From NCBI GenBank assembly GCA_965237675.1, contig OZ250150.1:1344001-1408000 (forward strand): a DNA stretch of 64,000 bases, in the 5' to 3' direction. Shown here piece after piece: positions 1 through 64,000 of this stretch (position 1 is the first letter of the stretch; each line of letters begins with the position of its first letter). The position numbers and the translations under genes are program-made. The notes under the pieces were generated by a model. The model was not told the origin of the DNA. It did not search any database and saw only the letters and a program-made list of their open reading frames with translations. Source of the DNA: Candidatus Latescibacterota bacterium. GTDB lineage: Bacteria > Latescibacterota > UBA2968 > GCA-2709665.

Positions 1-1
1 T

Positions 2-1279
2 CTGGCGGATTCGACCTCTCTCGTGTTTCTACTTGTCCTGGCTCTGATTGTAGGCATCGTCGCCGGTGGTTACCCGGCAATATTCATGTCCGGATTCCTT
101 CCCGTCGACGCGTTAAAAGGGCGGTACAAGGTGGATCGAATGGGCTTTTTCAGCCGTGCGCTCGTGGCATTCCAACTGACCATCTCCACGTCATTGGTGA
201 CATGCATGACCATAGCGTCCATACAGATGAACATGCTGAAATCAAAACCGCTTGGTTTCGAGCCCAGCCATGTCGTCGTCGTTCGGCTATTCGGGATATC
301 CCAGAGAATGGACTTGGCCAAAGCGTTCGAGACGGCCATCCGGCCATACCATTCCGTCTTGAATACTACGAGAACAGCACACGGATTCAGCAGTTTAATG
401 CGAAGTAGTTCTCACATCAGTTGGAAGGGGACGACACTGAAAGGTGTTGAGAGCATTTTCTGTGATACGCGTTTCCTCGAAACAATGAGTATAGGGCTAA
501 TGGAGGGTCGAAATTTCGAGCTAGATAGCGACGCGGAGACATCGGTAATTGTAAACGAATCTCTCGCCAGGAGACTTGGATGGGAAGCGCCTATCGGCGA
601 GACGATTCGACTTGGCAGGAAGGAACAGACGGTTATCGGTGTCGTCCGGGATTTTCATTTCCGGTCCCTTCACCACGCCATCGGCCCCGCGGTGTTGCAA
701 TTGCAGGCGACCTCGTCGTCCGCCCGGCCCCGGGCGGACTTCAGATTCCTGCTCATGATTCGGATTCGCCCGGACAATGTCCACGACACACTTGATTACC
801 TGAGAGAGAAGTGGGTTGAAATCGTACCGGATGTTCCGTTTAACCATAATTTCCTGGATGAGGAAATAGAACGACAATACCGGGAGGAACGACGGTGGTT
901 CAGAATCGCGGGCTACGCGACTTTCTTTGCCGTATTCATTGCATGCATGGGCGCATTCGGGCTGACGTCGCTCACCGTCGCCAGGCGAACCAAAGAAATC
1001 GGGATTCGGAAAATCCTTGGCGCGCCGACATCACGTATCGTGTCTTTGCTGACCCGGGAATATGTGATCCTGGTCGCAATCGCCGGTCTGATTGCATGGC
1101 CGGCGACCTACGTCGCGGCGGAGCACTGGCTGCGAGATTTCGCGTATCGCGTGGATCCCGGGATAGGCACCTTTCTGCTGGGAGGCCTGCTCATGCTTCT
1201 CGTGGTGCTTCTGGCGGTAAGCCTGCAGGTCGCCCGTGCCGTCCGTTCGAATCCCGTGGACGCGCTGCGGTATGAGTGA
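2..1279 (+). CDS. MacB/FtsX-family duplicated ABC permease (permease 1), 5'-truncated by the window edge
   Basis: Frame is open from base 2. Contains GGYPA, VIGVVRDFHFRSLH, RRTKEIGIRKILGA and the C-terminal NPVDALRYE motif shared with its paralogs here. Confidence 0.93.
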   Translation: MADSTSLVFLLVLALIVGIVAGGYPAIFMSGFLPVDALKGRYKVDRMGFFSRALVAFQLTISTSLVTCMTIASIQMNMLKSKPLGFEPSHVVVVRLFGISQRMDLAKAFETAIRPYHSVLNTTRTAHGFSSLMRSSSHISWKGTTLKGVESIFCDTRFLETMSIGLMEGRNFELDSDAETSVIVNESLARRLGWEAPIGETIRLGRKEQTVIGVVRDFHFRSLHHAIGPAVLQLQATSSSARPRADFRFLLMIRIRPDNVHDTLDYLREKWVEIVPDVPFNHNFLDEEIERQYREERRWFRIAGYATFFAVFIACMGAFGLTSLTVARRTKEIGIRKILGAPTSRIVSLLTREYVILVAIAGLIAWPATYVAAEHWLRDFAYRVDPGIGTFLLGGLLMLLVVLLAVSLQVARAVRSNPVDALRYE

Positions 1280-1280
1280 T

Positions 1281-1310
1281 GGCGGGCAGACAGAAATGTC
1301 TGCCCCACCT
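1281..1310. repeat. Short palindromic REP-like element (GGGCAGACA-GAAA-TGTCTGCCC); second copy at ~10512-10540
   Basis: Perfect 9-bp inverted repeat directly after a permease stop codon; a near-identical copy follows the stop at 10510. Confidence 0.7.
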
Positions 1311-1321
1311 TCACGCCCGCC

Positions 1322-1604
1322 TGTCATTCTGAGCGGAGTCGAAGAATCTCCCGTCTGCTCGATTGTCCTTAGGCCGGAAACCCACGGTAACACATTTGCG
1401 CGGAGACATCCTCAGCCTGATGGCATCCTCAGCATGACAATCTTGGCCAACGAATGGCGGATGCATTACCCTGATTGTTATTAGATAGCATGTCATTCTG
1501 AGCGAAGTCGAAGAATCTCCCGTCTTTTCGGTTGTCCTTAGGCCGGAAACCCACGGTAACACATTTGCGCGGAGACATCCTCAGCCAGACGGCTTCCTCA
1601 GCAT
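1322..1604. repeat. Two tandem copies (~1322-1439 and ~1491-1604) of a TGTCATTCTGAGCG(G/A)AGTCGAAGAATCTC...CTCAGCATGAC REP-like element
   Basis: Terminal inverted repeats GTCATTCTGAG / CTCAGCATGAC with near-identical interiors; further copies at ~10619, ~10827 and ~14704. Confidence 0.85.
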
Positions 1605-2934
1605 GGCCGTGCAGGCGCAGGGCGGGCTGGGCCTGGCGAAGCCGCGCCACGGAAGACGCAGGAGGTCGCCCTACATGATCGCAAACTACCTGAAAGTCGC
1701 CATACGCAACCTGATGAGGAACAAGACCTTTTCGGCGATCAACATCCTTGGTCTTGCAATCGGAATCGCGTGCTGCATCCTCATTTTACTCTATGTTCAG
1801 GATGAACTGAGCTATGACCGACACCATAAAAACGCGGATCGAATTTTCCGGCTTGCCGATGAGGTTCGCGTGAGTGGGAAGACGCTTCGTATTCCGATGA
1901 CGTCGTTCCAGATGGGTCCGGCTCTCGTGCAAGATTATCCTACGGTGTTAGATGCTGTCCGGTTTCACAGATTTGATGAAAAATTGCTGGTCGGAAACCG
2001 CCTAAATCAATCCTATGAGCGCGGTGTGTTGTTTGCGGATGCCAATGTATTCCGGGTATTCGATTTTCCCCTGAGCAAGGGAAATCCTCAGACAGCACTA
2101 AAGGAGCCCAAATCTATTATCCCTACGGAAGCGATGGCGCGAAAATACTTCGGGGACGACGATCCGATGGGACGGATCCTTTCGGTGGGCGGGAAGACGT
2201 ATAACATCACCGGTATCCTGGAGGGCGGTTCCTACAATACCCATCTGCGGTTCGATTTTCTGGCGTCGCCCGTTGAGCGTAACGATTGGATCTCTCGCGA
2301 TTATTACACCTATCTGCTCCTTCAGGACAAACACGCTGCCGACGAGTTAGAATTGCGTTTACCTGAATTTATCGACAGACACATTGGGAAAGTACTCAAG
2401 GCGGGAGGTATGCAGCTGAAGCCCTTTCTCCAGCCATTAACAGATATTCATTTGTATTCCGGTTTGGAATGGGAAGTCAGTCCAAACGGGGATATTCGAT
2501 ACATCTATCTCTTCCTCGTTATCGCCTTTTTCGTTTTGCTGCTTGCCTGCATCAACTTTATGAACCTCTCGACCGCGCGCTCCGTGTACCGGTCAAAGGA
2601 GATCGGCATACGGAAAGCGGCCGGCGCAAAACGGCCGCAATTGATGTGTCAGTTTTTAGGCGAGTCGACTTTGGTAGCTTCAATCGCCATAATTATCGCC
2701 GTTGCGCTGGTCGAAATTTCGCTGCCCTCGTTTAGAGCCATTGTAGAACGCGACCTGGTTTTAGATGTTCTGAGAAGTGGGGACGTTTTGTTGGTTCTGG
2801 TTGGCATTGTTCTGATTGCGGGGGCGCTCTCCGGAAGTTATCCCGCCCTGTTCCTCACTGCCTTTCAACCAGTCGCCGCGTTAAAAGGCGTTACGGATGC
2901 CAGTCTGAAAAAACCGTGGACGCAAAAGACGCTA

Positions 2935-4115
2935 GTGTTTTGTCCCTAAAGTAACTTGACTATTTATTGAGCCTGTCCTATGTTCTCTCTACACGCTTCT
3001 TACACCCATCGGGAAAGGAGAGAACCATGGGACGCGGTCGTCCTCGGAAGCCCATTGTGTTGTCTGGCCAGGTCCGTGAGGAACTCAACTCACTTTCAAC
3101 CTCTCGTACGTTGTCGCATGGTCTCGTGCGACGTGCCAAGATCGTCTTGATGAGCGTCGAAGGTCTCAGTAACCGGGTGATTGCCCAAAAAGTCGGGCTG
3201 AGCCAGCAGAGCGTCATCACCTGGCGTAACCGCTTTCTCCAGCAAGGATTAATGGGTCTGTATGATGAACGCCGTTCGGGCAGACCACGCACGGTTGAGG
3301 CCGAAGACATCACCGCACTGATCCGCAAGACGCTGACCACAAAACCCGAAGACGGCAGCACCCATTGGACGTGTCGTTCCATCGCTGCCGAAACGAAGAT
3401 ATCCAAATCCGAGGTGCAACGTATCTGGTCCACATTGGGGATTGCGCCACACCGTCAGAAGCACTTCAAGCTATCTAACGATCCCTTCTTCACAGAAAAA
3501 GTCCACGACATCGTCGGTCTGTATCTGGACCCACCGGATTCTGCGATAGTGCTTTGTGTCGACGAGAAAAGCCAGACGCAGGCGTTGGAGCGTACCCAGC
3601 CGCTTTTGCCGATGGGGCTGGGATATGTGGAGGGCGTGACGCACGATTACCGCCGCCACGGCACCACGACGTTGTTCGCTGCCCTGGACATTGCCTCGGG
3701 CGAGGTGTTGACGCAATGCAAGCGCAGGCACCGCCACCAGGAGTTTTTGCAGTTTCTCAACCACATCGACCAAAACGTCCCTGATGATCTCGATGTGCAT
3801 TTGATCGTCGACAACTATTGTACGCACAAACACACCAAAGTGAAACGATGGCTTTCACAAAGACCCAGATACCACGTTCACTTTACACCGACCTACGCAT
3901 CCTGGCTCAACCAGGTCGAGATCTGGTTCAATATCATCACTCAGAAGGCCATCAGGCGCGGCTCCTTCAGATCTGTCAATGAACTTATCGACAGAATACA
4001 AACCTTCACCGACAACTACAACGACACGTCGAAGCCTTTCCTCTGGACCGCCACCGCACAATCGATCATCCAAAAAGTCGAACGATTTTGTAAAGCTATT
4101 TCTGGGACGGGACAC
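2935..4115 (+). mobile_element. IS630-family insertion sequence (single-ORF type)
   Basis: TA duplication at 2933-2934 and 4116-4117 within a CTAG target. Imperfect TIRs: GTGTTTTGTCCCTAAAGTAACTTGAC versus reverse complement GTGTCCCGTCCCAGAAATAGCTTTAC. Confidence 0.93.
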
Positions 4116-4118
4116 TAG
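3027..4118 (+). CDS. IS630-family DDE transposase
   Basis: N-terminal HTH, then [20 protein letters not shown] and [17 protein letters not shown] motifs; AAGGAG RBS. Confidence 0.95.
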
Positions 4119-5340
4119 GCGTAGTTCAATTTACCATCTCCATTGTTCTTGTGATTGGGACCGGCGTGGTATATGACCAGGCGGGTTTTATTCGCAACAA
4201 GCGCCTTGGATTTCAAAAGGAACAGGTAGTTGTAATGCCGGCCGTCAGTCGCCAGGCAATGAAGCGATATGGAGACATGGTATCGACACACAGCGCCGTA
4301 TTAAACGTATCCGCATCGTCGACCGTGCCGGGCCGAGAAATCGCCAGTCATTTTTTCCGACCCCTCATGGACGACGGACACAATGACGTACTGGTGATGA
4401 ATGTAATGTTTGTAGACCATGAATTTATCGAGGCGTTTGGTATTGAAGTTGCAGATGGAAGGGCTTTTTCGGAGGATTTCGAAAGCGATCGACACGGGAC
4501 ATTTATGCTAAATCAAGCGGCCATGCAAAAATTGGGGTGGGCTTCCAGTGAGGATAAAGACTTCGCGCATGTCTATAATGAATCTGGTGAAATTAAAGTG
4601 AACGTTCAGGGAGACGTGGTGGGGGTTGTAAGGGACTTTCATTATAAATCTCTCCATCATGAAATCGAGCCGCTTGTGATCATGTTGGTAGACGGTGCAT
4701 GGACAAATTACCTGTCGATCCGGATACGCCCGGATGATGTTGCCGTCACACTGGATTTTCTCAAAACCCAGTGGCGCGAGGCCGTACCGAATACGCCGTT
4801 TGAATATTCCTTTCTGGATACGTCATTCGACCGGCTATACCGGACGGAAGCTCGGTTGGGGATGCTATTCGGCAGTTTCTCCGTCCTGGCGATTGTTGTG
4901 GCAGGTCTTGGTTTGTTTGGCCTGGCGTCCATTAGCGTCCAACAGCGTACCAAGGAAATCGGTGTCCGAAAGGCGGTGGGGGCATCTGTTTCCAGTATTG
5001 TTTTGCTCTTGTCCAAAGAATATGTCCTGCTTGTGGGGGCTGCCAATTTGATCGCCTGGCCAGTCGCCTACTATGCGATGAACCGGTGGCTGGAGAATTT
5101 CGCATACCGGGTTGATCCGGCGATCTCGACGTTTGTTCTCGGTGGCCTTCTGGCGTTGTGCATAGCGCTTTTCACCGTGAGCTACGACACCTGTAAAGCA
5201 GCCGGGGCGAATCCCGTGGACGCGATGCGGTATGAGTAGAAGCACCGAGGTTACCGGGAGACGTTAGACCTTACAGTAAGACTTCAACGCAAAGTGCGTG
5301 CATGTCAATTCACGCTGCTTGCATACGGTCAGGCGTTGAA

Positions 5341-5430
5341 CTCCCCCCACCGCATCAGCCGTCGCCGACCCTTCGACAGGCTCAGGGGACCGGCTCGGCT
5401 TCTGCGACTCCCCTTCAAGGGGGGAGTGAT
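5341..5430. repeat. Composite palindromic repeat (CCCCCCACCGC...ACTCCCCTTCAAGGGGGGAGT) with a nested CCCTTCGACAGGCTCAGGG unit
   Basis: Visible hairpin ACTCCCC/GGGGAGT; the nested unit recurs at ~50506-50666, ~59723 and ~8020. Confidence 0.65.
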
Positions 5431-5579
5431 CCGAGCGCCAAACGGGCTCCCGTTCAGTTCCACCCATTTGGTTGCGGCTGAACAACGCCAATCCGCGATA
5501 GGCGTAAGTTTACGGGAAGTTTGAAGGCGACGGACGAAGAACGGTTCCTTGAAGAATCCAATCCGCGAGGAGTCGATTG

Positions 5580-7952
5580 ATGTTCTGGAATTATCTCAAG
5601 GTAGCCTGGCGGAATCTGCTGCGGCATCCGCTTTATGCCGCGATCAACGTGGTGGGTCTGGCCGTCGGGCTTGCGTGTTGTCTGTTGGTTCTGATACTCG
5701 TATTGGACGAAGTCAGCTACGACAAGTTTCACGAAAAGGCGGACAGAATCTATCGCGTCCTCTGGGACGGGCAGTTCGGGGACAACGCATGGACTACGCC
5801 ATTGAGTCCTGTTCCGGTGGCTGAAGCGCTGTCCAGCTTTCCTGATGTGGAGCGCACGGTACGCATGCGTCGGGAACGGCGCACGCTTCGGGCCGGACAA
5901 ACGCGCACAAACGAGTCCGGCTTTTTTTACGTGGAGACGGGCTTCTTCGACGTGTTTACCGTGCGTTTTATAGCAGGAGATCGGGTGACCGCGCTTCGGG
6001 ACCCCGATTCTGTTTTGATTACCGAACAGACGGCGCGGCGATACTTCCGGGGTCAGGACCCACTGGGACAGCCGTTGAACCTGGCCGACGGTTCGACGTT
6101 GCGGGTCACGGGCGTGGTGCGAGAGTTTCCTCAGCAGTCCCATTTTAAATTCGACTTTCTTGCACCATTGTGGACGCTTCCCATAGTAGAGCAACGCAAG
6201 ACGCAATGGGGATCGGCTACCACTTATACATATGTCGTTTTGAGGGACCAAACCAACGCTTCCGATGTGGAAACGAAACTCCGCGAGTACGTCAAACGTC
6301 GAGGGCTGGCGGCAAGCGCTACCCGATCAGGGGGTTACAGCCGGTTCCGTTTGCAACCGATGACGCAAATTCACCTGCGCTCACACCACAATTACGAACT
6401 CGAGCAGAATGGCGACATTGTGCAGGTTTATATCTTCAGCCTGGTTGCCGTACTTGTTCTGTTCCTGGCGTGCGTGAATTTCGTGAATCTGCACACGGCG
6501 TTGTCAACCAGCCGGACTCGGGAAATAGGTATTCGAAAGGTGCTGGGTTCCCGACGCGGGCGACTTGTCCGCCAGTTTCTCATCGAGTCGTCAATGCATT
6601 TTGTTCTGGCGCTCGTTCTGGCACTGGGGCTCAGCGAATTGGTGTTACCCCAACTGGTGAACCTCACCGGAAAACATTTGTCGATGAGTAGCCTGAGTTC
6701 TCCGTCGGTCGTTCTGGCGTTGAGCGTAGTATTCGTGGTAGTAGCCGCACTGGCCGGCACATATCCTGCACTCTTGCTGTCGTCCTTTCGGCCTGCGGAC
6801 GTGTTTACAGGGCGAATTGCGGCGGGCCTCGGCGGTAAGCGGTTGCGTAATGGGCTCGTTGTGGCGCAATTCTCCATCTCGATCGGAATGCTCATCGGGG
6901 TTTTGGTGATTCGTGACCAACTTCGTTATTTGCAGGATAAACCACTTGGTTTCGACAGAGAAAACGTACTTGTGGTTCACGGGGCCAGGAGTCTTGGGCG
7001 GCAGTCCGACGTATTCCGGGAACAACTCGAAGCGCTTGCCCCGGTGGTCGCGGCCTCAGTTACCCAAAGCGTTCCCGGCAAAGACTTCGACTCTACGTTG
7101 TTCCAGCCCGAACAACCTGCCAACTACGAAGAGACCTCGCTCACCTACGCGACAGTTGATGAGCATTTTGTGGAAGCCGCGGGGCTGGAGGTCATTCAGG
7201 GCCGGAATTTCGATCCTGCAGAATTCCCTTCGGACTCCACGGCGTACCTGATCAACCGATCCGCCGCCTCGATACTCGGGTGGGACGACCCGGTTGGAAG
7301 GCGCATGACGTTTGCGGGCCGTGAAGGAAAAGTTATTGGAGTGGTCAAGGACTTCCATTACCAGTCACTCCGGTACCGGATCGAACCACTGGTGCTTCCT
7401 TTTCTCCGCTGGGGCCGTTCTTATGTCGTCGTGCGGTTGCATCCCGGCAGCGTGGCCGATGCTGTATCATCGGTGCGAGGCTTGTGGGAGGAATTCGCAC
7501 CCGATCAGCCATTCGAATATACCTTTCTGGATAGCGACTATCTCCGGCTCTACGAAAACGAACAACGGATGATTCTTGTAGTGCAGATATTCTCCGGCCT
7601 CGCGATTTTCATCGCCTGCCTTGGTCTCCTGGCGCTGGCTTCCTTCGCGGCTGGAAAGCGGAAAACAGAGATCGGCATTCGTAAGGTGCTGGGGGCCACA
7701 GTGGCGAGCATTGTGTTCCTGCTGTCCAGGGACTTTGCGCGGCACGTGCTGATCGCATTTGTTTTCACGTCGCCAATCGCGTATTACGTCCTGTCTCGGT
7801 GGCTGCAAGATTTTGCCTATCGCTCGGACATCGAATGGTGGATGTTTGCGGTCTCCGGGGGCCTGGCGATGGGTATTGCACTCTTGACCGTCAGCGGACA
7901 GGCGGTCCGGGCCGCGACGGCCAACCCTGTGGAAGCACTGCGCAGCGAATAA
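5580..7952 (+). CDS. Duplicated ABC permease (permease 3), intact
   Basis: About 790 aa with two MacB-PCD + FtsX units (REIGIRKVLGS, EIGIRKVLGA); ends NPVEALRSE; GAGGAG RBS. Confidence 0.95.
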   Translation: MFWNYLKVAWRNLLRHPLYAAINVVGLAVGLACCLLVLILVLDEVSYDKFHEKADRIYRVLWDGQFGDNAWTTPLSPVPVAEALSSFPDVERTVRMRRERRTLRAGQTRTNESGFFYVETGFFDVFTVRFIAGDRVTALRDPDSVLITEQTARRYFRGQDPLGQPLNLADGSTLRVTGVVREFPQQSHFKFDFLAPLWTLPIVEQRKTQWGSATTYTYVVLRDQTNASDVETKLREYVKRRGLAASATRSGGYSRFRLQPMTQIHLRSHHNYELEQNGDIVQVYIFSLVAVLVLFLACVNFVNLHTALSTSRTREIGIRKVLGSRRGRLVRQFLIESSMHFVLALVLALGLSELVLPQLVNLTGKHLSMSSLSSPSVVLALSVVFVVVAALAGTYPALLLSSFRPADVFTGRIAAGLGGKRLRNGLVVAQFSISIGMLIGVLVIRDQLRYLQDKPLGFDRENVLVVHGARSLGRQSDVFREQLEALAPVVAASVTQSVPGKDFDSTLFQPEQPANYEETSLTYATVDEHFVEAAGLEVIQGRNFDPAEFPSDSTAYLINRSAASILGWDDPVGRRMTFAGREGKVIGVVKDFHYQSLRYRIEPLVLPFLRWGRSYVVVRLHPGSVADAVSSVRGLWEEFAPDQPFEYTFLDSDYLRLYENEQRMILVVQIFSGLAIFIACLGLLALASFAAGKRKTEIGIRKVLGATVASIVFLLSRDFARHVLIAFVFTSPIAYYVLSRWLQDFAYRSDIEWWMFAVSGGLAMGIALLTVSGQAVRAATANPVEALRSE

Positions 7953-8125
7953 TGTGAAACCTGGTCGCCGAATAGGGTGGGAGCCCTGAACGCTTCAAGC
8001 GATCGACCGGTCAACATGACCCTCGATCAACTCAGGGGCTTCCCGCCCGTGAAATTGCCGTTTAGTGGTTTTGCGCGAGGACGATACGCGACTGAATTCG
8101 CTGAAGACGCCCGGTGCGAGTTGAC

Positions 8126-10510
8126 ATGATCGCAAACTACCTGAAAGTCGCCATTCGCAACCTGATGAGGAACAAGGTATTTTCGGCGATCAATATCCTT
8201 GGTCTTGCAATCGGCATGGCCTGCTGCATGCTTATTCTTCTGTACGCTCTGGATGAACTCAGCTATGACCAACACCATAACAATGCGCACCGGATCTACC
8301 GGCTTGCCGAAGAGATACAATCGGGAGGGGTGCCCCGTCGGTTCGCCATTACATCGTTCCCGATGGGTTCAACTCTCGTTCAAGAATTTCCGTCAGTAGA
8401 AGATGCGGTCAGATTTCTCCGGAAAGATGAAAAGACGCTTGTTGCAAATGAGCAGCGTCATTTCTACGAAAGAGGCGTCCTGTTCGTGGATGCGAACGTC
8501 TTCCAGGTCTTCAATTTTCCCCTGAGCAAGGGAGATCCTCAAACCGCACTCCTGGAACCAAATTCCATTGTCTTGACGGAAGCGATGGCTCGGAAATATT
8601 TCGGCGACGAGGATCCGATGGGGCGGACGCTTTCGGTGGGCGGCAATACGTATAAGATTACGGGTGTGTTGAAGAACTCCAAACACAGATCGCATTTGCG
8701 GTTCGACTTTCTGGCATCGCTAAACATCAGCAAGGGTTGGCTTAGCATGGACTTTTATACCTATCTGCTCTTGCATGCCACGCAGGCTGCCGACGAGGTC
8801 GAAACGAAGTTGCCGGATTTTATCGAAAGACACATCGGAGCAGAAATGGAAGCTGCGGGTATACATTTGAAACTCTTTCTGCAGCCCTTGACCGATATTC
8901 ATTTGCATTCCAGCATGGAATTTGAAATCAGTCCCAACGGGGATATCCGGTATGTCTATCTCTTTCTGGTTATCGCGTTTATTGTTTTGCTGCTTGCCTG
9001 TATGAATTTTATAAACCTATCGACCGCCCGCTCGGTGTACCGCGCAAAGGAGATTGGTTTGCGAAAAGTGGTCGGGGCAAAACGCGGAGAGCTGATCGGT
9101 CAATTTTTGGGCGAATCGATGTTCCTGGCTTCATTGGCCGTTATTTTTACCGTTGTGGCGGTCGAGATCCTGCTGCCCTCATTTAAGGGCTTTGTCGAAC
9201 GCGACCTGTTTTTTGATTATTTGAAAAGCCGGGACGTTTTGTTGCTCTTGATCGGCATTGCGCTATTTACGGGCGTACTATCCGGGAGCTATCCCGCCCT
9301 TTTTCTCTCGGCGCTTAACCCGGTCGTGGCATTAAAAGGGTTGGTGGACGCGGGTTCGAAGAAATCTGCTATGCGAAAGACGCTTATTATTGTCCAATTC
9401 GCAATATCCGTCATTCTGGTCATTGGGACCGGTTTGGTCTATGACCAGGCCGAATATATTCGAAACAGGCGCCTTGGATTTCGGAAGGAACATATCGTTG
9501 TCATGCCGAACGGCGGTGGAGAGCCGGAGCGACGCTACCGAAATAAAGTGTCGGCACACAGCGCCGTACTGAATGTAACAGCCTCTTCGACTGTACCAGG
9601 CGGAGGGATGTCCGCTAATGTCTTTTACCCCCTCACGGATGGTACATACAAAGATGCTGTGCTGATGAATGTGTTTTATGTGGATCACGGGTTTATCGAG
9701 ACGTTTGGTATTGAAGTATTGGAGGGGAGGGCATTATCGGATGACGTTGCAAGCGATCGCAAGGGGGCCTTTATGCTGAATCAAGCAGCGATGAGTAAAC
9801 TGGGGTGGACTTCCTGTGCGAATAGACAGTTTGGAATGGACGTCCATGGAGAAGGTGCTGAAATGAGAGCGGGACTCCAGGGAGACGTTGTGGGGGTTGT
9901 AACGGACTTTCATTACAAGTCTCTCCATCATGAGATTGAACCGCTGGTGATCATGATGGGCGGGGGGTGGACAAGAGACTACCTTTCCATCCGGATACGG
10001 CCGGACGACGTTGCCGGCACGCTGGATTTTCTCAGAAACCAGTGGCGCGAGGCCGTACCGAATACGCCGTTTGAATATTCCTTTCTGGATACGTCATTCG
10101 ACCGGCTATACCGGACGGAAGCTCGGTTGGGGATGCTATTCGGCAGTTTCTCCGTCCTGGCGATTGTCGTGGCAGGTCTTGGTTTGTTTGGCCTGGCGTC
10201 TATCAGCGTGCAACAACGTACCAAGGAAATCGGTGTCCGAAAGGCGGTGGGGGCATCTGTTTCCAGTATCGTTTTGCTCTTGTCCAAAGAATATGTCCTG
10301 CTTGTGGGGGCTGCCAATCTCGTCGCCTGGCCGATCGCCTACTATGCGATGAACCGGTGGCTGGAGAATTTCGCATATCGGGTTGATCCGGAGATCTCGA
10401 CTTTTGTGTTAGGGGGATTGCTGTCGTTGTGCATTGCGCTTCTCACCGTGAGCTATGAGACGTGCAAAGCAGCTCGGGCGAATCCCGTGGACGCGTTGCG
10501 CTATGAGTGA
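8126..10510 (+). CDS. Duplicated ABC permease (permease 4), intact; closest paralog of permease 2
   Basis: About 794 aa, MIANYLKVAIRNL...NPVDALRYE; its 3' block is near-identical to that of permease 2. Confidence 0.95.
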   Translation: MIANYLKVAIRNLMRNKVFSAINILGLAIGMACCMLILLYALDELSYDQHHNNAHRIYRLAEEIQSGGVPRRFAITSFPMGSTLVQEFPSVEDAVRFLRKDEKTLVANEQRHFYERGVLFVDANVFQVFNFPLSKGDPQTALLEPNSIVLTEAMARKYFGDEDPMGRTLSVGGNTYKITGVLKNSKHRSHLRFDFLASLNISKGWLSMDFYTYLLLHATQAADEVETKLPDFIERHIGAEMEAAGIHLKLFLQPLTDIHLHSSMEFEISPNGDIRYVYLFLVIAFIVLLLACMNFINLSTARSVYRAKEIGLRKVVGAKRGELIGQFLGESMFLASLAVIFTVVAVEILLPSFKGFVERDLFFDYLKSRDVLLLLIGIALFTGVLSGSYPALFLSALNPVVALKGLVDAGSKKSAMRKTLIIVQFAISVILVIGTGLVYDQAEYIRNRRLGFRKEHIVVMPNGGGEPERRYRNKVSAHSAVLNVTASSTVPGGGMSANVFYPLTDGTYKDAVLMNVFYVDHGFIETFGIEVLEGRALSDDVASDRKGAFMLNQAAMSKLGWTSCANRQFGMDVHGEGAEMRAGLQGDVVGVVTDFHYKSLHHEIEPLVIMMGGGWTRDYLSIRIRPDDVAGTLDFLRNQWREAVPNTPFEYSFLDTSFDRLYRTEARLGMLFGSFSVLAIVVAGLGLFGLASISVQQRTKEIGVRKAVGASVSSIVLLLSKEYVLLVGAANLVAWPIAYYAMNRWLENFAYRVDPEISTFVLGGLLSLCIALLTVSYETCKAARANPVDALRYE

Positions 10511-10511
10511 T

Positions 10512-10944
10512 GGCGGGCAGACAGGAATGTCCGCCCCACCTTCACATCGGCTTCCTCAGCATGACAGTTCGGGCGAGTGGGTGACGAAGACGTTTTGCCG
10601 ATGATGATAGGCTGATCTGCCATTCTGAGCGAAGTCGAAGAATCTCCCGTCTACTGCCGTTCCACGCAGGAGGCGGCCGTGCTGCCTCTCAGGTATTGAC
10701 ACGTGCAAATCGCGTGGGGATGATCCAATGCCGCAGTAGATCCTTCGTCTGCCTGGCGGCTTCCTCAGGATGACAGTTTGTACCGACACTTGACCGACAG
10801 TTTTCGTCAACGGTTATTGCAAAGCATGTCATTCTGAGCGGAGTCGAAGAATCTCCCGTCTACTCGATTGTTCGAAAGGCAGATACCCACGTAAACACAT
10901 TGGCGCGGATACATCATCAGCCGTTCGGCCTCCTCAGCATGACA
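10512..10944. repeat. Cluster of REP-like elements (GGGCAGACAGGAATGTCCGCCC, plus two GTCATTCTGAGCG-type units at ~10619-10776 and ~10827-10944)
   Basis: Same termini as the repeats at 1281-1604. Confidence 0.8.
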
Positions 10945-11844
10945 GTGGGGCGCACGAATAGCGGATCCGTATCGCGGCTGATTCGCCGGCGCGATACAAA
11001 GAACGGTCCTTGAAGAATCCAATCCGCGAGGAGTCGGTCGATGTTCTGGAATTATCTCAAGGTGGCTTATCGGAATCTGCTGCGGCACTGGCTTTATGCC
11101 ACGATCAACGTGGTGGGATTGGGCATCGCGATTGCGTTCTGTCTGCTCGCGTTCCTGTATGTGCGTCACGAGTGGACCTACGATGCGTTTCACGAAAACG
11201 CGGATCGGATTTACAGGGTCTACACGGAAAACGATCGAGGACGAAGGTCTGCAAGCGCTCCGGCCGCATTGGGGCCGGCGTTGGCGGAGGCGCTTCCGGA
11301 TGTTCGCATCGTGCGAATTGATTTTGATTGGAAATACCGATTCATTCAACACCGAGGTACGAAGATAGCGGAAACGATATACGTTGCAGATCCCGACATA
11401 TTCGAAGTGTTCTCCTTTCCGCTTCTGAAAGGGGACCCGGCAACGGCACTTAAGGATCCGCAGAGTGTCGTCATTACCGAAAACATGGCCGAAAAGCATT
11501 TCCCGGGTGAAGACCCGATTGGGAAAACGCTATCAATCCGGACTGATCGTGACGCGATATCCGGAAGCCTGGATTTAACGGTTACCGGATTAGTTGAGCG
11601 GATTCCCAAGAATTCGAGTATTCAATTCGGATTTCTTTCCAGGCTCGATCTTGTGGGCAATGAACCTCGTAGGAGACGCAGTTTTTTTAAGACCTATTTA
11701 TTGCTGCCAGACGACGTGAGCCCCTCCGAAGTCGAGCGGCGGTTGAAAGATCTTGTGTCGACATGGCCCAAAAGCCCAATATGGGAGAAATTGAAACTGC
11801 AGCCGCTTAGCGACATTCACTTCGATTCCAGGGGCGTCGGACTA

Positions 11845-13066
11845 GTACCCATTGACGGCTAAAGCGCCGCGTAGTCTGGGTACAGCTTTCTCAGTTTGAT
11901 CCGAGCATCGTTGGTCGTGAACCGCCAATGGACAGCCTTGCTTTTGTTGTTGCGATCGTTCGTCCAGGCGGAAATCTGCTCTTTGAGGGATTCAATATCG
12001 GGGATGCGTTCCTTCAAGCATTGGTTGCTCAAGACGCTGAGTTCGATCTCGGCGATGTTGAGCCAGCTCCCGTGTTTGGGCGTGTAGTGGATTTCGAGAC
12101 GCTTGGCCAGACGGCGAGCTTCTTCGGGTGAGAACGCCTTGTAGAGTGCCGCGGGCGTGTGCGTGTTGAGGTTATCACACACCAAGACGACGGTTTCGGC
12201 TTCACGGTAGTGAGTATCAAGGAGATCCTTGATCTCTTGGGCCCAGTCCACCGCGGTCTTGCGTTGTCTTACACGGACCTTGCGCCAGCCCGCCAGCGGT
12301 TCGGTGAACATGAAGTTCACGGCGGTTCCGTTACGTTCATACTCGTAGTCGTAGCGTTCAGGTTTGCCCGGACGTGTTGCGATCACAGTACGCGTCTCCC
12401 TGACCAACTGGACCGGGTGTTCGTCCATATTGACAACGGGCCTCTTGGCGTCGTACGGCCGCTGATAGACGTCCAGGATATCCTCCATCGCGGCGACAAA
12501 CGCGGCGTTTTGCTTGGGCGGAATCACCCAGCACGTTCTCAGGTGAGGCCTAAGTTTGTTTTTTTTAGCGTCCGCTGCACCGTTCGGTATGAGATGCTAT
12601 CGATGATCTCCAGGGCCACGAGTTCATCGGCCAGCAGCTTCAGCGTCCACCGCTTATGTCCCTTTGGAGGTTCACTGCAAGCCAACGCGATCAATCGGGC
12701 TTCCTTAGCACCATCCAGCTTTCTTTCGGTGGGAGGATGGGCTCGCTTCTTTCGCTCAAGGGCCGAATCCAGGCCCTCCAACACAAAACGCTTCCGGATG
12801 CCCTCAACCGTAGACCGATTGCACGAAAAGGCCTCCGCGATCTGCCGATCCAGCCAAGCCGGACCCTCTGCATCGGCCTTGAGAAGTACGTGGGCGTGCC
12901 TTATTCGGTAGGCTTGCGTCTTGCCTTTGCTTACCAGATCCTGCAGCCGCTCCCGTTCTTCGGGCGTCAGACGTACAACGTATTTCTTCGGCATGCCGAT
13001 GGCTCCTTCGTCTTGAGGGGAGACATCAAACTATAGGCACGCGCAGTATTAGAAGTCAACAGGTAC
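11845..13066 (-). mobile_element. IS630-family insertion sequence (two-ORF, frameshift type)
   Basis: TA duplication at 11843-11844 and 13067-13068 within a CTAG target; TIRs GTACCCATTGAC / GTACCTGTTGAC. Confidence 0.93.
11859..12994 (-). CDS. IS630 transposase, probably expressed by a programmed -1 frameshift (orfA 12994-12539, orfB ending at 11859)
   Basis: A8 run on the minus strand (T run at 12559-12566). A -1 shift gives LKKNKLRPHLRTCWVIPP, joining the HTH half to the DDE half (MDE, CDNLNTH, YTPKHGSWLNIAEIE). Confidence 0.9.
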
Positions 13067-14703
13067 TAGATCCCGCAGGCAATCCCGTGTATTCGTACAT
13101 CCTGGCGTGCATTGCAATGCTTGTGCTGGTTGTAGCCTCGGTCAATTATACAAACCTCTCGGTAGGCAGGTCATTCTCCCGTGCCCGCGAAGTTGGATTG
13201 CGCAAAGTGGCCGGTGGTCTGCGAACCCAATTGGCAACGCAGTTTCTGACAGAATCGGTACTGCTGACATTGATCGCGCTTGGGCTTGGCCTGGCGCTGG
13301 CCGAACTGTTCATGCCGGGCTTCAACAGTCTGACCCGAATGGAGTTTTCAATTTCCGATCTGGTGGATTCCACCGCACCGGTTTTTCTGGTTATCCTGTT
13401 GTTGGTGGTAGGCATCGTTTCGGGCAGTTATCCCGCGCTTATTGCGTCAAGATTTCTGCCGGCTGATGCGCTTAAAGGGCAGATGAGATTGGAACGATTG
13501 GGGCGCGTTAGACGGGTGCTTGTGGTATTCCAGGTTGCCATCTCGATTTTATTGGTTGGGTGCACGACTGTAGTCGGCCGGCAATTGAATCTGATGACGA
13601 CAAAACCGTTAGGTTTTAGTCCGAAGGATGTTTTAATAGTCCATAAAATGGATAAACTGGATGACAAGGGCGTTGCCGGAGCCTATCAGGAGGCAGCCCA
13701 GTCCTACCATGCCGTGTTGAAGACCACAAGAACAGGGCACGCCTTCAGCAACAGGGTCCAGACCTTTGCAGATGTAAGATCAAACGGTACTATCTTGAAC
13801 GACGTCGAGATCCTTGACGGTGATCTGGGCTTGCTGGAAACGCTGGGTGTGCGGCTGAGATCGGGTCGGGGATTCGAGAGAGACGGCGACGCCAAAACAT
13901 CCGTACTCGTTAATGAAGCACTGGTTGAAAAGCTGGGATGGCAAGCGCCTCTGGGAAAGACACTACAGTTAGGCAGCGGTAGCCGGAAATTTACCGTGAT
14001 CGGCGTGGTTCGCGATTTTTACTTTCATTCCGTTCATCGTTCCGTAAAGCCTGCTGTGATGAGCCTCAATCCCAGATCTCGTCGTACAAGAATGCTGATG
14101 GTTCGCATCCGACCGGACGACAGGGCAGGCGCCGTTCGTTTCCTGAAAGAGAAGTGGGAGGAAATGGCGCCCAACGAAGTGTTTTACTCTTCCTTTCTCG
14201 AGGACGACATTGACCGTCAATACCGGGAGGAACGGCGGTGGTTCAAAATCGCGGGCTACGCGACTTTCTTCGCGGTATTCATCGCCTGCCTTGGCGCCTT
14301 CGGGTTGACGTCGCTCACCGTTGCCAGGCGTACCAAAGAAATCGGGATTCGTAAAGTCCTGGGGGCGCCAACAATCGGTATCATCTCCTTGCTGACCCGT
14401 GAATATGTGGTCCTCGTTGGTATAGCCTGCTTGGTTGCGTGGCCCGTGACCTACGTCGCGGCGGATCGCTGGCTTCAGAATTTCCCGTATCGCGTGGATC
14501 CGGGGATAGGTACTTTTCTGCTGGGGGCCTTGCTCACGCTTCTCGTTGTGCTCCTCGCGGTAAGCCTGCAGGTGACCCGGGCAGCCCGGGGGAATCCCGT
14601 GGACGCGTTGCGGTATGAGTAACGGCAGGGCGTGGCGTTTACCGCGTGCCTGCCACGCCAGGAAACGTTGAAGGGATCCCAACGGCCTGATGACTCGCCG
14701 CCC

Positions 14704-14733
14704 TGTCATTCTGAGCGGAGTCGAAGAATCTCC
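14704..14733. repeat. Partial GTCATTCTGAGCGGAGTCGAAGAATCTC repeat
   Basis: Exact match to the left arm of the 1322 copy. Confidence 0.75.
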
Positions 14734-14792
14734 CGGGCTCTTGCCGCATAAACAGCATCTGGCGCTCGATGAATAGCGAGGGAGGAGAGCAA

Positions 14793-16166
14793 ATGGAGAC
14801 TGAATTTTTCGAACGTATCAAGACCTGCAATGTGGGCGACCCGTTCGCCGCTGCCAATCGAAACCGCGGCGACGCCTTGCTGTCCGTGATCGCTGGCGAA
14901 CGCGCAAGCCAGGGGCCGGGGAATAAGATTGTTGTCTGCTGCGGTAGAACCCACATTGCCTGGCAGGACTCGTACAATCAGAGGTACTTCGCTCGGGTAC
15001 GCACGCTCGATCATGAAACGCGCAGGTGGACCGCCGGTGCCATCCTGGCCGAGGGCGTCGACGAGCATTCTCGTCCCACCCTTGCGGTCGATAGCCAGGG
15101 CTACCTGCACGTGGTCATGGGCGGACACAACTCGCCTCTGCAGTACCAGCGATCGCTGCGGCCGCACGATGCGTCGGCCTGGACCTCCGTCGAGGCCTTT
15201 GGCCGAAACACCTATCCCGTGCTCCTGTGTGGCCCCAACGACACGCTTCACCTCACCGCCCGCGACGGCAGCCACAACGGCATGGAGCTTTGGGAGAGAC
15301 CGTCTGCCGGCCCGTGGCAAAGCCGTGGCCTGATCGTCACCCGGCAGCGGCGTTTCACCGGGTACACCGGCATGAACAACGACGTGGCCTGGGGCCCGGG
15401 CCGGAAGACAATGCACATGAGCATGGCCTTTTTCCTGGGTCGCAAGCCGAATGCGGGGGAGCACTCACGTGACGTATCCGGTCTGTACCAGGCCGTGGGC
15501 TACATGCGCTCCTTCGACTTCGGCCTAACCTGGCAGAAAGACGACGGGACGCCGGTTCCGCTTCCGGCGACGTCGGACACGCTTGACCTGCTAGAGGAGG
15601 GTGAGAGCAACAACCCCAAGCCCGGCATTGAGCACTGCGGCCTGGCCGTCGATTCGAAGGACCGACCCTACGTCGGCTACGTTCGTCACACACCCACGCC
15701 CTGTCGTGCCTTCTTGAAGACGTCCGACGCCGGGAGGTGGCGTGGACTGCCGTTAAGTGAGGCCGTGGCGTCGCACTGGCCCGGTTGGGGGGTACTCGCC
15801 TTCAAGCCGGTAATGACGTCCGATGACGTCCTTTGCGTTCTCGCCCAGCTCGTTGCCCTGGGGCACCCGGATGAGAACTGGGCCCCGGGTATCCATGGCC
15901 TACCCTCCTTCTGGCTGCGCGACCATCCGGAACTCTCACGCGTCGTCTGGCTCGAATCGTCCGATTACGGGGAGACATTCACGCCGCGTGAGGTACTCGC
16001 ATTCGACCCTGAACAAGGTCAGGTTATGCCTTCCTTGGAACGCCCAAACGGCTCCAACCCTATCCCACCAGGCACCCGTCCTTCATTCATCTACATGCTG
16101 GGCGAATCCCGATACGCGGACGAGGGCGAGACCATCGACAACCACCTGTACTGGGTGCGCGTCTGA
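14793..16166 (+). CDS. BNR-4 repeat-containing protein (beta-propeller; related to polysaccharide lyases/sialidases)
   Basis: HSRPTLAVDSQGYLHVVMGGHN and Asp-box-like SFDFGLTW and SSDYGETF; GGAGGAG RBS. Confidence 0.75.
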   Translation: METEFFERIKTCNVGDPFAAANRNRGDALLSVIAGERASQGPGNKIVVCCGRTHIAWQDSYNQRYFARVRTLDHETRRWTAGAILAEGVDEHSRPTLAVDSQGYLHVVMGGHNSPLQYQRSLRPHDASAWTSVEAFGRNTYPVLLCGPNDTLHLTARDGSHNGMELWERPSAGPWQSRGLIVTRQRRFTGYTGMNNDVAWGPGRKTMHMSMAFFLGRKPNAGEHSRDVSGLYQAVGYMRSFDFGLTWQKDDGTPVPLPATSDTLDLLEEGESNNPKPGIEHCGLAVDSKDRPYVGYVRHTPTPCRAFLKTSDAGRWRGLPLSEAVASHWPGWGVLAFKPVMTSDDVLCVLAQLVALGHPDENWAPGIHGLPSFWLRDHPELSRVVWLESSDYGETFTPREVLAFDPEQGQVMPSLERPNGSNPIPPGTRPSFIYMLGESRYADEGETIDNHLYWVRV

Positions 16167-16452
16167 ATCGATGCGCCTGCAGGGACCGGCACCGAGGACG
16201 ACTTCAAGCCGGGTGGATCGTTCGGTCGCACGTTTCATGCGTCGTCTCGCTCTCGTAAGGCGTCTGAGATAGTCTACGAACCGTTGCTGATTCCGGGAAT
16301 TCTAATTGTCGTCAGACCAGAATTCCAATTGTCGCTAACTGGCTTGATATTTGTCATTCCCTGAATGACCAGTCCGGGTTATCTTGGTGCAATCCGAATC
16401 CGGAGATTAAGTAAGCGGTCATTCAGGACCGCTTTTCATTTGCGGGTAACCA

Positions 16453-17634
16453 ATGTCCGGGAAACGCCAGGAAGAACGATTCCAGACCACCGACGTGATG
16501 ATGCTTTCCGGCGGGCACGCCGTGCATGACACGTACAGCGGATTTCTTGCGCCCCTGTTACCGGTCTTTATTCAGACCCTGTCTTTGACCAAAACCGAGG
16601 CAGGCATGCTGATGGTGGTCAGGCAGGCGCCGTCCGTGTTTCAGCCGATTGTCGGGCTTCGGGCGGACCGCTCGAATCTGCGCGCCCTCGTCATTCTCGG
16701 ACCCGCCGTCACGGGCATCGCGATGAGTCTGCTCGGCGTGGCCGGTGGGTACGCGACTCTCGTAGCCCTCCTGGTAATCGTCGGCTTCAGTTCGGCCGCT
16801 TTTCACGCGGTTGGACCGGCAATGGCCGGAACACTCTCAGGACCGAATCTGGGTCGCGGCATGGGAATCTGGATGTTGTGCGGTGAACTCGGCCGCACGA
16901 TGGGGCCGATTCTGATCGTGAGCGTCATCGGCCTGTGGGGCGTCGCCGGAACAGCCTATCTTCTCCCCGTGGGCATTGTGGCCTCGCTCGTCCTGTTGTT
17001 GCGGATGAGACGCGTTGCGGCTGAGGATATGTCATTCTACAGGGCGCTGCCGTGGCGTTCCGCGCTGAAACGCATGGCGCCGGTTATGGTACCGCTGTCC
17101 GGCATCGTGTTCGTCCGCGCGTTTACAATGGCCTCCCTCACCGCATTTCTGCCCACGTTCCTGAGCGAAGAGGGCGTGAGCCTGTGGCTGGCTGGCGCGT
17201 CGCTTTCCGTACTCGAAGGCGCCGGCATCGCAGGGGCCCTTATCGGCGGATGGGCGAGCGACCGGTTGGGGCGCAAGCAGGTACTTGGCTTCTCCATGAT
17301 TGCAACACCCATCCTGTTGTTTGTTTTTCTCGAGAGCCAGGGCTGGGTCCTGTTTCCCGTCCTGGTCGTCCTGGGCTTTGTCGCGCTCGCGACCGGCCCC
17401 GTGGTTATGGCGATGGTCCAGGAGAGCTGCCCCGAAAACCGGGCATTCGCCAATGGGATCTATATGGGCGGGGGTTTCACGCTTCGGGGAGTGGCGATGT
17501 TGCTGCTGGGTATGATGGGAGACGCCTATGGCCTGCGGCGGGCGTTCGAAGTCAGCGCCGTTTTGATGTTGATCGGCGTCGCGCTGGTATTGAAGATACC
17601 GGAAAGGCGGGGAGACGGGAGACGGGAGACGTAA
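16453..17634 (+). CDS. MFS transporter (Fsr-like)
   Basis: About 12 hydrophobic segments; H-x-x-HDTY, FQPIVGLRADR, AAFHA and GGWASDRLGRK motifs. Confidence 0.88.
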   Translation: MSGKRQEERFQTTDVMMLSGGHAVHDTYSGFLAPLLPVFIQTLSLTKTEAGMLMVVRQAPSVFQPIVGLRADRSNLRALVILGPAVTGIAMSLLGVAGGYATLVALLVIVGFSSAAFHAVGPAMAGTLSGPNLGRGMGIWMLCGELGRTMGPILIVSVIGLWGVAGTAYLLPVGIVASLVLLLRMRRVAAEDMSFYRALPWRSALKRMAPVMVPLSGIVFVRAFTMASLTAFLPTFLSEEGVSLWLAGASLSVLEGAGIAGALIGGWASDRLGRKQVLGFSMIATPILLFVFLESQGWVLFPVLVVLGFVALATGPVVMAMVQESCPENRAFANGIYMGGGFTLRGVAMLLLGMMGDAYGLRRAFEVSAVLMLIGVALVLKIPERRGDGRRET

Positions 17635-18160
17635 GAGGTCCACACCCGACCGCCAAACCATTGGCGATATGGACACGTGATATATTTCGGCAGCGTACGC
17701 CTTTGTAGGGGCGACCCATGGGTCGCCCGCCTGTCCTGAAGGCGGTGAGAAGGCAGACGGTAGACGTAAGACGACCACACCCCGCCGCCGAACCAGGTTA
17801 ACGATAGGGCCTGCCGGTATCACGTCACCAATGCCCGCGCCGTAACGTGGGCAAACCTGGTGGGTTGCCCATACGAATACAACGACGGCGCGCAACGCGT
17901 CGATTTCAATATCGCGGATTTTTGTTTTGTAGGGGCGGTTCGCGAACCGCCCGCCTGTCAGCTCAACCGCCGCCTTCCCGCCCGACCTCACCCCAATGTA
18001 GTGTCCGACCGTAACGCGAACTGTTAGTTCGCGGGTTATAGTCACACGCGCGCTACGAATCTTCAGCGGTGAGCGAAACGCGGTGAGAGGGAAGACGGTA
18101 GAAGGGAGACGGTAGAGGGGAGAGGTGAGACGTGAAGGGCGAGATGTCAGAGGCGAGTAA
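17601..18160. repeat. Cluster of 7-bp-period GAGACGG/GTAAGAG arrays (17601-17638, 17738-17774, 18064-18158) and GTAG-type REPs (17705-17728, 17929-17952)
   Basis: Degenerate NNAGA(C/G)G heptamers; palindromes GTAGGGGCGACCCATGGGTCGCCC and GTAGGGGCGGTTCGCGAACCGCCC. Confidence 0.75.
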
Positions 18161-18241
18161 AGACAGGTGTAAAATGGTCCGTTGGGTCGGTACTCAAAAA
18201 GGCCAATTGATAATCCGCGGATAGCAGAATTATTGGCGAAG

Positions 18242-18358
18242 TGTTCGATTTGGGACATTAGTGTATCGTTTTCGAACACTTATTATTGGGTCGAGAGCAC
18301 ACCATGTGTTTTAAATATCTGTTAATTAACAAATTGAAGCATTGGCACGTTACTCGCT
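18242..18358 (+). promoter_or_regulatory. Sigma54 promoter (TGGCACG-N4-TCGCT at 18343-18358) with two upstream TGT...ACA enhancer palindromes and an AT-rich spacer
   Basis: TGTTCGATTTGGGACA (18242) and TGTATCGTTTTCGAACA (18262); the same architecture recurs at 21594-21711. Confidence 0.78.
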
Positions 18359-19118
18359 AAAGATATGGAGCATGAAGGTGTCCGGCGTCCTTCATCGTCG
18401 CGTCCAGCGCGGTCTCAGGGGAATGCGTGGTTGATGGCGGTGTGTGTGCGCGGGCTCGCCGGTGCATGTAGATTTCACGATCGTACCGTGAACCTGGGCA
18501 TGCGGTGTACTGCCGGAAGTCGAAGCAGTCACGAAGATCGCGAGATCCAGGTCAGACTTCGCGGCTCAAATCAATGGAGGTTGTGACGCAATGCAGCCGA
18601 TTTCCGTTCTGTTCGTGATGTTCAGCGTGTGTTTGACATTTGTTGGCTGCGGGGCGGGCGATTACGTGCAGGAGGAGGTCATCGAGCGTTCAGCAGTCAT
18701 CCAACCTTCTTAATTCAAAAAGCGGGAATTTACATGGATGGACAGGATGGACGGGATAAAGCCCCAAAAGCCGGAAGAATGCTTTCGATCCTGGGCATTA
18801 GCGATAAATCCATCCACCATAACCTGCGCGACAAAACTCAGATGACGCCGGTCCCACGGTGCAGAATCCATCCCATGCACGATGCCGATCTGCAACCCCA
18901 CCCCCCCAACGGCCAGCGCGCCACCATCGCCTGTCGGCCTGTGCCGTTGGCACGGCAGACAGGTCTCTCCCTTGAAAGTCGCATGACGCCAGGGGAAGTC
19001 CACAGCCCCACAAGGCCGCCCGACCTGGGCTTTTAAACAGCATCCAATAGAGCTGATAGTGAACGGCTAAATGCAGTACTGAGGAATTGCAAATCACGAC
19101 CCAGGAGGCACGAGTCCC

Positions 19119-21470
19119 ATGCTCCGAAATTACCTGATCGTGGCGTACCGCAATCTCATGCGGCACAAGGTCTACTCCGTGATCAACGTGGCAGGCCTCT
19201 CAATCGGGATCGCATTCTGCATTCTGACGTTCCTGTACGTCCGGCGCGAGTGGACGTACGACACGTTCCACGAGAACGCGAAACGGATCTACAGGGTCTA
19301 TGTCAATTCCCGTTTCGGGCCGTCAGCTGAAACGCCGGACCCGCTGGGGCCGGCGCTGGTGGAGACGTTTTCGGACGTCCGGACCGTGAGGATTGGCGGG
19401 GGCGCTTCCTTTGCGAAGTATCAGGAAAGGACCCTTCGCGGAAGTTTTCGCTTTGCCGATCCGGCGATTCTGGAGGTGTTCACGTTTCCACTGCTGCAAG
19501 GAGACCCCGCGACGGTTCTGGAGGATCCGTACTCTCTCGTCATCACAGAAGCGGCGGCGCGGAAATACTTCGGAGATGAAGACCCCCTCGGCAAGGTCCT
19601 TTCAGTGAAACTATGGGGGCCACCGGCGGTGGACCGGGATTTCGTCATAACCGGGGTTGCAAAGTCGGTGCCCAAGACCTCCAGCATCCGGTTCGATTTT
19701 GTGGCTCCGTTTTCGGCCAGAGGCGAACCCAGAGGTTGGAATATAAGAGCTATCCGGACGTTCGTATTACTTCCTCAACACGGACGTCCGTCGGAACTCA
19801 GCGCACGGTTTTCGAATTTGTTACCCAAATATCTGCCGGCATGGATGGGAGAACAGTCGGACACCTCTGTGGGCCTCCAGCCACTCCTGGAGATGCATCT
19901 CGGACGGGGAATACCGGGACTCAGGGGAGCAGGCAATCCGGCATTTTCTTATATTCTTCTGGGAATTGCTCTGCTCGTTCTGGTGAATGCCTGCGTGAAC
20001 TTCATAACCCTTGCCGTGGGCCGGTCATTCTCCCGCGACCGCGAAGTGGCGATGCGAAAGGCGGCCGGTGCGTCGCGGACACAGTTGATGGTACAGTTCA
20101 TGGGAGAGTCGATGCTCTTGAGCGTGGTAGCCATGGTGGCCGGGATCGGTTTGGCGGAACTCGTCCTGCCGGCCTTCAACAACCTGGTGGGCAAGGACCT
20201 CGCCCTGGGCGATCAGGCCGACGGCGCGGGTCTGGCGTTTCTGTTCGGACTGGTGGCGGCCGTCGGGATGGCCGCGGGCGGCTATCCGGCCTACGTGCTG
20301 TCGGGGTTTCAGCCGGTTGCGGTGTGGAATCGACAGCGCAGGATGGGAGCCTCCAGCCTGTTTGGACGGGCGCTCGTAGTTTTCCAATTCGCCCTTTCCG
20401 TCTTCCTGGTTGTCAGTACGTTGCTGATGGTCCGGCAACTGGAGTACCTGAGGACGAAACCGCTCGGCTTCGAGAGTGATTACGTCCTGCGCATCCGGGC
20501 GTGGGACCTGTTTGAACGAGATTCAGACCTGCTTGGGGTGTATCGCAACGAGGTGATGCGACACCATTCTATCCTGGGGACCACGACGACGAGTCACGCG
20601 CTGAGCAACAGGACGAGGTACCTTACCGACATCGAGTACAAAGGCGAAGGAATAGACGTCGAGCAAGTCAATGTCGGCTACGACTTTCTGGCGACGATGG
20701 GGGTCTATCTTCTGGAGGGCGCGGATTTTGATCCACAGAGTTCGGGTTCCCGGGCTTCAATTATCGTGAACGAGGCCCTTGTCCGGCATTTGGGATGGCA
20801 AAGTCCGGTCGCGGGCAGGATGCTGCGCATGAATAAACGGGATGTTACGGTGATTGGGGTGGTAAAGGATTTTCATTTTCGCTCTCTGCACCATACGATC
20901 CGGCCGGCGGTGTTGCAGTTCGACCCGAACGGATATGGCGCCGTGCTTGTCAGGGTCCGCCCGGAGAATATCCCCGGCACGCTGGCCTTCCTCGAGGAGA
21001 AGTGGCTTGAAGTCGCTCCCGACATTCCGTTTCAGTTATCATTTCTTGACGACGAAGTGGATGGGCAATACAGGAAGGAGGAGCGCTGGAACCAAATTGT
21101 CATGTATTCTGCGTTGCTCGCGGTCTTCATCGCCTGTCTCGGGGCGTTCGGGCTAACCGCTCTTGCCGTTTCGCGCCGGACCCGGGAGATCGGGATCCGG
21201 AAGGTCCTGGGAGCCCATGGAACCGAAATCGTCTCACTCTTATCCGGGGATTTCGTTAAGCTCGTGGTCATTGCGAGTCTGATTGCCTGGCCGGTGGCGT
21301 ACTATGCGTCGGACCGATGGCTGCAGGACTTCGTGTATCGGATAGAACCGGGCATCGGCACGTTTGTATTGGGCGGGATATTGATGCTGGTGGTTGTGTT
21401 GTTGACCGTGAGTGTCCAGGCCATCCGGGCGGCGTGGGCGAACCCGGCGGACGCGCTGCGGACCGAGTGA
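19119..21470 (+). CDS. Duplicated ABC permease (permease 6), intact
   Basis: 783 aa, MLRNYLIVAYRNL...NPADALRTE; AGGAGG RBS. Confidence 0.95.
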   Translation: MLRNYLIVAYRNLMRHKVYSVINVAGLSIGIAFCILTFLYVRREWTYDTFHENAKRIYRVYVNSRFGPSAETPDPLGPALVETFSDVRTVRIGGGASFAKYQERTLRGSFRFADPAILEVFTFPLLQGDPATVLEDPYSLVITEAAARKYFGDEDPLGKVLSVKLWGPPAVDRDFVITGVAKSVPKTSSIRFDFVAPFSARGEPRGWNIRAIRTFVLLPQHGRPSELSARFSNLLPKYLPAWMGEQSDTSVGLQPLLEMHLGRGIPGLRGAGNPAFSYILLGIALLVLVNACVNFITLAVGRSFSRDREVAMRKAAGASRTQLMVQFMGESMLLSVVAMVAGIGLAELVLPAFNNLVGKDLALGDQADGAGLAFLFGLVAAVGMAAGGYPAYVLSGFQPVAVWNRQRRMGASSLFGRALVVFQFALSVFLVVSTLLMVRQLEYLRTKPLGFESDYVLRIRAWDLFERDSDLLGVYRNEVMRHHSILGTTTTSHALSNRTRYLTDIEYKGEGIDVEQVNVGYDFLATMGVYLLEGADFDPQSSGSRASIIVNEALVRHLGWQSPVAGRMLRMNKRDVTVIGVVKDFHFRSLHHTIRPAVLQFDPNGYGAVLVRVRPENIPGTLAFLEEKWLEVAPDIPFQLSFLDDEVDGQYRKEERWNQIVMYSALLAVFIACLGAFGLTALAVSRRTREIGIRKVLGAHGTEIVSLLSGDFVKLVVIASLIAWPVAYYASDRWLQDFVYRIEPGIGTFVLGGILMLVVVLLTVSVQAIRAAWANPADALRTE

Positions 21471-21593
21471 AGAGACTTGGCGTGCCCGTGTATTGAGTCT
21501 GTCACCCTCCCCAGCCTGGTAATCGGGGTTATACCGAGGGGCGCAGGCGGATCTTGCAGTTGGACCCTTGCTTCGTTGCGGGTCGCCGCCAAC

Positions 21594-21711
21594 TGTTCGT
21601 TTTCGGACATATATGTATCGAAATCGAACACTTTATTGTCGTTCGCTTGAAAGCGGTTTCGCATAAGTCTTTAAAAATTAACAATAAACAGTCAATGGCA
21701 CGGTTGTCGCT
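21594..21711 (+). promoter_or_regulatory. Sigma54 promoter (TGGCACG-N4-TCGCT at 21696-21711) with two enhancer palindromes
   Basis: TGTTCGTTTTCGGACA (21594) and TGTATCGAAATCGAACA (21614); spacing matches the 18242 module to within 1 bp. Confidence 0.8.
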
Positions 21712-21776
21712 GCTTATATTCAAGGGCTTGGTACCTTGTAGGCATTCGACATGAAAACGGAGTTTGTCCCGTTGTG

Positions 21777-22394
21777 ATGAAAATGAAAAGCGAATACAAG
21801 ACGCTACAATGCGCGCCTGAGTCCGACGCGACGATGATCGAACGGGCGCTTGCGGGCGATGAGTGGGCCTATACGTACCTTTACAGGGCGCATCGCGACC
21901 GCGTGCGGGCGCTCGTGCACCGAAGTGCAAGGAACGCAGATGAGACCGAGGATCTGGTTCAACTGGTCTTTATAAAGGCTTTTCAGGGACTGGCTGGGTT
22001 TCGGGGACAGGCCGCGTTCTCCACGTGGCTGACGCGCATTGCCATGAATGTGCGTACATCCCATTCTCGGTCCTTGAGAAAGCGGAAGAACTGGCTGAGT
22101 GAGGTTGAGGATGCCGTACCCGCGCTCCAGGCGCGGTGGTACGCGTCGCCTCACGAGGATCCCGAAGCGGTGATGGTGCGGAAGGAGCGCAGGGAAATTG
22201 TGATGCGGAGCATCCGGGCGCTGCTGGAACGGCATCGGGAGGCGGTCTGGTTGCATTATGTGGGTGAACGGTCCTATCATGAGATCGTCGAAGAACTCCA
22301 GGTGCCCATCGGAACGTTGAAAGTCTGGCTATACCGAGGAAGGCATCAGTTGAGACGGGAGGTTGAGCGGCTGGGGATGGCGGTGAGTCTATAG
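21777..22394 (+). CDS. ECF-family RNA polymerase sigma factor
   Basis: Region 2 (EDLVQLVFIKAF...FSTWLTRIAMN) and region 4 (SYHEIVEELQVPIGTLKVWLYRGR). Start uncertain among 21774, 21777 and 21783. Confidence 0.92.
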   Translation: MKMKSEYKTLQCAPESDATMIERALAGDEWAYTYLYRAHRDRVRALVHRSARNADETEDLVQLVFIKAFQGLAGFRGQAAFSTWLTRIAMNVRTSHSRSLRKRKNWLSEVEDAVPALQARWYASPHEDPEAVMVRKERREIVMRSIRALLERHREAVWLHYVGERSYHEIVEELQVPIGTLKVWLYRGRHQLRREVERLGMAVSL

Positions 22395-22460
22395 GAACTG
22401 GAAAGAATCGACCTGGAATGGTTGCACGCCAACGTCTCAGGGGTTGTAAAGGTAAGTCCT

Positions 22461-23909
22461 ATGGCAGAGCGAAAACCACAGAAGGACAAGGGACGGGTGT
22501 TGAAGCTGGATCAGGCAGGCGCGCCGGCCGATCGCCAGACTTCCAGTCGGGAATCGTCCGAGGGAACGTCAGACTCCGTTGGCGGAGATAGACCGATGCC
22601 CGGTTTCGTGGGTGCCGGTACCTCGGCGTCTGAAGGGGCACGCCAGAAAACGATCCCTGGCACGGACCGCAAACTCGAAAAGAAATTTTGGAAGCCGAAA
22701 CGCATCCTGAGCGTTGGCGCGGTCGCGGCATTTGTGGGACTGGTCCTCTATATGGCCATTTTTGGAGACCACAGCGCCAGGCTCAACGTGCAGGTCGAGC
22801 GAATTACGATTGCGGAAGTCACCCGCGGCCCCTTCCAGGAATTCATTCCCCAGCGCGGCACCGTGATGCCCATTCAGTCGCACTACCTGGATGCGCTGGA
22901 AGGCGGGCAGGTGGAGGAGATATTCCTTGAAGAGGGGGCAATGGTAGAAAAAGGCACGCGGATCTTGCGCATGTCGAACCCATCCCTGGAACAGACCGTA
23001 TTGAGCCAGGAAGCGCAGTTGTTCGAGCAGATCAACAGAATGGAAAACACCCGATTGAGCCAGGAGATACAGGATATCCAGCGCAAGCGTTCCCTGATGG
23101 ACATCGAACTGGACCTGCAGAAATCCGAGCGCGATTTTCGGAAACAGAAAGCGCTATTCGAAAACAAATTCGCCTCGAGAGACGAATTTGAAGAGGCAAG
23201 AGACAAATACGGACACGCGCAGAAGCTTAAGGTGTTCATGCTGGAGACCTTGCGGCGCGACTCCCTCTATCGAATCAATGAACTGGCTGCCCTGCAGAAG
23301 CGCGCATGGAGCCTGCAGCTCCAACTGGATGACGTGCGTCGCCCGCTGAGGAATCTGATCGTCCGCGCGCCGATCGACGGTCAACTTTCGCAACTCAACG
23401 CCGAGATCGGCAAGTTGATCGCGAAGGGGACCAGCATTGGCCAGATCGACGTTCTGGACGCTTACAAGATGCGTGCGGCTATCGATGAATTCTACATTAC
23501 CAGAATCACGACTGGGCTGAAAGGGACGATTGAAATTGACGATGAGACGTATGAGTTGAAGATCCGTCGGGTTTTCCCCGAGGTAAAGGAGGGCCAGTTC
23601 GAGGTCGATATGGATTTCACAGGCGAGGCGCCTCAGAGCATTCGTCGCGGCCAGACGGAGCAGATTCGGCTGGAGTTGGACGCGCCCGAAGAAGCGTTAT
23701 TGCTGCCGCGGGGCGCGTTCTATCAGACCACGGGCGGCAACTGGGTCTTCGTGGTCGAGGGCGACCTGGCCGTGCGGCGCCAGGTTCGCATCGGACGCCA
23801 GAATCCCGAGTACTTTGAAGTGCTCGAGGGCCTGTCCCCAGGGGAACGGGTGGTGACCTCGTCGTACGAAAATTATGAAGAAATCGATAAATTGGTCTTA
23901 CAGCGGTAA
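22461..23909 (+). CDS. MacA/HlyD-family periplasmic adaptor (membrane fusion protein)
   Basis: N-terminal TM segment, biotinyl-lipoyl halves (EGGQVEEIFLEEG; VRAPIDGQL), coiled coil, and GRQNPEYFEVLEGL. Confidence 0.92.
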   Translation: MAERKPQKDKGRVLKLDQAGAPADRQTSSRESSEGTSDSVGGDRPMPGFVGAGTSASEGARQKTIPGTDRKLEKKFWKPKRILSVGAVAAFVGLVLYMAIFGDHSARLNVQVERITIAEVTRGPFQEFIPQRGTVMPIQSHYLDALEGGQVEEIFLEEGAMVEKGTRILRMSNPSLEQTVLSQEAQLFEQINRMENTRLSQEIQDIQRKRSLMDIELDLQKSERDFRKQKALFENKFASRDEFEEARDKYGHAQKLKVFMLETLRRDSLYRINELAALQKRAWSLQLQLDDVRRPLRNLIVRAPIDGQLSQLNAEIGKLIAKGTSIGQIDVLDAYKMRAAIDEFYITRITTGLKGTIEIDDETYELKIRRVFPEVKEGQFEVDMDFTGEAPQSIRRGQTEQIRLELDAPEEALLLPRGAFYQTTGGNWVFVVEGDLAVRRQVRIGRQNPEYFEVLEGLSPGERVVTSSYENYEEIDKLVLQR

Positions 23910-23992
23910 GAGGTGAGAAGGAAGACGTAAGAGGATGGAAGTCTCGCCACTTTGTTCGGCGCTAAAGTCAAATGGGATAGAGCCAAAACACG

Positions 23993-24352
23993 ATGTTGAA
24001 TCTCAGCCACAAAAAGCTTGAAGCATGGAAAATGAGTATTGATCTGGTGAACGAGATTTATACTTTGACCTCTGAATTTCCTTCCACCGAAATCTATGGC
24101 ATTACCAGCCAGTTACGTCGGTCTGCTGTCTCAATACCGTCTAACATCGCCGAGGGATCAGCGAGATCTTCGAATACTGAACGCAGAAGATTTCTCGAAA
24201 TAGCCAGGAGTTCGCTGGTTGAGTTGGATACTCAACTTGAAATTGCACTAAACCTCCAATTGTGTTCGGACGATGACGTTCAATCAATATCAGAAACGAT
24301 GAATCGTTTGTTTGGTTTACTCTCAGGATTGATTAGTAGAGTTTCCTCGTAA
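23993..24352 (+). CDS. Four helix bundle protein (23S rRNA intervening-sequence protein / bAvd-like family)
   Basis: FPSTEIYGITSQLRRSAVSIPSNIAEG and FLEIARSSLVELDTQL signatures; lower GC than neighbours. Confidence 0.93.
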   Translation: MLNLSHKKLEAWKMSIDLVNEIYTLTSEFPSTEIYGITSQLRRSAVSIPSNIAEGSARSSNTERRRFLEIARSSLVELDTQLEIALNLQLCSDDDVQSISETMNRLFGLLSGLISRVSS

Positions 24353-24401
24353 CCCGTGCCGATTCGTTAGCCATTTTTGTTACGGCCAATAAAACGAACG
24401 G

Positions 24402-25120
24402 GCACTCATATCCTCTCCCGTCTAACGTCTTCCGTCTAACTTCGGTAAGAGGTGAGCCGGGAGACGGCAGTGGAAAAACCTTGCCACCGGATGCGGCGCC
24501 AGAGCGAGAAGGGATAGCGCCAAGACACGATGCTGATTTTCAGCCAAATTGCGTTACTGCCAGGACTGACAAATAGGGTTTCGTCGTAATCCGTGCTGAA
24601 AACTCAGCCAATGTCTTTTGCGACTTTTGAGACGATAATGCACTCATATCCTCTCCCGTCTCCCGTCTAACGTCTACCCTTTCATCAGGCACTCATATCC
24701 TCTCCCGTCTCCCGTCTAACGTCTACCCTTTCATCAGGCACTCATATCCTCTCCCGTCTCCCGTCTAACGTCTACCCTTTCATCAGGCACTCATATCCTC
24801 TCCCGTCCAACGTCTTCCGTCTAACTTCGGTAAGAGGTGAGCCGGGAGACGGCAGTGGAAAAACCTTGCCACCGGATGCGGCGCCAGAGCGAGAAGGGAT
24901 AGCGCCAAGACACGATGCTGATTTTCAGCCAAATTGCGTTACTGTCAGGACTGACAAATAGGGTTTCGTCGTAATCCGTGCCGAAAACTCAGCCAATGTC
25001 TTTTGCGACTTTTGAGACGATAAGGTACTCACATCATCTCCCGTCTCCCGTCTAACGTCTACCCTTTCATAAGGCACTCACATCATCTCCCGTCTCCCGT
25101 CTAACGTCTTCCGTCTACCC
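24402..25120 (+). repeat. Complex repeat: two copies (period 385 bp) of an internally deleted four-helix-bundle cassette, plus three exact 49-bp tandem units (24640-24786)
   Basis: The 49-mer GCACTCATATCCTCTCCCGTCTCCCGTCTAACGTCTACCCTTTCATCAG occurs three times; mini-ORFs at 24530-24589 and 24915-24974. Confidence 0.9.
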
Positions 25121-25140
25121 TTTTTAAAAGGAGCTCCAAG

Positions 25141-25830
25141 ATGATCAAAACGGTTAATCTACAGAAAGTCTACCGAACGGAAGAAGTCGAAACGACCGCG
25201 CTTCGGAATGTCAATCTGGAGATTAGCGAAGGCGAGTTCGTGGCGGTGATGGGCCCCTCGGGTTGCGGCAAGTCCACGCTTCTGAACGTGCTGGGGCTGT
25301 TGGATAACCCGACGGATGGGGAATACTATCTGAACGACGTGGAGGTGTCGAAACACACGGAGCGGCAGAGAGCGGACACCCGGAAAGAGAATATCGGATT
25401 CGTGTTTCAGAGTTTCAATCTGATCGACGAACTGACCGTGGCCGAGAATATCGAACTGCCGCTGCTGTACCTGAAGATGCCGTCCAAAGAACGCAGGAAG
25501 CGCGTGGATGAGTCGATGGAGTATATGGGCATCAAGCACAGGGAGAAACACTTCCCGCAGCAGTTGTCGGGCGGCCAGCAGCAGCGGGTGGCCGTGGCGC
25601 GGGCGGTCATTTCGAATCCGAAAATGATCCTTGCGGATGAGCCCACGGGGAATCTGGACTCCGCCAACGGCAATGAAGTGATGGGATTGTTGACGGAATT
25701 GAACAAGAACGGGACGACCATCGTGATGGTGACGCACAAAGCCCACGATGCGGGATATGCCCATCGCGTCGTTCACCTGTTCGACGGCCACGTGGTGACC
25801 GAGAATATCAAGGAGCAAGCGCCGAATTAA
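25141..25830 (+). CDS. ABC transporter ATP-binding protein (LolD/MacB type)
   Basis: Walker A GPSGCGKST, LSGGQQQR, Walker B ILADEPTGNLD, and VTH switch. Confidence 0.96.
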   Translation: MIKTVNLQKVYRTEEVETTALRNVNLEISEGEFVAVMGPSGCGKSTLLNVLGLLDNPTDGEYYLNDVEVSKHTERQRADTRKENIGFVFQSFNLIDELTVAENIELPLLYLKMPSKERRKRVDESMEYMGIKHREKHFPQQLSGGQQQRVAVARAVISNPKMILADEPTGNLDSANGNEVMGLLTELNKNGTTIVMVTHKAHDAGYAHRVVHLFDGHVVTENIKEQAPN

Positions 25831-25971
25831 CCGCAGCGCGACGATAGAACGGGGGTCGAAACCGGGTACCTGACCCGAGTCCGGGGGGTTTACTCGTTAC
25901 TCCCCATTTTTCTGTCGCCGCTCATCTCGCCCGTGCCCGCCCGTATTCCTCCGACAGCGACGTTCCCGTCC

Positions 25972-26934
25972 CTACAACGTTCCCTGGTGCCCGGCGCGGA
26001 TGGCCTCGCACAGGCGCATGGTCTGTACGGCGTCGTCCAGGGTTGACCATGGCTCGCGGTCTTCCAGAATGCAGTCGACGAAGTGGACGATCTCGTTGTA
26101 GCCGGACCCGCCCACGGCCTCGATCTCATCGCCCTCCAGTGAAAAAGCCTCGCCCTGATCATAGCCCTCTACTTGCGGCGCCCTTGTCAGATCGAGATAA
26201 ACCGAAAGGTCTTCGCCGTGTACCTCAGCCCACTGGATGCGATAACCCACGCCATAGTGGCTCATCAAAACGCCGAAGGCGCCCGTATCGAAGCGCACCA
26301 CGGCGTTGTGGCGGTGGCATCCGGGGCGCTCGCCATCCTGCACTATCCCCCGCACCTCCACCGGTACGGCCGCTTCCTCGGGGCTGGGACCCGCCAACCA
26401 GCGGATCAGGTCCACGTGGTGAATGGCGTCGCAGATCACCGGATCCGGCGTTGCGGCCTTAAACCGGGTTACCCGTTTGTTGTACGTGGCCGCGACGTGT
26501 ACCGCGCCCCCGCCCGCCTGGATACGCCGCCGGACGGCCAGCACGTGAGGATAGTATCTCCGGTTGAACGATACGATGGCCTTGCCCGTGCTGCGCCGGG
26601 CGGCGTGCGCCATCTGCTCGGTCTCATCGGTGTTCATCCCGGGCGACTTCTCCACCGACGTGTGAATACCGCGTTCCAGGCAATCCAGCACGATGGGCAG
26701 CAGATGACCGGGGTCCGTGACGACGTACACGAGATCCGGCCGGCACGCGTCGAGCATCTGCCGGTAGTCCGTAGAGGCCAGGTCCGGCGCCCATTCCGCC
26801 CTGTTTTTTCGGAGACGCTCCCCGTCGAGTTCCGCGATGCCCGCCAGCTGAAGGCGTGGCTCGTCGGCAATCATCTTGAAATGCGACTGGGCGTGCCCGC
26901 CACAGCCGATAACCGCGGCTTTCAGATCAGTCAT
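25972..26934 (-). CDS. Gfo/Idh/MocA-family oxidoreductase
   Basis: VIGCGGHA, EKSP, FNRRY and AIHHVD motifs. Confidence 0.9.
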   Translation of the reverse strand: MTDLKAAVIGCGGHAQSHFKMIADEPRLQLAGIAELDGERLRKNRAEWAPDLASTDYRQMLDACRPDLVYVVTDPGHLLPIVLDCLERGIHTSVEKSPGMNTDETEQMAHAARRSTGKAIVSFNRRYYPHVLAVRRRIQAGGGAVHVAATYNKRVTRFKAATPDPVICDAIHHVDLIRWLAGPSPEEAAVPVEVRGIVQDGERPGCHRHNAVVRFDTGAFGVLMSHYGVGYRIQWAEVHGEDLSVYLDLTRAPQVEGYDQGEAFSLEGDEIEAVGGSGYNEIVHFVDCILEDREPWSTLDDAVQTMRLCEAIRAGHQGTL

Positions 26935-27006
26935 GGTGAATTCCTTTCAAGGAGGGTAGACGGAAGAAGGAAATAGATAAGAAAGAAAAACGCGAAGATG
27001 TATAAC

Positions 27007-27650
27007 CTACCCCACCCCCTAACGTCCCCTATTCCCTTGCCCTTTTTCGAAGGGCCGGGAGACGGAAGAGGTAAGACGGTAGAGGAAAAACCTTGCCACC
27101 TGATGCGGCGCCAAGCCAAAAAGGATAGCGCCGGAACGCCATATTGAAACATGTGCGCCATGGTCTTGAGATTGACACAACAGCGTTTCCACGTGACCCG
27201 TGCCTATTCAGTAGCCATAGTTGAGTCCACTCCGAAAAGTGAGATTCGCGTGATTTTCTTCCAATTTGGATCAGGAACGGCCATTTTCAATAAAAGCTAT
27301 ATCCCCATAAATCATTATATATAATAGTGTTATATCAAGTATGATTTCGATTTACTTCTGAGTGAAACACCAACTTGGACCTCGTCAGAGAGGATTTTGA
27401 CTTTTCGGAGGAGACTCATAGTTGTTACGGCAAATTAAACGACCAGGCACTCATATCGTCTCACTTCTTCCGTCTAACGTCTCACTGCCTTTAGAAGAAG
27501 GGCGCCGCTCGGCGCGGGGCCGGTTTTTCCGTGAATTTCCTCAGTAGTGGAATTGGAAATCGGGTGGCCTATGAGCCCTCCAGGAGCTGCCGGTGTACGG
27601 AGATTTACGGAATAACACGGAAAAACCCCCCGCTCCACCTCCGTCCGGTC
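27007..27650 (+). repeat. Structured dispersed repeat ('element X', copy D), interrupted at ~27049-27496 by a heptamer-bounded cassette remnant
   Basis: The left arm CCCCACCCCCTAACGTCCCCTATTCCCTTGCCCTTTTTC and right arm AAGAAGGGCGCCGCTCGGCGCGGGGCCGGTTTTTCCGTG...CACGGAAAAACCCCC both match the uninterrupted copies. Confidence 0.8.
27223..27417. mobile_element. 195-bp MITE with 18-bp TIRs and a 6-bp TSD
   Basis: TIRs GAGTCCACTCCGAAAAGT / ACTTTTCGGAGGAGACTC (2 mismatches); ATAGTT duplicated at 27217-27222 and 27418-27423; AT-rich non-coding core. Confidence 0.85.
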
Positions 27651-27940
27651 ATTAGTTATTCCTTGAAGTTCTGGCGAGCGGAATGGCGCTTGTACCGCTC
27701 TTTGCTGTATGCCGATAGTTATCTGCCAAATGCTGACCGCTGATCGCTCCTCACCCCCAGGAAACCACACCGTTCTCTAACACGATGCCTCTTGAGAGGA
27801 CTACCAGAGCAGGGCGCGTTTTTCCGTCCCGCTCCAAATTACGATTTCCTCCGTGGTTGGCAGGGCAGCGGATTGGGTGGGTCCCGTGAAGTAATTCGCG
27901 CCATGCATAAAACAGGCCCCGCGCCCAGCGGCGACTATTG

Positions 27941-28110
27941 CAAAGGCGGTAAGAGGTAAGAGGCGAGACGGTAGAGGGCTAAAAACTCTGTAATATTTCG
28001 CCCTCAAATCCGGTCTGTCACTAACGGGCTAATGGAAATGGATCACGAATGAGGGCACCAAACCGGTGACGGTGTCTTCTCCCCTCTCCCGTCTTACGTC
28101 TCACGGTCTT
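27941..28110. repeat. Small element bounded by inverted heptamer arrays (AAGGCGGTAAGAGGTAAGAGGCGAGACGGTAGAGGG ... CCCCTCTCCCGTCTTACGTCTCACGGTCTT)
   Basis: Purine array on the left, complementary pyrimidine array on the right, and about 100 bp of unique core. Confidence 0.7.
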
Positions 28111-28388
28111 AGGGAACCCGCCGTAGGCAGGGAATTTGTGGAAAGGTGGATTTTGATTTTGACTTTCCCCTATTGCCTTTGGCTGACCCCTGACCGCTAC
28201 GTAGGGTAACATCTGTTCGGGCACATAGATAACACTTTTCGTGGCGACCCCTGCAGGCTGCCACGTGACCGTTGAGGTGAGAAGTGTCGATAACCGGAAC
28301 GGTCGCGCTCGGGGTCGATGCGGTGCGCCGCAGCAACGTTCGACCGGGGGTAAAGCGAGTGCGAACGCGAGGTGCGTCCCTTTTTCTG

Positions 28389-28418
28389 TTGACAACTGTG
28401 GAGTTCCAACAGTACCAT
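28389..28418 (+). promoter_or_regulatory. Candidate sigma70 promoter TTGACA-N18-TACCAT upstream of the PhyH gene
   Basis: Perfect -35 box and near-consensus -10 box; spacer is 18 bp. Confidence 0.4.
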
Positions 28419-28474
28419 GACACCTGCAGTTTGCGTTGTTTTCTGGCGATTGTACAACATAGAGGAGGTAAGAA

Positions 28475-30229
28475 ATGGACCGGGAGGAGATGAGCCACGA
28501 GGAGAACTACTGTTTCGATATCTCGGGCTACCTGATCTTACGGGGTGTTTTGACGCCCAAAGAGGTCGAGGCCTGCAATCGGGCGCTCGAGCGCGAGGGC
28601 CGCGTGAGTGGGATGCTGGGATGGCCCGCACCGCATAGGGAGCCGTTCCGGGACCTGATGGCCCATCCCGTGCTGGTTGGGTACCTGAACCAGCTCATCG
28701 GATATGGTTTCCGGCTGGACCGGGAACCGGAGCTGATCGGCAAAGCGGATGGGGCTGCCGGCGGCCTCGTTGGCGGCAATGAACCGATGGACGCCGGCCG
28801 GGCCTACTACATCCTCAACGGCCGCCGGCACTGACAGGGAATACACGCCATCTGGGCGCTGTCCGATACGAGCGCGGGAGATGGCGGGTTTTCGCTGGTC
28901 CCGTGCAGCCACAAAAGCAATGTGGGAACCCCCGAAGATGTGCTGACCGGGAGGGACGACCTGGGACTGACCGTGCAGCCGGTGCTGAAGGCGGGCGACC
29001 TGCTGCTGTGCACGGCGACCCTGCTTCAGGGCGTACGTCCCGGAACGAGGGAGCACCCGCAGCGGCTGCTCTTGTACAAATACGCGGGGCACGCGGCGGT
29101 GCAATCCATCGGCACCGGGCCGAAGACCCGACGGGAGGACCAGCCGGAATGGATGGCGGAATTGACGCCGGAGCAGCGTGTTATGCTGCACAAGCCGGGA
29201 TACGGGGATTCGGACCCGCCTCCCACGCTCAGCTCGGATGGAGAGACCTGTTGGGTGGACCCGGAACCCGACCTGTCCCACCCTTCCATCTATATCAAGA
29301 ATCCGGATTCGAACATCGACGAGAAGGAGTTCTATTTCTGGGACCTGTGCGGTAATCTCGTCCTCCGAAATGTGATGACTCCGGAAGACCTGGCGCTGGC
29401 GAACGAGGCGGTCGACCGGTTTACGGACCGCATCGTGGTTGAAAGCGTAGATCTGGCCAAGGGGTCCAAGAGCCTGGCCGGAACCGGGCGGCCCACCATG
29501 ACCGGCCTGCTTGAAATGCCCAGGCCCTACTGTGAACCGTTCCGGAAGATGCTCGCCCACCCGGCAGTGGTACACCGCCTCACCTGGATGGGCGGGAAGG
29601 GCTTCCGGTGTACGGGCTTTGAGGCGATCTGTACGGCCAGCGGAGGCGCCGGACATTTTCTTCATGGCGGCAACGAGCCGTTGAGTCCATCTCGCAACTA
29701 TACCTTCCAGAACGGCCGCAGCTATGCGCTGGGGGGCCCGTCCGTTGCGGTGGCCTGGCAATTGCGGGATGTCACCGAAAACGACGGGGGGTTTGCCTGC
29801 GTGCCGGGAAGCCACAAGGCGCAGTACCGCATCCCCAAGGGCGTTTGGACCTGCGACGAGGACATGGGGCTGGTGGTACATCCGCTGACAAAGGCCGGGG
29901 ACGTCATCTTTTTTATGGACGGCCCGCAGGCGCACGGTGCACTGGCGTGGAAGAGCGACATCCAGCGCCGCGTAATCCTGACGCGGTACTCCTCGCGGCA
30001 CTTCAACGGGGGAGCGGCAATGGCGACCCCGGAGGAGAGATGGGGGGGTCTTCTGGAGGGGATGGGTGGGGCGCAGCTGGCGGTGATGCGGGGGCCGGAC
30101 CGCGACGAGAAGGCCAGCAACGTGCCGCGGCTGGTTTCGGAGAACGGAAAAATCGAGGTCGTTTACGACCGGAGTCAGGGTGGGCTTTACACCGGGGCGA
30201 CCCCTAAGGGGGCGCCGTCCAGGCGTTGA
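28475..30229 (+). CDS. Tandem-domain phytanoyl-CoA dioxygenase (PhyH)-family protein with one in-frame TGA at 28832-28834 (recoding or pseudogene)
   Basis: ORFs 28475-28834 and 28922-30229 share a frame. Read-through gives NGRRH*QGIHAIWALSD...GGFSLVPCSHKSN, paralleling domain 2 (WQLRDV...GGFACVPGSHKA). Confidence 0.85.
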
Positions 30230-30253
30230 GACCCGAGGCACGTGAGGTTGAAG

Positions 30254-30480
30254 TTTCCCCACCCCCTCAACGTCCCCTATTCCCTTGCCCTTTTTCTTTC
30301 TCGCCAAAGAAAAAGGGCCAAAAATAACGGCGCCGCTCAGACGCCGCGGGGCTGCTTTTCCGCGAATCACTTCACCGGAAATTACCAGCGTCGTTGCCCT
30401 GCGGCCCATTGGAGCGATCCGGAACCACAATGCTGGACGGATTGGCGCGGAAAAGCCCCCGCCCCGCCTCCGGACGGGCG
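30254..30480 (+). repeat. Structured dispersed repeat, element X copy A; followed by a GTAG-REP at 30548-30575
   Basis: Hairpin GCCCTTTTTCTTT-CTCGCC-AAAGAAAAAGGGC and long-range stem CTTTTCCGCG/CGCGGAAAAG. Confidence 0.8.
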
Positions 30481-30667
30481 AGAGTTGGAACGCGAAGGAC
30501 CGCGCCGCTGGATTGGTGGTCGTGCCGCTGAACGACGCATGGTATCCGTAGGGGCGACCGGCCGGTCGCCCCTACAAAACCGGACATCCGAGATATAGAT
30601 ATCGCAATTTGACTCAGGCAGGCCGTATCGATGTCCGGTGCGGTGCGGTCCTCTTCCTTCTACCGTC

Positions 30668-31654
30668 TCACCGCTTTTCCTCCGCCCGCTTCCTCATCGG
30701 ATCGTATCCGATGCTGAGCGGGAGTTCGATGAGTTCACGGGTGCGGGCGGATTCGTGCATGGCCATGAGGAGTTCGGTTGTGGCGCGGCCTTTTTCACCC
30801 GTGCTCCGGTGTTCGGGCCCGCCTTCGAGCCAGGCGATCATTTCACGTGTTTGTTCAAAGAAGCCGGGTTTGGGTTCCTCGCGAAAGCTTGTGATGCCAT
30901 TCTTGTCCGTGAGGACGACTTCGTCCAGGGCGGCGTCTATCGTTGCTTCGCTGCCCAGAACGCGAAAGCGGAACCCGTCTTTTGGTGTCTTTTCGCCCAT
31001 TTCGACGAGGGCGCGGGTCCCGGTCTTGAAAGCGACAAGCCCCATGCTGGATTCTTCGGCGGGCGATCCCTGGTACAGGGTGCCGCGTTTTCGGGAGGCC
31101 TGGCCCATCACCCAGTCCGCGTCCGGGTCGCCCAAAAGGTAGCGCATCATGTCGACGATGTGCGTGCCGTTGTCCACAAGGCAACTGGTGAGATAACTCC
31201 AGACGAGGCGCGGTTCTCCAACGGCGCCGTCCGCGATCAGGCGGCGCGCCTTGTCGAAGTTGGGGTTCTGGCGGTGGCGATGGGCAATGACCAGCCGCGT
31301 ATTGTTCTGCCGGCAGGCGTGGATCATGCCGTCGGCTTCGTCCAGGCTCAGGCACATGGGTTTTTCGCAGAGCACGGCTTTCGCGCCGGCATTCGTTGCG
31401 GCGATGGTCTGCTCGGCGTGGACCTTCGGGTAGGTGCACACGCTGACGAGATCGATGTCGTGCTCGTGCCTGAAGAGGTCCTGGTGGGACGCGTATCGAC
31501 CCGATATGTTGAATTGGTCGCAGGTTCTATTGAGGTTCTCCGGGTTGATGTCACAGGCGGCAACAAGCTGGACGCCGCCCTGTTCCAGGTAGGCCTTTGC
31601 ATGGCGGCCGGAGATGTTGCCGCAGCCGATGAGGGCCGCTCGGTAGGAGGGCAT
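30668..31654 (-). CDS. Gfo/Idh/MocA-family oxidoreductase
   Basis: LIGCGNIS, LCEKPM and GTHIVD motifs. Confidence 0.92.
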   Translation of the reverse strand: MPSYRAALIGCGNISGRHAKAYLEQGGVQLVAACDINPENLNRTCDQFNISGRYASHQDLFRHEHDIDLVSVCTYPKVHAEQTIAATNAGAKAVLCEKPMCLSLDEADGMIHACRQNNTRLVIAHRHRQNPNFDKARRLIADGAVGEPRLVWSYLTSCLVDNGTHIVDMMRYLLGDPDADWVMGQASRKRGTLYQGSPAEESSMGLVAFKTGTRALVEMGEKTPKDGFRFRVLGSEATIDAALDEVVLTDKNGITSFREEPKPGFFEQTREMIAWLEGGPEHRSTGEKGRATTELLMAMHESARTRELIELPLSIGYDPMRKRAEEKR

Positions 31655-31728
31655 TGATGTCGCTCCGTATGACGGGGTTGGACGATGGGCCTGCGAGAAT
31701 CGGCGCCGTACGGTTCAAACGCCGGAGA

Positions 31729-32667
31729 TCAGGGAGTCCAGGATTTCGCGCATTCGGCGTATTCTCGCGCCTGTGCGGGGATATCCACGCCGACCTCCTC
31801 CGACCAGGCTTCGATGAGACGTCGATACACGGGGCCGGGACGGCCCGAGCCGACCGGCTGGAAGTTGAAGCGGGTGATGGGAATCATGCAGATGGTGGTC
31901 GACGTGTACCAGGCTTCTTCGGCGTCGCGGACATCGTAGGGTTCGATATTGGCTTCCCGGACTGGGATGTCCAGCTTTTCGGCCAGTTCCATGCACGCCT
32001 GTCGTGAGATACCGCGCAGGATATCGTGGGGCCTGGGGGTAAGGACTTCGCCATTGAGGACGATAAAAAAGTTGTTGCCGGTGCCTTCGGTGATGAATCC
32101 ATGTTCGTCGGTGAGGAGGGCGTTGGCCCCGTTTTCCATGCGTTGCGCCTGCAGATTGGCAAGCTGATAGTAGATGCGGCTGCGGTTTTTTGCTTTGGGG
32201 TCTATGTAGCGGGCGGGTACGGACTGCTGGGGCGTGACCACAAAATGGGCGCCCTGATCGTAATAGTGCGCCGTGCCCCCGATGTGCCGCACGAGTGGGA
32301 TGACATTGATGGTAACGATCGGACGCAGCCCTTCCCGGACGAGCGTGTCGTACAGGGGAAGGGCCCCCCGGGTGACGTTGTGCATGATCTGGTAGTCCAG
32401 GCCTTCCAACGCGGGCAGATTCCGTTCTATGATCTCCCCGGTGGCGGCTTCCATCTCTTCAATACTCAGGCCGCAATCGATTTCGGCGTATTTCATGGAC
32501 GCGTAAAGCCGGTCCAGGTGGTTGCGCAGGCGGTAGGGTTTTTGCTTGAATGAGCGGGTCATTTCAAATACCATGTCTCCGAACATGAGGGCCGAGTCGA
32601 ATATGGAGATGCGGGCGTCGCGTTCGGATACATAGCTGCCGTTGAAGTAGACGAGGCGCTGAGGCAT
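31729..32667 (-). CDS. Aminotransferase class IV (PLP-dependent; IlvE/D-AAT-like)
   Basis: YFNGSYV...ISIFDSALMFGDMVFE, H-LDRL, EGTGNNFF and LRGISR motifs. Confidence 0.9.
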   Translation of the reverse strand: MPQRLVYFNGSYVSERDARISIFDSALMFGDMVFEMTRSFKQKPYRLRNHLDRLYASMKYAEIDCGLSIEEMEAATGEIIERNLPALEGLDYQIMHNVTRGALPLYDTLVREGLRPIVTINVIPLVRHIGGTAHYYDQGAHFVVTPQQSVPARYIDPKAKNRSRIYYQLANLQAQRMENGANALLTDEHGFITEGTGNNFFIVLNGEVLTPRPHDILRGISRQACMELAEKLDIPVREANIEPYDVRDAEEAWYTSTTICMIPITRFNFQPVGSGRPGPVYRRLIEAWSEEVGVDIPAQAREYAECAKSWTP

Positions 32668-32907
32668 GGGAACACCTCTCAGTAAGGGTTTGGAAAGCGG
32701 TAAGAGGCGAGAGGTAAAACGGGAGAGGGGTTGGTGACCCCATAGTCTGAATGAGAGGGGGCTGTCCGCCTAACGTTGCCCGCTAATTGCCGACCGCTGC
32801 TTTTTATATATACAATCAAATTTTGTGAAATTCAAGCTTTGTTACCCGGTGGAGCTTTTGGGTTGGCGGGGCAGCCTATCGTGGCGGTTGCGGCAAGGAG
32901 TATACCA

Positions 32908-34164
32908 ATGAAGATCACGGACATTGAGGTGATACCGCTTCGGGTTCCTTACGAGGCGCGAATCCGGAAGGCGTACCATCACTTCGCAATGCTGGAGGAG
33001 GTGACGGTTTACAAATTTCACACGGATACGGGACTTGTGGGGCTGGGTGAAAATGCGGGACCGCCGTTGGTACGGGAGGCGTTGGATGCTTATATCGGGA
33101 CGGATCCGTTCGATCACGTCATGGGTCGGGGGCGTTTCAATCTTGACATGGCGTGTTACGATCTCATGGGCAAGCACCTGGGCGTCCCCGCGTGGAAGCT
33201 GATGGGGCAACAGGCGCGCCAATGGGTGCCCATGGGGTGGTGGATGCCGAGCATGTCGCCGGAGGACACGGCGGCGGAAGTCCAGGTGGCGGCGGGTCGC
33301 GGGTACCGTGGATTGAAGTGCAAGGCGCGCGCGTTTTACGACGTGGTGGAATGCGCCCAGGCGATTCAGGAGGTGGCGCCGCCCGATTTCCGTGTGGAAT
33401 TCGATTTCAACGGCGCGCTGATCTGCGTGGAAAAAGCGTTGCCCGTGCTGAGGGCGCTGGAGAAAATTTCAGTGGTAAAGGGCGTCGAGGAGCCGATCTT
33501 CGCATACGATATTGAAGGATGGCGCAGGCTGCACCGGGAGATCCGCATACCGTTTTATCTGCACGGCGTGCGCGTGCTGTCCGAGGCGGCCTCCCGGCAG
33601 CCGTCCGGGCCGTGGACAGGGCTTCGGGCCGGCGACTTTGAAGGCGCGTTATGCAGCCACGAGTGCGTCCAGGATGCGCTGGCGGCAGGGTGGACGTTCG
33701 CCGCGGCGAATACCCCGATCCTGCTGCAATACGTGGGAACGGGTATTACGACGGCGTTTGCGCTTCAACTGGGCGCGGTGATGCCCACGGCGACATTGCC
33801 GGGGGTGACGGTAAGCCATTCCAATGAAGACGATCTGATCGAGAACACGCATCCGATCCAGCGCGGTTTCATGAAGGTCCCGGAGGCGCCCGGCCTGGGC
33901 GTGACCCTGGATGAAGAGGCCGTGGCGAGGTACCGGGAGACGCCCGCGCCGGAATGGCGCCGGCATCTATCGGTGGTGACGTTTCCAGGCGGCGTAAAGC
34001 ACTATTATCGAAATCTGCAACAGGCCGAGCGGCTGATGAAGCAGGGTGTGGACGAGTCCTTCGCGCCCGGTGTGCGGCTGGATGAGTGGGAGGACGACGG
34101 CAGCGAGGGGTTCGACGGCCTGTGGAGGCGGCTGCAGGCTCAGGATTGGCCGGTATGGGACTAA
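32908..34164 (+). CDS. Mandelate racemase/muconate lactonizing enzyme (enolase superfamily)
   Basis: MKITDIEV, TDTGLVGLGE, DMACYDLMGK, KxK (KCKAR), DFN, EEP and PGLGV motifs; AAGGAG RBS. Confidence 0.88.
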   Translation: MKITDIEVIPLRVPYEARIRKAYHHFAMLEEVTVYKFHTDTGLVGLGENAGPPLVREALDAYIGTDPFDHVMGRGRFNLDMACYDLMGKHLGVPAWKLMGQQARQWVPMGWWMPSMSPEDTAAEVQVAAGRGYRGLKCKARAFYDVVECAQAIQEVAPPDFRVEFDFNGALICVEKALPVLRALEKISVVKGVEEPIFAYDIEGWRRLHREIRIPFYLHGVRVLSEAASRQPSGPWTGLRAGDFEGALCSHECVQDALAAGWTFAAANTPILLQYVGTGITTAFALQLGAVMPTATLPGVTVSHSNEDDLIENTHPIQRGFMKVPEAPGLGVTLDEEAVARYRETPAPEWRRHLSVVTFPGGVKHYYRNLQQAERLMKQGVDESFAPGVRLDEWEDDGSEGFDGLWRRLQAQDWPVWD

Positions 34165-34273
34165 ATGTAGAAGAGATGGAGAAGCAGCCACAATCGGTCT
34201 GGAAGGAAGATCGCCTTCCCAGGCGTCGGGAAGGCTTCCGATTGGGGTCTCATTCGGAGAGAGGCGTGGATAG

Positions 34274-35236
34274 ATGAGAGCGGCTAGATTGGTGGCGCCC
34301 CGGCGGTGGGAACTGGCCGAGGTGGAAGCACCCCGGGGGACAGAGGAGATGATGCTGGTGCGCCTGGAGCGGGTGGGGATTTGCGGGACGGACAGACCGG
34401 CGTTCTATGGTGTAGGCGCTTCGTATCCGATGGCGTTGGGGGAGACGGGCCATGAAGGTCTCGGCATTGTCGAGGCGTGTTCTTCAGGCGCCTTCAATGC
34501 CGGCGATCGCGTGCTGCTTTGGGGGTTCGACCGGGGTCTGTTCCAGGAATACGTGCTGGCCGATCCCGCAGAATGCGTGAAACTGCCGATAGACCTGGCG
34601 CCGGAGGTGGCGCTGATGAGCCAGTTGTTGGGAACGGTGATTCACTGTTTCTACAAGCTGGGAAATGTGATTAACAGGAAGGTGCTGGTGATGGGGCAGG
34701 GGCCGGTGGGACAACTGTTCAACGCGACGTTACGAAACCTGGGCGCAAGGGATATTATCGGGGTGGATCCGCTTCCCCACCGGCTGGAGGTGTCGCCGAA
34801 GATGGGGGCGACCCATACCATCAACCCGGAGACGTGCGATCTGGCGGAGGCGGTGTCGGAGATTACCGGCGGGGAGATGGTGGACCTGGCGGTGGAGGCA
34901 GTGGGCAGGGAGGCGACGTTCAACCTGTGCGGCGATCTGTTGAGCCGGGACGGCACGCTGGTTTACTTCGGTGTGCCGAACAAGGAGAATGCGGAGGGGC
35001 GGATGACGCTGGCGTTCCTGGAAATGTTCAGAAAGGAACTGCAAATCGTGACGTCCGTGGGACCGAATCCGGGCACGGACTATACGATCGCGCTGGACTG
35101 GATCAGGCAAGGCCGATTGGATGTGCGTCCGATTCTGACACACCTGTTGCCGTTTGAGAAAATTCAGGACGCGTTCGATCTGGCATTCGAACATCCCGAA
35201 ACGGAAGGTGCGGTTAAGGTGGTTCTGGCATTTTGA
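34274..35236 (+). CDS. Zinc-binding alcohol dehydrogenase family protein
   Basis: GICGTD, GHEG and GQGPVG motifs; lacks the structural-Zn loop. Confidence 0.9.
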   Translation: MRAARLVAPRRWELAEVEAPRGTEEMMLVRLERVGICGTDRPAFYGVGASYPMALGETGHEGLGIVEACSSGAFNAGDRVLLWGFDRGLFQEYVLADPAECVKLPIDLAPEVALMSQLLGTVIHCFYKLGNVINRKVLVMGQGPVGQLFNATLRNLGARDIIGVDPLPHRLEVSPKMGATHTINPETCDLAEAVSEITGGEMVDLAVEAVGREATFNLCGDLLSRDGTLVYFGVPNKENAEGRMTLAFLEMFRKELQIVTSVGPNPGTDYTIALDWIRQGRLDVRPILTHLLPFEKIQDAFDLAFEHPETEGAVKVVLAF

Positions 35237-35352
35237 CGGCGCCAGTCGTCACCCGGCGGGACGAAGGGTTGCGATCCGGCGAGGGGCAGATGGGAAGCAC
35301 GTTCGTCAATGAATCGCGCTGCCGAAAGACAAAACCGGAGTGTTGGCTGGCG

Positions 35353-36897
35353 ATGCGCTGGATACTTACCGGTTTGTTGCTCTGGTCGCCGCCAGGGCAT
35401 GCCGAGGAGACACACGTAATGCGAATGACAACAACGGTTGATTTCGGGAAGGACGTCGGGCAGAACTGGGGCTCTCTGTTTGAGGCCCGCGACAAAGAAG
35501 GCCGTGTGGTTCTGGGGGCGGGCTTTGTGGGGGACTACAACACCGCGTTCAGGATGGATCGGTTTACGTTGCAGTTCTTCCTGCGCGACGACGAGGCAGA
35601 GGAGGGGTTCGAGACCCTGCCGCCGTCCACGGAGGATGGAGGGAGTTATCTGTTCGATCTGGATGGCCGGGTGTACTCGTGCAGCTATCACCAGGACCGG
35701 ACTGCACGATGGTGGGACGACGAGGCGCGGGCGTGGCAGGTGGACGAGAGCTTCGGCGTGGGTGAAACCGTGGCCGGCGACGGAAAGATGCGGGTTGCCG
35801 GGAAGATATTCCAGTTCAAGGGGGGCGAAGCCTGGTACGACGGCGAGCGGATCCTGGAAGAGCCCGCGTCGGGGTATTTTCACCATTTCTATTACGCCCT
35901 GGGTTACCTGACGTTTTTCCACAAAGACGACGAGTCGGATTCACCGTATACCAGGCTGTACGCGGCGCCCTGGACGCCGGGAAGTGCATCTGTCGACCTG
36001 GAAAATGCGGTGACGCTGGATCTGAAGTATCCCCAGGAGACGCCGTTCTCCATTGGGCAACTCGGAGATGAGATCGTGAACTCGTCCAATATGGGGGGTG
36101 TATACGTATTTGACGGGTCCAGGTGGAAGGTGGTGCGCGCATCGCTGGCGGGAGTGAGTTTTCAGCTCTATTCGATGTTGAACTGGTACGACGAGTTGCT
36201 GATCGCACAGTACCCGACGGGAAATCTGTTCAGTTACGACGGCAAGGAGCTTCGCCACCTGAAAGACTCGCCGCCCGTAATGCCGGGCGTGTCCGGCAGT
36301 GCGCGCGAGGCGCAGACAACGGCGATTTATGGAGGGAACCTCTATGTGGGGGTATGGCCCTGGTCCGAGTTGTGGCGGTACGATGCCCACGGAAACGCGT
36401 GGCATTTTGTGAAGCGGATGTTCCGGACACCGGCGATTACGGATGAGATGACGCATCCCTGGGAGGATCGGCTGGTCGCGTACAACGAGGAACATGGTAC
36501 CGACCTGGTGATCAACGATTGGGGACAGCGCGTGACCGGCCTGACGCCGATGGGAGATGCGCTTTATCTCTCAGTAAGCGCCAAGGGTTGCCCGGTGCGG
36601 GACATGCGGCACTCGTTCCTGCACGATGACGAGGTGTGGAACCAGTACCGCAGGGTCTACCGGGTGCGAAAACCCGGCAGCGTTTCCGTGCCCGTCGCAT
36701 GGACGGGAGAACCTACGACGCTGGTGTTTACCATAGGCACGGAAGCGATCAGCATCGCACAGGACGGACGGATTCTGGGTTCGGCGCCGATCCGCCCCGG
36801 ACGGGCGGAGGCGGCGGCAAAGCACGCGGGTATTCAATGGGGTCAGGGCATGTTCGGACCCCTTCGGGCGGAAATGCGGTCAAATGCGGTGGAGTGA
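35353..36897 (+). CDS. Secreted hypothetical protein, probably a beta-propeller
   Basis: Signal-peptide-like MRWILTGLLLWSPPGHA; repeated aromatic beta-strand motifs; start uncertain. Confidence 0.65.
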   Translation: MRWILTGLLLWSPPGHAEETHVMRMTTTVDFGKDVGQNWGSLFEARDKEGRVVLGAGFVGDYNTAFRMDRFTLQFFLRDDEAEEGFETLPPSTEDGGSYLFDLDGRVYSCSYHQDRTARWWDDEARAWQVDESFGVGETVAGDGKMRVAGKIFQFKGGEAWYDGERILEEPASGYFHHFYYALGYLTFFHKDDESDSPYTRLYAAPWTPGSASVDLENAVTLDLKYPQETPFSIGQLGDEIVNSSNMGGVYVFDGSRWKVVRASLAGVSFQLYSMLNWYDELLIAQYPTGNLFSYDGKELRHLKDSPPVMPGVSGSAREAQTTAIYGGNLYVGVWPWSELWRYDAHGNAWHFVKRMFRTPAITDEMTHPWEDRLVAYNEEHGTDLVINDWGQRVTGLTPMGDALYLSVSAKGCPVRDMRHSFLHDDEVWNQYRRVYRVRKPGSVSVPVAWTGEPTTLVFTIGTEAISIAQDGRILGSAPIRPGRAEAAAKHAGIQWGQGMFGPLRAEMRSNAVE

Positions 36898-36922
36898 CAC
36901 CCACCATCACGAGGATCGGAAA

Positions 36923-37978
36923 ATGGCAGATCGATATCGGACGGCGTTGATCGGTTGCGGGCGGATGGGGGCGACGATCGACGACGAGGTGCGGGACCAT
37001 CAAAACTCTCATCTCTGGATTCCGTACTCTCATGCCGCGGCGGCCGTGGCGTGTGAGCGGACGGAACTCGTGGCGGTTTCGGACGTGGTGGCTGAGAAGG
37101 CGGAGTCGATTCGGGACCGGTACGGAGTTCCGGTCTGCTACACCGACTATCGGGAGATGATCGATAAAGAGAAACCGGACATCGTGTGTATCGCCACACG
37201 CCCCGCGACCCACGCGGAGATGACGGTATTTGCGGCCGAACATGGCGTAAAGGGGATTTATTGCGAAAAGCCGCTCTGCTGTTCAATGCAAGAGGCGGAC
37301 GCGATGGTGTCAGCGGTTGAGAAGAATTGTGTGAAGTTCAACTACGGCACCCAGCGGCGATATATCCCGGTTTACCGAAAAATGAGGGAGCTTGCCGATG
37401 CGGGCGATCTGGGTGCGGTACAGGCCGTTATCGTGCAGCAGGGCGTGACGGCCGCGTTGTGGGGACTGACTCACGGTGCGGACATGATGCTGTTCCTGGC
37501 GGGAGACTGCAAGATCGATTTCGTGCAGGGCACCATTGTGTGTGAGGATAGGGATTGGGACGACAACCGTTTGAACGTGGATCCGGGTGTGGCCAGCGGT
37601 TACGTTCGGTTTCAAAACGGCGTTCACGGATATACGACCGCGGGCAGCGGCGCGGAGTTCGAGCTTTGTGGTTCGTCGGGAAAGTTGAGGACGTTCGACA
37701 ACGGAATGACCTGTCAGTTCCGGAAGGCCTGCGGGGTGGGGCATATGCTGGAAGAACGGCCGTTTCCCACGGTCCCGATGCAGAGCGGCACGGTGAACGG
37801 GCTGAGGGATATCGCCGAGGCCCTGGATACGGGTCGGGAGACAGCGGGGCCGGTTCAACTGGCGCGACGCAGCCAGGAAATGGTGATGGGGTTTATCGAG
37901 TCCCATAGGCTGGGCGGCGTGCGGGTGCGTTTGCCAATGAAGAATCGAGGCCTTTACGTGGGGCGGCAGGGTTGGTAG
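36923..37978 (+). CDS. Gfo/Idh/MocA-family oxidoreductase
   Basis: LIGCGRMG, YCEKPL and LTHGAD motifs. Confidence 0.92.
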   Translation: MADRYRTALIGCGRMGATIDDEVRDHQNSHLWIPYSHAAAAVACERTELVAVSDVVAEKAESIRDRYGVPVCYTDYREMIDKEKPDIVCIATRPATHAEMTVFAAEHGVKGIYCEKPLCCSMQEADAMVSAVEKNCVKFNYGTQRRYIPVYRKMRELADAGDLGAVQAVIVQQGVTAALWGLTHGADMMLFLAGDCKIDFVQGTIVCEDRDWDDNRLNVDPGVASGYVRFQNGVHGYTTAGSGAEFELCGSSGKLRTFDNGMTCQFRKACGVGHMLEERPFPTVPMQSGTVNGLRDIAEALDTGRETAGPVQLARRSQEMVMGFIESHRLGGVRVRLPMKNRGLYVGRQGW

Positions 37979-37980
37979 AA

Positions 37981-38016
37981 AATCAGCCTTTAGCTATCAG
38001 CTGTCAGCCGTCAGCC
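37981..38016 (+). repeat. NNTCAGC heptamer array immediately after a stop codon (similar array at 46272-46294)
   Basis: AATCAGC CTTTAGC TATCAGC TGTCAGC CGTCAGC. Confidence 0.75.
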
Positions 38017-38111
38017 AAGACCGATTCGCGTAACGGCATCGCGACGTCAATCCGCGATATCCGCGCCTGAACGTCAAGCGTTTCATTGTCTTGGACCTCG
38101 CGCAAATCTAT

Positions 38112-38337
38112 CACGCGGACGGTTGCGGTGTTGGGGGTTTTTCCGTGCTATTCCGTCCAGCAACGTAGCTTGGGATGGCCTGCCCCGGTAAAAGGGCAAC
38201 CAATTCCCATTTACGGCACTGAGGTGGTTCACGGAAAAACCGGCCCCGCGCCGAGCGGCGCCCTTCTTTTTCGCCCTTTTTCTTGGGCGAAGCAAGAAAA
38301 AGGGCAAGGGAATAGGGGACGTTAGGGAGTGGGGAAG
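38112..38337 (-). repeat. Structured dispersed repeat, element X copy B
   Basis: Reverse complement matches copies A, C and D; hairpin CCCTTTTTCTTG-CTTCGCC-CAAGAAAAAGGG. Confidence 0.85.
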
Positions 38338-38524
38338 ATTATGAAGCACGTGTAGCAAAACACAGGTATTTCGACGCACTAATCACACAAGACAGATGTT
38401 TCAACAAGCGCCCCTCACAAAACGTCCCGCGCCAAGTATTCTTCGTGGCGAGGCTTTTTTCTTTGCGGAGGGAAGTTCGAAACGTATTAGCCGCGGTTTT
38501 AAACTGTGAAATCAGGAGATGTTC

Positions 38525-39505
38525 ATGCCGGAATATGAATGGATTTGCGTTAACGAACAGGCGGCGTTTGCAGGGCGGGACGGCGCGGGCGCGCTGGTGT
38601 TTCAGGACAAAATGTGGCTGCTGGGCGGATGGAATCCAGGTGACAAGGTCAATTTTCCGCGTATCTGCAACAGCGAAGTGTGGTGTTCCGCGGACGGGGA
38701 ACTCTGGATCGAGGTGAACGAGGAGGCGCCCTGGGAGGGGCGGCATACAGCGGGCTACGCCGTTCATGATGGCCGGATGTGGATCGTGGGAGGAGATTGC
38801 AACCAGGGTCACTATCAGAACGACGTGTGGCGCAGCGGGGACGGGACGGATTGGGAATTGGTGTGCGACCCGGTCCCCTGGGGACCGAGAGTACTGCATT
38901 ATACTGCGGTTCACGACGGCAGAATCTGGGTGATGGGCGGCCAGACCATCCCCCAATTCGCGGATGAAGAGGAGGTCTTTTTCAACGACGTATGGAATTC
39001 GGCCGATGGCCGGACCTGGATCCGGGTCGTCGAAGACGCGCCCTGGGAGGCGAGGGGTATGATTGGCGGCAGCGCCGTTTTTCAGGACCGGATATGGATT
39101 CTGGGCGGCGGGACGTACGATACCCCCCGGATCGATCGCCGATTGATGTATAACGATGTCTGGAGTACCGGCGACGGCGCAAACTGGGACTTGCATACTC
39201 CGGCGGCGCCCTGGAAACCGCGCCAGTACCACGACGTTGCGGTGTGGGACAACAATCTGTGGGTGATGGAAGGCTGCTATCACGAGGCGGCCCATCGTTC
39301 GATGGAGGAGGCAACCGGCAGCTGGAACCGGAACGACGTTTGGTACAGCCCGGACGGGGTGAACTGGTCCGAACTTCCGGATACGCCGTGGGCTCCGCGC
39401 CACGCCGCCAGTGTATTCGTCTATGCCGACGCGCTCTGGATGGTGGCGGGCAACAACATGTTTCCGGATGTCTGGAAGCTGGTTCGCAAGGATGACGCGC
39501 AATAG
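38525..39505 (+). CDS. Kelch-repeat protein
   Basis: Six to seven repeats of APWxxR...VxDGRxWxxGG...NDVWxSxDGxxW. Confidence 0.88.
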   Translation: MPEYEWICVNEQAAFAGRDGAGALVFQDKMWLLGGWNPGDKVNFPRICNSEVWCSADGELWIEVNEEAPWEGRHTAGYAVHDGRMWIVGGDCNQGHYQNDVWRSGDGTDWELVCDPVPWGPRVLHYTAVHDGRIWVMGGQTIPQFADEEEVFFNDVWNSADGRTWIRVVEDAPWEARGMIGGSAVFQDRIWILGGGTYDTPRIDRRLMYNDVWSTGDGANWDLHTPAAPWKPRQYHDVAVWDNNLWVMEGCYHEAAHRSMEEATGSWNRNDVWYSPDGVNWSELPDTPWAPRHAASVFVYADALWMVAGNNMFPDVWKLVRKDDAQ

Positions 39506-39607
39506 TGGAGAATGCATCCACTTCAAAGAGTGTTACCCATGTACCCGAACACCTGTTACCCGTACTACCGGCCTATACAGTACGCAGAGAAGAAAGGACG
39601 GTGTGGA

Positions 39608-42325
39608 ATGGATGGGATCGGCCTTTTGGTGTTGGTGGTCTTCTGCTTGATTGTCCTGGGCTGGGCGAGATCGGTCCTGGCGGAGACGACGCACCCGGTC
39701 TATCCGGTTGATGCGTCGGCGAAACGAGTGGCCGCGTTGAAGCGCGTGGTTTCCAGGGTGATGGCGATGTCCGAAGACGAGATGGTGGCTCTGGTTCCGG
39801 ACAGGACGGGCTTTCGTTTCATGGGATGCCCGAACTGCGACGAGGGGACGCAGGAGGGGCAGTTGCGATGGTCGATATCCGATCCGCATCGGGTGAAATG
39901 TCGATTCTGCGACATGGTCTTTCCGAATGATCGGTATCCCGAGGATCGGGTGATGAATGTAGTGAATCCGGTGGGCGTGGAGGTGGAGTATCCCTACTGG
40001 GAGGACGCGACCGGGTACAGGTACCTGTTTTCGGCCAGGGGATGGCGTGAGGCGCGATCGTATTTTTCGAGTACCGCGCAGCGGTTCGGCGATCTGTACC
40101 AGATGACGGGCGAGCGGGCGTATGCGCGGCGTGCCGCGTTGATTCTGGACGCATTCGCACGGTACTACCCCGGATTCCTCGTGAGCCGCGATTGGCCCCA
40201 CAGACCCAAGGGATTCGCAACCGAGCCGCCGTATCCCAATGGCGGCGGAAAATGGGGGCGGTGGCGCCACGACGAAATGCCGACAAACCTGGTGTACGCG
40301 TACGATTCGATCTACGGTAGCGGCGAGCTGGAGCGGCTCTCGGCAGAGGTGGGGGCGGACGTGAAGGCGCGTATCGAGAACGATTTCTTCCGCGGCGCCA
40401 TTCGACAGGACCGGTTTCACGAGACCGATTACGGCAATGCGGGGCCGCGAATATACGAAGGATACATTGTGATCGGATGGGTCCTGGCAGATCCCGGGCT
40501 GGTGCACGAAGGCGTAAGGCGAAGCCGGGAACTGTTCAGGCGGATGTTCTACGAAGACGGGTTCTGGATGGAGGGCAGTGTAGGTTATCATCAGATGACA
40601 ATGGGTGGAATGAACAGAGTTTTCCGTGCAGTTCGGGGCTATAGCGACCCGCCGGGCTATGTCCATCCGGTCGACGGGACCCGCCTGGACAACCTGGACC
40701 TTTCACGGGATATCCCTGTGATCGCCAGGGCGGAGCGAATCCTGGAAACCTGCCGGTATCCCGACGGGCGGCAGATAACGATGCACGACAACTGGGCGCA
40801 CTTCAGAAACCTGAAGGTACCCGATCGCTCGGTCTCGACATTGCTGGCGGGTGTCGGGCACGGGTGGCTGGGGCGTGGCATGGGCGACGAACAGGTGCAG
40901 CTTCACCTTCACTTTTCGGGTGGCTACGGGCACCAACACGCGGACAATCTGAACATGGGTCTGTTCGCCAAAGGCCGCGAACTGTTTCCGGACGTCGGGT
41001 ACACCCACACGCGACACCGTGTCTGGAGCACGAGCACGCTGTGTCACAATACGGTGGTGATCGATGAGCAGCGGCAGTATTCAGGTGGCAGACAAGGGCC
41101 TTCGGACGGGCGGCTGCTGGCCTTCGAACCGGGATTCGACGCGGTGAAGTGGGTCGAGGCGAGCGGGGAACGGGCGTATCCGGGGCTGGCACAGGTCTAC
41201 CGGCGGGCGCTGCTGCTGGTGAATGCCGGGGAATCGGATATTTATGTGGTGGACCTTTTTCGCGTGGTTGGCGGATCGCAGCACGACTGGGCGCTGCACG
41301 GAAGTGCGGATTCGGACGGAGAGGCGCGGGTGAGCGTTCCCCTCGCGCCATTTGGCGAGCACATGCTGCCCGGCGTGGACGTGCGGTTTCCCGCCGGAGA
41401 GTCGGACCGCGGCGACGCCCGGGGCAGGAATATCTCGTATGCGTATTTCCAGAATGTCTCTCGCGGCGAGGCGGAAGACAGTCTGGGGATCACGTTCAGC
41501 GTTGACGATTCGCCGGTGGCGGTGCGGACGCATCTTCCCGTGCAGGCGGGCGCCGAGGTTTTCGTCGGTGATGCCATATCGTTTCGGCGGGCGGAGGAGA
41601 ACGATGCGCTGCAGGATCGGTTTCGGATGCCGATCTTTTTGCTGCGCCGTAAGGGGCCGGCGCCTCTCTCGAGCCACTTCGCCGCGGTGCACGAGCCGTT
41701 CGACCGAGCGCCGTTTGTAGACGACGTGCGCGTGGAAGCGCTGGATGGAGACGCGGTGGGGATCAGTGTACGCCACCACGGTGTGGTCGACCATTTCGTG
41801 TACAGGGAAGGATCGGGGCACGAAGACGTCGCGATGGGTGATCTGTCGCTAACGGGCGAGGTCGGGTTCGTGAGGGAGCGTGACGGCCAGCCGGAAATGA
41901 TGGGGCTATGGGGCGGCACGCTGCTGAAATGGAAGCAGGCGGCGCTGGAAGGCAGCGGCGCGTATGAGGGGGAGGTGACCGGAACCCTGAGGCGGGATGC
42001 CGGCGCGGCTTCCGATGCGCTGGTCGTTACCGGCGAGTTGCCCGTGGGCGAGGAATTGAAGGGCGCGACCGCGATCGTGACGTTCGGCGACGGGTCAACG
42101 AGGGGTTGCAGGGTGAAAGCGGTGGCGCGCGAAGGAAGGGAGACGCGCCTGTTGCTGGACGCCGACCCGGGATTTGCGGTGGAAGGCGAGGGCATGCGGC
42201 ATCTGTTCTTTCCCCATCGTGAGATTCCCGGAAAGGTGCGCTTCCGTCTGCGTACGTCGGCTTTCGTCCGAATCGCGGATGGTTCACTCACGTCTATCGG
42301 CAAGGCGGAGTTTTCGGGATTTTAG
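39608..42325 (+). CDS. Heparinase II/III-like polysaccharide lyase, secreted
   Basis: N-terminal hydrophobic signal; DGFWMEGSVGYH, GHQHADNL and HNTVVID motifs; CxxC pairs near the N-terminus. Confidence 0.8.
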   Translation: MDGIGLLVLVVFCLIVLGWARSVLAETTHPVYPVDASAKRVAALKRVVSRVMAMSEDEMVALVPDRTGFRFMGCPNCDEGTQEGQLRWSISDPHRVKCRFCDMVFPNDRYPEDRVMNVVNPVGVEVEYPYWEDATGYRYLFSARGWREARSYFSSTAQRFGDLYQMTGERAYARRAALILDAFARYYPGFLVSRDWPHRPKGFATEPPYPNGGGKWGRWRHDEMPTNLVYAYDSIYGSGELERLSAEVGADVKARIENDFFRGAIRQDRFHETDYGNAGPRIYEGYIVIGWVLADPGLVHEGVRRSRELFRRMFYEDGFWMEGSVGYHQMTMGGMNRVFRAVRGYSDPPGYVHPVDGTRLDNLDLSRDIPVIARAERILETCRYPDGRQITMHDNWAHFRNLKVPDRSVSTLLAGVGHGWLGRGMGDEQVQLHLHFSGGYGHQHADNLNMGLFAKGRELFPDVGYTHTRHRVWSTSTLCHNTVVIDEQRQYSGGRQGPSDGRLLAFEPGFDAVKWVEASGERAYPGLAQVYRRALLLVNAGESDIYVVDLFRVVGGSQHDWALHGSADSDGEARVSVPLAPFGEHMLPGVDVRFPAGESDRGDARGRNISYAYFQNVSRGEAEDSLGITFSVDDSPVAVRTHLPVQAGAEVFVGDAISFRRAEENDALQDRFRMPIFLLRRKGPAPLSSHFAAVHEPFDRAPFVDDVRVEALDGDAVGISVRHHGVVDHFVYREGSGHEDVAMGDLSLTGEVGFVRERDGQPEMMGLWGGTLLKWKQAALEGSGAYEGEVTGTLRRDAGAASDALVVTGELPVGEELKGATAIVTFGDGSTRGCRVKAVAREGRETRLLLDADPGFAVEGEGMRHLFFPHREIPGKVRFRLRTSAFVRIADGSLTSIGKAEFSGF

Positions 42326-42472
42326 CGTGAGGCCGTTCGCGTGGCCCTGCATTGCATAGAAATCTGCGAGGACTGATCATTCACCATCGAGCCTGTTGAG
42401 GAGATATGCCCTACGGCGCCGTTACAACGAACTGACGCGTAATTTCCAGGAGATAAACGTTTGTAGGATTTT

Positions 42473-42490
42473 CCTGTCCTATAGAACAGG
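42473..42490. promoter_or_regulatory. Near-perfect 18-bp palindrome CCTGTCCTATAGAACAGG; candidate binding site for the NarL-type regulator
   Basis: 8 of 9 positions pair; lies about 115 bp upstream of the SDR-QueA-like operon. Confidence 0.5.
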
Positions 42491-42605
42491 TTCCAAACAC
42501 GCCTTCCGTTCGATGCGGGGGGCTATTTTTATAGCTAAATTTCAACCACGACAGGAGAATGGCGAATCATCACGGTTGGGGTCTCAAATTTAAAGGAGGT
42601 CGATT

Positions 42606-43307
42606 ATGTCAACGCGAACAGCGCTTATTACGGGCGCATCTCGGGGTTTGGGTCTCACACTCGCGCGTGAACTCGCGCGGCGAGGATGGCGATTGGTCAT
42701 CAACGCAAGAGGCGCGGAGGCACTGGATGCCGCACGGGAAGAATTGGCAACATGGACGGATGTCATCGCCATTCCGGGAGATGTGACAGTGGCTGAGCAT
42801 CGGGGGGAACTGGCTCGCGCCGCGAACAAGCTCGGTCATCTGGATGCCGTCGTCAACAATGCAGGTATGTTGGGGCCGAGTCCCCAGCCGGAGCTGCTTG
42901 ATTATCCACTCGATATCCTGGAGGAAGTGTATCGCGCCAATGTGATTGCACCCCTGGGCGTGCTGCAGGCGGTTCAACATGCCTTGAAACCCGGTGCACG
43001 CATAATCAATGTGACCAGCGACGCGGCTCGCGAGGCGTACGGTGGCTGGGGTGGATACGGTTCTTCGAAGGCGGCGTTCGAGCAGCTTTCAAACGTGCTT
43101 GCGGCGGAACGTCCGGATTGGCGCGTCTACTGGGTGGATCCCGGCGACATGCGCACTCAAATGCATCAGGATGCGTTTCCCGGCGAGGATATCAGCGACC
43201 GACCTCTGCCAGAGACGAGCGTATCGGGATTTATTGAACTCCTGGAAGGCTCGCACGAAAGTGGTCGCTACGCGGCGCGTGAGTTATTCAACACGAACGA
43301 TAGTTGA
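42606..43307 (+). CDS. Short-chain dehydrogenase/reductase (SDR)
   Basis: TGASRGLG, NNAG, YGSSK and VDPGDMRT motifs; AAGGAGG RBS. Confidence 0.95.
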   Translation: MSTRTALITGASRGLGLTLARELARRGWRLVINARGAEALDAAREELATWTDVIAIPGDVTVAEHRGELARAANKLGHLDAVVNNAGMLGPSPQPELLDYPLDILEEVYRANVIAPLGVLQAVQHALKPGARIINVTSDAAREAYGGWGGYGSSKAAFEQLSNVLAAERPDWRVYWVDPGDMRTQMHQDAFPGEDISDRPLPETSVSGFIELLEGSHESGRYAARELFNTNDS

Positions 43308-43326
43308 TTGTTGAAGGGGGTACGTT

Positions 43327-44433
43327 ATGTCCAATTCGATGCCAACGACGGTATCGCCCATTACCATGGTGAATTCAAAGCTGGACTCTCTGGCCTTTGA
43401 TCTGCCGTCGAAACTGGAGGCGGGCGAGCCACCCGAGGCGCGCGGCCTCAGTCGAGACGAAGTTCGGTTGATGGTGTCGCGGATAGGCAATGATACGATT
43501 GAACACATTGCATTTCGCGATCTGCCCGAGGCGCTGCGCGCGGGCGACGTGCTCGTGATCAACACAAGCGGCACCCGCAAAGCGTCGTTGCCTGTTGTTC
43601 GGTCCGACGGACTGGAACTGAGGCTGCATTTGTCAACGGAATTGCCGGCTGAAATGTGGGCGGTTGAAGTGCGCTCAGCCGATGCGTCGCGGCCCTTCCC
43701 GCACGCCCGGGCGGGCGAGGTGTTGACGTTGCCCGGTGGCGGATCCGCGCAGTTGCACGTACCCTGTCGGCCCGACTTGCGGGAAGATCCCGCCGCTGCC
43801 GTTCGTTTGTGGATTGCAACGATGAATTTGCCCTATGACGTGGAAACGTACCTGGACGTCTACGGGATGCCCATTCGGTACGGATATGTACGGGACAATT
43901 GGTCCATCGGATATTATCAGACCGTATATGCAACGGAAGCAGGCAGCGCCGAGATGCCATCGGCCGGCCGCGCGTTCACTCCCGAGGTCATCACGGAATT
44001 GGTTGCGAAGGGGATTCAGATTGCGCCGCTGATTCTGCATACAGGCGTGGCAAGCCTGGAAGCCGATGAGCCGCCCTATGAGGAGTATTACCGGGTACCG
44101 GTCGAATCGACCCGGGTTATCAACAATGCAAGTGAAAATGGCGGGCGGATTATCGCCGTTGGCACCACAGTGGTTCGGGCGCTCGAAACCGTTGCCGATA
44201 GGGCCGGACGGGTTTCTCCGGGTGAAGGGTGGACGACACTGGTGATTTCACCTGAACGACCCATGCGAGTCGTACGCGGTTTGCTGACCGGGCTGCACGA
44301 ACCGAGCGCCACGCATCTGTCCATGCTACAGGCATTGGCGGGGTTGGAACACCTGAAGTTGACCTATAGCGCCGCGCTCGCCAAACGTTATCTGTGGCAT
44401 GAATTTGGCGATCTGCATTTGATTTTGCCCTGA
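43327..44433 (+). CDS. Divergent QueA-like protein (SAM:tRNA ribosyltransferase-isomerase family)
   Basis: QueA-fold motifs (RLMV, GDVLVIN, YQTVYA, AVGTTVVRALE) alongside non-canonical SAEMPSAGRAFT, TGLHEP and YLWHEFGD. Confidence 0.85.
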   Translation: MSNSMPTTVSPITMVNSKLDSLAFDLPSKLEAGEPPEARGLSRDEVRLMVSRIGNDTIEHIAFRDLPEALRAGDVLVINTSGTRKASLPVVRSDGLELRLHLSTELPAEMWAVEVRSADASRPFPHARAGEVLTLPGGGSAQLHVPCRPDLREDPAAAVRLWIATMNLPYDVETYLDVYGMPIRYGYVRDNWSIGYYQTVYATEAGSAEMPSAGRAFTPEVITELVAKGIQIAPLILHTGVASLEADEPPYEEYYRVPVESTRVINNASENGGRIIAVGTTVVRALETVADRAGRVSPGEGWTTLVISPERPMRVVRGLLTGLHEPSATHLSMLQALAGLEHLKLTYSAALAKRYLWHEFGDLHLILP

Positions 44434-44493
44434 ACGGGAAGTATATTGGTAAAAGTAGCGCACTAAACACCTTAAAGGCAGACGAAGAGATCC

Positions 44494-45654
44494 ATGCCAA
44501 CGCAAACCGACCAACTCAAGCAACGCAATCGCGAACTCTCCATTCTAAACGCGATCGCCCACGCGCTCAACCAGTCCGTGGACCTCGATCAAGCCCTCGA
44601 AGCTGTACTTGAAGAAGTGGCCGCGTTGCTCGATCTGAGCACCAGTTGGATATGGCTCTTCAACGAAGAGACCAATGAACCCTATCTGGCTGCCGCACAA
44701 AACCTGCCTCCCGCGTTACACGACAATCCGGCCAAAATGGAGGGTTGGTGCTATTGCCTGGATACTTATCGGAGAGGCGATTTGACGGGGGCTGCGAATG
44801 TGAATGTCGTCACGTGCAGCCGGCTCAAGGGGCTTGTAGAAGGAACGGACGGATTGCGGTATCACGCGAGTATTCCACTGTACGCGCACAGCAAGAAGGT
44901 GGGCGTGTTGAACGTGGGCAGTGTCGAGTGGCGCGAACTCTCAATGGAAGATTTACGCTTGTTGAATACGGTAGGCGATCTCACGAGTATTGCAATCGAG
45001 CGTGCGCGATTATACGAAAAGAGCGTCGAAACCGGCGCAGCGGATGAGCGTCTCCGACTCGCGCGAGAAATACACGACACCCTGGGTCAGAATCTGGCGG
45101 CAATTCTGATGCGGTTGGAAACACTGGATGCTCTACTCGAAAGCGATACGGACCGCGAAAAGCTGTCCGAAACCGTGCGCGATGCGATGGCGATGGCTCG
45201 CGGTAATCTGGAAGATGCGCGACGGGCCGTGTTGGATTTGCGCGCCGCACCGCTGGAGAATCGCTCGCTGCCCGGGGCGTTGGAAGCTTTAGCGAATGAG
45301 ATTGGATCCGAGGCAGGCCTGGTCATCCGGATAAATTGCGTTGGCGGACATCCCCTGTCCGCGAGGGTCGAAGCCGGGTTGTATCGCATGGCGGAGGAGG
45401 CGCTGAACAATGTCGCGGCGCATGCAGATGCGACGAAGGCCCTGGTTGAATTGACGTCAACTCCTGACTACGTGGCGCTTATTGTTGAAGACGACGGGCG
45501 CGGATTTGACGCGGAAGACACGTCAGAAGCACGATATGGGCTGGTTGGTATGCGTGAGCGGGCACATTTGCTGGGGGGTTCATTTTCCATTGAGAGCGCC
45601 CCCCGGCACGGCACGCGTCTGGAGATTCGGATTCCTCTGGAGCGTCGCGTATGA
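44494..45654 (+). CDS. GAF-domain sensor histidine kinase (HisKA_3; AirS/YhcY-like Cys motif)
   Basis: GAF domain with CYC...CSRL; H-box ERLRLAREIHDTLGQ; EALNNV, DDGRGF and GLVGMRER. Confidence 0.92.
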   Translation: MPTQTDQLKQRNRELSILNAIAHALNQSVDLDQALEAVLEEVAALLDLSTSWIWLFNEETNEPYLAAAQNLPPALHDNPAKMEGWCYCLDTYRRGDLTGAANVNVVTCSRLKGLVEGTDGLRYHASIPLYAHSKKVGVLNVGSVEWRELSMEDLRLLNTVGDLTSIAIERARLYEKSVETGAADERLRLAREIHDTLGQNLAAILMRLETLDALLESDTDREKLSETVRDAMAMARGNLEDARRAVLDLRAAPLENRSLPGALEALANEIGSEAGLVIRINCVGGHPLSARVEAGLYRMAEEALNNVAAHADATKALVELTSTPDYVALIVEDDGRGFDAEDTSEARYGLVGMRERAHLLGGSFSIESAPRHGTRLEIRIPLERRV

Positions 45655-46271
45655 GCGAGCCGATCCGCATCCTCGTTGTCGACGATCATCCGGTTGTTCG
45701 CGACGGCCTGACCGCGATGTTGAATACGCAGTCCGATTTCGAGGTGGTGGGAGAAGCCAGTGACGGGGAGGAGGCGTTGCAGAGGGTTGCGGAGTGGGAC
45801 CCCGACGTGCTGTTGCTCGATCTGGAGATGCCGGGCGTGGATGGGATCGAGACCCTTCAGCGGTTGAGACAAAGTAAGGCCAGGGCGCGGGCGATTGTAT
45901 TTACGGTTTTTGATACCGACGAGCGCATTGTCTCGGCGATGAAGGCTGGCGCAAAGGGCTATTTGCTCAAGGGCGCGCCCAGAGACGACGTGTTCCGCGC
46001 CGTGCGGGTGGTCAACGAAGGCGGGTCGTTGCTCGAGCCGCTGATCGCTTCAAGGTTCCTGGACAGCATCAATAATCCCGATGCGTTGACAGCGCGCCAA
46101 AAGGAAGTGCTGAAACTGATCGCAACGGGTCTTCTGAACAAAGAAATCGCCGACCGACTCTACATTTCTGAACGAACGGTCAAGTTCCACGTCAGCGAGA
46201 TCCTGGCCAAGCTCGGCGCGGGAAATCGTACGGAGGCAGTCGCAATTGCGACACAGCGAGGGTTGATATAA
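45651..46271 (+). CDS. NarL/LuxR-family response regulator
   Basis: VDDH, LLDLEMP and HTH LTARQKEVL...NKEIADRLYISERTVKFHV; 4-bp overlap with the kinase gene. Confidence 0.96.
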   Translation: MSEPIRILVVDDHPVVRDGLTAMLNTQSDFEVVGEASDGEEALQRVAEWDPDVLLLDLEMPGVDGIETLQRLRQSKARARAIVFTVFDTDERIVSAMKAGAKGYLLKGAPRDDVFRAVRVVNEGGSLLEPLIASRFLDSINNPDALTARQKEVLKLIATGLLNKEIADRLYISERTVKFHVSEILAKLGAGNRTEAVAIATQRGLI

Positions 46272-46420
46272 GCAATCAGCTTTCAGCTATCAGCCCGGTC
46301 CCATCCACCCACTAAAGTTGCCTTTTCAGGGCCGCTGGCATGTGCGCGCATTTAATTCAAGCGGCATCGCGTCCTGCTCGTTTTCGTCATTCAATCCACT
46401 GAGGAGAAGGACATACTGAG

Positions 46421-48986
46421 ATGAAAGAGATATATAGTTGGGTGCCGTGGTTTCGAGAGTTGGCTCGAAGAATCGCCGATGAAGGCGAAGCTTATCTGAT
46501 TAAAAATGCCAAACAGGTGGTGTGGGGTGAAAACCCCCCTCTGCTTAAATATGGAGATGAGGCAATCGATCCGTTTTCGTTCTTTTATTTTTTGGCTTCA
46601 AAAAACACGACTAACCAACTGAAACCAGTGTACGACAGCGTCAGTAGCGTATTTGAAATAAAACCCCTGGATACGGATATAGATGAGGAACTTTACTATC
46701 CCACTCCCAAATTCAACAGGCTTTTTTATGACGAAAGAAAACCCAATTCGCATCTTCTCTGGCGTCTTTTCGGCCAGGCAGCAGCGGACGATCCAGAAAT
46801 AGATCCGAATGACTTTAAGGATGTTCTGAACATAAAAAACGTTGCAGCTGCAAAATTGACACAATCCCTATTTTTGATTAATCCCGGATACTTTCTGCCG
46901 GTGGATAATTCATCAGCGGATCTGTCTGAAGCTCTGGATTTGCCGGCGCCGTCAGCAATAGACAGCGGTGGCTATGAAGCGTATCGATCTTTTCTTCAAA
47001 AGTTAAAGAGAGCGTTTCCAGGATGTGAGCCGTATGAAATCAATATGCTCTTATATCTACAAAACTCCCGAAAGATAGTGGTGAGCGATAGATTCTATCA
47101 AATCAGCACTTACGTATTTGATCCAGCGGGCGGTGATTATTGGGAAAACCGTGACGGTAGCTTCAAGGAGAATAACTGGGTGTTTACTGGAGGACCGGGT
47201 TCCGGAAAATCGTGGGAGGAAGAAGGAGGCTATCCCCTGACCGAACCTGCGCCGGGAGATGTTGTTCTGGTCAGAACGGGAAGACAAAAGGGAAGAGCAA
47301 TCGGCATCGTTCACAAAAACGATTATGTCAAATCAGGGATGAATGAGAACAGTAGGATTCATGTTCTGTGGATAAACAAAACGGAAGAACGTCTGTCAAG
47401 GTTCACGCCTATCGTCGGCTTTAGCAAGGCCGGCGACTCGACGCATCAGGCTTTTGAAAAGACGGATGGCTATAAGCCTACGTTTGATTTGATCAAAGGA
47501 CTTGCCCCGAAATCAAATGGGTACAAACCACAATTACATCCGGATGCACTGCAACCGGGTAAACAAACTATGAAAAATCCACATCCTTTGAATCAGATCC
47601 TGTATGGACCTCCGGGTACGAGCAAGACATGGCACACGGTCAATCATGCGCTGGCGATTGTTGACAACAAACCCGTGGATGAGCTTAAAGAGGAGAAAAA
47701 GGAAGTCCGAAAGAAAAAAACGCGGCGATTCAATGAATCGAAAGAGAACGGCCAGATCGAAATGGTGACTTTTCATCAGAACTACAATTATGAGGATTTT
47801 ATCGAGGGCATCCGGCCAGTTCCTCGCTGGCGACGGTGAGGGAAGTATAGAATATGAACTTTCCAATGGCGTTTTTAGGGAAATCGCAAAACGGGCTGAG
47901 GACAATAAGGAACGATCTGAGCAAACAGGTGACAAATCATGGGATACAGATGAGCTACTTCAGGATTTCGCCGAGTCTATTGAGGAGAGGTTGGAATCAG
48001 AAGAAAAAATCAAGCTTTTTCCTCCTGATCAAAGGAGTGGTGTAACCATTGCAAAGATCCATTGGTCACGTGGTGCCTTTTTGTCTGTACAGCTTGGTGG
48101 TTCCGTAAAGGATCATAGACTTACAAGAAAAGTGATAATTAGGGACTACGGTGCCTTTTACAGGGGCGAGATTAAATCGCCGCAAGACATTAAACCCACG
48201 CATAAATCAACTGCGAGTCAACACGGCAATGCAAGGCGCTACTTTCAATTATACGAAAGGATAAAGCAATTTCATGACAAAGAGTGGAAGCCGGAAAGAC
48301 TGGAGGTAGTACATAATCAGAACTATGTCCTGATCATTGATGAGATCAATCGTGGAAATATCGCTAAAATCTTCGGCGAGTTGATTACGCTGATTGAAGA
48401 ATCCAAGCGGATCGGAAGTGATGACGAAGCAACCGTTACTCTCCCCTATTCAAAGGAAGAGTTCGGCGTGCCGGATAACCTCTACATCATTGGTACGATG
48501 AACACCGCGGATCGTTCCATCGCGCTGCTGGATACCGCACTCCGGCGGCGGTTCGAGTTTGTCGAGATGATGCCGGATCCAAAGCTTGTTGGTGGCAAAC
48601 TCGATAAAGTGGATTGTCAGAAATTACTTGAAGCCATGAATAAACGCATCCGTTTCCTGTTCGATCGCGAGCATCAGATTGGGCACACGTATTTCCTGGG
48701 AATTGATGACTTGAAATCGCTCGAGGCAACGTTCAAAAACAAAATCATCCCGCTCTTGCAGGAGTATTTTTACGACAACTGGGAGAAAATCGACCTGGTC
48801 TTGAATCGCAACGGGTTTATTCGAAAAATCCACATTGAGAACGGCCTGTTTAAGGATTCAGACTTGATTGACGATCAGAGTGAAAGTTATGAGTTGCTGC
48901 CAGTCGACGATGGCAAATGGCAAGATCCGGAACAGTACCGGAAAATTTACGAGAATGACAAACAAGGCGATGCCGGTGAAAGTTAA
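46421..48986 (+). pseudogene. mcrB: McrB-like AAA+ GTPase with a +1 frameshift near 47820
   Basis: ILYGPPGTSKT and [18 protein letters not shown] in the first ORF; [18 protein letters not shown] and ALRRRF in the second. Removing one base gives [15 protein letters not shown]. Confidence 0.88.
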
Positions 48987-49000
48987 GAGGACGCCTGAAT

Positions 49001-50254
49001 ATGCCCGACACGAAGGTAGTCAGAGAACATGAAGAACTGAAGGGTCTCCGTGAGGATGAGCTTCGTGACCTGAAGGAGTTTGCCCTCGAACACCAAAGAG
49101 ATGATCTGGGAAACTACAGGCCGGTACTGACAGTCAGGAACGGCAAACTGAAGGCCGGAAACTACGTCGGAATTATCGAAACGCGCAGGCAAACCGTGCT
49201 AGAGATTCTGCCAAAGGTGGATATCGCGAAGGGTGGCAAGATTGAAGAAACCAAACGGGTTCTTTTCAACATGTTGCGCTCCTGGCGTGGATTCAAATCG
49301 AAGGCTGTGTTCAACGAAAGTAATATCAACGCTGTGCGGCGTTTCAATATGTTGGAGGTGTTCGTCCATTTGTTTTTGAACAACCTCGTCATGCTCACAC
49401 AGCGCGGTCTTGCCCGCCACTATCAGCCGGTTGAGGATAACCTGCCCTGCCTCCGCGGGCGCATTTTGTTTCCCCAACACATCCGGGAGAATTCGTCCAA
49501 TCGCGCGCGGTTCTACGTCGGCTATGACGAGTTCAGCGCCAACCGTCCGGCCAATCGCCTGATTCACAGCACGATTAACAAATTGACTGGTACCGTTCGG
49601 CAGCCGAGAAACCAGCAGTTGCTGCATCAGTTGCGAATCGGCTTTTCCGATATTCCGTTGTCAACGCACCCGCAAAGCGACTGGGACCGGCATGGTGTGG
49701 ATCGTACGATTCAACATTACGATGCGGTGATGCAGTGGGTCGGGCTGTTTCTGTTCAATCATGGCCTGACCACGTTTGCCGGTAAACACGTCAACCAGGC
49801 GCTGTTGTTCCCGATGTGGGAGATATTCGAAGACTATGTGGCAGACTGTTTTCGGCGGTACGGGCCGGAATTCTCGGTGCGCCAACAGGGTCCGATGAAG
49901 CCGTTAGCCCGCCGGGGTAACGACAAAGTCTTTTATATGAAACCGGATATCAGTCTGATGTCTGGCGACAGGACTGTATTCATCCTGGATACGAAATGGA
50001 AACGCTTAAACGCGGAGGACGGAGATCTAAAACGTGGTGTCAATCAGGCCGATATGTACCAGATGTTCGTTTACGGTAAGAAATACCAAAAATTCGGATG
50101 CCGGAAAGTCGCACTTGTCTATCCGAAGACGGATCAATTTGATAAACCGTTGCGTTATGAATTCGACAAACAATTGTCATTGGCGTGTCTTCCATTCGAC
50201 GTGACCCATCCAGAGCGTAGCGTGAGAGAGATAATCCAACATCTGAACAACTGA
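49001..50254 (+). CDS. mcrC: McrC-family restriction endonuclease subunit
   Basis: NYVG, ILPK, LFPMWEIFEDYV, MKPDI, ILDTKWK and ADMYQMFVY motifs. Confidence 0.92.
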   Translation: MPDTKVVREHEELKGLREDELRDLKEFALEHQRDDLGNYRPVLTVRNGKLKAGNYVGIIETRRQTVLEILPKVDIAKGGKIEETKRVLFNMLRSWRGFKSKAVFNESNINAVRRFNMLEVFVHLFLNNLVMLTQRGLARHYQPVEDNLPCLRGRILFPQHIRENSSNRARFYVGYDEFSANRPANRLIHSTINKLTGTVRQPRNQQLLHQLRIGFSDIPLSTHPQSDWDRHGVDRTIQHYDAVMQWVGLFLFNHGLTTFAGKHVNQALLFPMWEIFEDYVADCFRRYGPEFSVRQQGPMKPLARRGNDKVFYMKPDISLMSGDRTVFILDTKWKRLNAEDGDLKRGVNQADMYQMFVYGKKYQKFGCRKVALVYPKTDQFDKPLRYEFDKQLSLACLPFDVTHPERSVREIIQHLNN

Positions 50255-50338
50255 ATTTGCTCGATTCAATCTTTGCCAGGATGAACGACCAACGATTCTC
50301 CGAATCTTCCGCGGCGTTCGTAGAGATGTTAAATCAAT

Positions 50339-50371
50339 AAAGCCCGCTGCCAGAAATGGTGCGGGCTTTTT
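50339..50371 (+). terminator. Rho-independent terminator after mcrC
   Basis: AAAGCCCGC...GCGGGCTTTTT stem with a U-tract. Confidence 0.7.
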
Positions 50372-50505
50372 GTATGGATCAGGACGGCAGCCTTGATAAT
50401 CGGTGTGAGCGCCAAATTGCCAGGGCTATGGAAAAATCACCGCCAGTACGGAAGGCCCGAAGAATAGGGATCATGGTCCCATCTGTAGCCATGACCCTTC
50501 GCCGA

Positions 50506-50666
50506 CCCTTCGACAAGCTCAGGGATCGGCTCATGTTGCGGGCGCAATGATGGTTCATTGAACTTGTCGAAATGCCCGCGTTTCGCTTCTCGTCGATACC
50601 CTTCGACACCCTTCGACAGGCTCAGGGCACGAGCTCAGGGCACGCTGAGGGGCCACAGGCTCAGGA
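50506..50666. repeat. CCCTTCGACA(A/G)GCTCAGGG REP-like units, partly self-nested
   Basis: Copies at 50506 and 50599-50666; inverted copy at ~59723-59741. Confidence 0.7.
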
Positions 50667-50783
50667 TGCTGGCTCCATCGGCAAGTTGGTGCGTCGGAAG
50701 ACAGCGGCTGCCAGAATATTCCCCAACTTCTGGGTTTTTATCCTGTCTATCCATGTATATTCCCGTTCAGTGAATCAAAAAGC

Positions 50784-51851
50784 CTAAAACGCCTGGCTTA
50801 TATTTCTGCGATGCAGGATGAACCAGATCACGACCGGTGCACCAATCAGGGACGTGACCGCATTCAGGGGAAGAACGTATTGACTGCCCGGCAAATGGGC
50901 AAACAGATCGGATAGCAGCGCCAGGGTCGCCCCGAGGCAGATGACGGCGGGCATAAGCACGCGGTGATCCGACGTGTGCAGGAGACTGCGGCAAAGATGG
51001 GGCACGGCCAGGCCCAGGAACGCGATCGGGCCGCAGAAGGCAGTGGTGGCGCCGGCAAGAATGGACGCACTGACCAGAATCCACAAGCGGGCGCGCTTCA
51101 CGTTGAGACCCATACTCCGGGCGTAATTCTCCCCGAGCAAGAGTGCATTGAGAGGTTTGATGCACAGTAACGCCAATAGAAGGCCGAGGAACGTGGCACA
51201 GACGAGCACGGGCATCTGACGCCACGTCACGCTGCCAAAACTGCCGAAAGTCCACAGAATGTAGGACTGTATCTGCTGGGGAACGCTGAAATAGATCAAT
51301 ATGCTGACGAACGCTCCGGTCGCATACCCGAACATCAGACCCAGTATGAGCAGCGTCATCACACTCTGCACGCTACGGGAAACCAGCAGCACGCACCCCA
51401 AAACCGTGGCGGCGCCCAGGATGGCCGCAATCGCAAGACTTAAATCGCCCATGACGCCCAAACCAGCGATGAGCGCTCCGCCGACCGTTCCCGCCGCCAG
51501 CACCACAATGGCGACGCCGAGACTGGCGCCGGCGCTGATACCCAGCACGAACGGATCGGCGAGTGGATTACGAAACAACGTCTGCATCTGCAAGCCGCTC
51601 ACGGAAAGCGCCGCGCCGGCCAGCACGCCGGTTACCGCCCTGGGCAGACGAATGGTGTAGATAATGACCTCCCAGGCGGGAGAGGGTACATCCCTGCCCA
51701 AAAGAACGCCGAACAGCCCCGCCAATGGAATTCGGACCGACCCTAGCGACAGGCTCAACCCGAACGCGATCAGAAGCAGCAACAATAATCCCGGCACGAT
51801 AACCGCGCGCCGTGGTCCCTCCTCCGTTTCATCTCTCTGTTGCGCCTTCAT
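50784..51851 (-). CDS. FecCD/BtuC-family ABC permease
   Basis: IRLPRA, QTLFRNPLADP, LLGENYARSMG and GPIAFLGLAVPH motifs. Confidence 0.93.
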   Translation of the reverse strand: MKAQQRDETEEGPRRAVIVPGLLLLLLIAFGLSLSLGSVRIPLAGLFGVLLGRDVPSPAWEVIIYTIRLPRAVTGVLAGAALSVSGLQMQTLFRNPLADPFVLGISAGASLGVAIVVLAAGTVGGALIAGLGVMGDLSLAIAAILGAATVLGCVLLVSRSVQSVMTLLILGLMFGYATGAFVSILIYFSVPQQIQSYILWTFGSFGSVTWRQMPVLVCATFLGLLLALLCIKPLNALLLGENYARSMGLNVKRARLWILVSASILAGATTAFCGPIAFLGLAVPHLCRSLLHTSDHRVLMPAVICLGATLALLSDLFAHLPGSQYVLPLNAVTSLIGAPVVIWFILHRRNISQAF

Positions 51852-51856
51852 CCCGT

Positions 51857-52894
51857 TTATTCCGATTCTGGCAGGGCTTCTATTCCATATTCGCCTTTTA
51901 GCGCCGTGATCAAGTCGTAAATGGAATGATATCTCCGGGTCACTCCGTTGTGCTCGACACACCATGCGCCGTTTTCGCCATCGTGAACCGTGATGCGCCG
52001 CCCGGATTCCGCACCGCTAACGTGAAACCCCGCCCTCGCCAGTGCGCGCTTTGTCCAATAGGCGCGCCGCCCCTGCCCGGAAACAACGACCGAGGCGCGG
52101 CCGCGCTGAGAGGTGGTCCTGAATGCACCCGTATCGGCGTCAAAACGCACGCCATCACTCTGAAACGTGCTTTCAAATGCGCCATTCAGAACCAGATCTT
52201 CGGGCGCACCGGACTGCAATGCGCCCTCGGACGGCATAAGATAAATACGGTCTGCACAACGCAGCGCCAGGTCGAGGTCGTGCGTCGAGAGGAGAATCGC
52301 CTTCCGAGTCGTATGTGCGAGATTCTGCAATAAAGCCATGATTTCCACGCGGCGGGGCAGATCCAGAAAGGCCGTGGGTTCGTCAAGAATCATGAGGTCG
52401 GGCTGTTGTGCCAACGCGCGCGCGATCAATACCTTCTGACGCTCGCCATCGCTGAGTTCGGCCACATTGCGGTGTTCCAGATCCCCGGCGCGCGCCACCC
52501 GAATCGCCCAGGAAACGGCCTGCTCGTCTTCGGGGGCGAAGCGTCCAATCCAATCGGTGTGGGGATATCGCCCCAGGCCCACCAGATCACGCACCGTCAT
52601 GGCACCCACGCTGATGCGATCCGTGAGCACCACGCTTAGCACCTGGGCAACTTCGGTCGCGGACATATCCGCGATGTTCGCACCTGCGAGAAAAACGTGC
52701 CCATTGAGCGATGGCTGCATCCCGGCAAGCGTGCGCATAAGCGTGGATTTCCCCGCGCCGTTGGGCCCCAGGAGACAAACAAAATCACCGGGATCGAGCG
52801 ATACGTCGATATTGCGAGCCACAACGCGAGTCGGCCGACGACCGCTTTTGTAACCGATGGAGAGATCCAGCGCCGTTAGAATCGCCTCAGTCAA
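51857..52894 (-). CDS. FecE/BtuD-type ABC ATP-binding protein with a C-terminal extension
   Basis: GPNGAGKST, LSDGERQK and LDEPTAFLD motifs. Confidence 0.93.
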   Translation of the reverse strand: MTEAILTALDLSIGYKSGRRPTRVVARNIDVSLDPGDFVCLLGPNGAGKSTLMRTLAGMQPSLNGHVFLAGANIADMSATEVAQVLSVVLTDRISVGAMTVRDLVGLGRYPHTDWIGRFAPEDEQAVSWAIRVARAGDLEHRNVAELSDGERQKVLIARALAQQPDLMILDEPTAFLDLPRRVEIMALLQNLAHTTRKAILLSTHDLDLALRCADRIYLMPSEGALQSGAPEDLVLNGAFESTFQSDGVRFDADTGAFRTTSQRGRASVVVSGQGRRAYWTKRALARAGFHVSGAESGRRITVHDGENGAWCVEHNGVTRRYHSIYDLITALKGEYGIEALPESE

Positions 52895-53126
52895 CGCGCC
52901 TCCGGAATTGTATGACCCCTCCCCCAGCCCCTCCCCGGGACGGGAAGGGGAGCGAGGAAGGTAGGTCCAGATAAATTTAAAATAGCGATTAAGGTGCTCA
53001 AGGCTATTCTTCCATCCGCGTGAACGAAAAGACGGGTCGCGCTTTAACGTCCAGAAACATCATTGTACGGAAAAACCCGCAATGCTTATCGTTGAGAGGT
53101 TCGACTGCTGCTAAGCTTTATCCTTC

Positions 53127-53353
53127 GCGCGACCGGTGGCGGAGATGGGGGTTTTTCCGCGTTAATCCATTCAGCAACGTCGTTTTGGACAGCCTGCGGT
53201 GCCGGCAGGGCAACATCGTTCGTATTCTCCATTGCGGCAGTTCGCGGAAAAGCAGCCCCGCGGCGTTTGATCGGCGCCCTTCTTTTTCGCCCTTTTTCTT
53301 GGGCGATGCAAGAAAAAGGTCAAGGGAATAGGGGACGTCAGGGGGTGGGGAAG
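53127..53353 (-). repeat. Structured dispersed repeat, element X copy C, inside the B12 operon
   Basis: Reverse complement matches copies A, B and D, including the hairpin and the long-range stem. Confidence 0.85.
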
Positions 53354-53405
53354 ATTCTAACTTACGTGTAGCGAAACATGAGCTTTTCGGCAAGTCCAAT
53401 AGTGC

Positions 53406-54650
53406 TCATCTACCTCCGAATTCCGAAGCGAAGATCAGAAAATCGGGAAAATCGACCTCTCCATTGCCATTCAAATCGAATCTGGCATCAAACTCGCCGT
53501 CGCCGGCTGTCCTGCCAAAGCCGGAAACAAATGCCACGAAATCGCTGAAATCCACTTCGCAATCATCATTGAAATCCGCCGCGCTGCCGACAAACGCAAT
53601 ACTCGACGGCGGCAAGCCTGTACTGATCGGACCGGCCAGAAGTTCATCCGTATTCACGTCGTAGACCTTCACGCCGACGGAAGCCGGATCGCCGAAACTC
53701 CCCTGATCCAGAATATATAACCGCGTGCCGAATAGGCCCAGGCCGGGCACAAATCCGCCGGAAAGACCGTCCAGGCCCTGGGACACGGACTGCGTCGCCA
53801 GATCCAGCCGCTTGACGGTATTGACGAAATTTTCGTCGGTAACCACGGCATACCCCTCATTATCGGATGCCATCACCAGAGAACTCAGGTTGCCGCCCAC
53901 GGTCGCCTCATCAAGCACGATACCTTCGCTCCGCAAGTTCACCAGATCGATCACCTCAATGCCGCCGTCTGTCAAATCGGTGTACGAATTGACCGCACTC
54001 AAGAACCACTTGCTCCCTCGTTGGGCGGCGGCCCCGGGATTCTTGCCCGCCATTACAATCCCCTGTACGCCCTCGGTATCCGCATCCGCGTCCACCAATA
54101 GATCGGTCGTCACGTCAACAACAGCAATGGTCGAAAATTCAGCCGGCGCCCATCCATTATCCCTATCCAACCGTTGACACGCGGCGAATAAATGACTCCC
54201 GTATAAGGCCAGTTGAGAGACTTCCGGCAGGCCGTCCGCATCCGCGAATGTGGATAGATCGACCGCGCCCAACGAGTCACCGGTAACCGGATTTACGATG
54301 AGCATATGCGTTCGTTCATACAGTGAGATATACGCTTTCTCTACGCTGAAAAAGGCGATATCCTTCGGATTCGAACCATTGCCCGTCGAATACTGTATCA
54401 ACGGCGTCATTAGATCGCTACGATCCAACACGATCACATTATCCTGCGGCAGGCGATTGAGAATATACACCTTGTCGCGATACGTGCGCACAACCGCATC
54501 CGAATGAATCGTCAGATGATCGAGTGTTGCCGTATGTGTGGCAAGGTCCAGGCTCGAAAGACCGCCGCTGCTGTAATCCGTCGTGGTAATAACCGCCTGA
54601 TTTGCCAGTGCATCGGTTGCAAGAAACAGAACGAGCAGGAACCACCGCAT
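53406..54650 (-). CDS. Secreted YncE/BtuG-like beta-propeller with a C-terminal EF-hand/dockerin-like module
   Basis: Signal peptide MRWFLLVLFLATDALA; NPKDIAF...KAYIS repeats; ADFNDDCEVDFSDF...DLNGNGEVDFPDF. Confidence 0.75.
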   Translation of the reverse strand: MRWFLLVLFLATDALANQAVITTTDYSSGGLSSLDLATHTATLDHLTIHSDAVVRTYRDKVYILNRLPQDNVIVLDRSDLMTPLIQYSTGNGSNPKDIAFFSVEKAYISLYERTHMLIVNPVTGDSLGAVDLSTFADADGLPEVSQLALYGSHLFAACQRLDRDNGWAPAEFSTIAVVDVTTDLLVDADADTEGVQGIVMAGKNPGAAAQRGSKWFLSAVNSYTDLTDGGIEVIDLVNLRSEGIVLDEATVGGNLSSLVMASDNEGYAVVTDENFVNTVKRLDLATQSVSQGLDGLSGGFVPGLGLFGTRLYILDQGSFGDPASVGVKVYDVNTDELLAGPISTGLPPSSIAFVGSAADFNDDCEVDFSDFVAFVSGFGRTAGDGEFDARFDLNGNGEVDFPDFLIFASEFGGR

Positions 54651-54766
54651 TGCATTCTCCCCTCGGGTCAAGAATGAAACACAACTCCTATCTGAATCAC
54701 GATTTGCCTGACGATACGGCGCGAAGCCGGGGAGTGTACACCCTGCGGCCCTTGTTTTCTTTGCAT

Positions 54767-56962
54767 TCAATCCGTGTTCACGCTTACAAAAAACGCACGC
54801 CCGGGAAGTGGATAACCCCAGGTATCGGCGATTTGCGCCCCGAACATATTCTTGGCCTCCAATCCGATTTGAAACCGCTGCCCGGTATCCACTTTCACGC
54901 CCGCACTGTGAATGTGGCGCGCCGATAGCGGGCGTCGATTCGCCTGGTCGAGAAAGCTGCCGTCCTCCAGGCTGTAGTCGTAAGCCACGGTACAGCGTCC
55001 CAGTCGCGCTGTCACACGGGCAAACAGCGCGTGGGGCGGGCGATTGGGCAGAACGTTGCCGTTCAAATACGGAATTTCCGATCGGTCTCTGGCATCTTGA
55101 AATGTGTAATTTCCGGAAACGTCGAAGTGACGGCCAAAGCGTCTTTGCGCGGTCATTTCGAGCCCGTACACCCGCGCTCTGCCAATGTTGACGGGGCGCG
55201 ACGTGGCCTGCGACGTGTGGACAAACTGAATCAGATCTTCATAGCGATGATCAAAAAACGCCACTTCCAACGTGGTTGTCCCATCCGAATAACGCAGGCC
55301 CCCATCCCACGCGAATCCGTATTCGGGCCGGAGATTGACGTTGCCCACCACACCGCCGCGGTCGCCGAAAAGCTCGAAGAAGGATGGCACCCGGAACACA
55401 CGCCCCGCATTGGCCTTGAACGCCAGGTGCGATGCCAGGTCCAGACGCACGCCCGAGCGCACACTGGTGAGATTGCGCGTATTTGAGGAATCGGGCGCGA
55501 GCGGCGAAAAAGCGAAGGGATTGGCGCCCGTAAACGAACTGTGTATCCGGCGTTGTTCGGCGGTCAACGACCACACGCCGATTTGTCCCGGCAAGGAAAC
55601 ATCAACGCCCGCGCGCGCGGAAAGGATCCATCTCCGGCTATCGAATAGATTGGAGATGGTTCGGATGCGCGTTGTGGGGAAATAAGCCTCGCGGTGCAAG
55701 CCGACCACTGCCGAGATATCGCTGTGCGAAGACAAAACGGTTTGCAAACGGCCCCGCCATCCATAGGTGCGCGTGCGATAATCGTTGTCCTGCCTGCCAA
55801 TCCCAACTTCGCCATCGAGATCTCGGAACCGCTCCCTGGTCCGGGTGACATAGAGCGATTGGCGCGTACTCATTCCTGGGGAAAGCGCTCGGTCTTCATA
55901 CGTGATTTCGGTCATCGTCCGGAAGGCATCCAATTGTGCATTCCGTGACTGATTGTTGCTGATTCCGGGCATGCCCTGGTATTTCCAGTACGCCGTTTCG
56001 TGGATGGATAGATTGCTATTGTCCCCGAGAGCGCGACGCCATTTGCCCAGTAGATTGAGGGATCGGTGGTCGTTGTTCCGGCGCTTGCTCCAGGCGTCGT
56101 CATCGGCATTGTATTCGGTTCCGTTGTCGTCCAGAAACCCGAAGTCGTTATCGCTTTGCGCGTAGTCGGCCACAACGAGAAACTCCGACTGCCCGAGCCC
56201 GCCCGCGAGCACACCACTTAGCAACCGCGTATCAAAAGCCCCCCACGAACCTCGAATGCCATGTCGCCATCGTCTTTGCGTCGGACGGGTGCGCACGTGC
56301 ACCGTGCCGCCCAGTCCATTGCCGCCTGCGCCCGCGCCGCGATACACCTCGATCTGCCCGACGTGCGCCAGCGGCAAACTGCCGAGGTCCACGCCTCCGC
56401 CAAAAGCGGCGTTCAACAGAATGCCGTCGAGATAGACCTCAACCTGATCGGCGGATGAACCCCGCAGAGAAAGCGTGCTGAACGCGCCCAACCCGCCCAG
56501 GCGCTTGACGTGTACACCCGTGGCTTCGGCCAATACATCGGGCAGCGTGGTTTCTCTACCCTCGAAACTCTCTCGCGTAATCACGGTGGCATAAGCCGGA
56601 TTCCTGTGAACGTCGCCGGCCCCCATGGGATCGGCGATCACCGAGAATTCACCGAGAGGAAACGTCCTGGGAGACAGCCGGACAGAAACGTCGGTCTTTC
56701 CTTTCACGCGGACCGTGCGTTGCCCGGACAGGTAGGCGATATGCGTTATGGCGAGCGTATAGGTACCGGCCTTCAGATCGTAAAAAGCGAAATGACCGCG
56801 GTCATCCGTCATTGTCGCAAGATCGTCGTTGAGAACGCGAACACGCGCATTGGCGATGGGCATTCGCGTCTCCGTATCGGTGACGCGGCCGGCAATCTCC
56901 GCCGCCTGAAGCGGCGTGTTTGCGAAGAGAATCAGGAAGATCACGAGTCGTATTATTAGCAT
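54767..56962 (-). CDS. TonB-dependent receptor (BtuB-like) with an N-terminal carboxypeptidase-regulatory-like domain
   Basis: Plug motifs SLRGSS...VYLDG...IEVYRG; RVPSFFELF, NLRPE and PGRAFFV. Confidence 0.9.
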   Translation of the reverse strand: MLIIRLVIFLILFANTPLQAAEIAGRVTDTETRMPIANARVRVLNDDLATMTDDRGHFAFYDLKAGTYTLAITHIAYLSGQRTVRVKGKTDVSVRLSPRTFPLGEFSVIADPMGAGDVHRNPAYATVITRESFEGRETTLPDVLAEATGVHVKRLGGLGAFSTLSLRGSSADQVEVYLDGILLNAAFGGGVDLGSLPLAHVGQIEVYRGAGAGGNGLGGTVHVRTRPTQRRWRHGIRGSWGAFDTRLLSGVLAGGLGQSEFLVVADYAQSDNDFGFLDDNGTEYNADDDAWSKRRNNDHRSLNLLGKWRRALGDNSNLSIHETAYWKYQGMPGISNNQSRNAQLDAFRTMTEITYEDRALSPGMSTRQSLYVTRTRERFRDLDGEVGIGRQDNDYRTRTYGWRGRLQTVLSSHSDISAVVGLHREAYFPTTRIRTISNLFDSRRWILSARAGVDVSLPGQIGVWSLTAEQRRIHSSFTGANPFAFSPLAPDSSNTRNLTSVRSGVRLDLASHLAFKANAGRVFRVPSFFELFGDRGGVVGNVNLRPEYGFAWDGGLRYSDGTTTLEVAFFDHRYEDLIQFVHTSQATSRPVNIGRARVYGLEMTAQRRFGRHFDVSGNYTFQDARDRSEIPYLNGNVLPNRPPHALFARVTARLGRCTVAYDYSLEDGSFLDQANRRPLSARHIHSAGVKVDTGQRFQIGLEAKNMFGAQIADTWGYPLPGRAFFVSVNTD

Positions 56963-56965
56963 GGG

Positions 56966-58090
56966 CTATGGATCCAGCTTCCGATAGTATTTGAGTTGGT
57001 GATCCGACAGCAGGTTCGGGTGCAGGATTTCGATGAGATCAGCCAGCAGAACGTCCGGTTCGATCAGGCCCGTTTCCCAATAGTCGTTTCCGCCGTTTGC
57101 ATTGAGCCTCGCATTGGCATTGAAGACTTTCCCCGTTTTGACCGCCCCGAATTTCCCGTAACGCTCGTCCTCGGCCACGACGTCGTTACGACAACGCCAC
57201 TCATTTCTCATCGTGATCCAGAATTCGGCATCGTGGGCTTTTTCGTAGACCGCTTCGAAATCGAGCGACAGACTCCGTTGCGATTCATTGTCTGACCACA
57301 AATAATCCGCTCCCGCGTCCTCGAGCAATTGCGCGGCATATGTTTTTCCGCCCGACATGAACCAGGTCCCGCGCCAGAGGGACCCTACAAAGACGGTGGG
57401 TTTTTTGTCCGCCGGCAGATTCCGCGTCAACGCCTTGCGCGCATTGTACCTGACCACAATACTGTCGAACCGTGCGGCGGCCAATGCCTCCTTATTGAAA
57501 AAAGCACCCATGAATTTGAGCCACTCCACGCGTCCCAGCAGCGTCGGTTCGGCATAGGCGGCATTCACCACGGCGGTCACCCCCGCCTGCCGGAGCGAGG
57601 GAAACGCGTTGTCCTGCGTTGGCGCGTCGATGATGACGATATCGGGTTGGAGCATGAGAACTTGCTCCGTATCGATGGACCTGCCCCTTCCGACTTCCGA
57701 TATCCTGCCTTCTGCAAAACGTTGTCTGACGGCTTCCGAATTGACGAATTTGACGTTGTCGACCGCAACGAGGCTTTGAACCTCATCCAGCTTTTCGATA
57801 TGCGGCAGGTGCGTCGTGGATGTGGTTATCAGAGCCCGCACGGGAATCCGTATCCTCGGAACGCCTCCATAGCCATCGGGCGATTTCCGGCCGCGCTGTA
57901 CCAGGACGTACCGAAGCGTATCCCGAGTTCCGGATCCCGGCTCCAGGACGGTCACGACCTTGTACCCATCGAAGTAGTCAACGCGAAATCCCTCCGCATA
58001 TTGCAGAGGCATTTGCGCGCAGATAGGCATCGCCGCACCCCAGATCCCGACGCAACAGACCAAGCGTGTCCAAAACCTGATATTCAACAC
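56966..58090 (-). CDS. Periplasmic binding protein (BtuF/FecB-like)
   Basis: YAEGFRVDY, ITTSTTH, EPTLLGRVEW and NDYWETG...PDVLLADL; GTG start inferred from a GGAGG RBS. Confidence 0.88.
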   Translation of the reverse strand: MLNIRFWTRLVCCVGIWGAAMPICAQMPLQYAEGFRVDYFDGYKVVTVLEPGSGTRDTLRYVLVQRGRKSPDGYGGVPRIRIPVRALITTSTTHLPHIEKLDEVQSLVAVDNVKFVNSEAVRQRFAEGRISEVGRGRSIDTEQVLMLQPDIVIIDAPTQDNAFPSLRQAGVTAVVNAAYAEPTLLGRVEWLKFMGAFFNKEALAAARFDSIVVRYNARKALTRNLPADKKPTVFVGSLWRGTWFMSGGKTYAAQLLEDAGADYLWSDNESQRSLSLDFEAVYEKAHDAEFWITMRNEWRCRNDVVAEDERYGKFGAVKTGKVFNANARLNANGGNDYWETGLIEPDVLLADLIEILHPNLLSDHQLKYYRKLDP

Positions 58091-58106
58091 GACGAAAACC
58101 TCCGGC

Positions 58107-58325
58107 AATCAGCGGTCAGCTTTCAGCAGTCAGCTCTCAGCAAAACAGCCAACAGCGATCAGCTAAATCCGGTTTACGAAACGGCCTGGCGAAGTCGATC
58201 AACGATTTCCGCGCCGCGATGTGGGCAACCACAAGGGTTGCCCCTACAGATGCAATCACGGCGCATACATTGCCCTTGACGTTTCGTTTCAAGCTGTTTG
58301 CTGACCGCTTATAGCTGATTGCTAA
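58107..58325. repeat. Insert bounded by inverted NNTCAGC/GCTGANN heptamer arrays, containing a GTAG-type REP (58221-58247)
   Basis: TCAGC array at 58107-58165 and GCTGA array at ~58300-58325; lies between the riboswitch terminator and the RBS of the btuF-like gene. Confidence 0.75.
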
Positions 58326-58363
58326 AGAAAATCCCCGACTTCCTTGCGGAAATCAGGGTGATT
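58324..58363 (-). terminator. Attenuator terminator of the cobalamin riboswitch expression platform
   Basis: Minus strand reads AATCACCCTGATTTCC-GCAA-GGAAGTCGGGGATT-TTCTTT. Confidence 0.65.
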
Positions 58364-58436
58364 GCCAACCACGTGGCGGAAACACACGTTTATGTCACCT
58401 TTTCCCAAATCCGCGAGGAAACTTAATCAGGTCTGG

Positions 58437-58587
58437 GATTCAGGCAGGTCTTCTGGCTCCTGGATCAACTGTTTCCCGCGCCTTCCCGGTTTCTGACCAG
58501 TGGCGTCTTTGCGGGAAACATCCCCAGTTACAGCGGCGGGACCGCAACGGATTTTCACCGTTTTCCCTGTTTTGTAACCTGAATCCG
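58437..58587 (-). ncRNA. Cobalamin (B12) riboswitch
   Basis: Minus strand reads AACAGGGAA-CGGTGAAAATCCG-GCGGTCCCGCCGCTGTAA...GCCACTG...GGGAAGG...GAGCCAGAAGACCTGCC; lies upstream of btu-type genes. Confidence 0.95.
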
Positions 58588-58745
58588 GAATTACTATGTG
58601 AATGCTGCTTTATTTAAATCTGAAAAGTCCTCCACTGAATGACCATTGTGGCGAATCGTGAGCCGACCCAACGTTGGCGACCCGTAGTCTGTGGATACGA
58701 AATATAAGCCGCTGATTCTGAAACATCAAGAACTTTGTTTTTCAG

Positions 58746-59363
58746 TCAACCGCCCCAGGCTTCGATGAACCCGAGATACTCAGGAACAGGCATCATATCC
58801 AGATCTTTGCCCCTGAAGCCCTCGGCCTCCCTCTCGTGATAGAAGTTGGCCATAAACTCATTGAATTGTTCCCATATCACTGTACCGCTCGGAACCCCAT
58901 TGATGCCGACCTCAACAAACCAGTTACGTACTTGACGGATCAGTTCTTCAGGCTCATCACGGTGGCGTTTAATGTCGGAGTTCGAGAGATCAGACAGTGC
59001 CTTTTGGTACTCGTACTGTTCAGTCTCCAAAATCAAACATCGCTTTTGACTCATTAAGCCACGAGAGAAGACCCGGCAACCGATGTCGAGACCCAGTTCG
59101 AAGGGCATATTCATCCTGTGGATTTCGCCCTCGAATGACGCTCGCATCCTTGACAGATCATGCACACTGTATTTGGATTCACGTACCAAATCACATATTC
59201 GATGGATCCTCGCAACTCCGGAGTCAAAAATCTCCGATGCAATTCTCACCGTCAGGCCTGCACGAACAGCACTGAACAGGAGAGGTCTCAGTAGGGGAGT
59301 GTAATCGTCATCAAAAGGACAGTTGATGAAGACGTTGGAATGGAAATCCCCCCGGCTGTTCAC
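58746..59363 (-). CDS. Hypothetical protein with a predicted nucleoside 2-deoxyribosyltransferase/TIR-like fold
   Basis: VFINCPFD, SVHDLSR and RMNMPFELG pattern; 4-bp overlap with the DUF2188 gene. Confidence 0.65.
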   Translation of the reverse strand: MNSRGDFHSNVFINCPFDDDYTPLLRPLLFSAVRAGLTVRIASEIFDSGVARIHRICDLVRESKYSVHDLSRMRASFEGEIHRMNMPFELGLDIGCRVFSRGLMSQKRCLILETEQYEYQKALSDLSNSDIKRHRDEPEELIRQVRNWFVEVGINGVPSGTVIWEQFNEFMANFYHEREAEGFRGKDLDMMPVPEYLGFIEAWGG

Positions 59364-59575
59364 TTAGCCCTTATCCATTTTTGTACCGATCCATCTCGTC
59401 TATGGATGACAACATCACTGCCTTTCGATATTTCGCTAGCACCTTTTTCGGCAGCAGATTTGGTGCCGAAAATTCTTGACGCTCTGGAATTTCCTTCCTT
59501 CTTGACTGCCCAACGATCTTTTCTTGAGATGACATGAACTCTCGAACCTTTAGTCGCCTGTGACTTTCTTGACAT
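59360..59575 (-). CDS. DUF2188-family small basic protein
   Basis: HVISRKDRWAVKKEGNSRAS...TKSAA...VIHRRDG pattern; AAGGAGG RBS. Confidence 0.8.
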   Translation of the reverse strand: MSRKSQATKGSRVHVISRKDRWAVKKEGNSRASRIFGTKSAAEKGASEISKGSDVVIHRRDGSVQKWIRAK

Positions 59576-59832
59576 GGCACCTCCTTTCTCACCGAGCTAG
59601 TAGAACCGTTGGCACATGGAATTATACCTACAAAGGAAGGCGACGGCAAGAGCGTTGGCGACTTCAGGGCCGAAAATGTGTCCAGATCCACAAACTCAAA
59701 TGATGTCGGCCGTAGAGCCGCTCCCTGAGCCTGTCGATGGGTCGAATAGCGTCAAAGGGTAGGCGACGGGCTTTAAAACGCAGCCGGAACGGTTTGTCAG
59801 ATGAAATTTTCGCAAGTTCAGGCTTGCTATGT

Positions 59833-60357
59833 TCAGACAGAATTGTACGTCAACTCCCAATGCTTCTCTCCCGGCCACTCCCGGTACTGGATGTCCGTTC
59901 CGAAGCCACTCAACGTGGCAACGAGTTCCTGTTCTGTCGGGAAATTCTTCACGATGTCGTATTCCCGCCCATCCGAGAGAACCCGCCGCTCGATGGTATC
60001 GCCGTTGGAATCTTGGTGCCGTTGTGTGGCCATTCCGTCAACTCTGGGAACGTCATATTCGAGCTGGTCCGAAAACAGCACCAGCGCTCCGGGGATCAAC
60101 CTGCGGTGAAGCGATTGCAGAAACTCCCGCACGCGGGACCTGGGAATGTGCGACCACCACCAGACGGCGAATGCTGCCGGGAATGCGCCGGCCTCGGGGC
60201 CGAGGGAATACGCGTCTGCAAGACGGAATCTCACATGGGGGAGACGTTCACACCTCGATTGAGCCCGGGAGATCATCTCCGGGTTCACGTCGATTCCGAC
60301 AACCGACTTTGCAGTTTCCGCAAGGACCTCCGTCCAGTATCCGGTTCCACAGGCAAT
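59833..60357 (-). pseudogene. Class I SAM-dependent methyltransferase whose N-terminus is replaced by an IS1380 fragment
   Basis: IACGTGYWT motif I, then GIDVNPEM, ADAY and WWWSH. Confidence 0.8.
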
Positions 60358-60685
60358 CTGAAAGACACGCTGTTTGACCAGGTCCACCGTCGCATGATCG
60401 ACATAACTTGGATGCCGACGGTCGGTTAACGCCGCTACGATGCCACACAAAATGCCGATTTTGGACTCCACCTCACGAAGCAACAACGCCCCACTGTCGC
60501 TGGTCAGGATGCCCCATCGAAGGCGGCTTCCAGCCTTTTGCCAAAAAGACTTGCGAAATGGATTCTTTGATGATTGTCTTGAGCTCCCACGGTAATTTCC
60601 TCCAAGTTCATTGTTATCGATTATTTGTGTAACCAGTATACAATGACTTGGGTTAGGAAATTACCTCTTTTGTGAATTAACCAGG
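60346..60685 (-). mobile_element. IS1380-family 5' remnant (left end plus frameshifted transposase N-terminus)
   Basis: Likely end CCTGGTTAATTCACAAAA at 60685; GTG start at 60590; AFDG/GILTSDSGALLLREVE...DRRHPSYVDH...QRVFQIACG with a 1-bp deletion near 60513; inverted repeat 60591-60665 covering the RBS. Confidence 0.8.
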
Positions 60686-61566
60686 CTTGAGGTGTCCAGT
60701 CTGTTGAGTTGTCTGCCAAGTCGCTTTGCCAGCGCAGGGAACTCGCTGCCGAATAGGATATAGCCTTTCCGAGTTACTGACTGCCCCGGTGCAATATCAC
60801 CAAAAAGAGGTCTGCTATGCAGACAATGATGCCCGTCAGCGTTCTGAAAAGCCGAAGTTGCACACTCATATCCGAGCGCTATTGCCTTAGACCTATCATG
60901 AGAAACGGCACCCAGGATGGCCGGACGATCTATGGCCGTGTTGCTTCTTCCCCAGAACCATGCTGACCTGTTGACCCATTCTTTTTCGTATTCCATAAGA
61001 TCTGCCTGATACATGGTCCGAATATCCATAGTTCTGTGAAGATCGCCCATGCTCTCCGGCTTACCTTTCACCAGGATGTAGGATCGTTTGACTTCATTTT
61101 GATCCAGGAAATCAGATGACTTTGCCTGGAGACATCCACCATCAGAAACGACGTCATAAAATCCTGCGGATGACTGATTCGTGAGGGTCAACGTCAATTC
61201 TACTCTGTCCTCGAGTCCGGACAACGCTGCTTGGAGAATAAGACCTGTTATGAAGTTGTGTCGAATGACCTTCCCTGAGGGATCCTTTTGACGGTACGCC
61301 AACTGCTCTTTGATGTACTCAGGAGTTGTTTGCCATTCGTATGCCCACGCATTGTCTCCTGTCTTGGTCCATTGAGGGCAGATCTTCTGCCACATCATCG
61401 TCACGCCATTCATCGACGTGATGACTTCTGGAAACTGGAGGGACCACTTCAGATCCCAGTCCAGGTGATGAATATCAACGAATCGCGTTTTGGTAGGCCG
61501 TACTCGTATCACTTTTCTCTTCCCTTCTGCATGAACCACGACAAAATGTCGTAGATCTCCGCTCAT
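60661..61566 (-). CDS. Hypothetical protein (start uncertain; last residues derive from the IS1380 end)
   Basis: Long lower-GC ORF with protein-like composition; no family recognised. Confidence 0.55.
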   Translation of the reverse strand: MSGDLRHFVVVHAEGKRKVIRVRPTKTRFVDIHHLDWDLKWSLQFPEVITSMNGVTMMWQKICPQWTKTGDNAWAYEWQTTPEYIKEQLAYRQKDPSGKVIRHNFITGLILQAALSGLEDRVELTLTLTNQSSAGFYDVVSDGGCLQAKSSDFLDQNEVKRSYILVKGKPESMGDLHRTMDIRTMYQADLMEYEKEWVNRSAWFWGRSNTAIDRPAILGAVSHDRSKAIALGYECATSAFQNADGHHCLHSRPLFGDIAPGQSVTRKGYILFGSEFPALAKRLGRQLNRLDTSSLVNSQKR

Positions 61567-61759
61567 TCTGGAGTACACCAACTCTACGACTCGCTCATCA
61601 TCCCTGGGCTGCCGTGCTGCAAACGTTCCCGCGGTGCGCGAACTACCAAAGGCAGTTGCGCGAAGGGCCGAATGGTCTGAGCCGAACACGGTCGTGTTAC
61701 ACGTTGCCGTGGCCGGGTGGACGCGACACGACCTCGATAGCCAGAAGGTCGTCAATCTG

Positions 61760-62040
61760 GTCGGCATTCAGACGTTCGTTAAGTTCCCAGAGTGCGATTC
61801 GGTTGCTTTCCCATGTGTGAGTAGCCTTATGGCTTCCCCAAAAGACAACCAGCTCACTTTGTCATGTTCATGGGACAAATCAAGTTCCTGACCGCGTACA
61901 TCAACCGCAAACGAGTATTCCGGCACGACAAAGATGTCCCTGGGCCAGTGTTCTGTTGGTGAGAACGCCGTCCTGGGGACGGATGCACGAGAATCCAGCC
62001 GGAAGAAACGTGCCCCCTGTGGAATGCCTCCCTCCTCGTC
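61760..62040 (-). pseudogene. NUDIX hydrolase C-terminal fragment (truncated, frameshifted)
   Basis: Minus-strand translation EEGGI...LDSRAS...VVPEYSFAV...LSHEHDKVSWLSFGEAIRLLT / WESNRIALWELNERL, with a 2-nt insertion in a CACACA run. Confidence 0.65.
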
Positions 62041-62282
62041 AGGACGTTCCCTAGTGAGACGAGCTGCGTTCCAAGCTCAAAGAAGCGCCCGACCGACCAG
62101 GGATCCGGTACCATGACCATGTGGATGTCCAAGTCAGGCCATACCATCGTGTTCATTTCGTAGCTACCCCGGTACCAGACATCTCCGAAAGAGCTTAGGA
62201 CTCTACCAAGTCCGTAATCGGAGATTAGGACATTCGCCTCTGCTTTTAAGTTTTCCGCTACCTTGAGCGGCTCATCTGCCAT
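62041..62282 (-). pseudogene. Nucleotidyltransferase-like N-terminal fragment
   Basis: GSYEMNTMVWPDLDI fits the pol-beta GS...DxD motif; the frame runs into the NUDIX remnant near 62040. Confidence 0.5.
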
Positions 62283-62340
62283 TGACCGTGTCCTTGAGTG
62301 TCTACCAAGGGTCAGGTGGTGATGTCGGGTTCTGCTGGCG

Positions 62341-62430
62341 TGTAACGTGCTCACTATTTACGACCCCGCGTATGCGGGGTGCCGGATGGCCAAGGGGCGT
62401 ATGCCCCGCAGCGTAAATGGGGTGTTATCG
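62341..62430 (-). other. attC-like integron cassette recombination site
   Basis: Minus strand reads CGATAAC-ACCCC-ATTTACG...CGTAAAT-AGTGAGCAC-GTTACAC: TAAC/GTTA core boxes, a paired inner box and a central palindrome. Confidence 0.55.
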
Positions 62431-62588
62431 GTAGTAGATTATAGACTTGGTGCTTACCGTTTTCTTGAGTGGATGAATAACGCCGTCGGTAATCCTTTTG
62501 CCAGGGCGTCAGCGGGGGCGACTGGGTGGGCAGCCCGACGCTTTTGAATTTCCTATACTTTTCTCGCGATATAGATCGCCAAAGGTCA

Positions 62589-64000
62589 TCAGGGGCTCGG
62601 TTGCGCCGCCTCGCGCTCCGGCCGCCGTATATTGGGTCCCGCTTTGGTGTTGACGAAGCGCCGCTCGCGAATGGGGTTGCGCCAGCTGCGCACGCCGTGC
62701 GTCGTCGTGCCCGTGTACATGATCACCGTCCCGGCAACCCCGTGCATATGCTTGACCTGCGGCAGGTCGCAGCTGGTTTGCTTCGGGCGCGGCAGCGGTA
62801 GCCGCGCTTTGTGGCTTCCGGGGACTAACATCAGTCCGCCGTCGCCCGTCGCCGTCTCGACGTCTTGGAGCAGCCAGCCGATGTTCACCTGCTCCGTACG
62901 AGGCTGTCCGTCCCGGAAATGATAGGTAGGGCCGGCGCCGTAAAACCAGCCGCCATGCAGGGGCTGGCCGGCCGCCCCGTCGCGGCTGACGATGGTGTAG
63001 CACGTCGTCATGACGAAGCCCGGGTCGATCATCCACTTCAGCCGCGCGTTCACGAGCGGATTGTCGATCATGCGTCGAAAGCCGTCGCTGAAGGGTGGGG
63101 GATGGGTCCAGGTCTGCGAGATGCGCTCTTCGGTGCAGCGCGTGCCCGGGGCCGGGGCAATAGTCTGCGAACAGCCCTCGTAGTCCGGGTACTCGCCCAC
63201 GACACTGCTCGAAAAGCCCACCGGCCGACGGTTGGCTTCGGCGAAGTGCGAGTCGAGCGCTGCATTGCACTGCGCTAACCACTCGCGGTCCATCACGCCA
63301 GGCAGCACCAGGTAGCCTCTTAGGTCCCAGAACCAGACCTCCTCGTGGTTCGGAGCGTCAGGCCGCGTGTTGACGCCCAGCAGCGACGGCGCCAGCTGCT
63401 GCTCGTTGCTGAGGGGCTGGCCGTCGTGGCCGAGGCCGCGTGGTGGGCCGGCCACAAGCGCTCGGCGCGCCGGCGTGAGCTCATCCAGCCAGCTGTCCAC
63501 ACCCGTCGCGCCGTGGCCGAAGGCCCCCCCAGGGTAGCGGGAGTCGTCGCAAAAGATGCACTCCTGCAGCGAGGAGCCTGGGGCGGCGCCGACCAGCGTG
63601 GTGGCAACCGCGAGCAGACAGTCGCCAGCGCGGAGCTGCACGCACTCCGTCGCCCCGAGCTCCTCGGCGCGCGCCATGCTCGGGGGCGGCTGGACGTTGG
63701 CTTTGTGCGACGCGGGGCACACCACCACGCAGCTGTCGCCCACGGCCCACAGCGCGCGCAGCCCCCAGACGCACACCCGGTCGGGCCGGCTGGTCGTGTC
63801 GTAGCCCAGCCGGCGCTGCTCATCCACCGTCAGATCATTGGCCCACTGCCCCTCTTTGGTCAGGCGGCGCGACGGCCGGTCCAGCTCAAACTTGATCGTG
63901 TGGAACTCCTGTTCCTTCCCTTCAGTACCGTCGTACGCAGCGCGGTGCCACAGTGGTAACTCCCCGCCAGCTAGCTGATCAATCGCAGCCAGCAAGTCCG
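62589..64000 (-). CDS. Tandem-domain PhyH-family protein, very GC-rich, 5'-truncated by the window edge
   Basis: FWDLRGYLVLPGVM, PLHGG, GGLMLVPGSHKA and THG motifs; homologous to 28475-30229. Confidence 0.8.
   Translation of the reverse strand, partial: DLLAAIDQLAGGELPLWHRAAYDGTEGKEQEFHTIKFELDRPSRRLTKEGQWANDLTVDEQRRLGYDTTSRPDRVCVWGLRALWAVGDSCVVVCPASHKANVQPPPSMARAEELGATECVQLRAGDCLLAVATTLVGAAPGSSLQECIFCDDSRYPGGAFGHGATGVDSWLDELTPARRALVAGPPRGLGHDGQPLSNEQQLAPSLLGVNTRPDAPNHEEVWFWDLRGYLVLPGVMDREWLAQCNAALDSHFAEANRRPVGFSSSVVGEYPDYEGCSQTIAPAPGTRCTEERISQTWTHPPPFSDGFRRMIDNPLVNARLKWMIDPGFVMTTCYTIVSRDGAAGQPLHGGWFYGAGPTYHFRDGQPRTEQVNIGWLLQDVETATGDGGLMLVPGSHKARLPLPRPKQTSCDLPQVKHMHGVAGTVIMYTGTTTHGVRSWRNPIRERRFVNTKAGPNIRRPEREAAQPSP

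Follow-up and report, generated by a model that had tools for sequence, protein, structure and literature searches.

Heptamer arrays as probable terminal arms of selfish, IVS-like hairpin cassettes in a Latescibacterota genome

Excision of intervening sequences (IVS) from rRNA by RNase III is established, and the IVS that carries S23p in Coxiella burnetii is described with a stem of 28 bp that has one mismatch and one bulge (PMC4990558). A solved relative of this protein in the PF05635 family (2gsc) is described in the same source as a homopentamer of four-helix bundles, and genes annotated as S23p or four-helix-bundle proteins turn up at scattered places inside operons, as between cas genes (PMC3936711). 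Among short dispersed repeats, the CREE/NEMIS elements are described as co-transcribed, with stems that RNase III can bind or cleave, thereby affecting neighbouring genes (PMC2649163, PMC10969869). The patchy taxonomic spread of the TAACTGA heptamer repeats is taken to suggest transfer (PMC4679880).

The stretch of DNA analysed here (the window) is 64,000 nt of a Candidatus Latescibacterota genome, and all coordinates are positions within it. About 20 heptamer arrays lie between 17.6 and 32.7 kb. We consider these arrays to be, probably, the terminal inverted arms of a selfish, IVS-like family of hairpin cassettes; a literature search found no published description of this cassette.

Arrays, cassettes and derivatives

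Genome-wide, NRAGANG arrays number 208 with at least three units and 147 with at least four, of which 135 are mostly intergenic by a crude gene caller. They are real and above chance: 2 Mb of + strand hold 20, 32, 9 and 1 arrays of 3, 4, 5 and 7 units, respectively, whereas a block-shuffled control gave 12 with 3 units and one with 4. Read on its own strand, the arm sequence is 5'-AA..CGG (TRAGANG)n.

The intact cassette follows an HlyD-type adaptor gene (22422-23909), and the first three bases of its left, purine arm (23907..23934, +) are the TAA stop of that gene. A gene for a four-helix-bundle protein of 119 aa (23993..24352, +) lies between this arm and the right arm (24412..24439, -), which is pyrimidine on the + strand. 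Two internal-deletion derivatives come next, both on the + strand. Derivative 1 (24446..24830), read directly from the sequence, comprises a purine arm (24446-24466), the 5'UTR, a remnant ORF of 20 codons in which the gene's first codons are fused to its last ones (24530-24589), the 3'UTR, and a right-end repeat in which a 49-nt unit occurs 3.4 times (24640-24807). Derivative 2 (24831..25125) is a 385-nt direct repeat of derivative 1, with right-arm copies at 25035-25069 and 25084-25125, the latter ending 15 nt before the ATPase ATG (25141). Deletion derivatives thus retain the UTRs and both ends of the cargo gene. In the decayed cassette (27058..27484, +), a purine arm (27058-27085) and a pyrimidine arm (27457-27484) enclose a 5'UTR and gene remnant (~27086-27225) followed by AT-rich filler; the remnant belongs to a subfamily that congeners also have, and the same remnant occurs in G014 and G003. 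A gene-less hairpin element (27950..28103, +), with arms at 27950-27977 and 28076-28103 and a 98-nt core, is nested within a larger repeat of ~390 nt.

The remaining arrays described here are unpaired or lie at gene ends. A four-unit purine array (17611..17638, +) encodes the last residues of an MFS protein and holds the stop of its gene (17632-17634); the inner flank of this array is of the 'CCACACC..' half-element type, and the alignments of all 14 congeners end at 17611-17653. A solo purine array of four units (17746..17773, +), a half element, has the same orientation, and a solo purine array of seven units (18084..18132, +) ranks among the genome's two longest. A further half element, the purine array at 30650..30677 (-), holds the TGA of a Gfo gene (30668-31654, -), and 30234-30675 is swapped for 204 other letters in RNA-library contigs of relatives. 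Two arrays are pyrimidine in the sense of the gene that they precede: three units at 26949..26969 (+) end 14 nt before the ATG of another Gfo gene (25972-26934, -), directly 5' of its RBS, and five units at 32694..32728 (+) lie 26 nt 5' of the ATG of an aminotransferase gene (31729-32667, -). The latter array has an inner flank of the 'GGTTGGT..' type, after which come units from the other heptamer family. All six contacts with stop codons and ribosome-binding sites that the original prediction had listed were verified at the sequence level.

Of neighbouring arrays less than 2 kb apart, 52 pairs run purine-then-pyrimidine and 13 have the opposite order, such that 104 of the 208 arrays sit in convergent inverted pairs; the core measures 103-107 nt in 23 of the 52 pairs and 67 nt in six. 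With each of 142 intergenic arrays oriented on its purine strand (outer, 5' side; inner, 3' side), any one of four conserved motifs is found on the inner side of 91 arrays and on the outer side of four. The arrays are inverted arms, purine on the left and pyrimidine on the right, of small hairpin-forming cassettes, and in this genome internal-deletion derivatives, hairpins without a gene (~165 nt) and half elements make up most of the copies. Alignment of 28 elements of ~165 nt yields one family, although 14 of them have common outer flanks and are passengers of the ~390-nt repeat, so that the copy count overstates the number of independent hairpin insertions.

As in MITEs of the Correia or ERIC type, the copies are short, numerous and dispersed, with inverted repeats at their ends. 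CREE are IS-like in origin and have a TA duplication. In the present genome, no transposase or recombinase was found in or beside the cassettes, and no target-site duplication is evident at two comparisons of empty and filled sites, although A-runs and microhomology are common to the element ends and the target there. An IS-derived MITE was rejected, as the full-length form encodes the four-helix-bundle protein alone and the derivatives are deletions of that form. Based on the sequence comparisons, the cassette would have moved as a unit.

The cargo gene and its family

The cargo protein was predicted to belong to the family encoded by 23S rRNA IVS, and this is borne out by its match to PF05635 (S23p / 23S_rRNA_IVP; E 3.9e-36; 123.9 bits, cut-off 33.8); its structure match is to 2gsc (E 2.8e-30). 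It is encoded by the sole intact PF05635 gene in the genome, with a GC content of 42% against 58% for the genome, and is under purifying selection, with dN/dS of 0.11-0.16 in all six pairwise comparisons. Each of 41 genomes from the order has between 0 and 14 PF05635 matches. The GCTGANN heptamers, a second family unrelated to the first, form 142 arrays in this genome; given the single PF05635 match, there is no second four-helix-bundle gene for these arrays, which therefore persist without a matching gene.

Across 80 loci of the family in relatives, 53 of 73 have the gene in the same orientation as both its neighbours and six have it opposed to both; the cargo gene is therefore probably read from host transcripts. 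A period of 7 is seen in at least one flank of 36 of 77 family loci, with lags of 5, 6, 8 and 9 seen in 0, 0, 7 and 2, respectively; the association of the heptamer arrays with one gene family spans phyla. PF05635 also includes Avd, which serves diversity-generating retroelements as an accessory protein (PMC10053308; bioRxiv 10.1101/2023.10.23.563531), as described in these sources. Such a retroelement was rejected for this locus: the annotated genes of 16.4-34.2 kb include no reverse transcriptase (RT), no template or variable repeat was found beside the four-helix-bundle gene, and the four RT matches in the genome lie elsewhere, at 0.52, 2.69, 3.96 and 4.79 Mb.

Insertion sites and polarity

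The spacer between the adaptor and ATPase genes is empty in three genomes of the sister genus (32 nt) and measures 16 nt in G015, and it is filled (230-1240 nt) in all 12 congeners in which both anchors were found. Purine arms are at both ends in seven of these 12, one is a hybrid, and four have arms of the GCTGATA type; two different heptamer families therefore fill one spacer, and congeners differ at this junction in the sequence and number of units and even in heptamer family. Turnover affects the interior, and the outermost arms keep their place at the stop and the RBS. G002 has an empty second site (26 nt), which holds 300-850 nt in each of the 12 further congeners that matched. An intact cassette is found at a different locus, upstream of rplI, in syntenic record L026. 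At the empty sites of the sister genus the stop and RBS are intact, so the genes can do without an array. Every one of the 14 congeners retains an intact ATPase frame (96-99% identity), including the 12 with a measured insert upstream, in line with the expectation that inserts are tolerated. The RNA evidence consists of contigs of RNA libraries: 24438-25120 is missing from a contig of a ~90% relative, and the adaptor gene, the cassette and the ATPase gene are spanned by a relative's contig.

Strict polarity had been claimed, with purine arrays beginning at upstream stops and pyrimidine arrays ending at downstream ribosome-binding sites. Of the 142 oriented arrays, 38 have a gene end no more than 30 nt from the outer side (26 same-strand stops and 12 opposite-strand starts) and three have one that close to the inner side, at least two of which fill a short spacer with genes near both sides; gene starts, called as longest ORFs, are approximate. 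The bias is thus strong genome-wide but not absolute, as the counts within 100 nt are 60 outer and 15 inner. For paired arms, polarity is merely a consequence of inverted-repeat geometry, since purine-then-pyrimidine reads identically on both strands; among the 54 solo arrays, however, the bias is kept: 23 have a gene no more than 30 nt from the outer side, and two have one that close to the inner side. The GCTGANN family has an outer-side bias as well (31 vs 4).

We propose that the complete cassette carries one four-helix-bundle (PF05635, Avd-like) gene and is read from the host operon transcript. With ancestral spacers of just 16-32 nt, a tolerated insertion would have to land between the stop and the RBS, and because the arm read outside-in is rich in TAA and TGA, an insertion at the extreme end of a gene would be closed at once; short spacers and stop-rich arms would together place the arrays beside stops and ribosome-binding sites. 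Of 147 arrays, 139 stop one or more reading frames on the purine strand, and 112 stop none on the opposite strand. The stop of the upstream gene lies inside or overlaps the array in 17 cases, and annotators should be cautious where a repeat arm supplies the last residues and the stop codon of a gene.

Arm pairing, alternative readings and known systems

The original prediction held that the two arrays could pair in several registers within an operon transcript, so that the insert would loop out or be excised by RNase III, as for 23S rRNA, the stop and RBS would remain functionally adjacent, and the insertion would be nearly silent. The pairing itself stood: the paired fraction is 0.71-0.76 at shifts of 0, ±7 and ±14 nt and 0.42-0.58 at other shifts, MFE folds give an arm-arm stem that closes the cassette, and 41 of 45 short elements have at least 15 arm-arm pairs (median 22 bp; median z -2.5), which suggests that hairpins form in the cassette RNA. 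One copy of rnc in the genome, the sense orientation of gene-bearing cassettes, the intact genes downstream of inserts, the continuous contig from adaptor to ATPase, and the precedent of RNase III excision in rRNA (PMC4990558) would all suit excision. The stems, however, are interrupted about every 7 nt, with a longest perfect helix of median 7 bp and maximum 13 bp (at least 10 bp in eight of 45 elements), unlike the near-perfect 28-bp stem of Coxiella (PMC4990558). Cognate arms (-34.2 kcal/mol) pair no better than non-cognate arms (-36.4 kcal/mol), and the variable positions therefore do not covary. No advantage of host-sense pairing was found in the co-directional spacers of G000, where host-sense RNA pairs better in 10 and antisense in 20; across 76 family loci, sense RNA does pair slightly better (46 vs 26, p 0.019; G-U pairs, 14.0% sense vs 11.8% antisense), a bias that could reflect strand composition. 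Nor are the elements specific to operons, as 16 of the 52 pairs lie in divergent and four in convergent spacers, leaving 20 outside co-directional contexts. We know of no rejoining (ligation) of cut mRNA in bacteria, and cutting by RNase III, if any, would leave the operon transcript divided into separate mRNAs. Excision that keeps stop and RBS together is thus unlikely.

The solo arrays that retain polarity, the same geometry in GCTGANN, the outer arms that stay fixed, and the precedent of oriented heptamer arrays beside start codons (PMC4679880) would also suit host translation-regulatory elements, as proposed for TAACTGA heptamers, at which cassettes merely dock; a pyrimidine array before the RBS would then be an anti-Shine-Dalgarno or S1-binding leader, and a Shine-Dalgarno-like purine array after the stop a ribosome stand-by or pausing site. 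The intact stops and ribosome-binding sites at the empty sister-genus sites, the element-specific inner motifs and the turnover of arrays at one junction make this very unlikely, although the arms could be kept for some host function. Plain replication slippage, which would produce microsatellites without element structure, is consistent with unit numbers of 3 to 7 and with 7 as the commonest tandem-repeat period (at least three copies; 111 arrays vs 77 of period 6 and 28 of period 8), but is contradicted by paired arrays at fixed spacings, conserved inner motifs, near-identical dispersed copies and the link to one gene family across phyla, and was rejected as extremely improbable. A broader and decidedly speculative reading is that PF05635 cassettes are an undescribed, phylum-spanning mobile class that rides operon transcripts, with rRNA IVS being just the best-known landing site: the arms would bind their own pentameric protein, which would recruit a host RT or nuclease, and bacterial 7-nt repeat excess would be largely debris. 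Under this reading, an arm consensus kept at both ends without covariation would be expected of iterated double-stranded protein-binding sites, and RNase III cutting of the imperfect stem would release the cassette mRNA while splitting the operon transcript harmlessly.

If the arrays are arms of a selfish cassette family, gene-bearing rRNA IVS, S23p genes inside operons and the excess of oriented intergenic heptamers would be one phenomenon, heptamer arrays would have a concrete, testable source, and the hypervariable operon spacers of this genus, between genes 96-99% identical, would be accounted for.

Like the ORF-bearing 23S rRNA IVS of C. burnetii and Leptospira, as described in PMC4990558, the cassette has a small PF05635 gene inside terminal inverted repeats that form a stem, and its cargo is in sense with the host transcript, lower in GC than the host and scattered among relatives. 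Unlike these IVS, it lies between protein genes instead of in helix 25 or 45 of 23S rRNA (the single 23S match of the genome, 3032 nt, contains no listed array of at least four units and no PF05635 match), its arms consist of degenerate heptamers in tandem, whose pairing is interrupted, and its copies include many gene-less and half elements. With Correia elements (CREE/NEMIS of Neisseria) and similar MITEs it shares short, dispersed inverted-repeat hairpins in spacers and operons (PMC2649163, PMC10969869), but its arms are heptamer arrays where CREE have defined, non-repetitive terminal repeats, and its full-length parent encodes a four-helix-bundle protein where IS-like MITE parents encode a transposase. 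The TAACTGA direct repeats of Beggiatoaceae, cyanobacteria and Bacteroidetes, in the account of PMC4679880, are likewise tandem 7-nt units that are nearly all intergenic, patchy in taxonomic spread and oriented toward start codons, with some overlapping an upstream stop and a forward strand that yields stops; they are, however, almost all unpaired (one inverted set of 170) and consist of one exact unit with no linked gene described there, whereas in this genome half of the arrays are paired and degenerate NRAGANG units are tied to a gene family.

Heptamer arrays as arms of hairpin cassettes

Tandem 7-nt units with the consensus N-R-A-G-A-N-G are present, by direct sequence reading, where the original prediction placed them. 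A scan of the whole genome (G000; 5.61 Mb, 58% GC), in which perfect seed units were extended via neighbors that agreed at 4 or more of the 5 fixed positions, recovered 208 arrays of at least three units and 147 of at least four. On the plus strand of 2 Mb there are 20, 32, 9 and 1 arrays of 3, 4, 5 and 7 units, versus 12 arrays of three units and one of four in a block-shuffled control of the same sequence. The distribution of these purine arrays along G000:C1 is very uneven: 49/147 lie at 1.3–1.6 Mb of the chromosome and few between 3.0 and 4.3 Mb (100-kb bins), with about 20 in the window at 17.6–32.7 kb. Most (135/147) are largely intergenic, as judged with a crude codon-usage gene caller. 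A second heptamer family (GCTGANN/NNTCAGC) comprises 142 arrays, 135 of them intergenic, mostly solo or in series sharing one orientation. Period-7 arrays of other units (TATCAGC, GCAATCA) at 46267–46294 and 58105–58163 may belong to this second family.

The N-R-A-G-A-N-G arrays are the arms of hairpin cassettes. Neighboring arrays less than 2 kb apart stand in purine-then-pyrimidine order in 52 cases and in the opposite order in 13, the latter mostly junctions of tandem elements. The enclosed core measures 103–107 nt in 23 of the 52 pairs and 67 nt in six, and 28 elements with cores of 98–120 nt align as a single family. One of four conserved motifs occurs on the inner side (toward the element interior) of 91/142 arrays and on the outer side of 4/142; the outer array end has the consensus AA..CGG. 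In the window, an intact cassette (arms 23907–23934 and 24412–24439) encloses the ORF at 23993–24352, hereafter the cargo gene. Directly downstream are two internal-deletion derivatives (24446–24830 and 24831–25125), both retaining the 5′UTR, the opening six and final twelve codons and the 3′UTR, with right ends amplified as a 49-nt unit (x 3.4). A decayed cassette (27058–27484) and a gene-less hairpin (27950–28103) were also identified, as were half elements, i.e., arrays with family inner motifs and no partner within reach, at 17611, 17746, 18084, 30650 and 32694.

Searches of 16–34 kb against Rfam returned no match at E ≤ 1, and between 17 and 33.5 kb neither promoter-like sites (10 vs. 6.2, SD 2.5) nor terminator-like sites (17 vs. 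15.8, SD 3.8) are enriched. Gene-less cores are oriented sense to transcription in seven cases and antisense in three, which are few and non-independent copies. A conserved motif of the cassette 5′UTR, read antisense, resembles a small GC hairpin followed by TTTTT (24483–24497, 24868–24882 and 27095–27109, minus strand); it is terminator-like and opposes the direction of the four-helix-bundle gene.

Several other repeats share the region. A repeat of ~390 nt (27790–27949 plus 28104–28160; G000:C1:1470581–1470972; about 17–20 further copies) has its own inverted ends (CCGGAGG...CCTCCGG) and contains the heptamer hairpin in 14/28 aligned copies; part of the hairpin's spread was therefore as a passenger within a larger element. 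No Rfam match exists for the ~160-nt left part of this repeat. A repeat of ~200 nt (27485–27650, 30280–30480; G000:C1:1471043–1471243), present in roughly 40–68 genome copies according to BLAST coverage, includes a GC hairpin with a T-run after it. REP-like palindromes (GTAGGGGCGACC...GGTCGCCCCTAC and a variant) at 17700–17735, 17925–17960 and 30540–30575 are interleaved with the heptamer elements; in contigs from both DNA and RNA runs, 17736 is connected to 17926, and thus variants without the stretch between two of these palindromes exist. A 119-aa ORF (28475–28834) with good codon usage and no Pfam match immediately precedes a PhyH-family dioxygenase gene (28922–30229); RNA-library contigs of relatives cover this ORF.

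Polarity at gene ends and turnover of junctions

The arrays were originally described as strictly polar, beginning at upstream stop codons and ending at downstream ribosome-binding sites (RBS). The neighboring genes, encoding an MFS transporter, a MacB-type permease, a sigma factor, an HlyD-type adaptor, an ABC ATPase, two Gfo/Idh/MocA oxidoreductases and a class IV aminotransferase, are annotated as had been proposed, and all six contacts of arrays with stop codons or RBS are correct: the MFS, adaptor and minus-strand Gfo genes have their stops within arrays, and pyrimidine-sense arrays stop 15, 14 and 26 nt short of the ATGs of the ATPase, other Gfo and aminotransferase genes, respectively. 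In a genome-wide tabulation, it is the outer ends (away from the element interior) that face genes, with a gene end within 30 nt on the outer side of 38/142 intergenic arrays (26 stops, 12 starts) versus 3/142 on the inner side. For paired arms, the strictness is a matter of geometry: when the left arm is purine and the right arm pyrimidine, an element is purine-first on both strands, and the stop/RBS rule therefore carries no information on transcripts. Polarity is thus largely structural. It is non-trivial in two respects, namely that outer ends touch genes (among 54 solo arrays a gene lies within 30 nt on the outer side in 23 and on the inner side in 2), and that the unrelated GCTGANN family behaves alike (31 vs. 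4 of 142 arrays).

The purine strand of the arrays is stop-rich. On this strand 225/648 units start with TGA or TAA, and 139/147 arrays shut at least one reading frame (12 shut all three); the opposite strand shuts no frame in 112/147. The upstream gene terminates within an array in 17 cases, and the final residues of the MFS protein are encoded by one.

Comparison with related genomes revealed empty and filled versions of the same junctions. The adaptor–ATPase spacer is 32 nt in the sister-genus genomes G020, G024 and G026 (stop, ~20 nt, AAAGGAG, ATG) and 16 nt in G015. As a spacer of 16–32 nt leaves no other room, insertions there land precisely in the gap from stop to RBS. Both anchors could be located in 12 congeners, and all 12 have spacers of 230–1240 nt. 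Purine-type arms stand at both spacer ends in seven of these 12, and CAGCTAT/GCTGATA-type arms alone in four; the purine-armed spacers include an intact gene (G000, G003, G014) and a deletion derivative (G012). In G009, a short purine remnant is followed by a CAGCTAT/GCTGATA-armed cassette with a different four-helix-bundle gene. Small GCTGA-type remnants occur in the spacers of two sister-genus genomes, and that of G019 (L017, G019:C1:3636800–3640100) contains a long (CCTCTCG)n array together with an inserted gene, which from its appearance we take to be an IS110-family transposase-like gene.

At a further junction (G000 970021–970193), G002 is empty, with 26 nt, and 12 other matching congeners have ~300–850 nt. 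Alignments of the MFS region break off at the stop (17611–17653) in 14/14 congeners, and contigs of relatives carry 204 other letters in place of 30234–30675, between two convergent stops. At locus L026, syntenic with G000 1556127–1558310, an intact cassette (91% protein identity) lies upstream of rplI; the corresponding place in G000 is taken by a gene-less hairpin. The content of occupied spacers turns over fast; no target-site duplication was seen in the comparisons of empty and filled sites. Another junction of G000 (L110, G000:C1:5530850–5532700) is built like the adaptor–ATPase one, with a stop 4 nt upstream of the first purine arm, a last arm 26 nt short of the next start, and several cassettes in tandem plus deletion derivatives in between.

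Pairing of the arms and RNA-library contigs

The original prediction held that the two arms could pair in several registers in an operon transcript and loop out or excise the insert, rejoining stop and RBS. In the minimum free energy (MFE) fold of 23895–24450, an arm–arm stem does close the cassette, and the whole 556-nt sequence exceeds shuffles in stability only modestly (z −1.6); when the full 1251-nt spacer is folded, arms of different cassettes pair. Among 45 elements no longer than 260 nt, 15 or more MFE arm–arm pairs form in 41 (median 22, median z −2.5), with a longest unbroken helix of median 7 bp that reaches 10 bp in 8/45. Ungapped complementarity is 0.71–0.76 at shifts of 0, ±7 and ±14, versus 0.42–0.58 at others; several registers are therefore possible, as proposed, and none is preferred.

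There is no sign of selection for RNA pairing in the cognate/non-cognate or G000 sense/antisense comparisons. Pairing energies are −34.2 kcal/mol for cognate arms, −36.4 for arms of different elements and −23.5 for a shuffled arm, and in co-directional spacers the host-sense RNA is more stable in 10 cases and the antisense in 20 (p 0.06), which gives no sign in G000 of arms tuned for pairing in host mRNA. Across 76 loci encoding relatives of the cargo protein, the flanks pair slightly better as sense (46 vs. 26 antisense, p 0.019), a weak excess since strand composition could yield it. Operon specificity does not hold: of the 52 G000 pairs, 32 occupy co-directional spacers, 16 divergent ones and 4 convergent ones, shares that roughly match those of intergenic DNA, with divergent spacers over-represented.

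RNA evidence consists of Logan contigs from six RNA-library runs (at most 0.10 of sampled words), which carry no starts, ends or strand. A 3509-nt contig from a relative (~90% identical) starts in the adaptor gene, crosses one cassette and reaches the ATPase and Gfo genes, compatible with co-transcription or with DNA carry-over. Arm-to-arm removal of a cassette is absent among the joints listed at the adaptor–ATPase junction, where contigs cannot show ends. A contig skipping 24438–25120 represents a strain that has a single cassette in place of three. The proposed rejoining of stop and RBS is not supported, as nothing is known that would rejoin a cut mRNA.

The cargo gene and relation to known systems

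The cargo gene (42% GC) is the only PF05635 ("23S rRNA intervening sequence protein") match in the genome (E 3.9e-36), and its product has a solved relative in the Xanthomonas protein 2gsc (E 2.8e-30). The genome contains no second four-helix-bundle gene to match the GCTGANN arrays. In 6/6 pairwise comparisons with three relatives' copies, dN/dS is 0.11–0.16, and the gene therefore codes for a functional protein. PF05635 matches number 0 to 14 per genome across 41 genomes of the order, with at least one in 12/14 congeners and 6/16 sister-genus genomes. Among the best 80 loci encoding relatives, from many phyla (77 scorable), 36 show a strict period-7 signal in one or both 160-nt flanks and 12 in both, against 0, 0, 7 and 2 at control lags 5, 6, 8 and 9. 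Distances from arm boundary to gene in the 36 loci (11/18, 23/33) were discarded, as RNAduplex arms spanned nearly the whole 160-nt flanks. Neighbors were taken, crudely, to be the longest open frames of 100 or more codons; the upstream one shares the orientation of the gene in 62/76 loci, the downstream one in 64/76, and both do so in 53/73 (both opposed in 6). Such a strong sense bias would be expected if the gene relies on read-through from the host operon, much as intervening sequences (IVS) rely on rRNA transcription.

Overall, the array observation was confirmed, and of its interpretation the multi-register pairing, the IVS-family cargo and the tolerance of inserts stand. We consider it probable that these elements are a selfish, IVS-like family of hairpin cassettes whose arms make insertions at gene ends tolerable. 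An unlikely alternative is that the arms would serve the element's own Avd-like protein as iterated binding sites, with bacterial heptamer repeats being largely the debris of such elements. The main hint in that direction is that the consensus is kept on both arms, with no covariation between arms at the three variable positions of the unit.

Among described systems, the nearest are TAACTGA heptamer arrays, ORF-bearing 23S rRNA IVS and Correia/CREE-type MITEs. TAACTGA heptamer arrays face start codons, overlap upstream stops and carry stops in every frame (PMC4679880). Inside cas loci, 18 genes of the four-helix-bundle family were noted by Zhang and co-workers, one between cmr3 and cmr2, and left unexplained (PMC3936711). 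Our search of a library covering a minority of subscription journals found no paper that connects the PF05635 family with cassettes bearing heptamer arms at operon junctions. In the Coxiella IVS, RNase III cuts the middle of a near-perfect stem of 28 bp, and a relative of its protein S23p is a homopentamer of four-helix bundles (PMC4990558); compared with this rRNA case, the cassette stems would be poor RNase III substrates. Correia/CREE-type MITEs form mRNA hairpins that are bound or cut by RNase III (PMC2649163). The cassettes depart from ORF-bearing 23S rRNA IVS in two defining features, location and stem quality, and from a classical MITE on the point of a transposase parent. They work like both an rRNA IVS and a MITE, but are filed as neither.

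Follow-up and report, generated by a model that had tools for sequence, protein, structure and literature searches.

The window, that is, the whole 64,000-nucleotide stretch analysed here (C1:1344001–1408000 of a Candidatus Latescibacterota genome, referred to as G000, the congener genomes being G001 and so on), contains three members of a single cassette family in tandem, one intact and two internally deleted, at 23905–25120, and this cluster takes up the entire gap between the stop codon of an HlyD-family adaptor gene and the ribosome-binding site of an ABC-transporter ATPase gene (Table 1). The only ORF of the full copy encodes a protein of 119 amino acids, which matches PF05635 with an E-value of 3.9e-36 (123.9 bits against a cut-off of 33.8) and TIGR02436 with 117.7 bits (cut-off of 24), and a transposase domain is absent. 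This gene, which we call type A, is the sole intact PF05635 copy in the genome and, as judged against seven type-A relatives, is under purifying selection (omega of 0.10–0.33). The closest solved relative by sequence is XCC0516 (PDB entry 2GSC; E-value of 2.8e-30, residues 5–115), and the homology to this pentameric protein predicts a homopentameric ring of four-helix bundles. The assignment to this family and the relationship to Avd, both made in the original prediction, are upheld.

Table 1. Features of the cassette cluster and its surroundings, in positions of the window.
Feature	Position	Strand	Basis or remark
HlyD-family membrane-fusion (adaptor) gene	22422..23909	+	PF13437, E 4.2e-14; TAA stop 23907-23909 within first heptamer of arm
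5' arm of intact cassette: five tandem heptamers GGTAAGA GGTGAGA AGGAAGA CGTAAGA GGATGGA	23905..23939	+	Inverted pairs I13, I16
5' leader module GCCAC..GGCGC..GGGATAG.GCC..CACG, retained in gene-less copies	23940..23992	+	Direct-repeat families D7, D8; nhmmer matches; alignment
Intact four-helix-bundle gene (PF05635 / TIGR02436), type A	23993..24352	+	Profile matches, selection
3' module with terminal near-invariant motif GGCACTCAYATC	24353..24413	+	Alignment A3
3' arm of intact cassette: inverted heptamers TCCTCTC CCGTCTA ACGTCTT CCGTCTA AC	24411..24440	+	Sequence and repeat analysis
Mini copy 1, lineage alpha: 5' arm 24444-24474, leader, 19-codon remnant ORF 24530-24589, 3' module, 3' arm	24444..24690	+	
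Tandem array of 49-nt 3'-end unit (motif and heptamers), 3.4 copies, 100% matches	24640..24807	+	Family D2
Mini copy 2: 5' arm 24829-24859, remnant ORF 24915-24974, two diverged 3'-end units 25025-25119	24829..25119	+	Families D1, D2
Ribosome-binding site AAGGAG 25128-25133 and ABC-transporter ATPase gene 25141-25830	25128..25830	+	PF00005, E 2e-36; right behind last heptamer
Gene-less derivative, lineage beta, armed at both ends, split by unrelated MITE	27040..27500	+	
Nested 204-bp MITE-like insert with terminal inverted repeats of ~26 nt	27221..27424	.	Inverted pair I12; four further genome copies at 97.5-98% identity

The order of parts in a member is a 5' array of 7-nt words, a leader, a promoterless PF05635 gene, a 3' module containing GGCACTCAYATC and an inverted 7-nt array. 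As had been claimed, inverted period-7 arrays bound each copy; their heptamer core is GACGNNN, and the 5' and 3' arms (I13 and I16) are inverted pairs of 80–83% complementarity, which in the intact cassette pair in both the minimum-free-energy and the centroid folds. The motif GGCACTCAYATC is found on the 3' side only, and in an alignment of 17 copies (A3) columns 71–74, 76, 77 and 79–81 of the 3' module are invariant. Chance does not explain the arrays: runs of at least three consecutive words (CGTC-N3-CGTC-N3-CGTC) number 17+6 in the genome against 1+0 in the shuffled genome, and a second count gave 18+7, with 1+0 for the reversed pattern. A promoter scan found no sigma-70-like promoter on the + strand of the cassettes, and the cassette gene would most likely be expressed by read-through transcription from the host operon. 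The 22 runs searched include four RNA runs, with 7–9% of the sampled words; the contigs from one of these (X18) cover relatives' flanks only, none being on the cassette.

The intact gene and the two 19-codon remnants are real, as originally described, and the two minis form a 300-nt direct repeat (24401–24700 and 24786–25085) of 97% identity, with the arms of mini 1 closing the element in folds of both strands. That the repeats are products of local slippage, or an assembly artefact of one locus, is highly improbable. This explanation would account for the local tandem duplication of mini 1 and mini 2, and short-read contigs do break within the repeats, so that mini 2 and the copy number of the 49-nt unit are known from the assembly alone. 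However, in contigs from three runs, each of a different study, the first mini is linked to the gene or to an arm (X1, 23300–24638; X3, 23861–24453 and 24424–24638; X7, 24417–24681), the minis match the flanks of the neighbouring full copy at just 72–73% identity and copies in G008 at 92–95%, and both their junction and their sequence are common to other species and loci. The claim that the locus is no artefact is thus supported by reads as far as mini 1, and the proposal that the minis originated from a relative, not from the neighbouring gene, is borne out by a deletion junction common to copies in five other congeners.

Two deletion lineages can be distinguished among the gene-less copies, each occurring at at least three non-homologous loci across the congeners. 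Lineage alpha has a single deletion junction, in which AGCCAC is joined to ATTG, common to the minis described here and to copies in G002, G005, G008, G009 and G013; it occurs at the HlyD junction (G000, G008, G002 and G005), at a second site (G005 and G009), which in G000 is without arrays, and, in G013, at a third. The deletion junction of lineage beta coincides with a TTGA microhomology, and copies of this lineage are present at the HlyD junction (three copies in G008, and G012), in G006:C10, at C1:5531720 of G000 and at 27056 of the window. The last of these, at ~27056–27496, had been regarded as a more decayed copy; it is a cassette derivative indeed, and can now be specified as a member of this second lineage carrying the 204-bp insert. 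The family is not confined to the locus, since G000 contains a second cluster at C1:5531440–5532080 and dispersed copies are present in all 14 of the 14 congeners. Presence/absence polymorphism, about which the original prediction had asked, exists at the site of the G013 mini: the site is uninterrupted in ten of the 14 genomes, including G000, and has unrelated inserts in three, and the armed mini is found only in G013, in antisense orientation, with the arrays absent from the other 13 of the 14. Comparison of the G013 insert, which is composite, with G010 and G001 gave no readable target-site duplication beside it. No recent burst was found, as copies at different loci of one genome are at most 88.6% identical, and 15 sampled G013 loci are 66–88% alike among the 50 longest matches.

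The junction between the HlyD and ATPase genes is occupied in all 13 of the 13 assessable congeners. The empty sites that the original prediction had suggested looking for there were not found; the uninterrupted site was found elsewhere, at the G013 locus. The junction contains a type-A gene in three of these congeners, a type-B gene in four, a gene-less cassette in five and, in one, arms around a 3.7-kb segment. The type-A and type-B proteins are 41–44% identical, the type-B heptamer word is CAGCTGA, and the junction states are intermixed in every HlyD clade. The dS between G000 and G008 is 0.10 for the cassette against 0.72 for HlyD, and between G000 and G003 it is 0.29 against 0.73. The G000 gene is also a mosaic with respect to that of G008, with 68% identity over the leader and the first 13 codons and 95–98% beyond. 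Constant occupation of this junction would be expected under host retention, or under allelic exchange through flanking homology, no less than under targeted insertion.

Neither a conserved RNA structure nor an enzyme for movement was found. No Rfam family matched 23700–27700 at E-values up to 1, and the RNAalifold consensus structure of the 3' module in 17 copies contains no pairs; a GTGCC/GGCAC stem in this module was rejected, as it consists of invariant columns, with uncompensated changes. Across the elements, the arms are ~75% complementary (963 Watson–Crick pairs in 1275 aligned positions), and G–U wobble pairs show no strand bias (95 sense and 98 antisense); with this degree of complementarity and strand-unbiased mismatches, a strictly maintained stem is unsupported. 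The own-arm score of 10.48 exceeds the cross-arm score of 8.91, with eight of 2000 permutations as high, although this difference is inflated by six false positives among the 21 elements. No reverse transcriptase (RVT_1) gene was found near the cassettes, the four matches in the genome (C1:521418, 2685049, 3960074 and 4792506) all being outside the window, and no RAYT gene beside them, the three weak Y1_Tnp matches (27.6–36.6 bits) being at C1:1533097, 1677151 and 1781826. A REP/RAYT (REPIN) system was accordingly rejected, as no Y1 transposase gene is flanked by these repeats, and so was a remnant of a diversity-generating retroelement (DGR), because there is neither a reverse transcriptase nor a pair of template and variable repeats, the only repeats found being the heptamer arrays and the cassette copies. 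The suggested co-occurrence with a reverse transcriptase was therefore not observed nearby, and the suggested RNA-based mechanism is left without support by the strand symmetry of the wobble pairs and by the lack of a conserved RNA structure, of an Rfam family and of a nearby reverse transcriptase.

The cassettes might not be mobile by themselves: they could be intergenic hairpins retained by the host, for example as RNase III processing or mRNA-stability sites, and spread by homologous recombination, with the gene as a passenger and the minis as decay products that remain useful as hairpins. The constant occupation of the HlyD–ATPase junction and the exact fit of the arms between stop codon and ribosome-binding site agree with this explanation, as does the co-orientation of the genes beside PF05635 cassettes (31 of 44 upstream and 32 of 44 downstream). 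The mosaic cassettes with low dS indicate recombination, no target-site duplication, burst or transposase was seen, and in Coxiella the RNA part of the comparable intervening sequence was judged more relevant than its protein (PMC4990558). However, the recurrence of one deletion junction at non-homologous loci, together with an armed mini in G013 where 13 of the 14 genomes lack arrays, requires at least some de novo insertion. Sense-strand G–U pairs are not in excess, the cassettes also occur antisense, as in G013, and within a coding gene, and the 16-fold range of array number among congeners would need explaining. We consider this explanation somewhat unlikely.

A second alternative, close to the mechanism originally put forward, is that the PF05635 pentamer itself recognizes its own 7-nt arrays in the form of RNA or single-stranded DNA and is responsible for the copy-out and copy-in of full and mini elements, perhaps with a reverse transcriptase as in the case of Avd. 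In its favour, nothing but the gene is conserved as cargo, purifying selection acts on this gene, every gene cluster is paired with a heptamer word of its own, including at a shared site, and the minis retain the arms and end modules in the manner of non-autonomous elements; four RVT_1 genes exist in the genome, and homology to Avd has been published (PMC10053308). However, arrays and minis are numerous where the cognate gene is lacking. Arrays of the CGTC type number 16 to 263 per congener (0–3 for the reversed-pattern control), and their number has no link to the intact type-A gene across the genomes compared: those with the gene have 17, 18, 25, 27, 70, 106 and 263, and those without it 16, 20, 30, 31, 36, 37, 45 and 89. 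G010 (89 arrays) and G001 (45) thus have many arrays without a cognate gene, and G005 and G012 have minis while being wholly without PF05635; mobilization of the element and array binding by the protein are both unsupported. An adjacent reverse transcriptase is absent, as are template and variable repeats, the wobble pairs are symmetric between strands, and the covariation of word and protein is equally expected from co-inheritance of one unit. We know of no catalytic domain in the PF05635 family. This alternative appears distinctly improbable.

The heptamer-flanked design extends beyond the genus. Among the 94 flanks examined for 48 PF05635 genes from the same order, 66 have a period-7 signal above the 99th percentile of random windows, against three to nine for periods of 5, 6, 8 and 9, and the same threshold is exceeded in 85 of 157 flanks at 80 loci from many phyla, the distant loci being retrieved with a seven-sequence alignment. 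The heptamer word differs from one PF05635 gene cluster to another, even where they occupy one site. Cassettes embedded in methyltransferase genes have one open frame throughout in three of three cases, compared with two of 45 for other genes. A more general and speculative proposal, which we regard as unlikely, is that PF05635 is the putative sequence-reading subunit of a class of undescribed hairpin-armed cassettes, each subfamily recognizing a specific 7-nt word, which the host or a reverse transcriptase would copy into new sites, with minis served in trans, and which would be tolerated at nearly any position, be it behind a stop codon and ahead of the next ribosome-binding site, in rRNA or in a coding gene that is translated through.

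Considering all of these results, the locus is best explained as a tandem cluster of an insertional hairpin-cassette family, comprising one intact member and two old gene-less derivatives; for this explanation as a whole, including how the cassettes behave and move, we estimate a probability of about 0.6. The cassette family is long-lived, low in copy number and rarely mobile: gene-bearing and gene-less forms arrive at new intergenic sites as units, resident copies amplify in tandem via their arms, and recombination among copies, those of other species included, removes, replaces or converts their interiors. In its behaviour the unit resembles slowly moving insertional DNA. Every derivative has kept the arms and the 3' motif, which may therefore be the parts required in cis. 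Host functions in replication or recombination would act on the hairpin or array and provide the strand-transfer chemistry, and the pentameric protein may serve as an array-binding accessory for specificity or maintenance rather than as the enzyme. The original observation of the locus is thereby confirmed, and its interpretation is partly supported.

The origin and mobility of rRNA intervening sequences (IVSs) have been an open question for about 30 years, and PF05635 is, to our knowledge, a very large family with no known function. The locus and its congeners form a compact natural experiment, in which one junction carries two cassette types with different words and in which two datable deletion lineages at other loci and 16 to 263 arrays per genome are also available. 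This allows direct tests of whether the heptamer arrays are recognized by their own protein, of what drives the movement of the unit and of the effect of the hairpins on operon expression. The heptamer repeats that have long been noted in bacteria also gain a concrete genetic context.

The closest known relatives of the cassettes are the ORF-bearing 23S rRNA IVSs. In Coxiella burnetii and Leptospira, as described in PMC4990558, an S23p (PF05635) gene is located in the loop of a stem formed by terminal inverted repeats; the Coxiella IVS has tandem heptamers upstream of the ORF (GACAGAT, three times) in strain-variable number, in one strain 176 bp are deleted from within the ORF, and an origin from a mobile element was proposed. 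The gene of the same family, the closing inverted repeats, the heptamers before the ORF and the internal deletion are therefore shared, whereas the site here is an efflux operon (HlyD and ABC ATPase) instead of helix 25 or 45 of rRNA, and the tandem clusters and the gene-less derivatives recurring at other loci are peculiar to the present family. Excision by RNase III is the defining trait of an IVS. The description of the family as new can accordingly be maintained for its occurrence outside rRNA, where our literature search found no published description of such cassettes, but not for the design, which is already in print for the ORF-bearing rRNA IVSs (PMC4990558). The same source cites the structure of XCC0516 from Xanthomonas campestris (PDB entry 2GSC) as a homopentamer of four-helix bundles; its likeness to the cassette protein is one of sequence, and it is known as a structure only.

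Avd, the accessory protein of DGRs (PDB entry 4DWL), has a homologous pentameric four-helix-bundle fold, and PF05635 is the Pfam family that most often adjoins DGR reverse transcriptases (PMC10053308); unlike Avd, the cassette gene has no adjacent reverse transcriptase or pair of template and variable repeats, and is bracketed by heptamer arrays. Inverted ends, internal deletions with shared junctions, a dispersed, polymorphic and intergenic distribution and a copy number that varies among relatives are also features of bacterial MITEs and REPINs, which are non-autonomous transposon derivatives, whereas the full-length cassette has no known transposase or RAYT, its copies are few and old (66–92% alike), with no burst or target-site duplication seen, and its ends are arrays of a 7-nt word rather than unique terminal inverted repeats. 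Finally, PMC4679880 describes TAACTGA heptamer arrays in Beggiatoaceae, cyanobacteria and Bacteroidetes that are located mainly between genes and near start codons, that overlap with the ends of ORFs upstream and that contain many stop codons. These dispersed repeats resemble the cassette arms as short intergenic tandem arrays of a 7-nt word; they are mostly direct, and that paper contains none of the terms searched for the IVS or four-helix-bundle protein, whereas the arrays described here are inverted pairs placed around a PF05635 gene or its remnant.

The 119-residue protein encoded in the spacer between the HlyD-type adaptor gene and the ABC ATPase gene belongs to the 23S-rRNA-IVS (intervening sequence)/four-helix-bundle family (PF05635, E = 3.9e-36; TIGR02436, 117.7 bits), its closest solved relative being pentameric XCC0516 (PDB entry 2GSC, E = 2.8e-30). 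Repeats occupy the whole length of this 1.2-kb spacer. The 5' array of heptamers (arm) is followed by a leader, the PF05635 gene, a 3' module with the end GGCACTCATATCC and the inverted 3' arm, together termed the cassette, and then by two gene-less copies (minis), which are 97% identical over 300 nt and whose 19-codon remnant ORFs lie where the original prediction had placed them. Two diverged 49-nt units precede the ATPase ribosome-binding site, and the arms pair and close the element in the predicted folds of the full copy and mini 1. The observation itself, a gene with its arms and deleted copies, is confirmed. The triplets TAA, TGA and TAG are frequent in the outer 5'-arm heptamers, also at the corresponding junctions of the related genomes G002, G005 and G013; the period of 7 puts them in all three frames, and at both clusters of the present genome (G000) the upstream host ORFs terminate within the array.

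Features of the locus and related elements in G000 (plain coordinates, window; C1:, contig)
Feature	Coordinates	Strand	Remark
HlyD-type adaptor gene	22422-23909	+	upstream of PF05635 gene
5' arm, five heptamers	23905-23939		adaptor TAA stop inside first heptamer
Stop-rich outer 5'-arm heptamers	23905-23932; C1:5531440-5531460		
PF05635 gene	23993-24352	+	119 aa
3' arm, inverted heptamer array	24411-24440		
Mini 1	24444-24690		gene-less
49-nt 3'-end unit, amplified	24640-24807		3.4 perfect copies
Mini 2	24829-25119		gene-less
ABC ATPase gene	25141-25830	+	downstream of cassette cluster
Further gene-less derivative	27040-27500		split by unrelated 204-bp element
204-bp insert	27221-27424		TAGT on both sides
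Other copies of 204-bp element	C1:592070, 1869224, 1968566, 4713638		97.5-98% identity
Second gene-less cluster	C1:5531440-5532080		
Gene-less hairpins with other cores, window	~17600-17790, 18086-18106		GACG-type heptamer arms
Hairpins with other cores, elsewhere	C1:183921, 969989, 1556920, 1908885, 2334745, 2596918, 2681790, 4644430		
Conserved modules just outside arms	27010-27050, 27490-27540; C1:2334712, 2681740, 4644391		
Dispersed GC-rich palindromic repeat	~17696-17725; e.g. C1:5215760, 2222210		GTAGGGGCG..CGCCC; many sites
Uninterrupted methyltransferase orthologue	C1:4244238-4246958		locus L157
Weak Y1_Tnp (RAYT-like) matches	C1:1533097, 1677151, 1781826		

Neither chance nor confinement to one locus accounts for the repeats. 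Triple CGTC-N3 arrays number 23-25 in G000, against one after shuffling of the genome or reversal of the pattern. The intact PF05635 gene is the only one in the 5.6-Mb genome; the second gene-less cluster also contains even shorter copies that join the 5' array straight to the 3' module, and about ten more hairpin elements carry an identical arm type around other cores. DNA matching mini 1 occurs in 14 of 14 congeners, PF05635 genes occur in 12 of the 14 (0-5 per genome), and each congener has between 16 and 263 CGTC-type arrays, a control pattern giving 0-3. As regards an assembly artefact, the joins from gene to first mini or from arm to mini are present in contigs from three runs, each of a different study, whereas mini 2 and the count of 49-nt units are known from the present assembly alone, because short-read contigs break within the repeats. 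Array number has no visible link with the presence of an intact type-A gene (GACGNNN-armed, as in the window) across the genus, and minis persist in G005 and G012, which have no PF05635 gene at all.

Several further repeats were seen beside these elements. One of the other cores is ~75 nt long and homologous to the cassette 3' module, and a second is ~120 nt long, its own ends likewise being inverted repeats. At two sites, an other-core hairpin in G000 takes the place of a type-A gene, or of a gene-less copy of the lineage termed beta below, in a congener. The modules just outside the arms, of which one is CCCCTATTCCCTTGCCCTTTTTCGA and the other a GC-rich hairpin followed by TTTTTCC, suggest together with the arms a larger composite repeat, and the dispersed palindromic repeat is separate. 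The 204-bp insert is MITE-like, with ~26-nt terminal inverted repeats, and lies in the 3' module of a beta derivative. The array counts among congeners spread 16-fold (G012, 16; G008, 17; G010, 89; G011, 106; G013, 263).

Alignment of the gene-less copies against full genes resolved two lineages with different deletion junctions. Lineage alpha, which retains ~6 N-terminal and ~11 C-terminal codons, comprises both window minis, G008_a, the copies of G002 and G005 at the HlyD-ATPase junction, those at a second site, common to G005 and G009, and one at a third, in G013. In beta the deletion junction coincides with a TTGA microhomology, and its members are three G008 copies, the G012 junction copy, G006:C10 and, in G000, those at C1:5531720 and window position 27056. 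The flanks of the alpha and beta sites lead to different places in G000; since one deletion junction thus recurs at several non-homologous loci, the gene-less forms were themselves propagated. The presence/absence polymorphism sought by the original prediction was found at the G013 site, where the armed mini, in antisense orientation, is present only in G013, the site having an uninterrupted match in 10 of 14 genomes (G000 included) and unrelated inserts in three. No target duplication was readable at this insert, which is composite. No arrays were found in G000 at the G005/G009 site, and at the G006 site the arms in G000 are the same but enclose a different core.

The HlyD-ATPase junction was recovered in 13 of 14 congeners, the G004 contig ending there, and was empty in none of the 13. 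A type-A gene is present in three genomes (89-93% amino-acid identity) and another gene, type B, with the arm word CAGCTGA, in four (41-44%); five junctions are gene-less, with type-B arms in G001 and type-A arms in G012, G013, G002 and G005. In G011 (locus L034, 1100-5000) a 5' arm and a 3' module plus arm enclose a 3.7-kb segment that replaces the four-helix-bundle gene. At all recovered junctions the arrays start at the adaptor stop codon and end ~10 nt short of the ribosome-binding site of the ATPase gene. Both types, A and B, are interspersed in each of the clades that synonymous distance in HlyD defines, and therefore the junction has switched type several times. Contigs from two other studies carry a type-B array immediately 3' of a HlyD end that diverges by a few per cent from the window (16 of 438 and 19 of 611 letters), and the same runs also hold type-A contigs. 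The predicted family of full-length and deleted members behaving like mobile DNA is supported by the deletion junctions common to different loci, the insertion polymorphism, the copy-number differences and the site turnover.

Two of these settings hold other genes. The G011 segment contains an extra 827-residue MacB-type permease gene (PF12704 and PF02687) and a 161-residue ORF without a family match. A CAGTGGT-armed cassette is embedded, on the same strand, in a 906-residue DNA methyltransferase gene (PF01555) at loci L001 (G010), L045 (G024) and L046 (G026), the copies being 59-77% identical in nucleotides. In all three, one other frame is free of stops for 502-556 nt, over the gene itself and the adjoining 80 nt at either end; only 2 of the 45 remaining PF05635 genes have an alternative frame open in this way. 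The host ORF runs continuously through the cassette in G010 and G026, with ~155 extra codons, and is called as two overlapping ORFs in G024; the G000 orthologue has 13 residues where the cassette sits elsewhere.

The type-A genes are under purifying selection (omega 0.10-0.33). Identity between copies at different loci is 85-92%; within one genome no pair from separate loci exceeds 88.6%, and among 15 loci sampled from G013 it is 66-88% in the 50 longest matches. These ceilings indicate that movement is rare, with no recent burst. The cassettes are younger than their surroundings, because the cassette gene has a dS of 0.10 between G000 and G008, against 0.72 for HlyD (0.29 against 0.73 between G000 and G003), and G000 and G008 share ~92% identity in the non-coding alpha mini. 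Furthermore, the G000 gene is a mosaic relative to that of G008, with 68% identity over the leader and first 13 codons, a part common to its nearest relative G012, and 95-98% thereafter. Copies, also those of different species, thus frequently undergo conversion and exchange.

We can only infer what moves the cassettes, what the protein does and whether there is an RNA step. Co-occurrence with a reverse transcriptase, one of the proposed checks, was not borne out: the four RVT_1 matches of the genome lie away from the cassettes, as do its three weak Y1_Tnp matches. Arm complementarity is ~75% (963 Watson-Crick pairs in 1275 aligned positions), with 95 G-U pairs in the sense and 98 in the antisense strand; selection on an RNA stem of the sense strand is not apparent from these counts. 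A search of Rfam gave no family match, and no consensus RNA structure was found for the 3' module. As the 3'-module end is conserved in sequence and on the 3' side only, recognition of sequence is a better fit than recognition of shape. Expression of the cassette gene by read-through is likely, judging from the + strand, on which no promoter-like site was found, and from the neighbours, which are mostly co-oriented (31 of 44 upstream and 32 of 44 downstream, by crude ORF calls at non-independent sites).

The design of arms around a PF05635 gene is general. In an order-level set of 48 distinct PF05635 genes from 41 genomes, 66 of 94 flanks exceeded the threshold of period-7 self-similarity, set at the 99th percentile for 400 windows drawn at random from G000, against only 3-9 of 94 at the control periods 5, 6, 8 and 9. 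The words are particular to gene clusters (GACGGGA, CAGCTGA, GGTACCC, CAGTGGT, GAGTGAG, AAGAATT and GAAGGAA, among others). Among 80 loci from many phyla, 85 of 157 flanks passed, by a threshold from a 58% G+C genome that is approximate for AT-rich ones, and both flanks did so at 30 of 77 loci. Period 8 was passed by 27 of 157 flanks (L074-L153), some phyla having period-8 rather than period-7 arms.

Full-text literature searches found neither PF05635 cassettes with heptamer arms outside rRNA nor gene-less derivatives of such cassettes, and intergenic TAACTGA heptamers are described in PMC4679880 with no mention of this protein. PF05635 is described in PMC10053308 as similar to Avd, the accessory protein of diversity-generating retroelements, and rRNA insertions of CPR bacteria contain this family (PMC11270868). 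According to PMC4990558, the Coxiella IVS has a terminal stem of 28 bp and, ahead of the S23p ORF, the heptamer GACAGAT three times in tandem; RNase III cuts at the first repeat, the repeat count is variable and one strain has a 176-bp ORF deletion; the old idea of the IVS as a former mobile element is also cited there. We class the present element with the IVS kind, as a variant located outside rRNA and accompanied by MITE-like derivatives.
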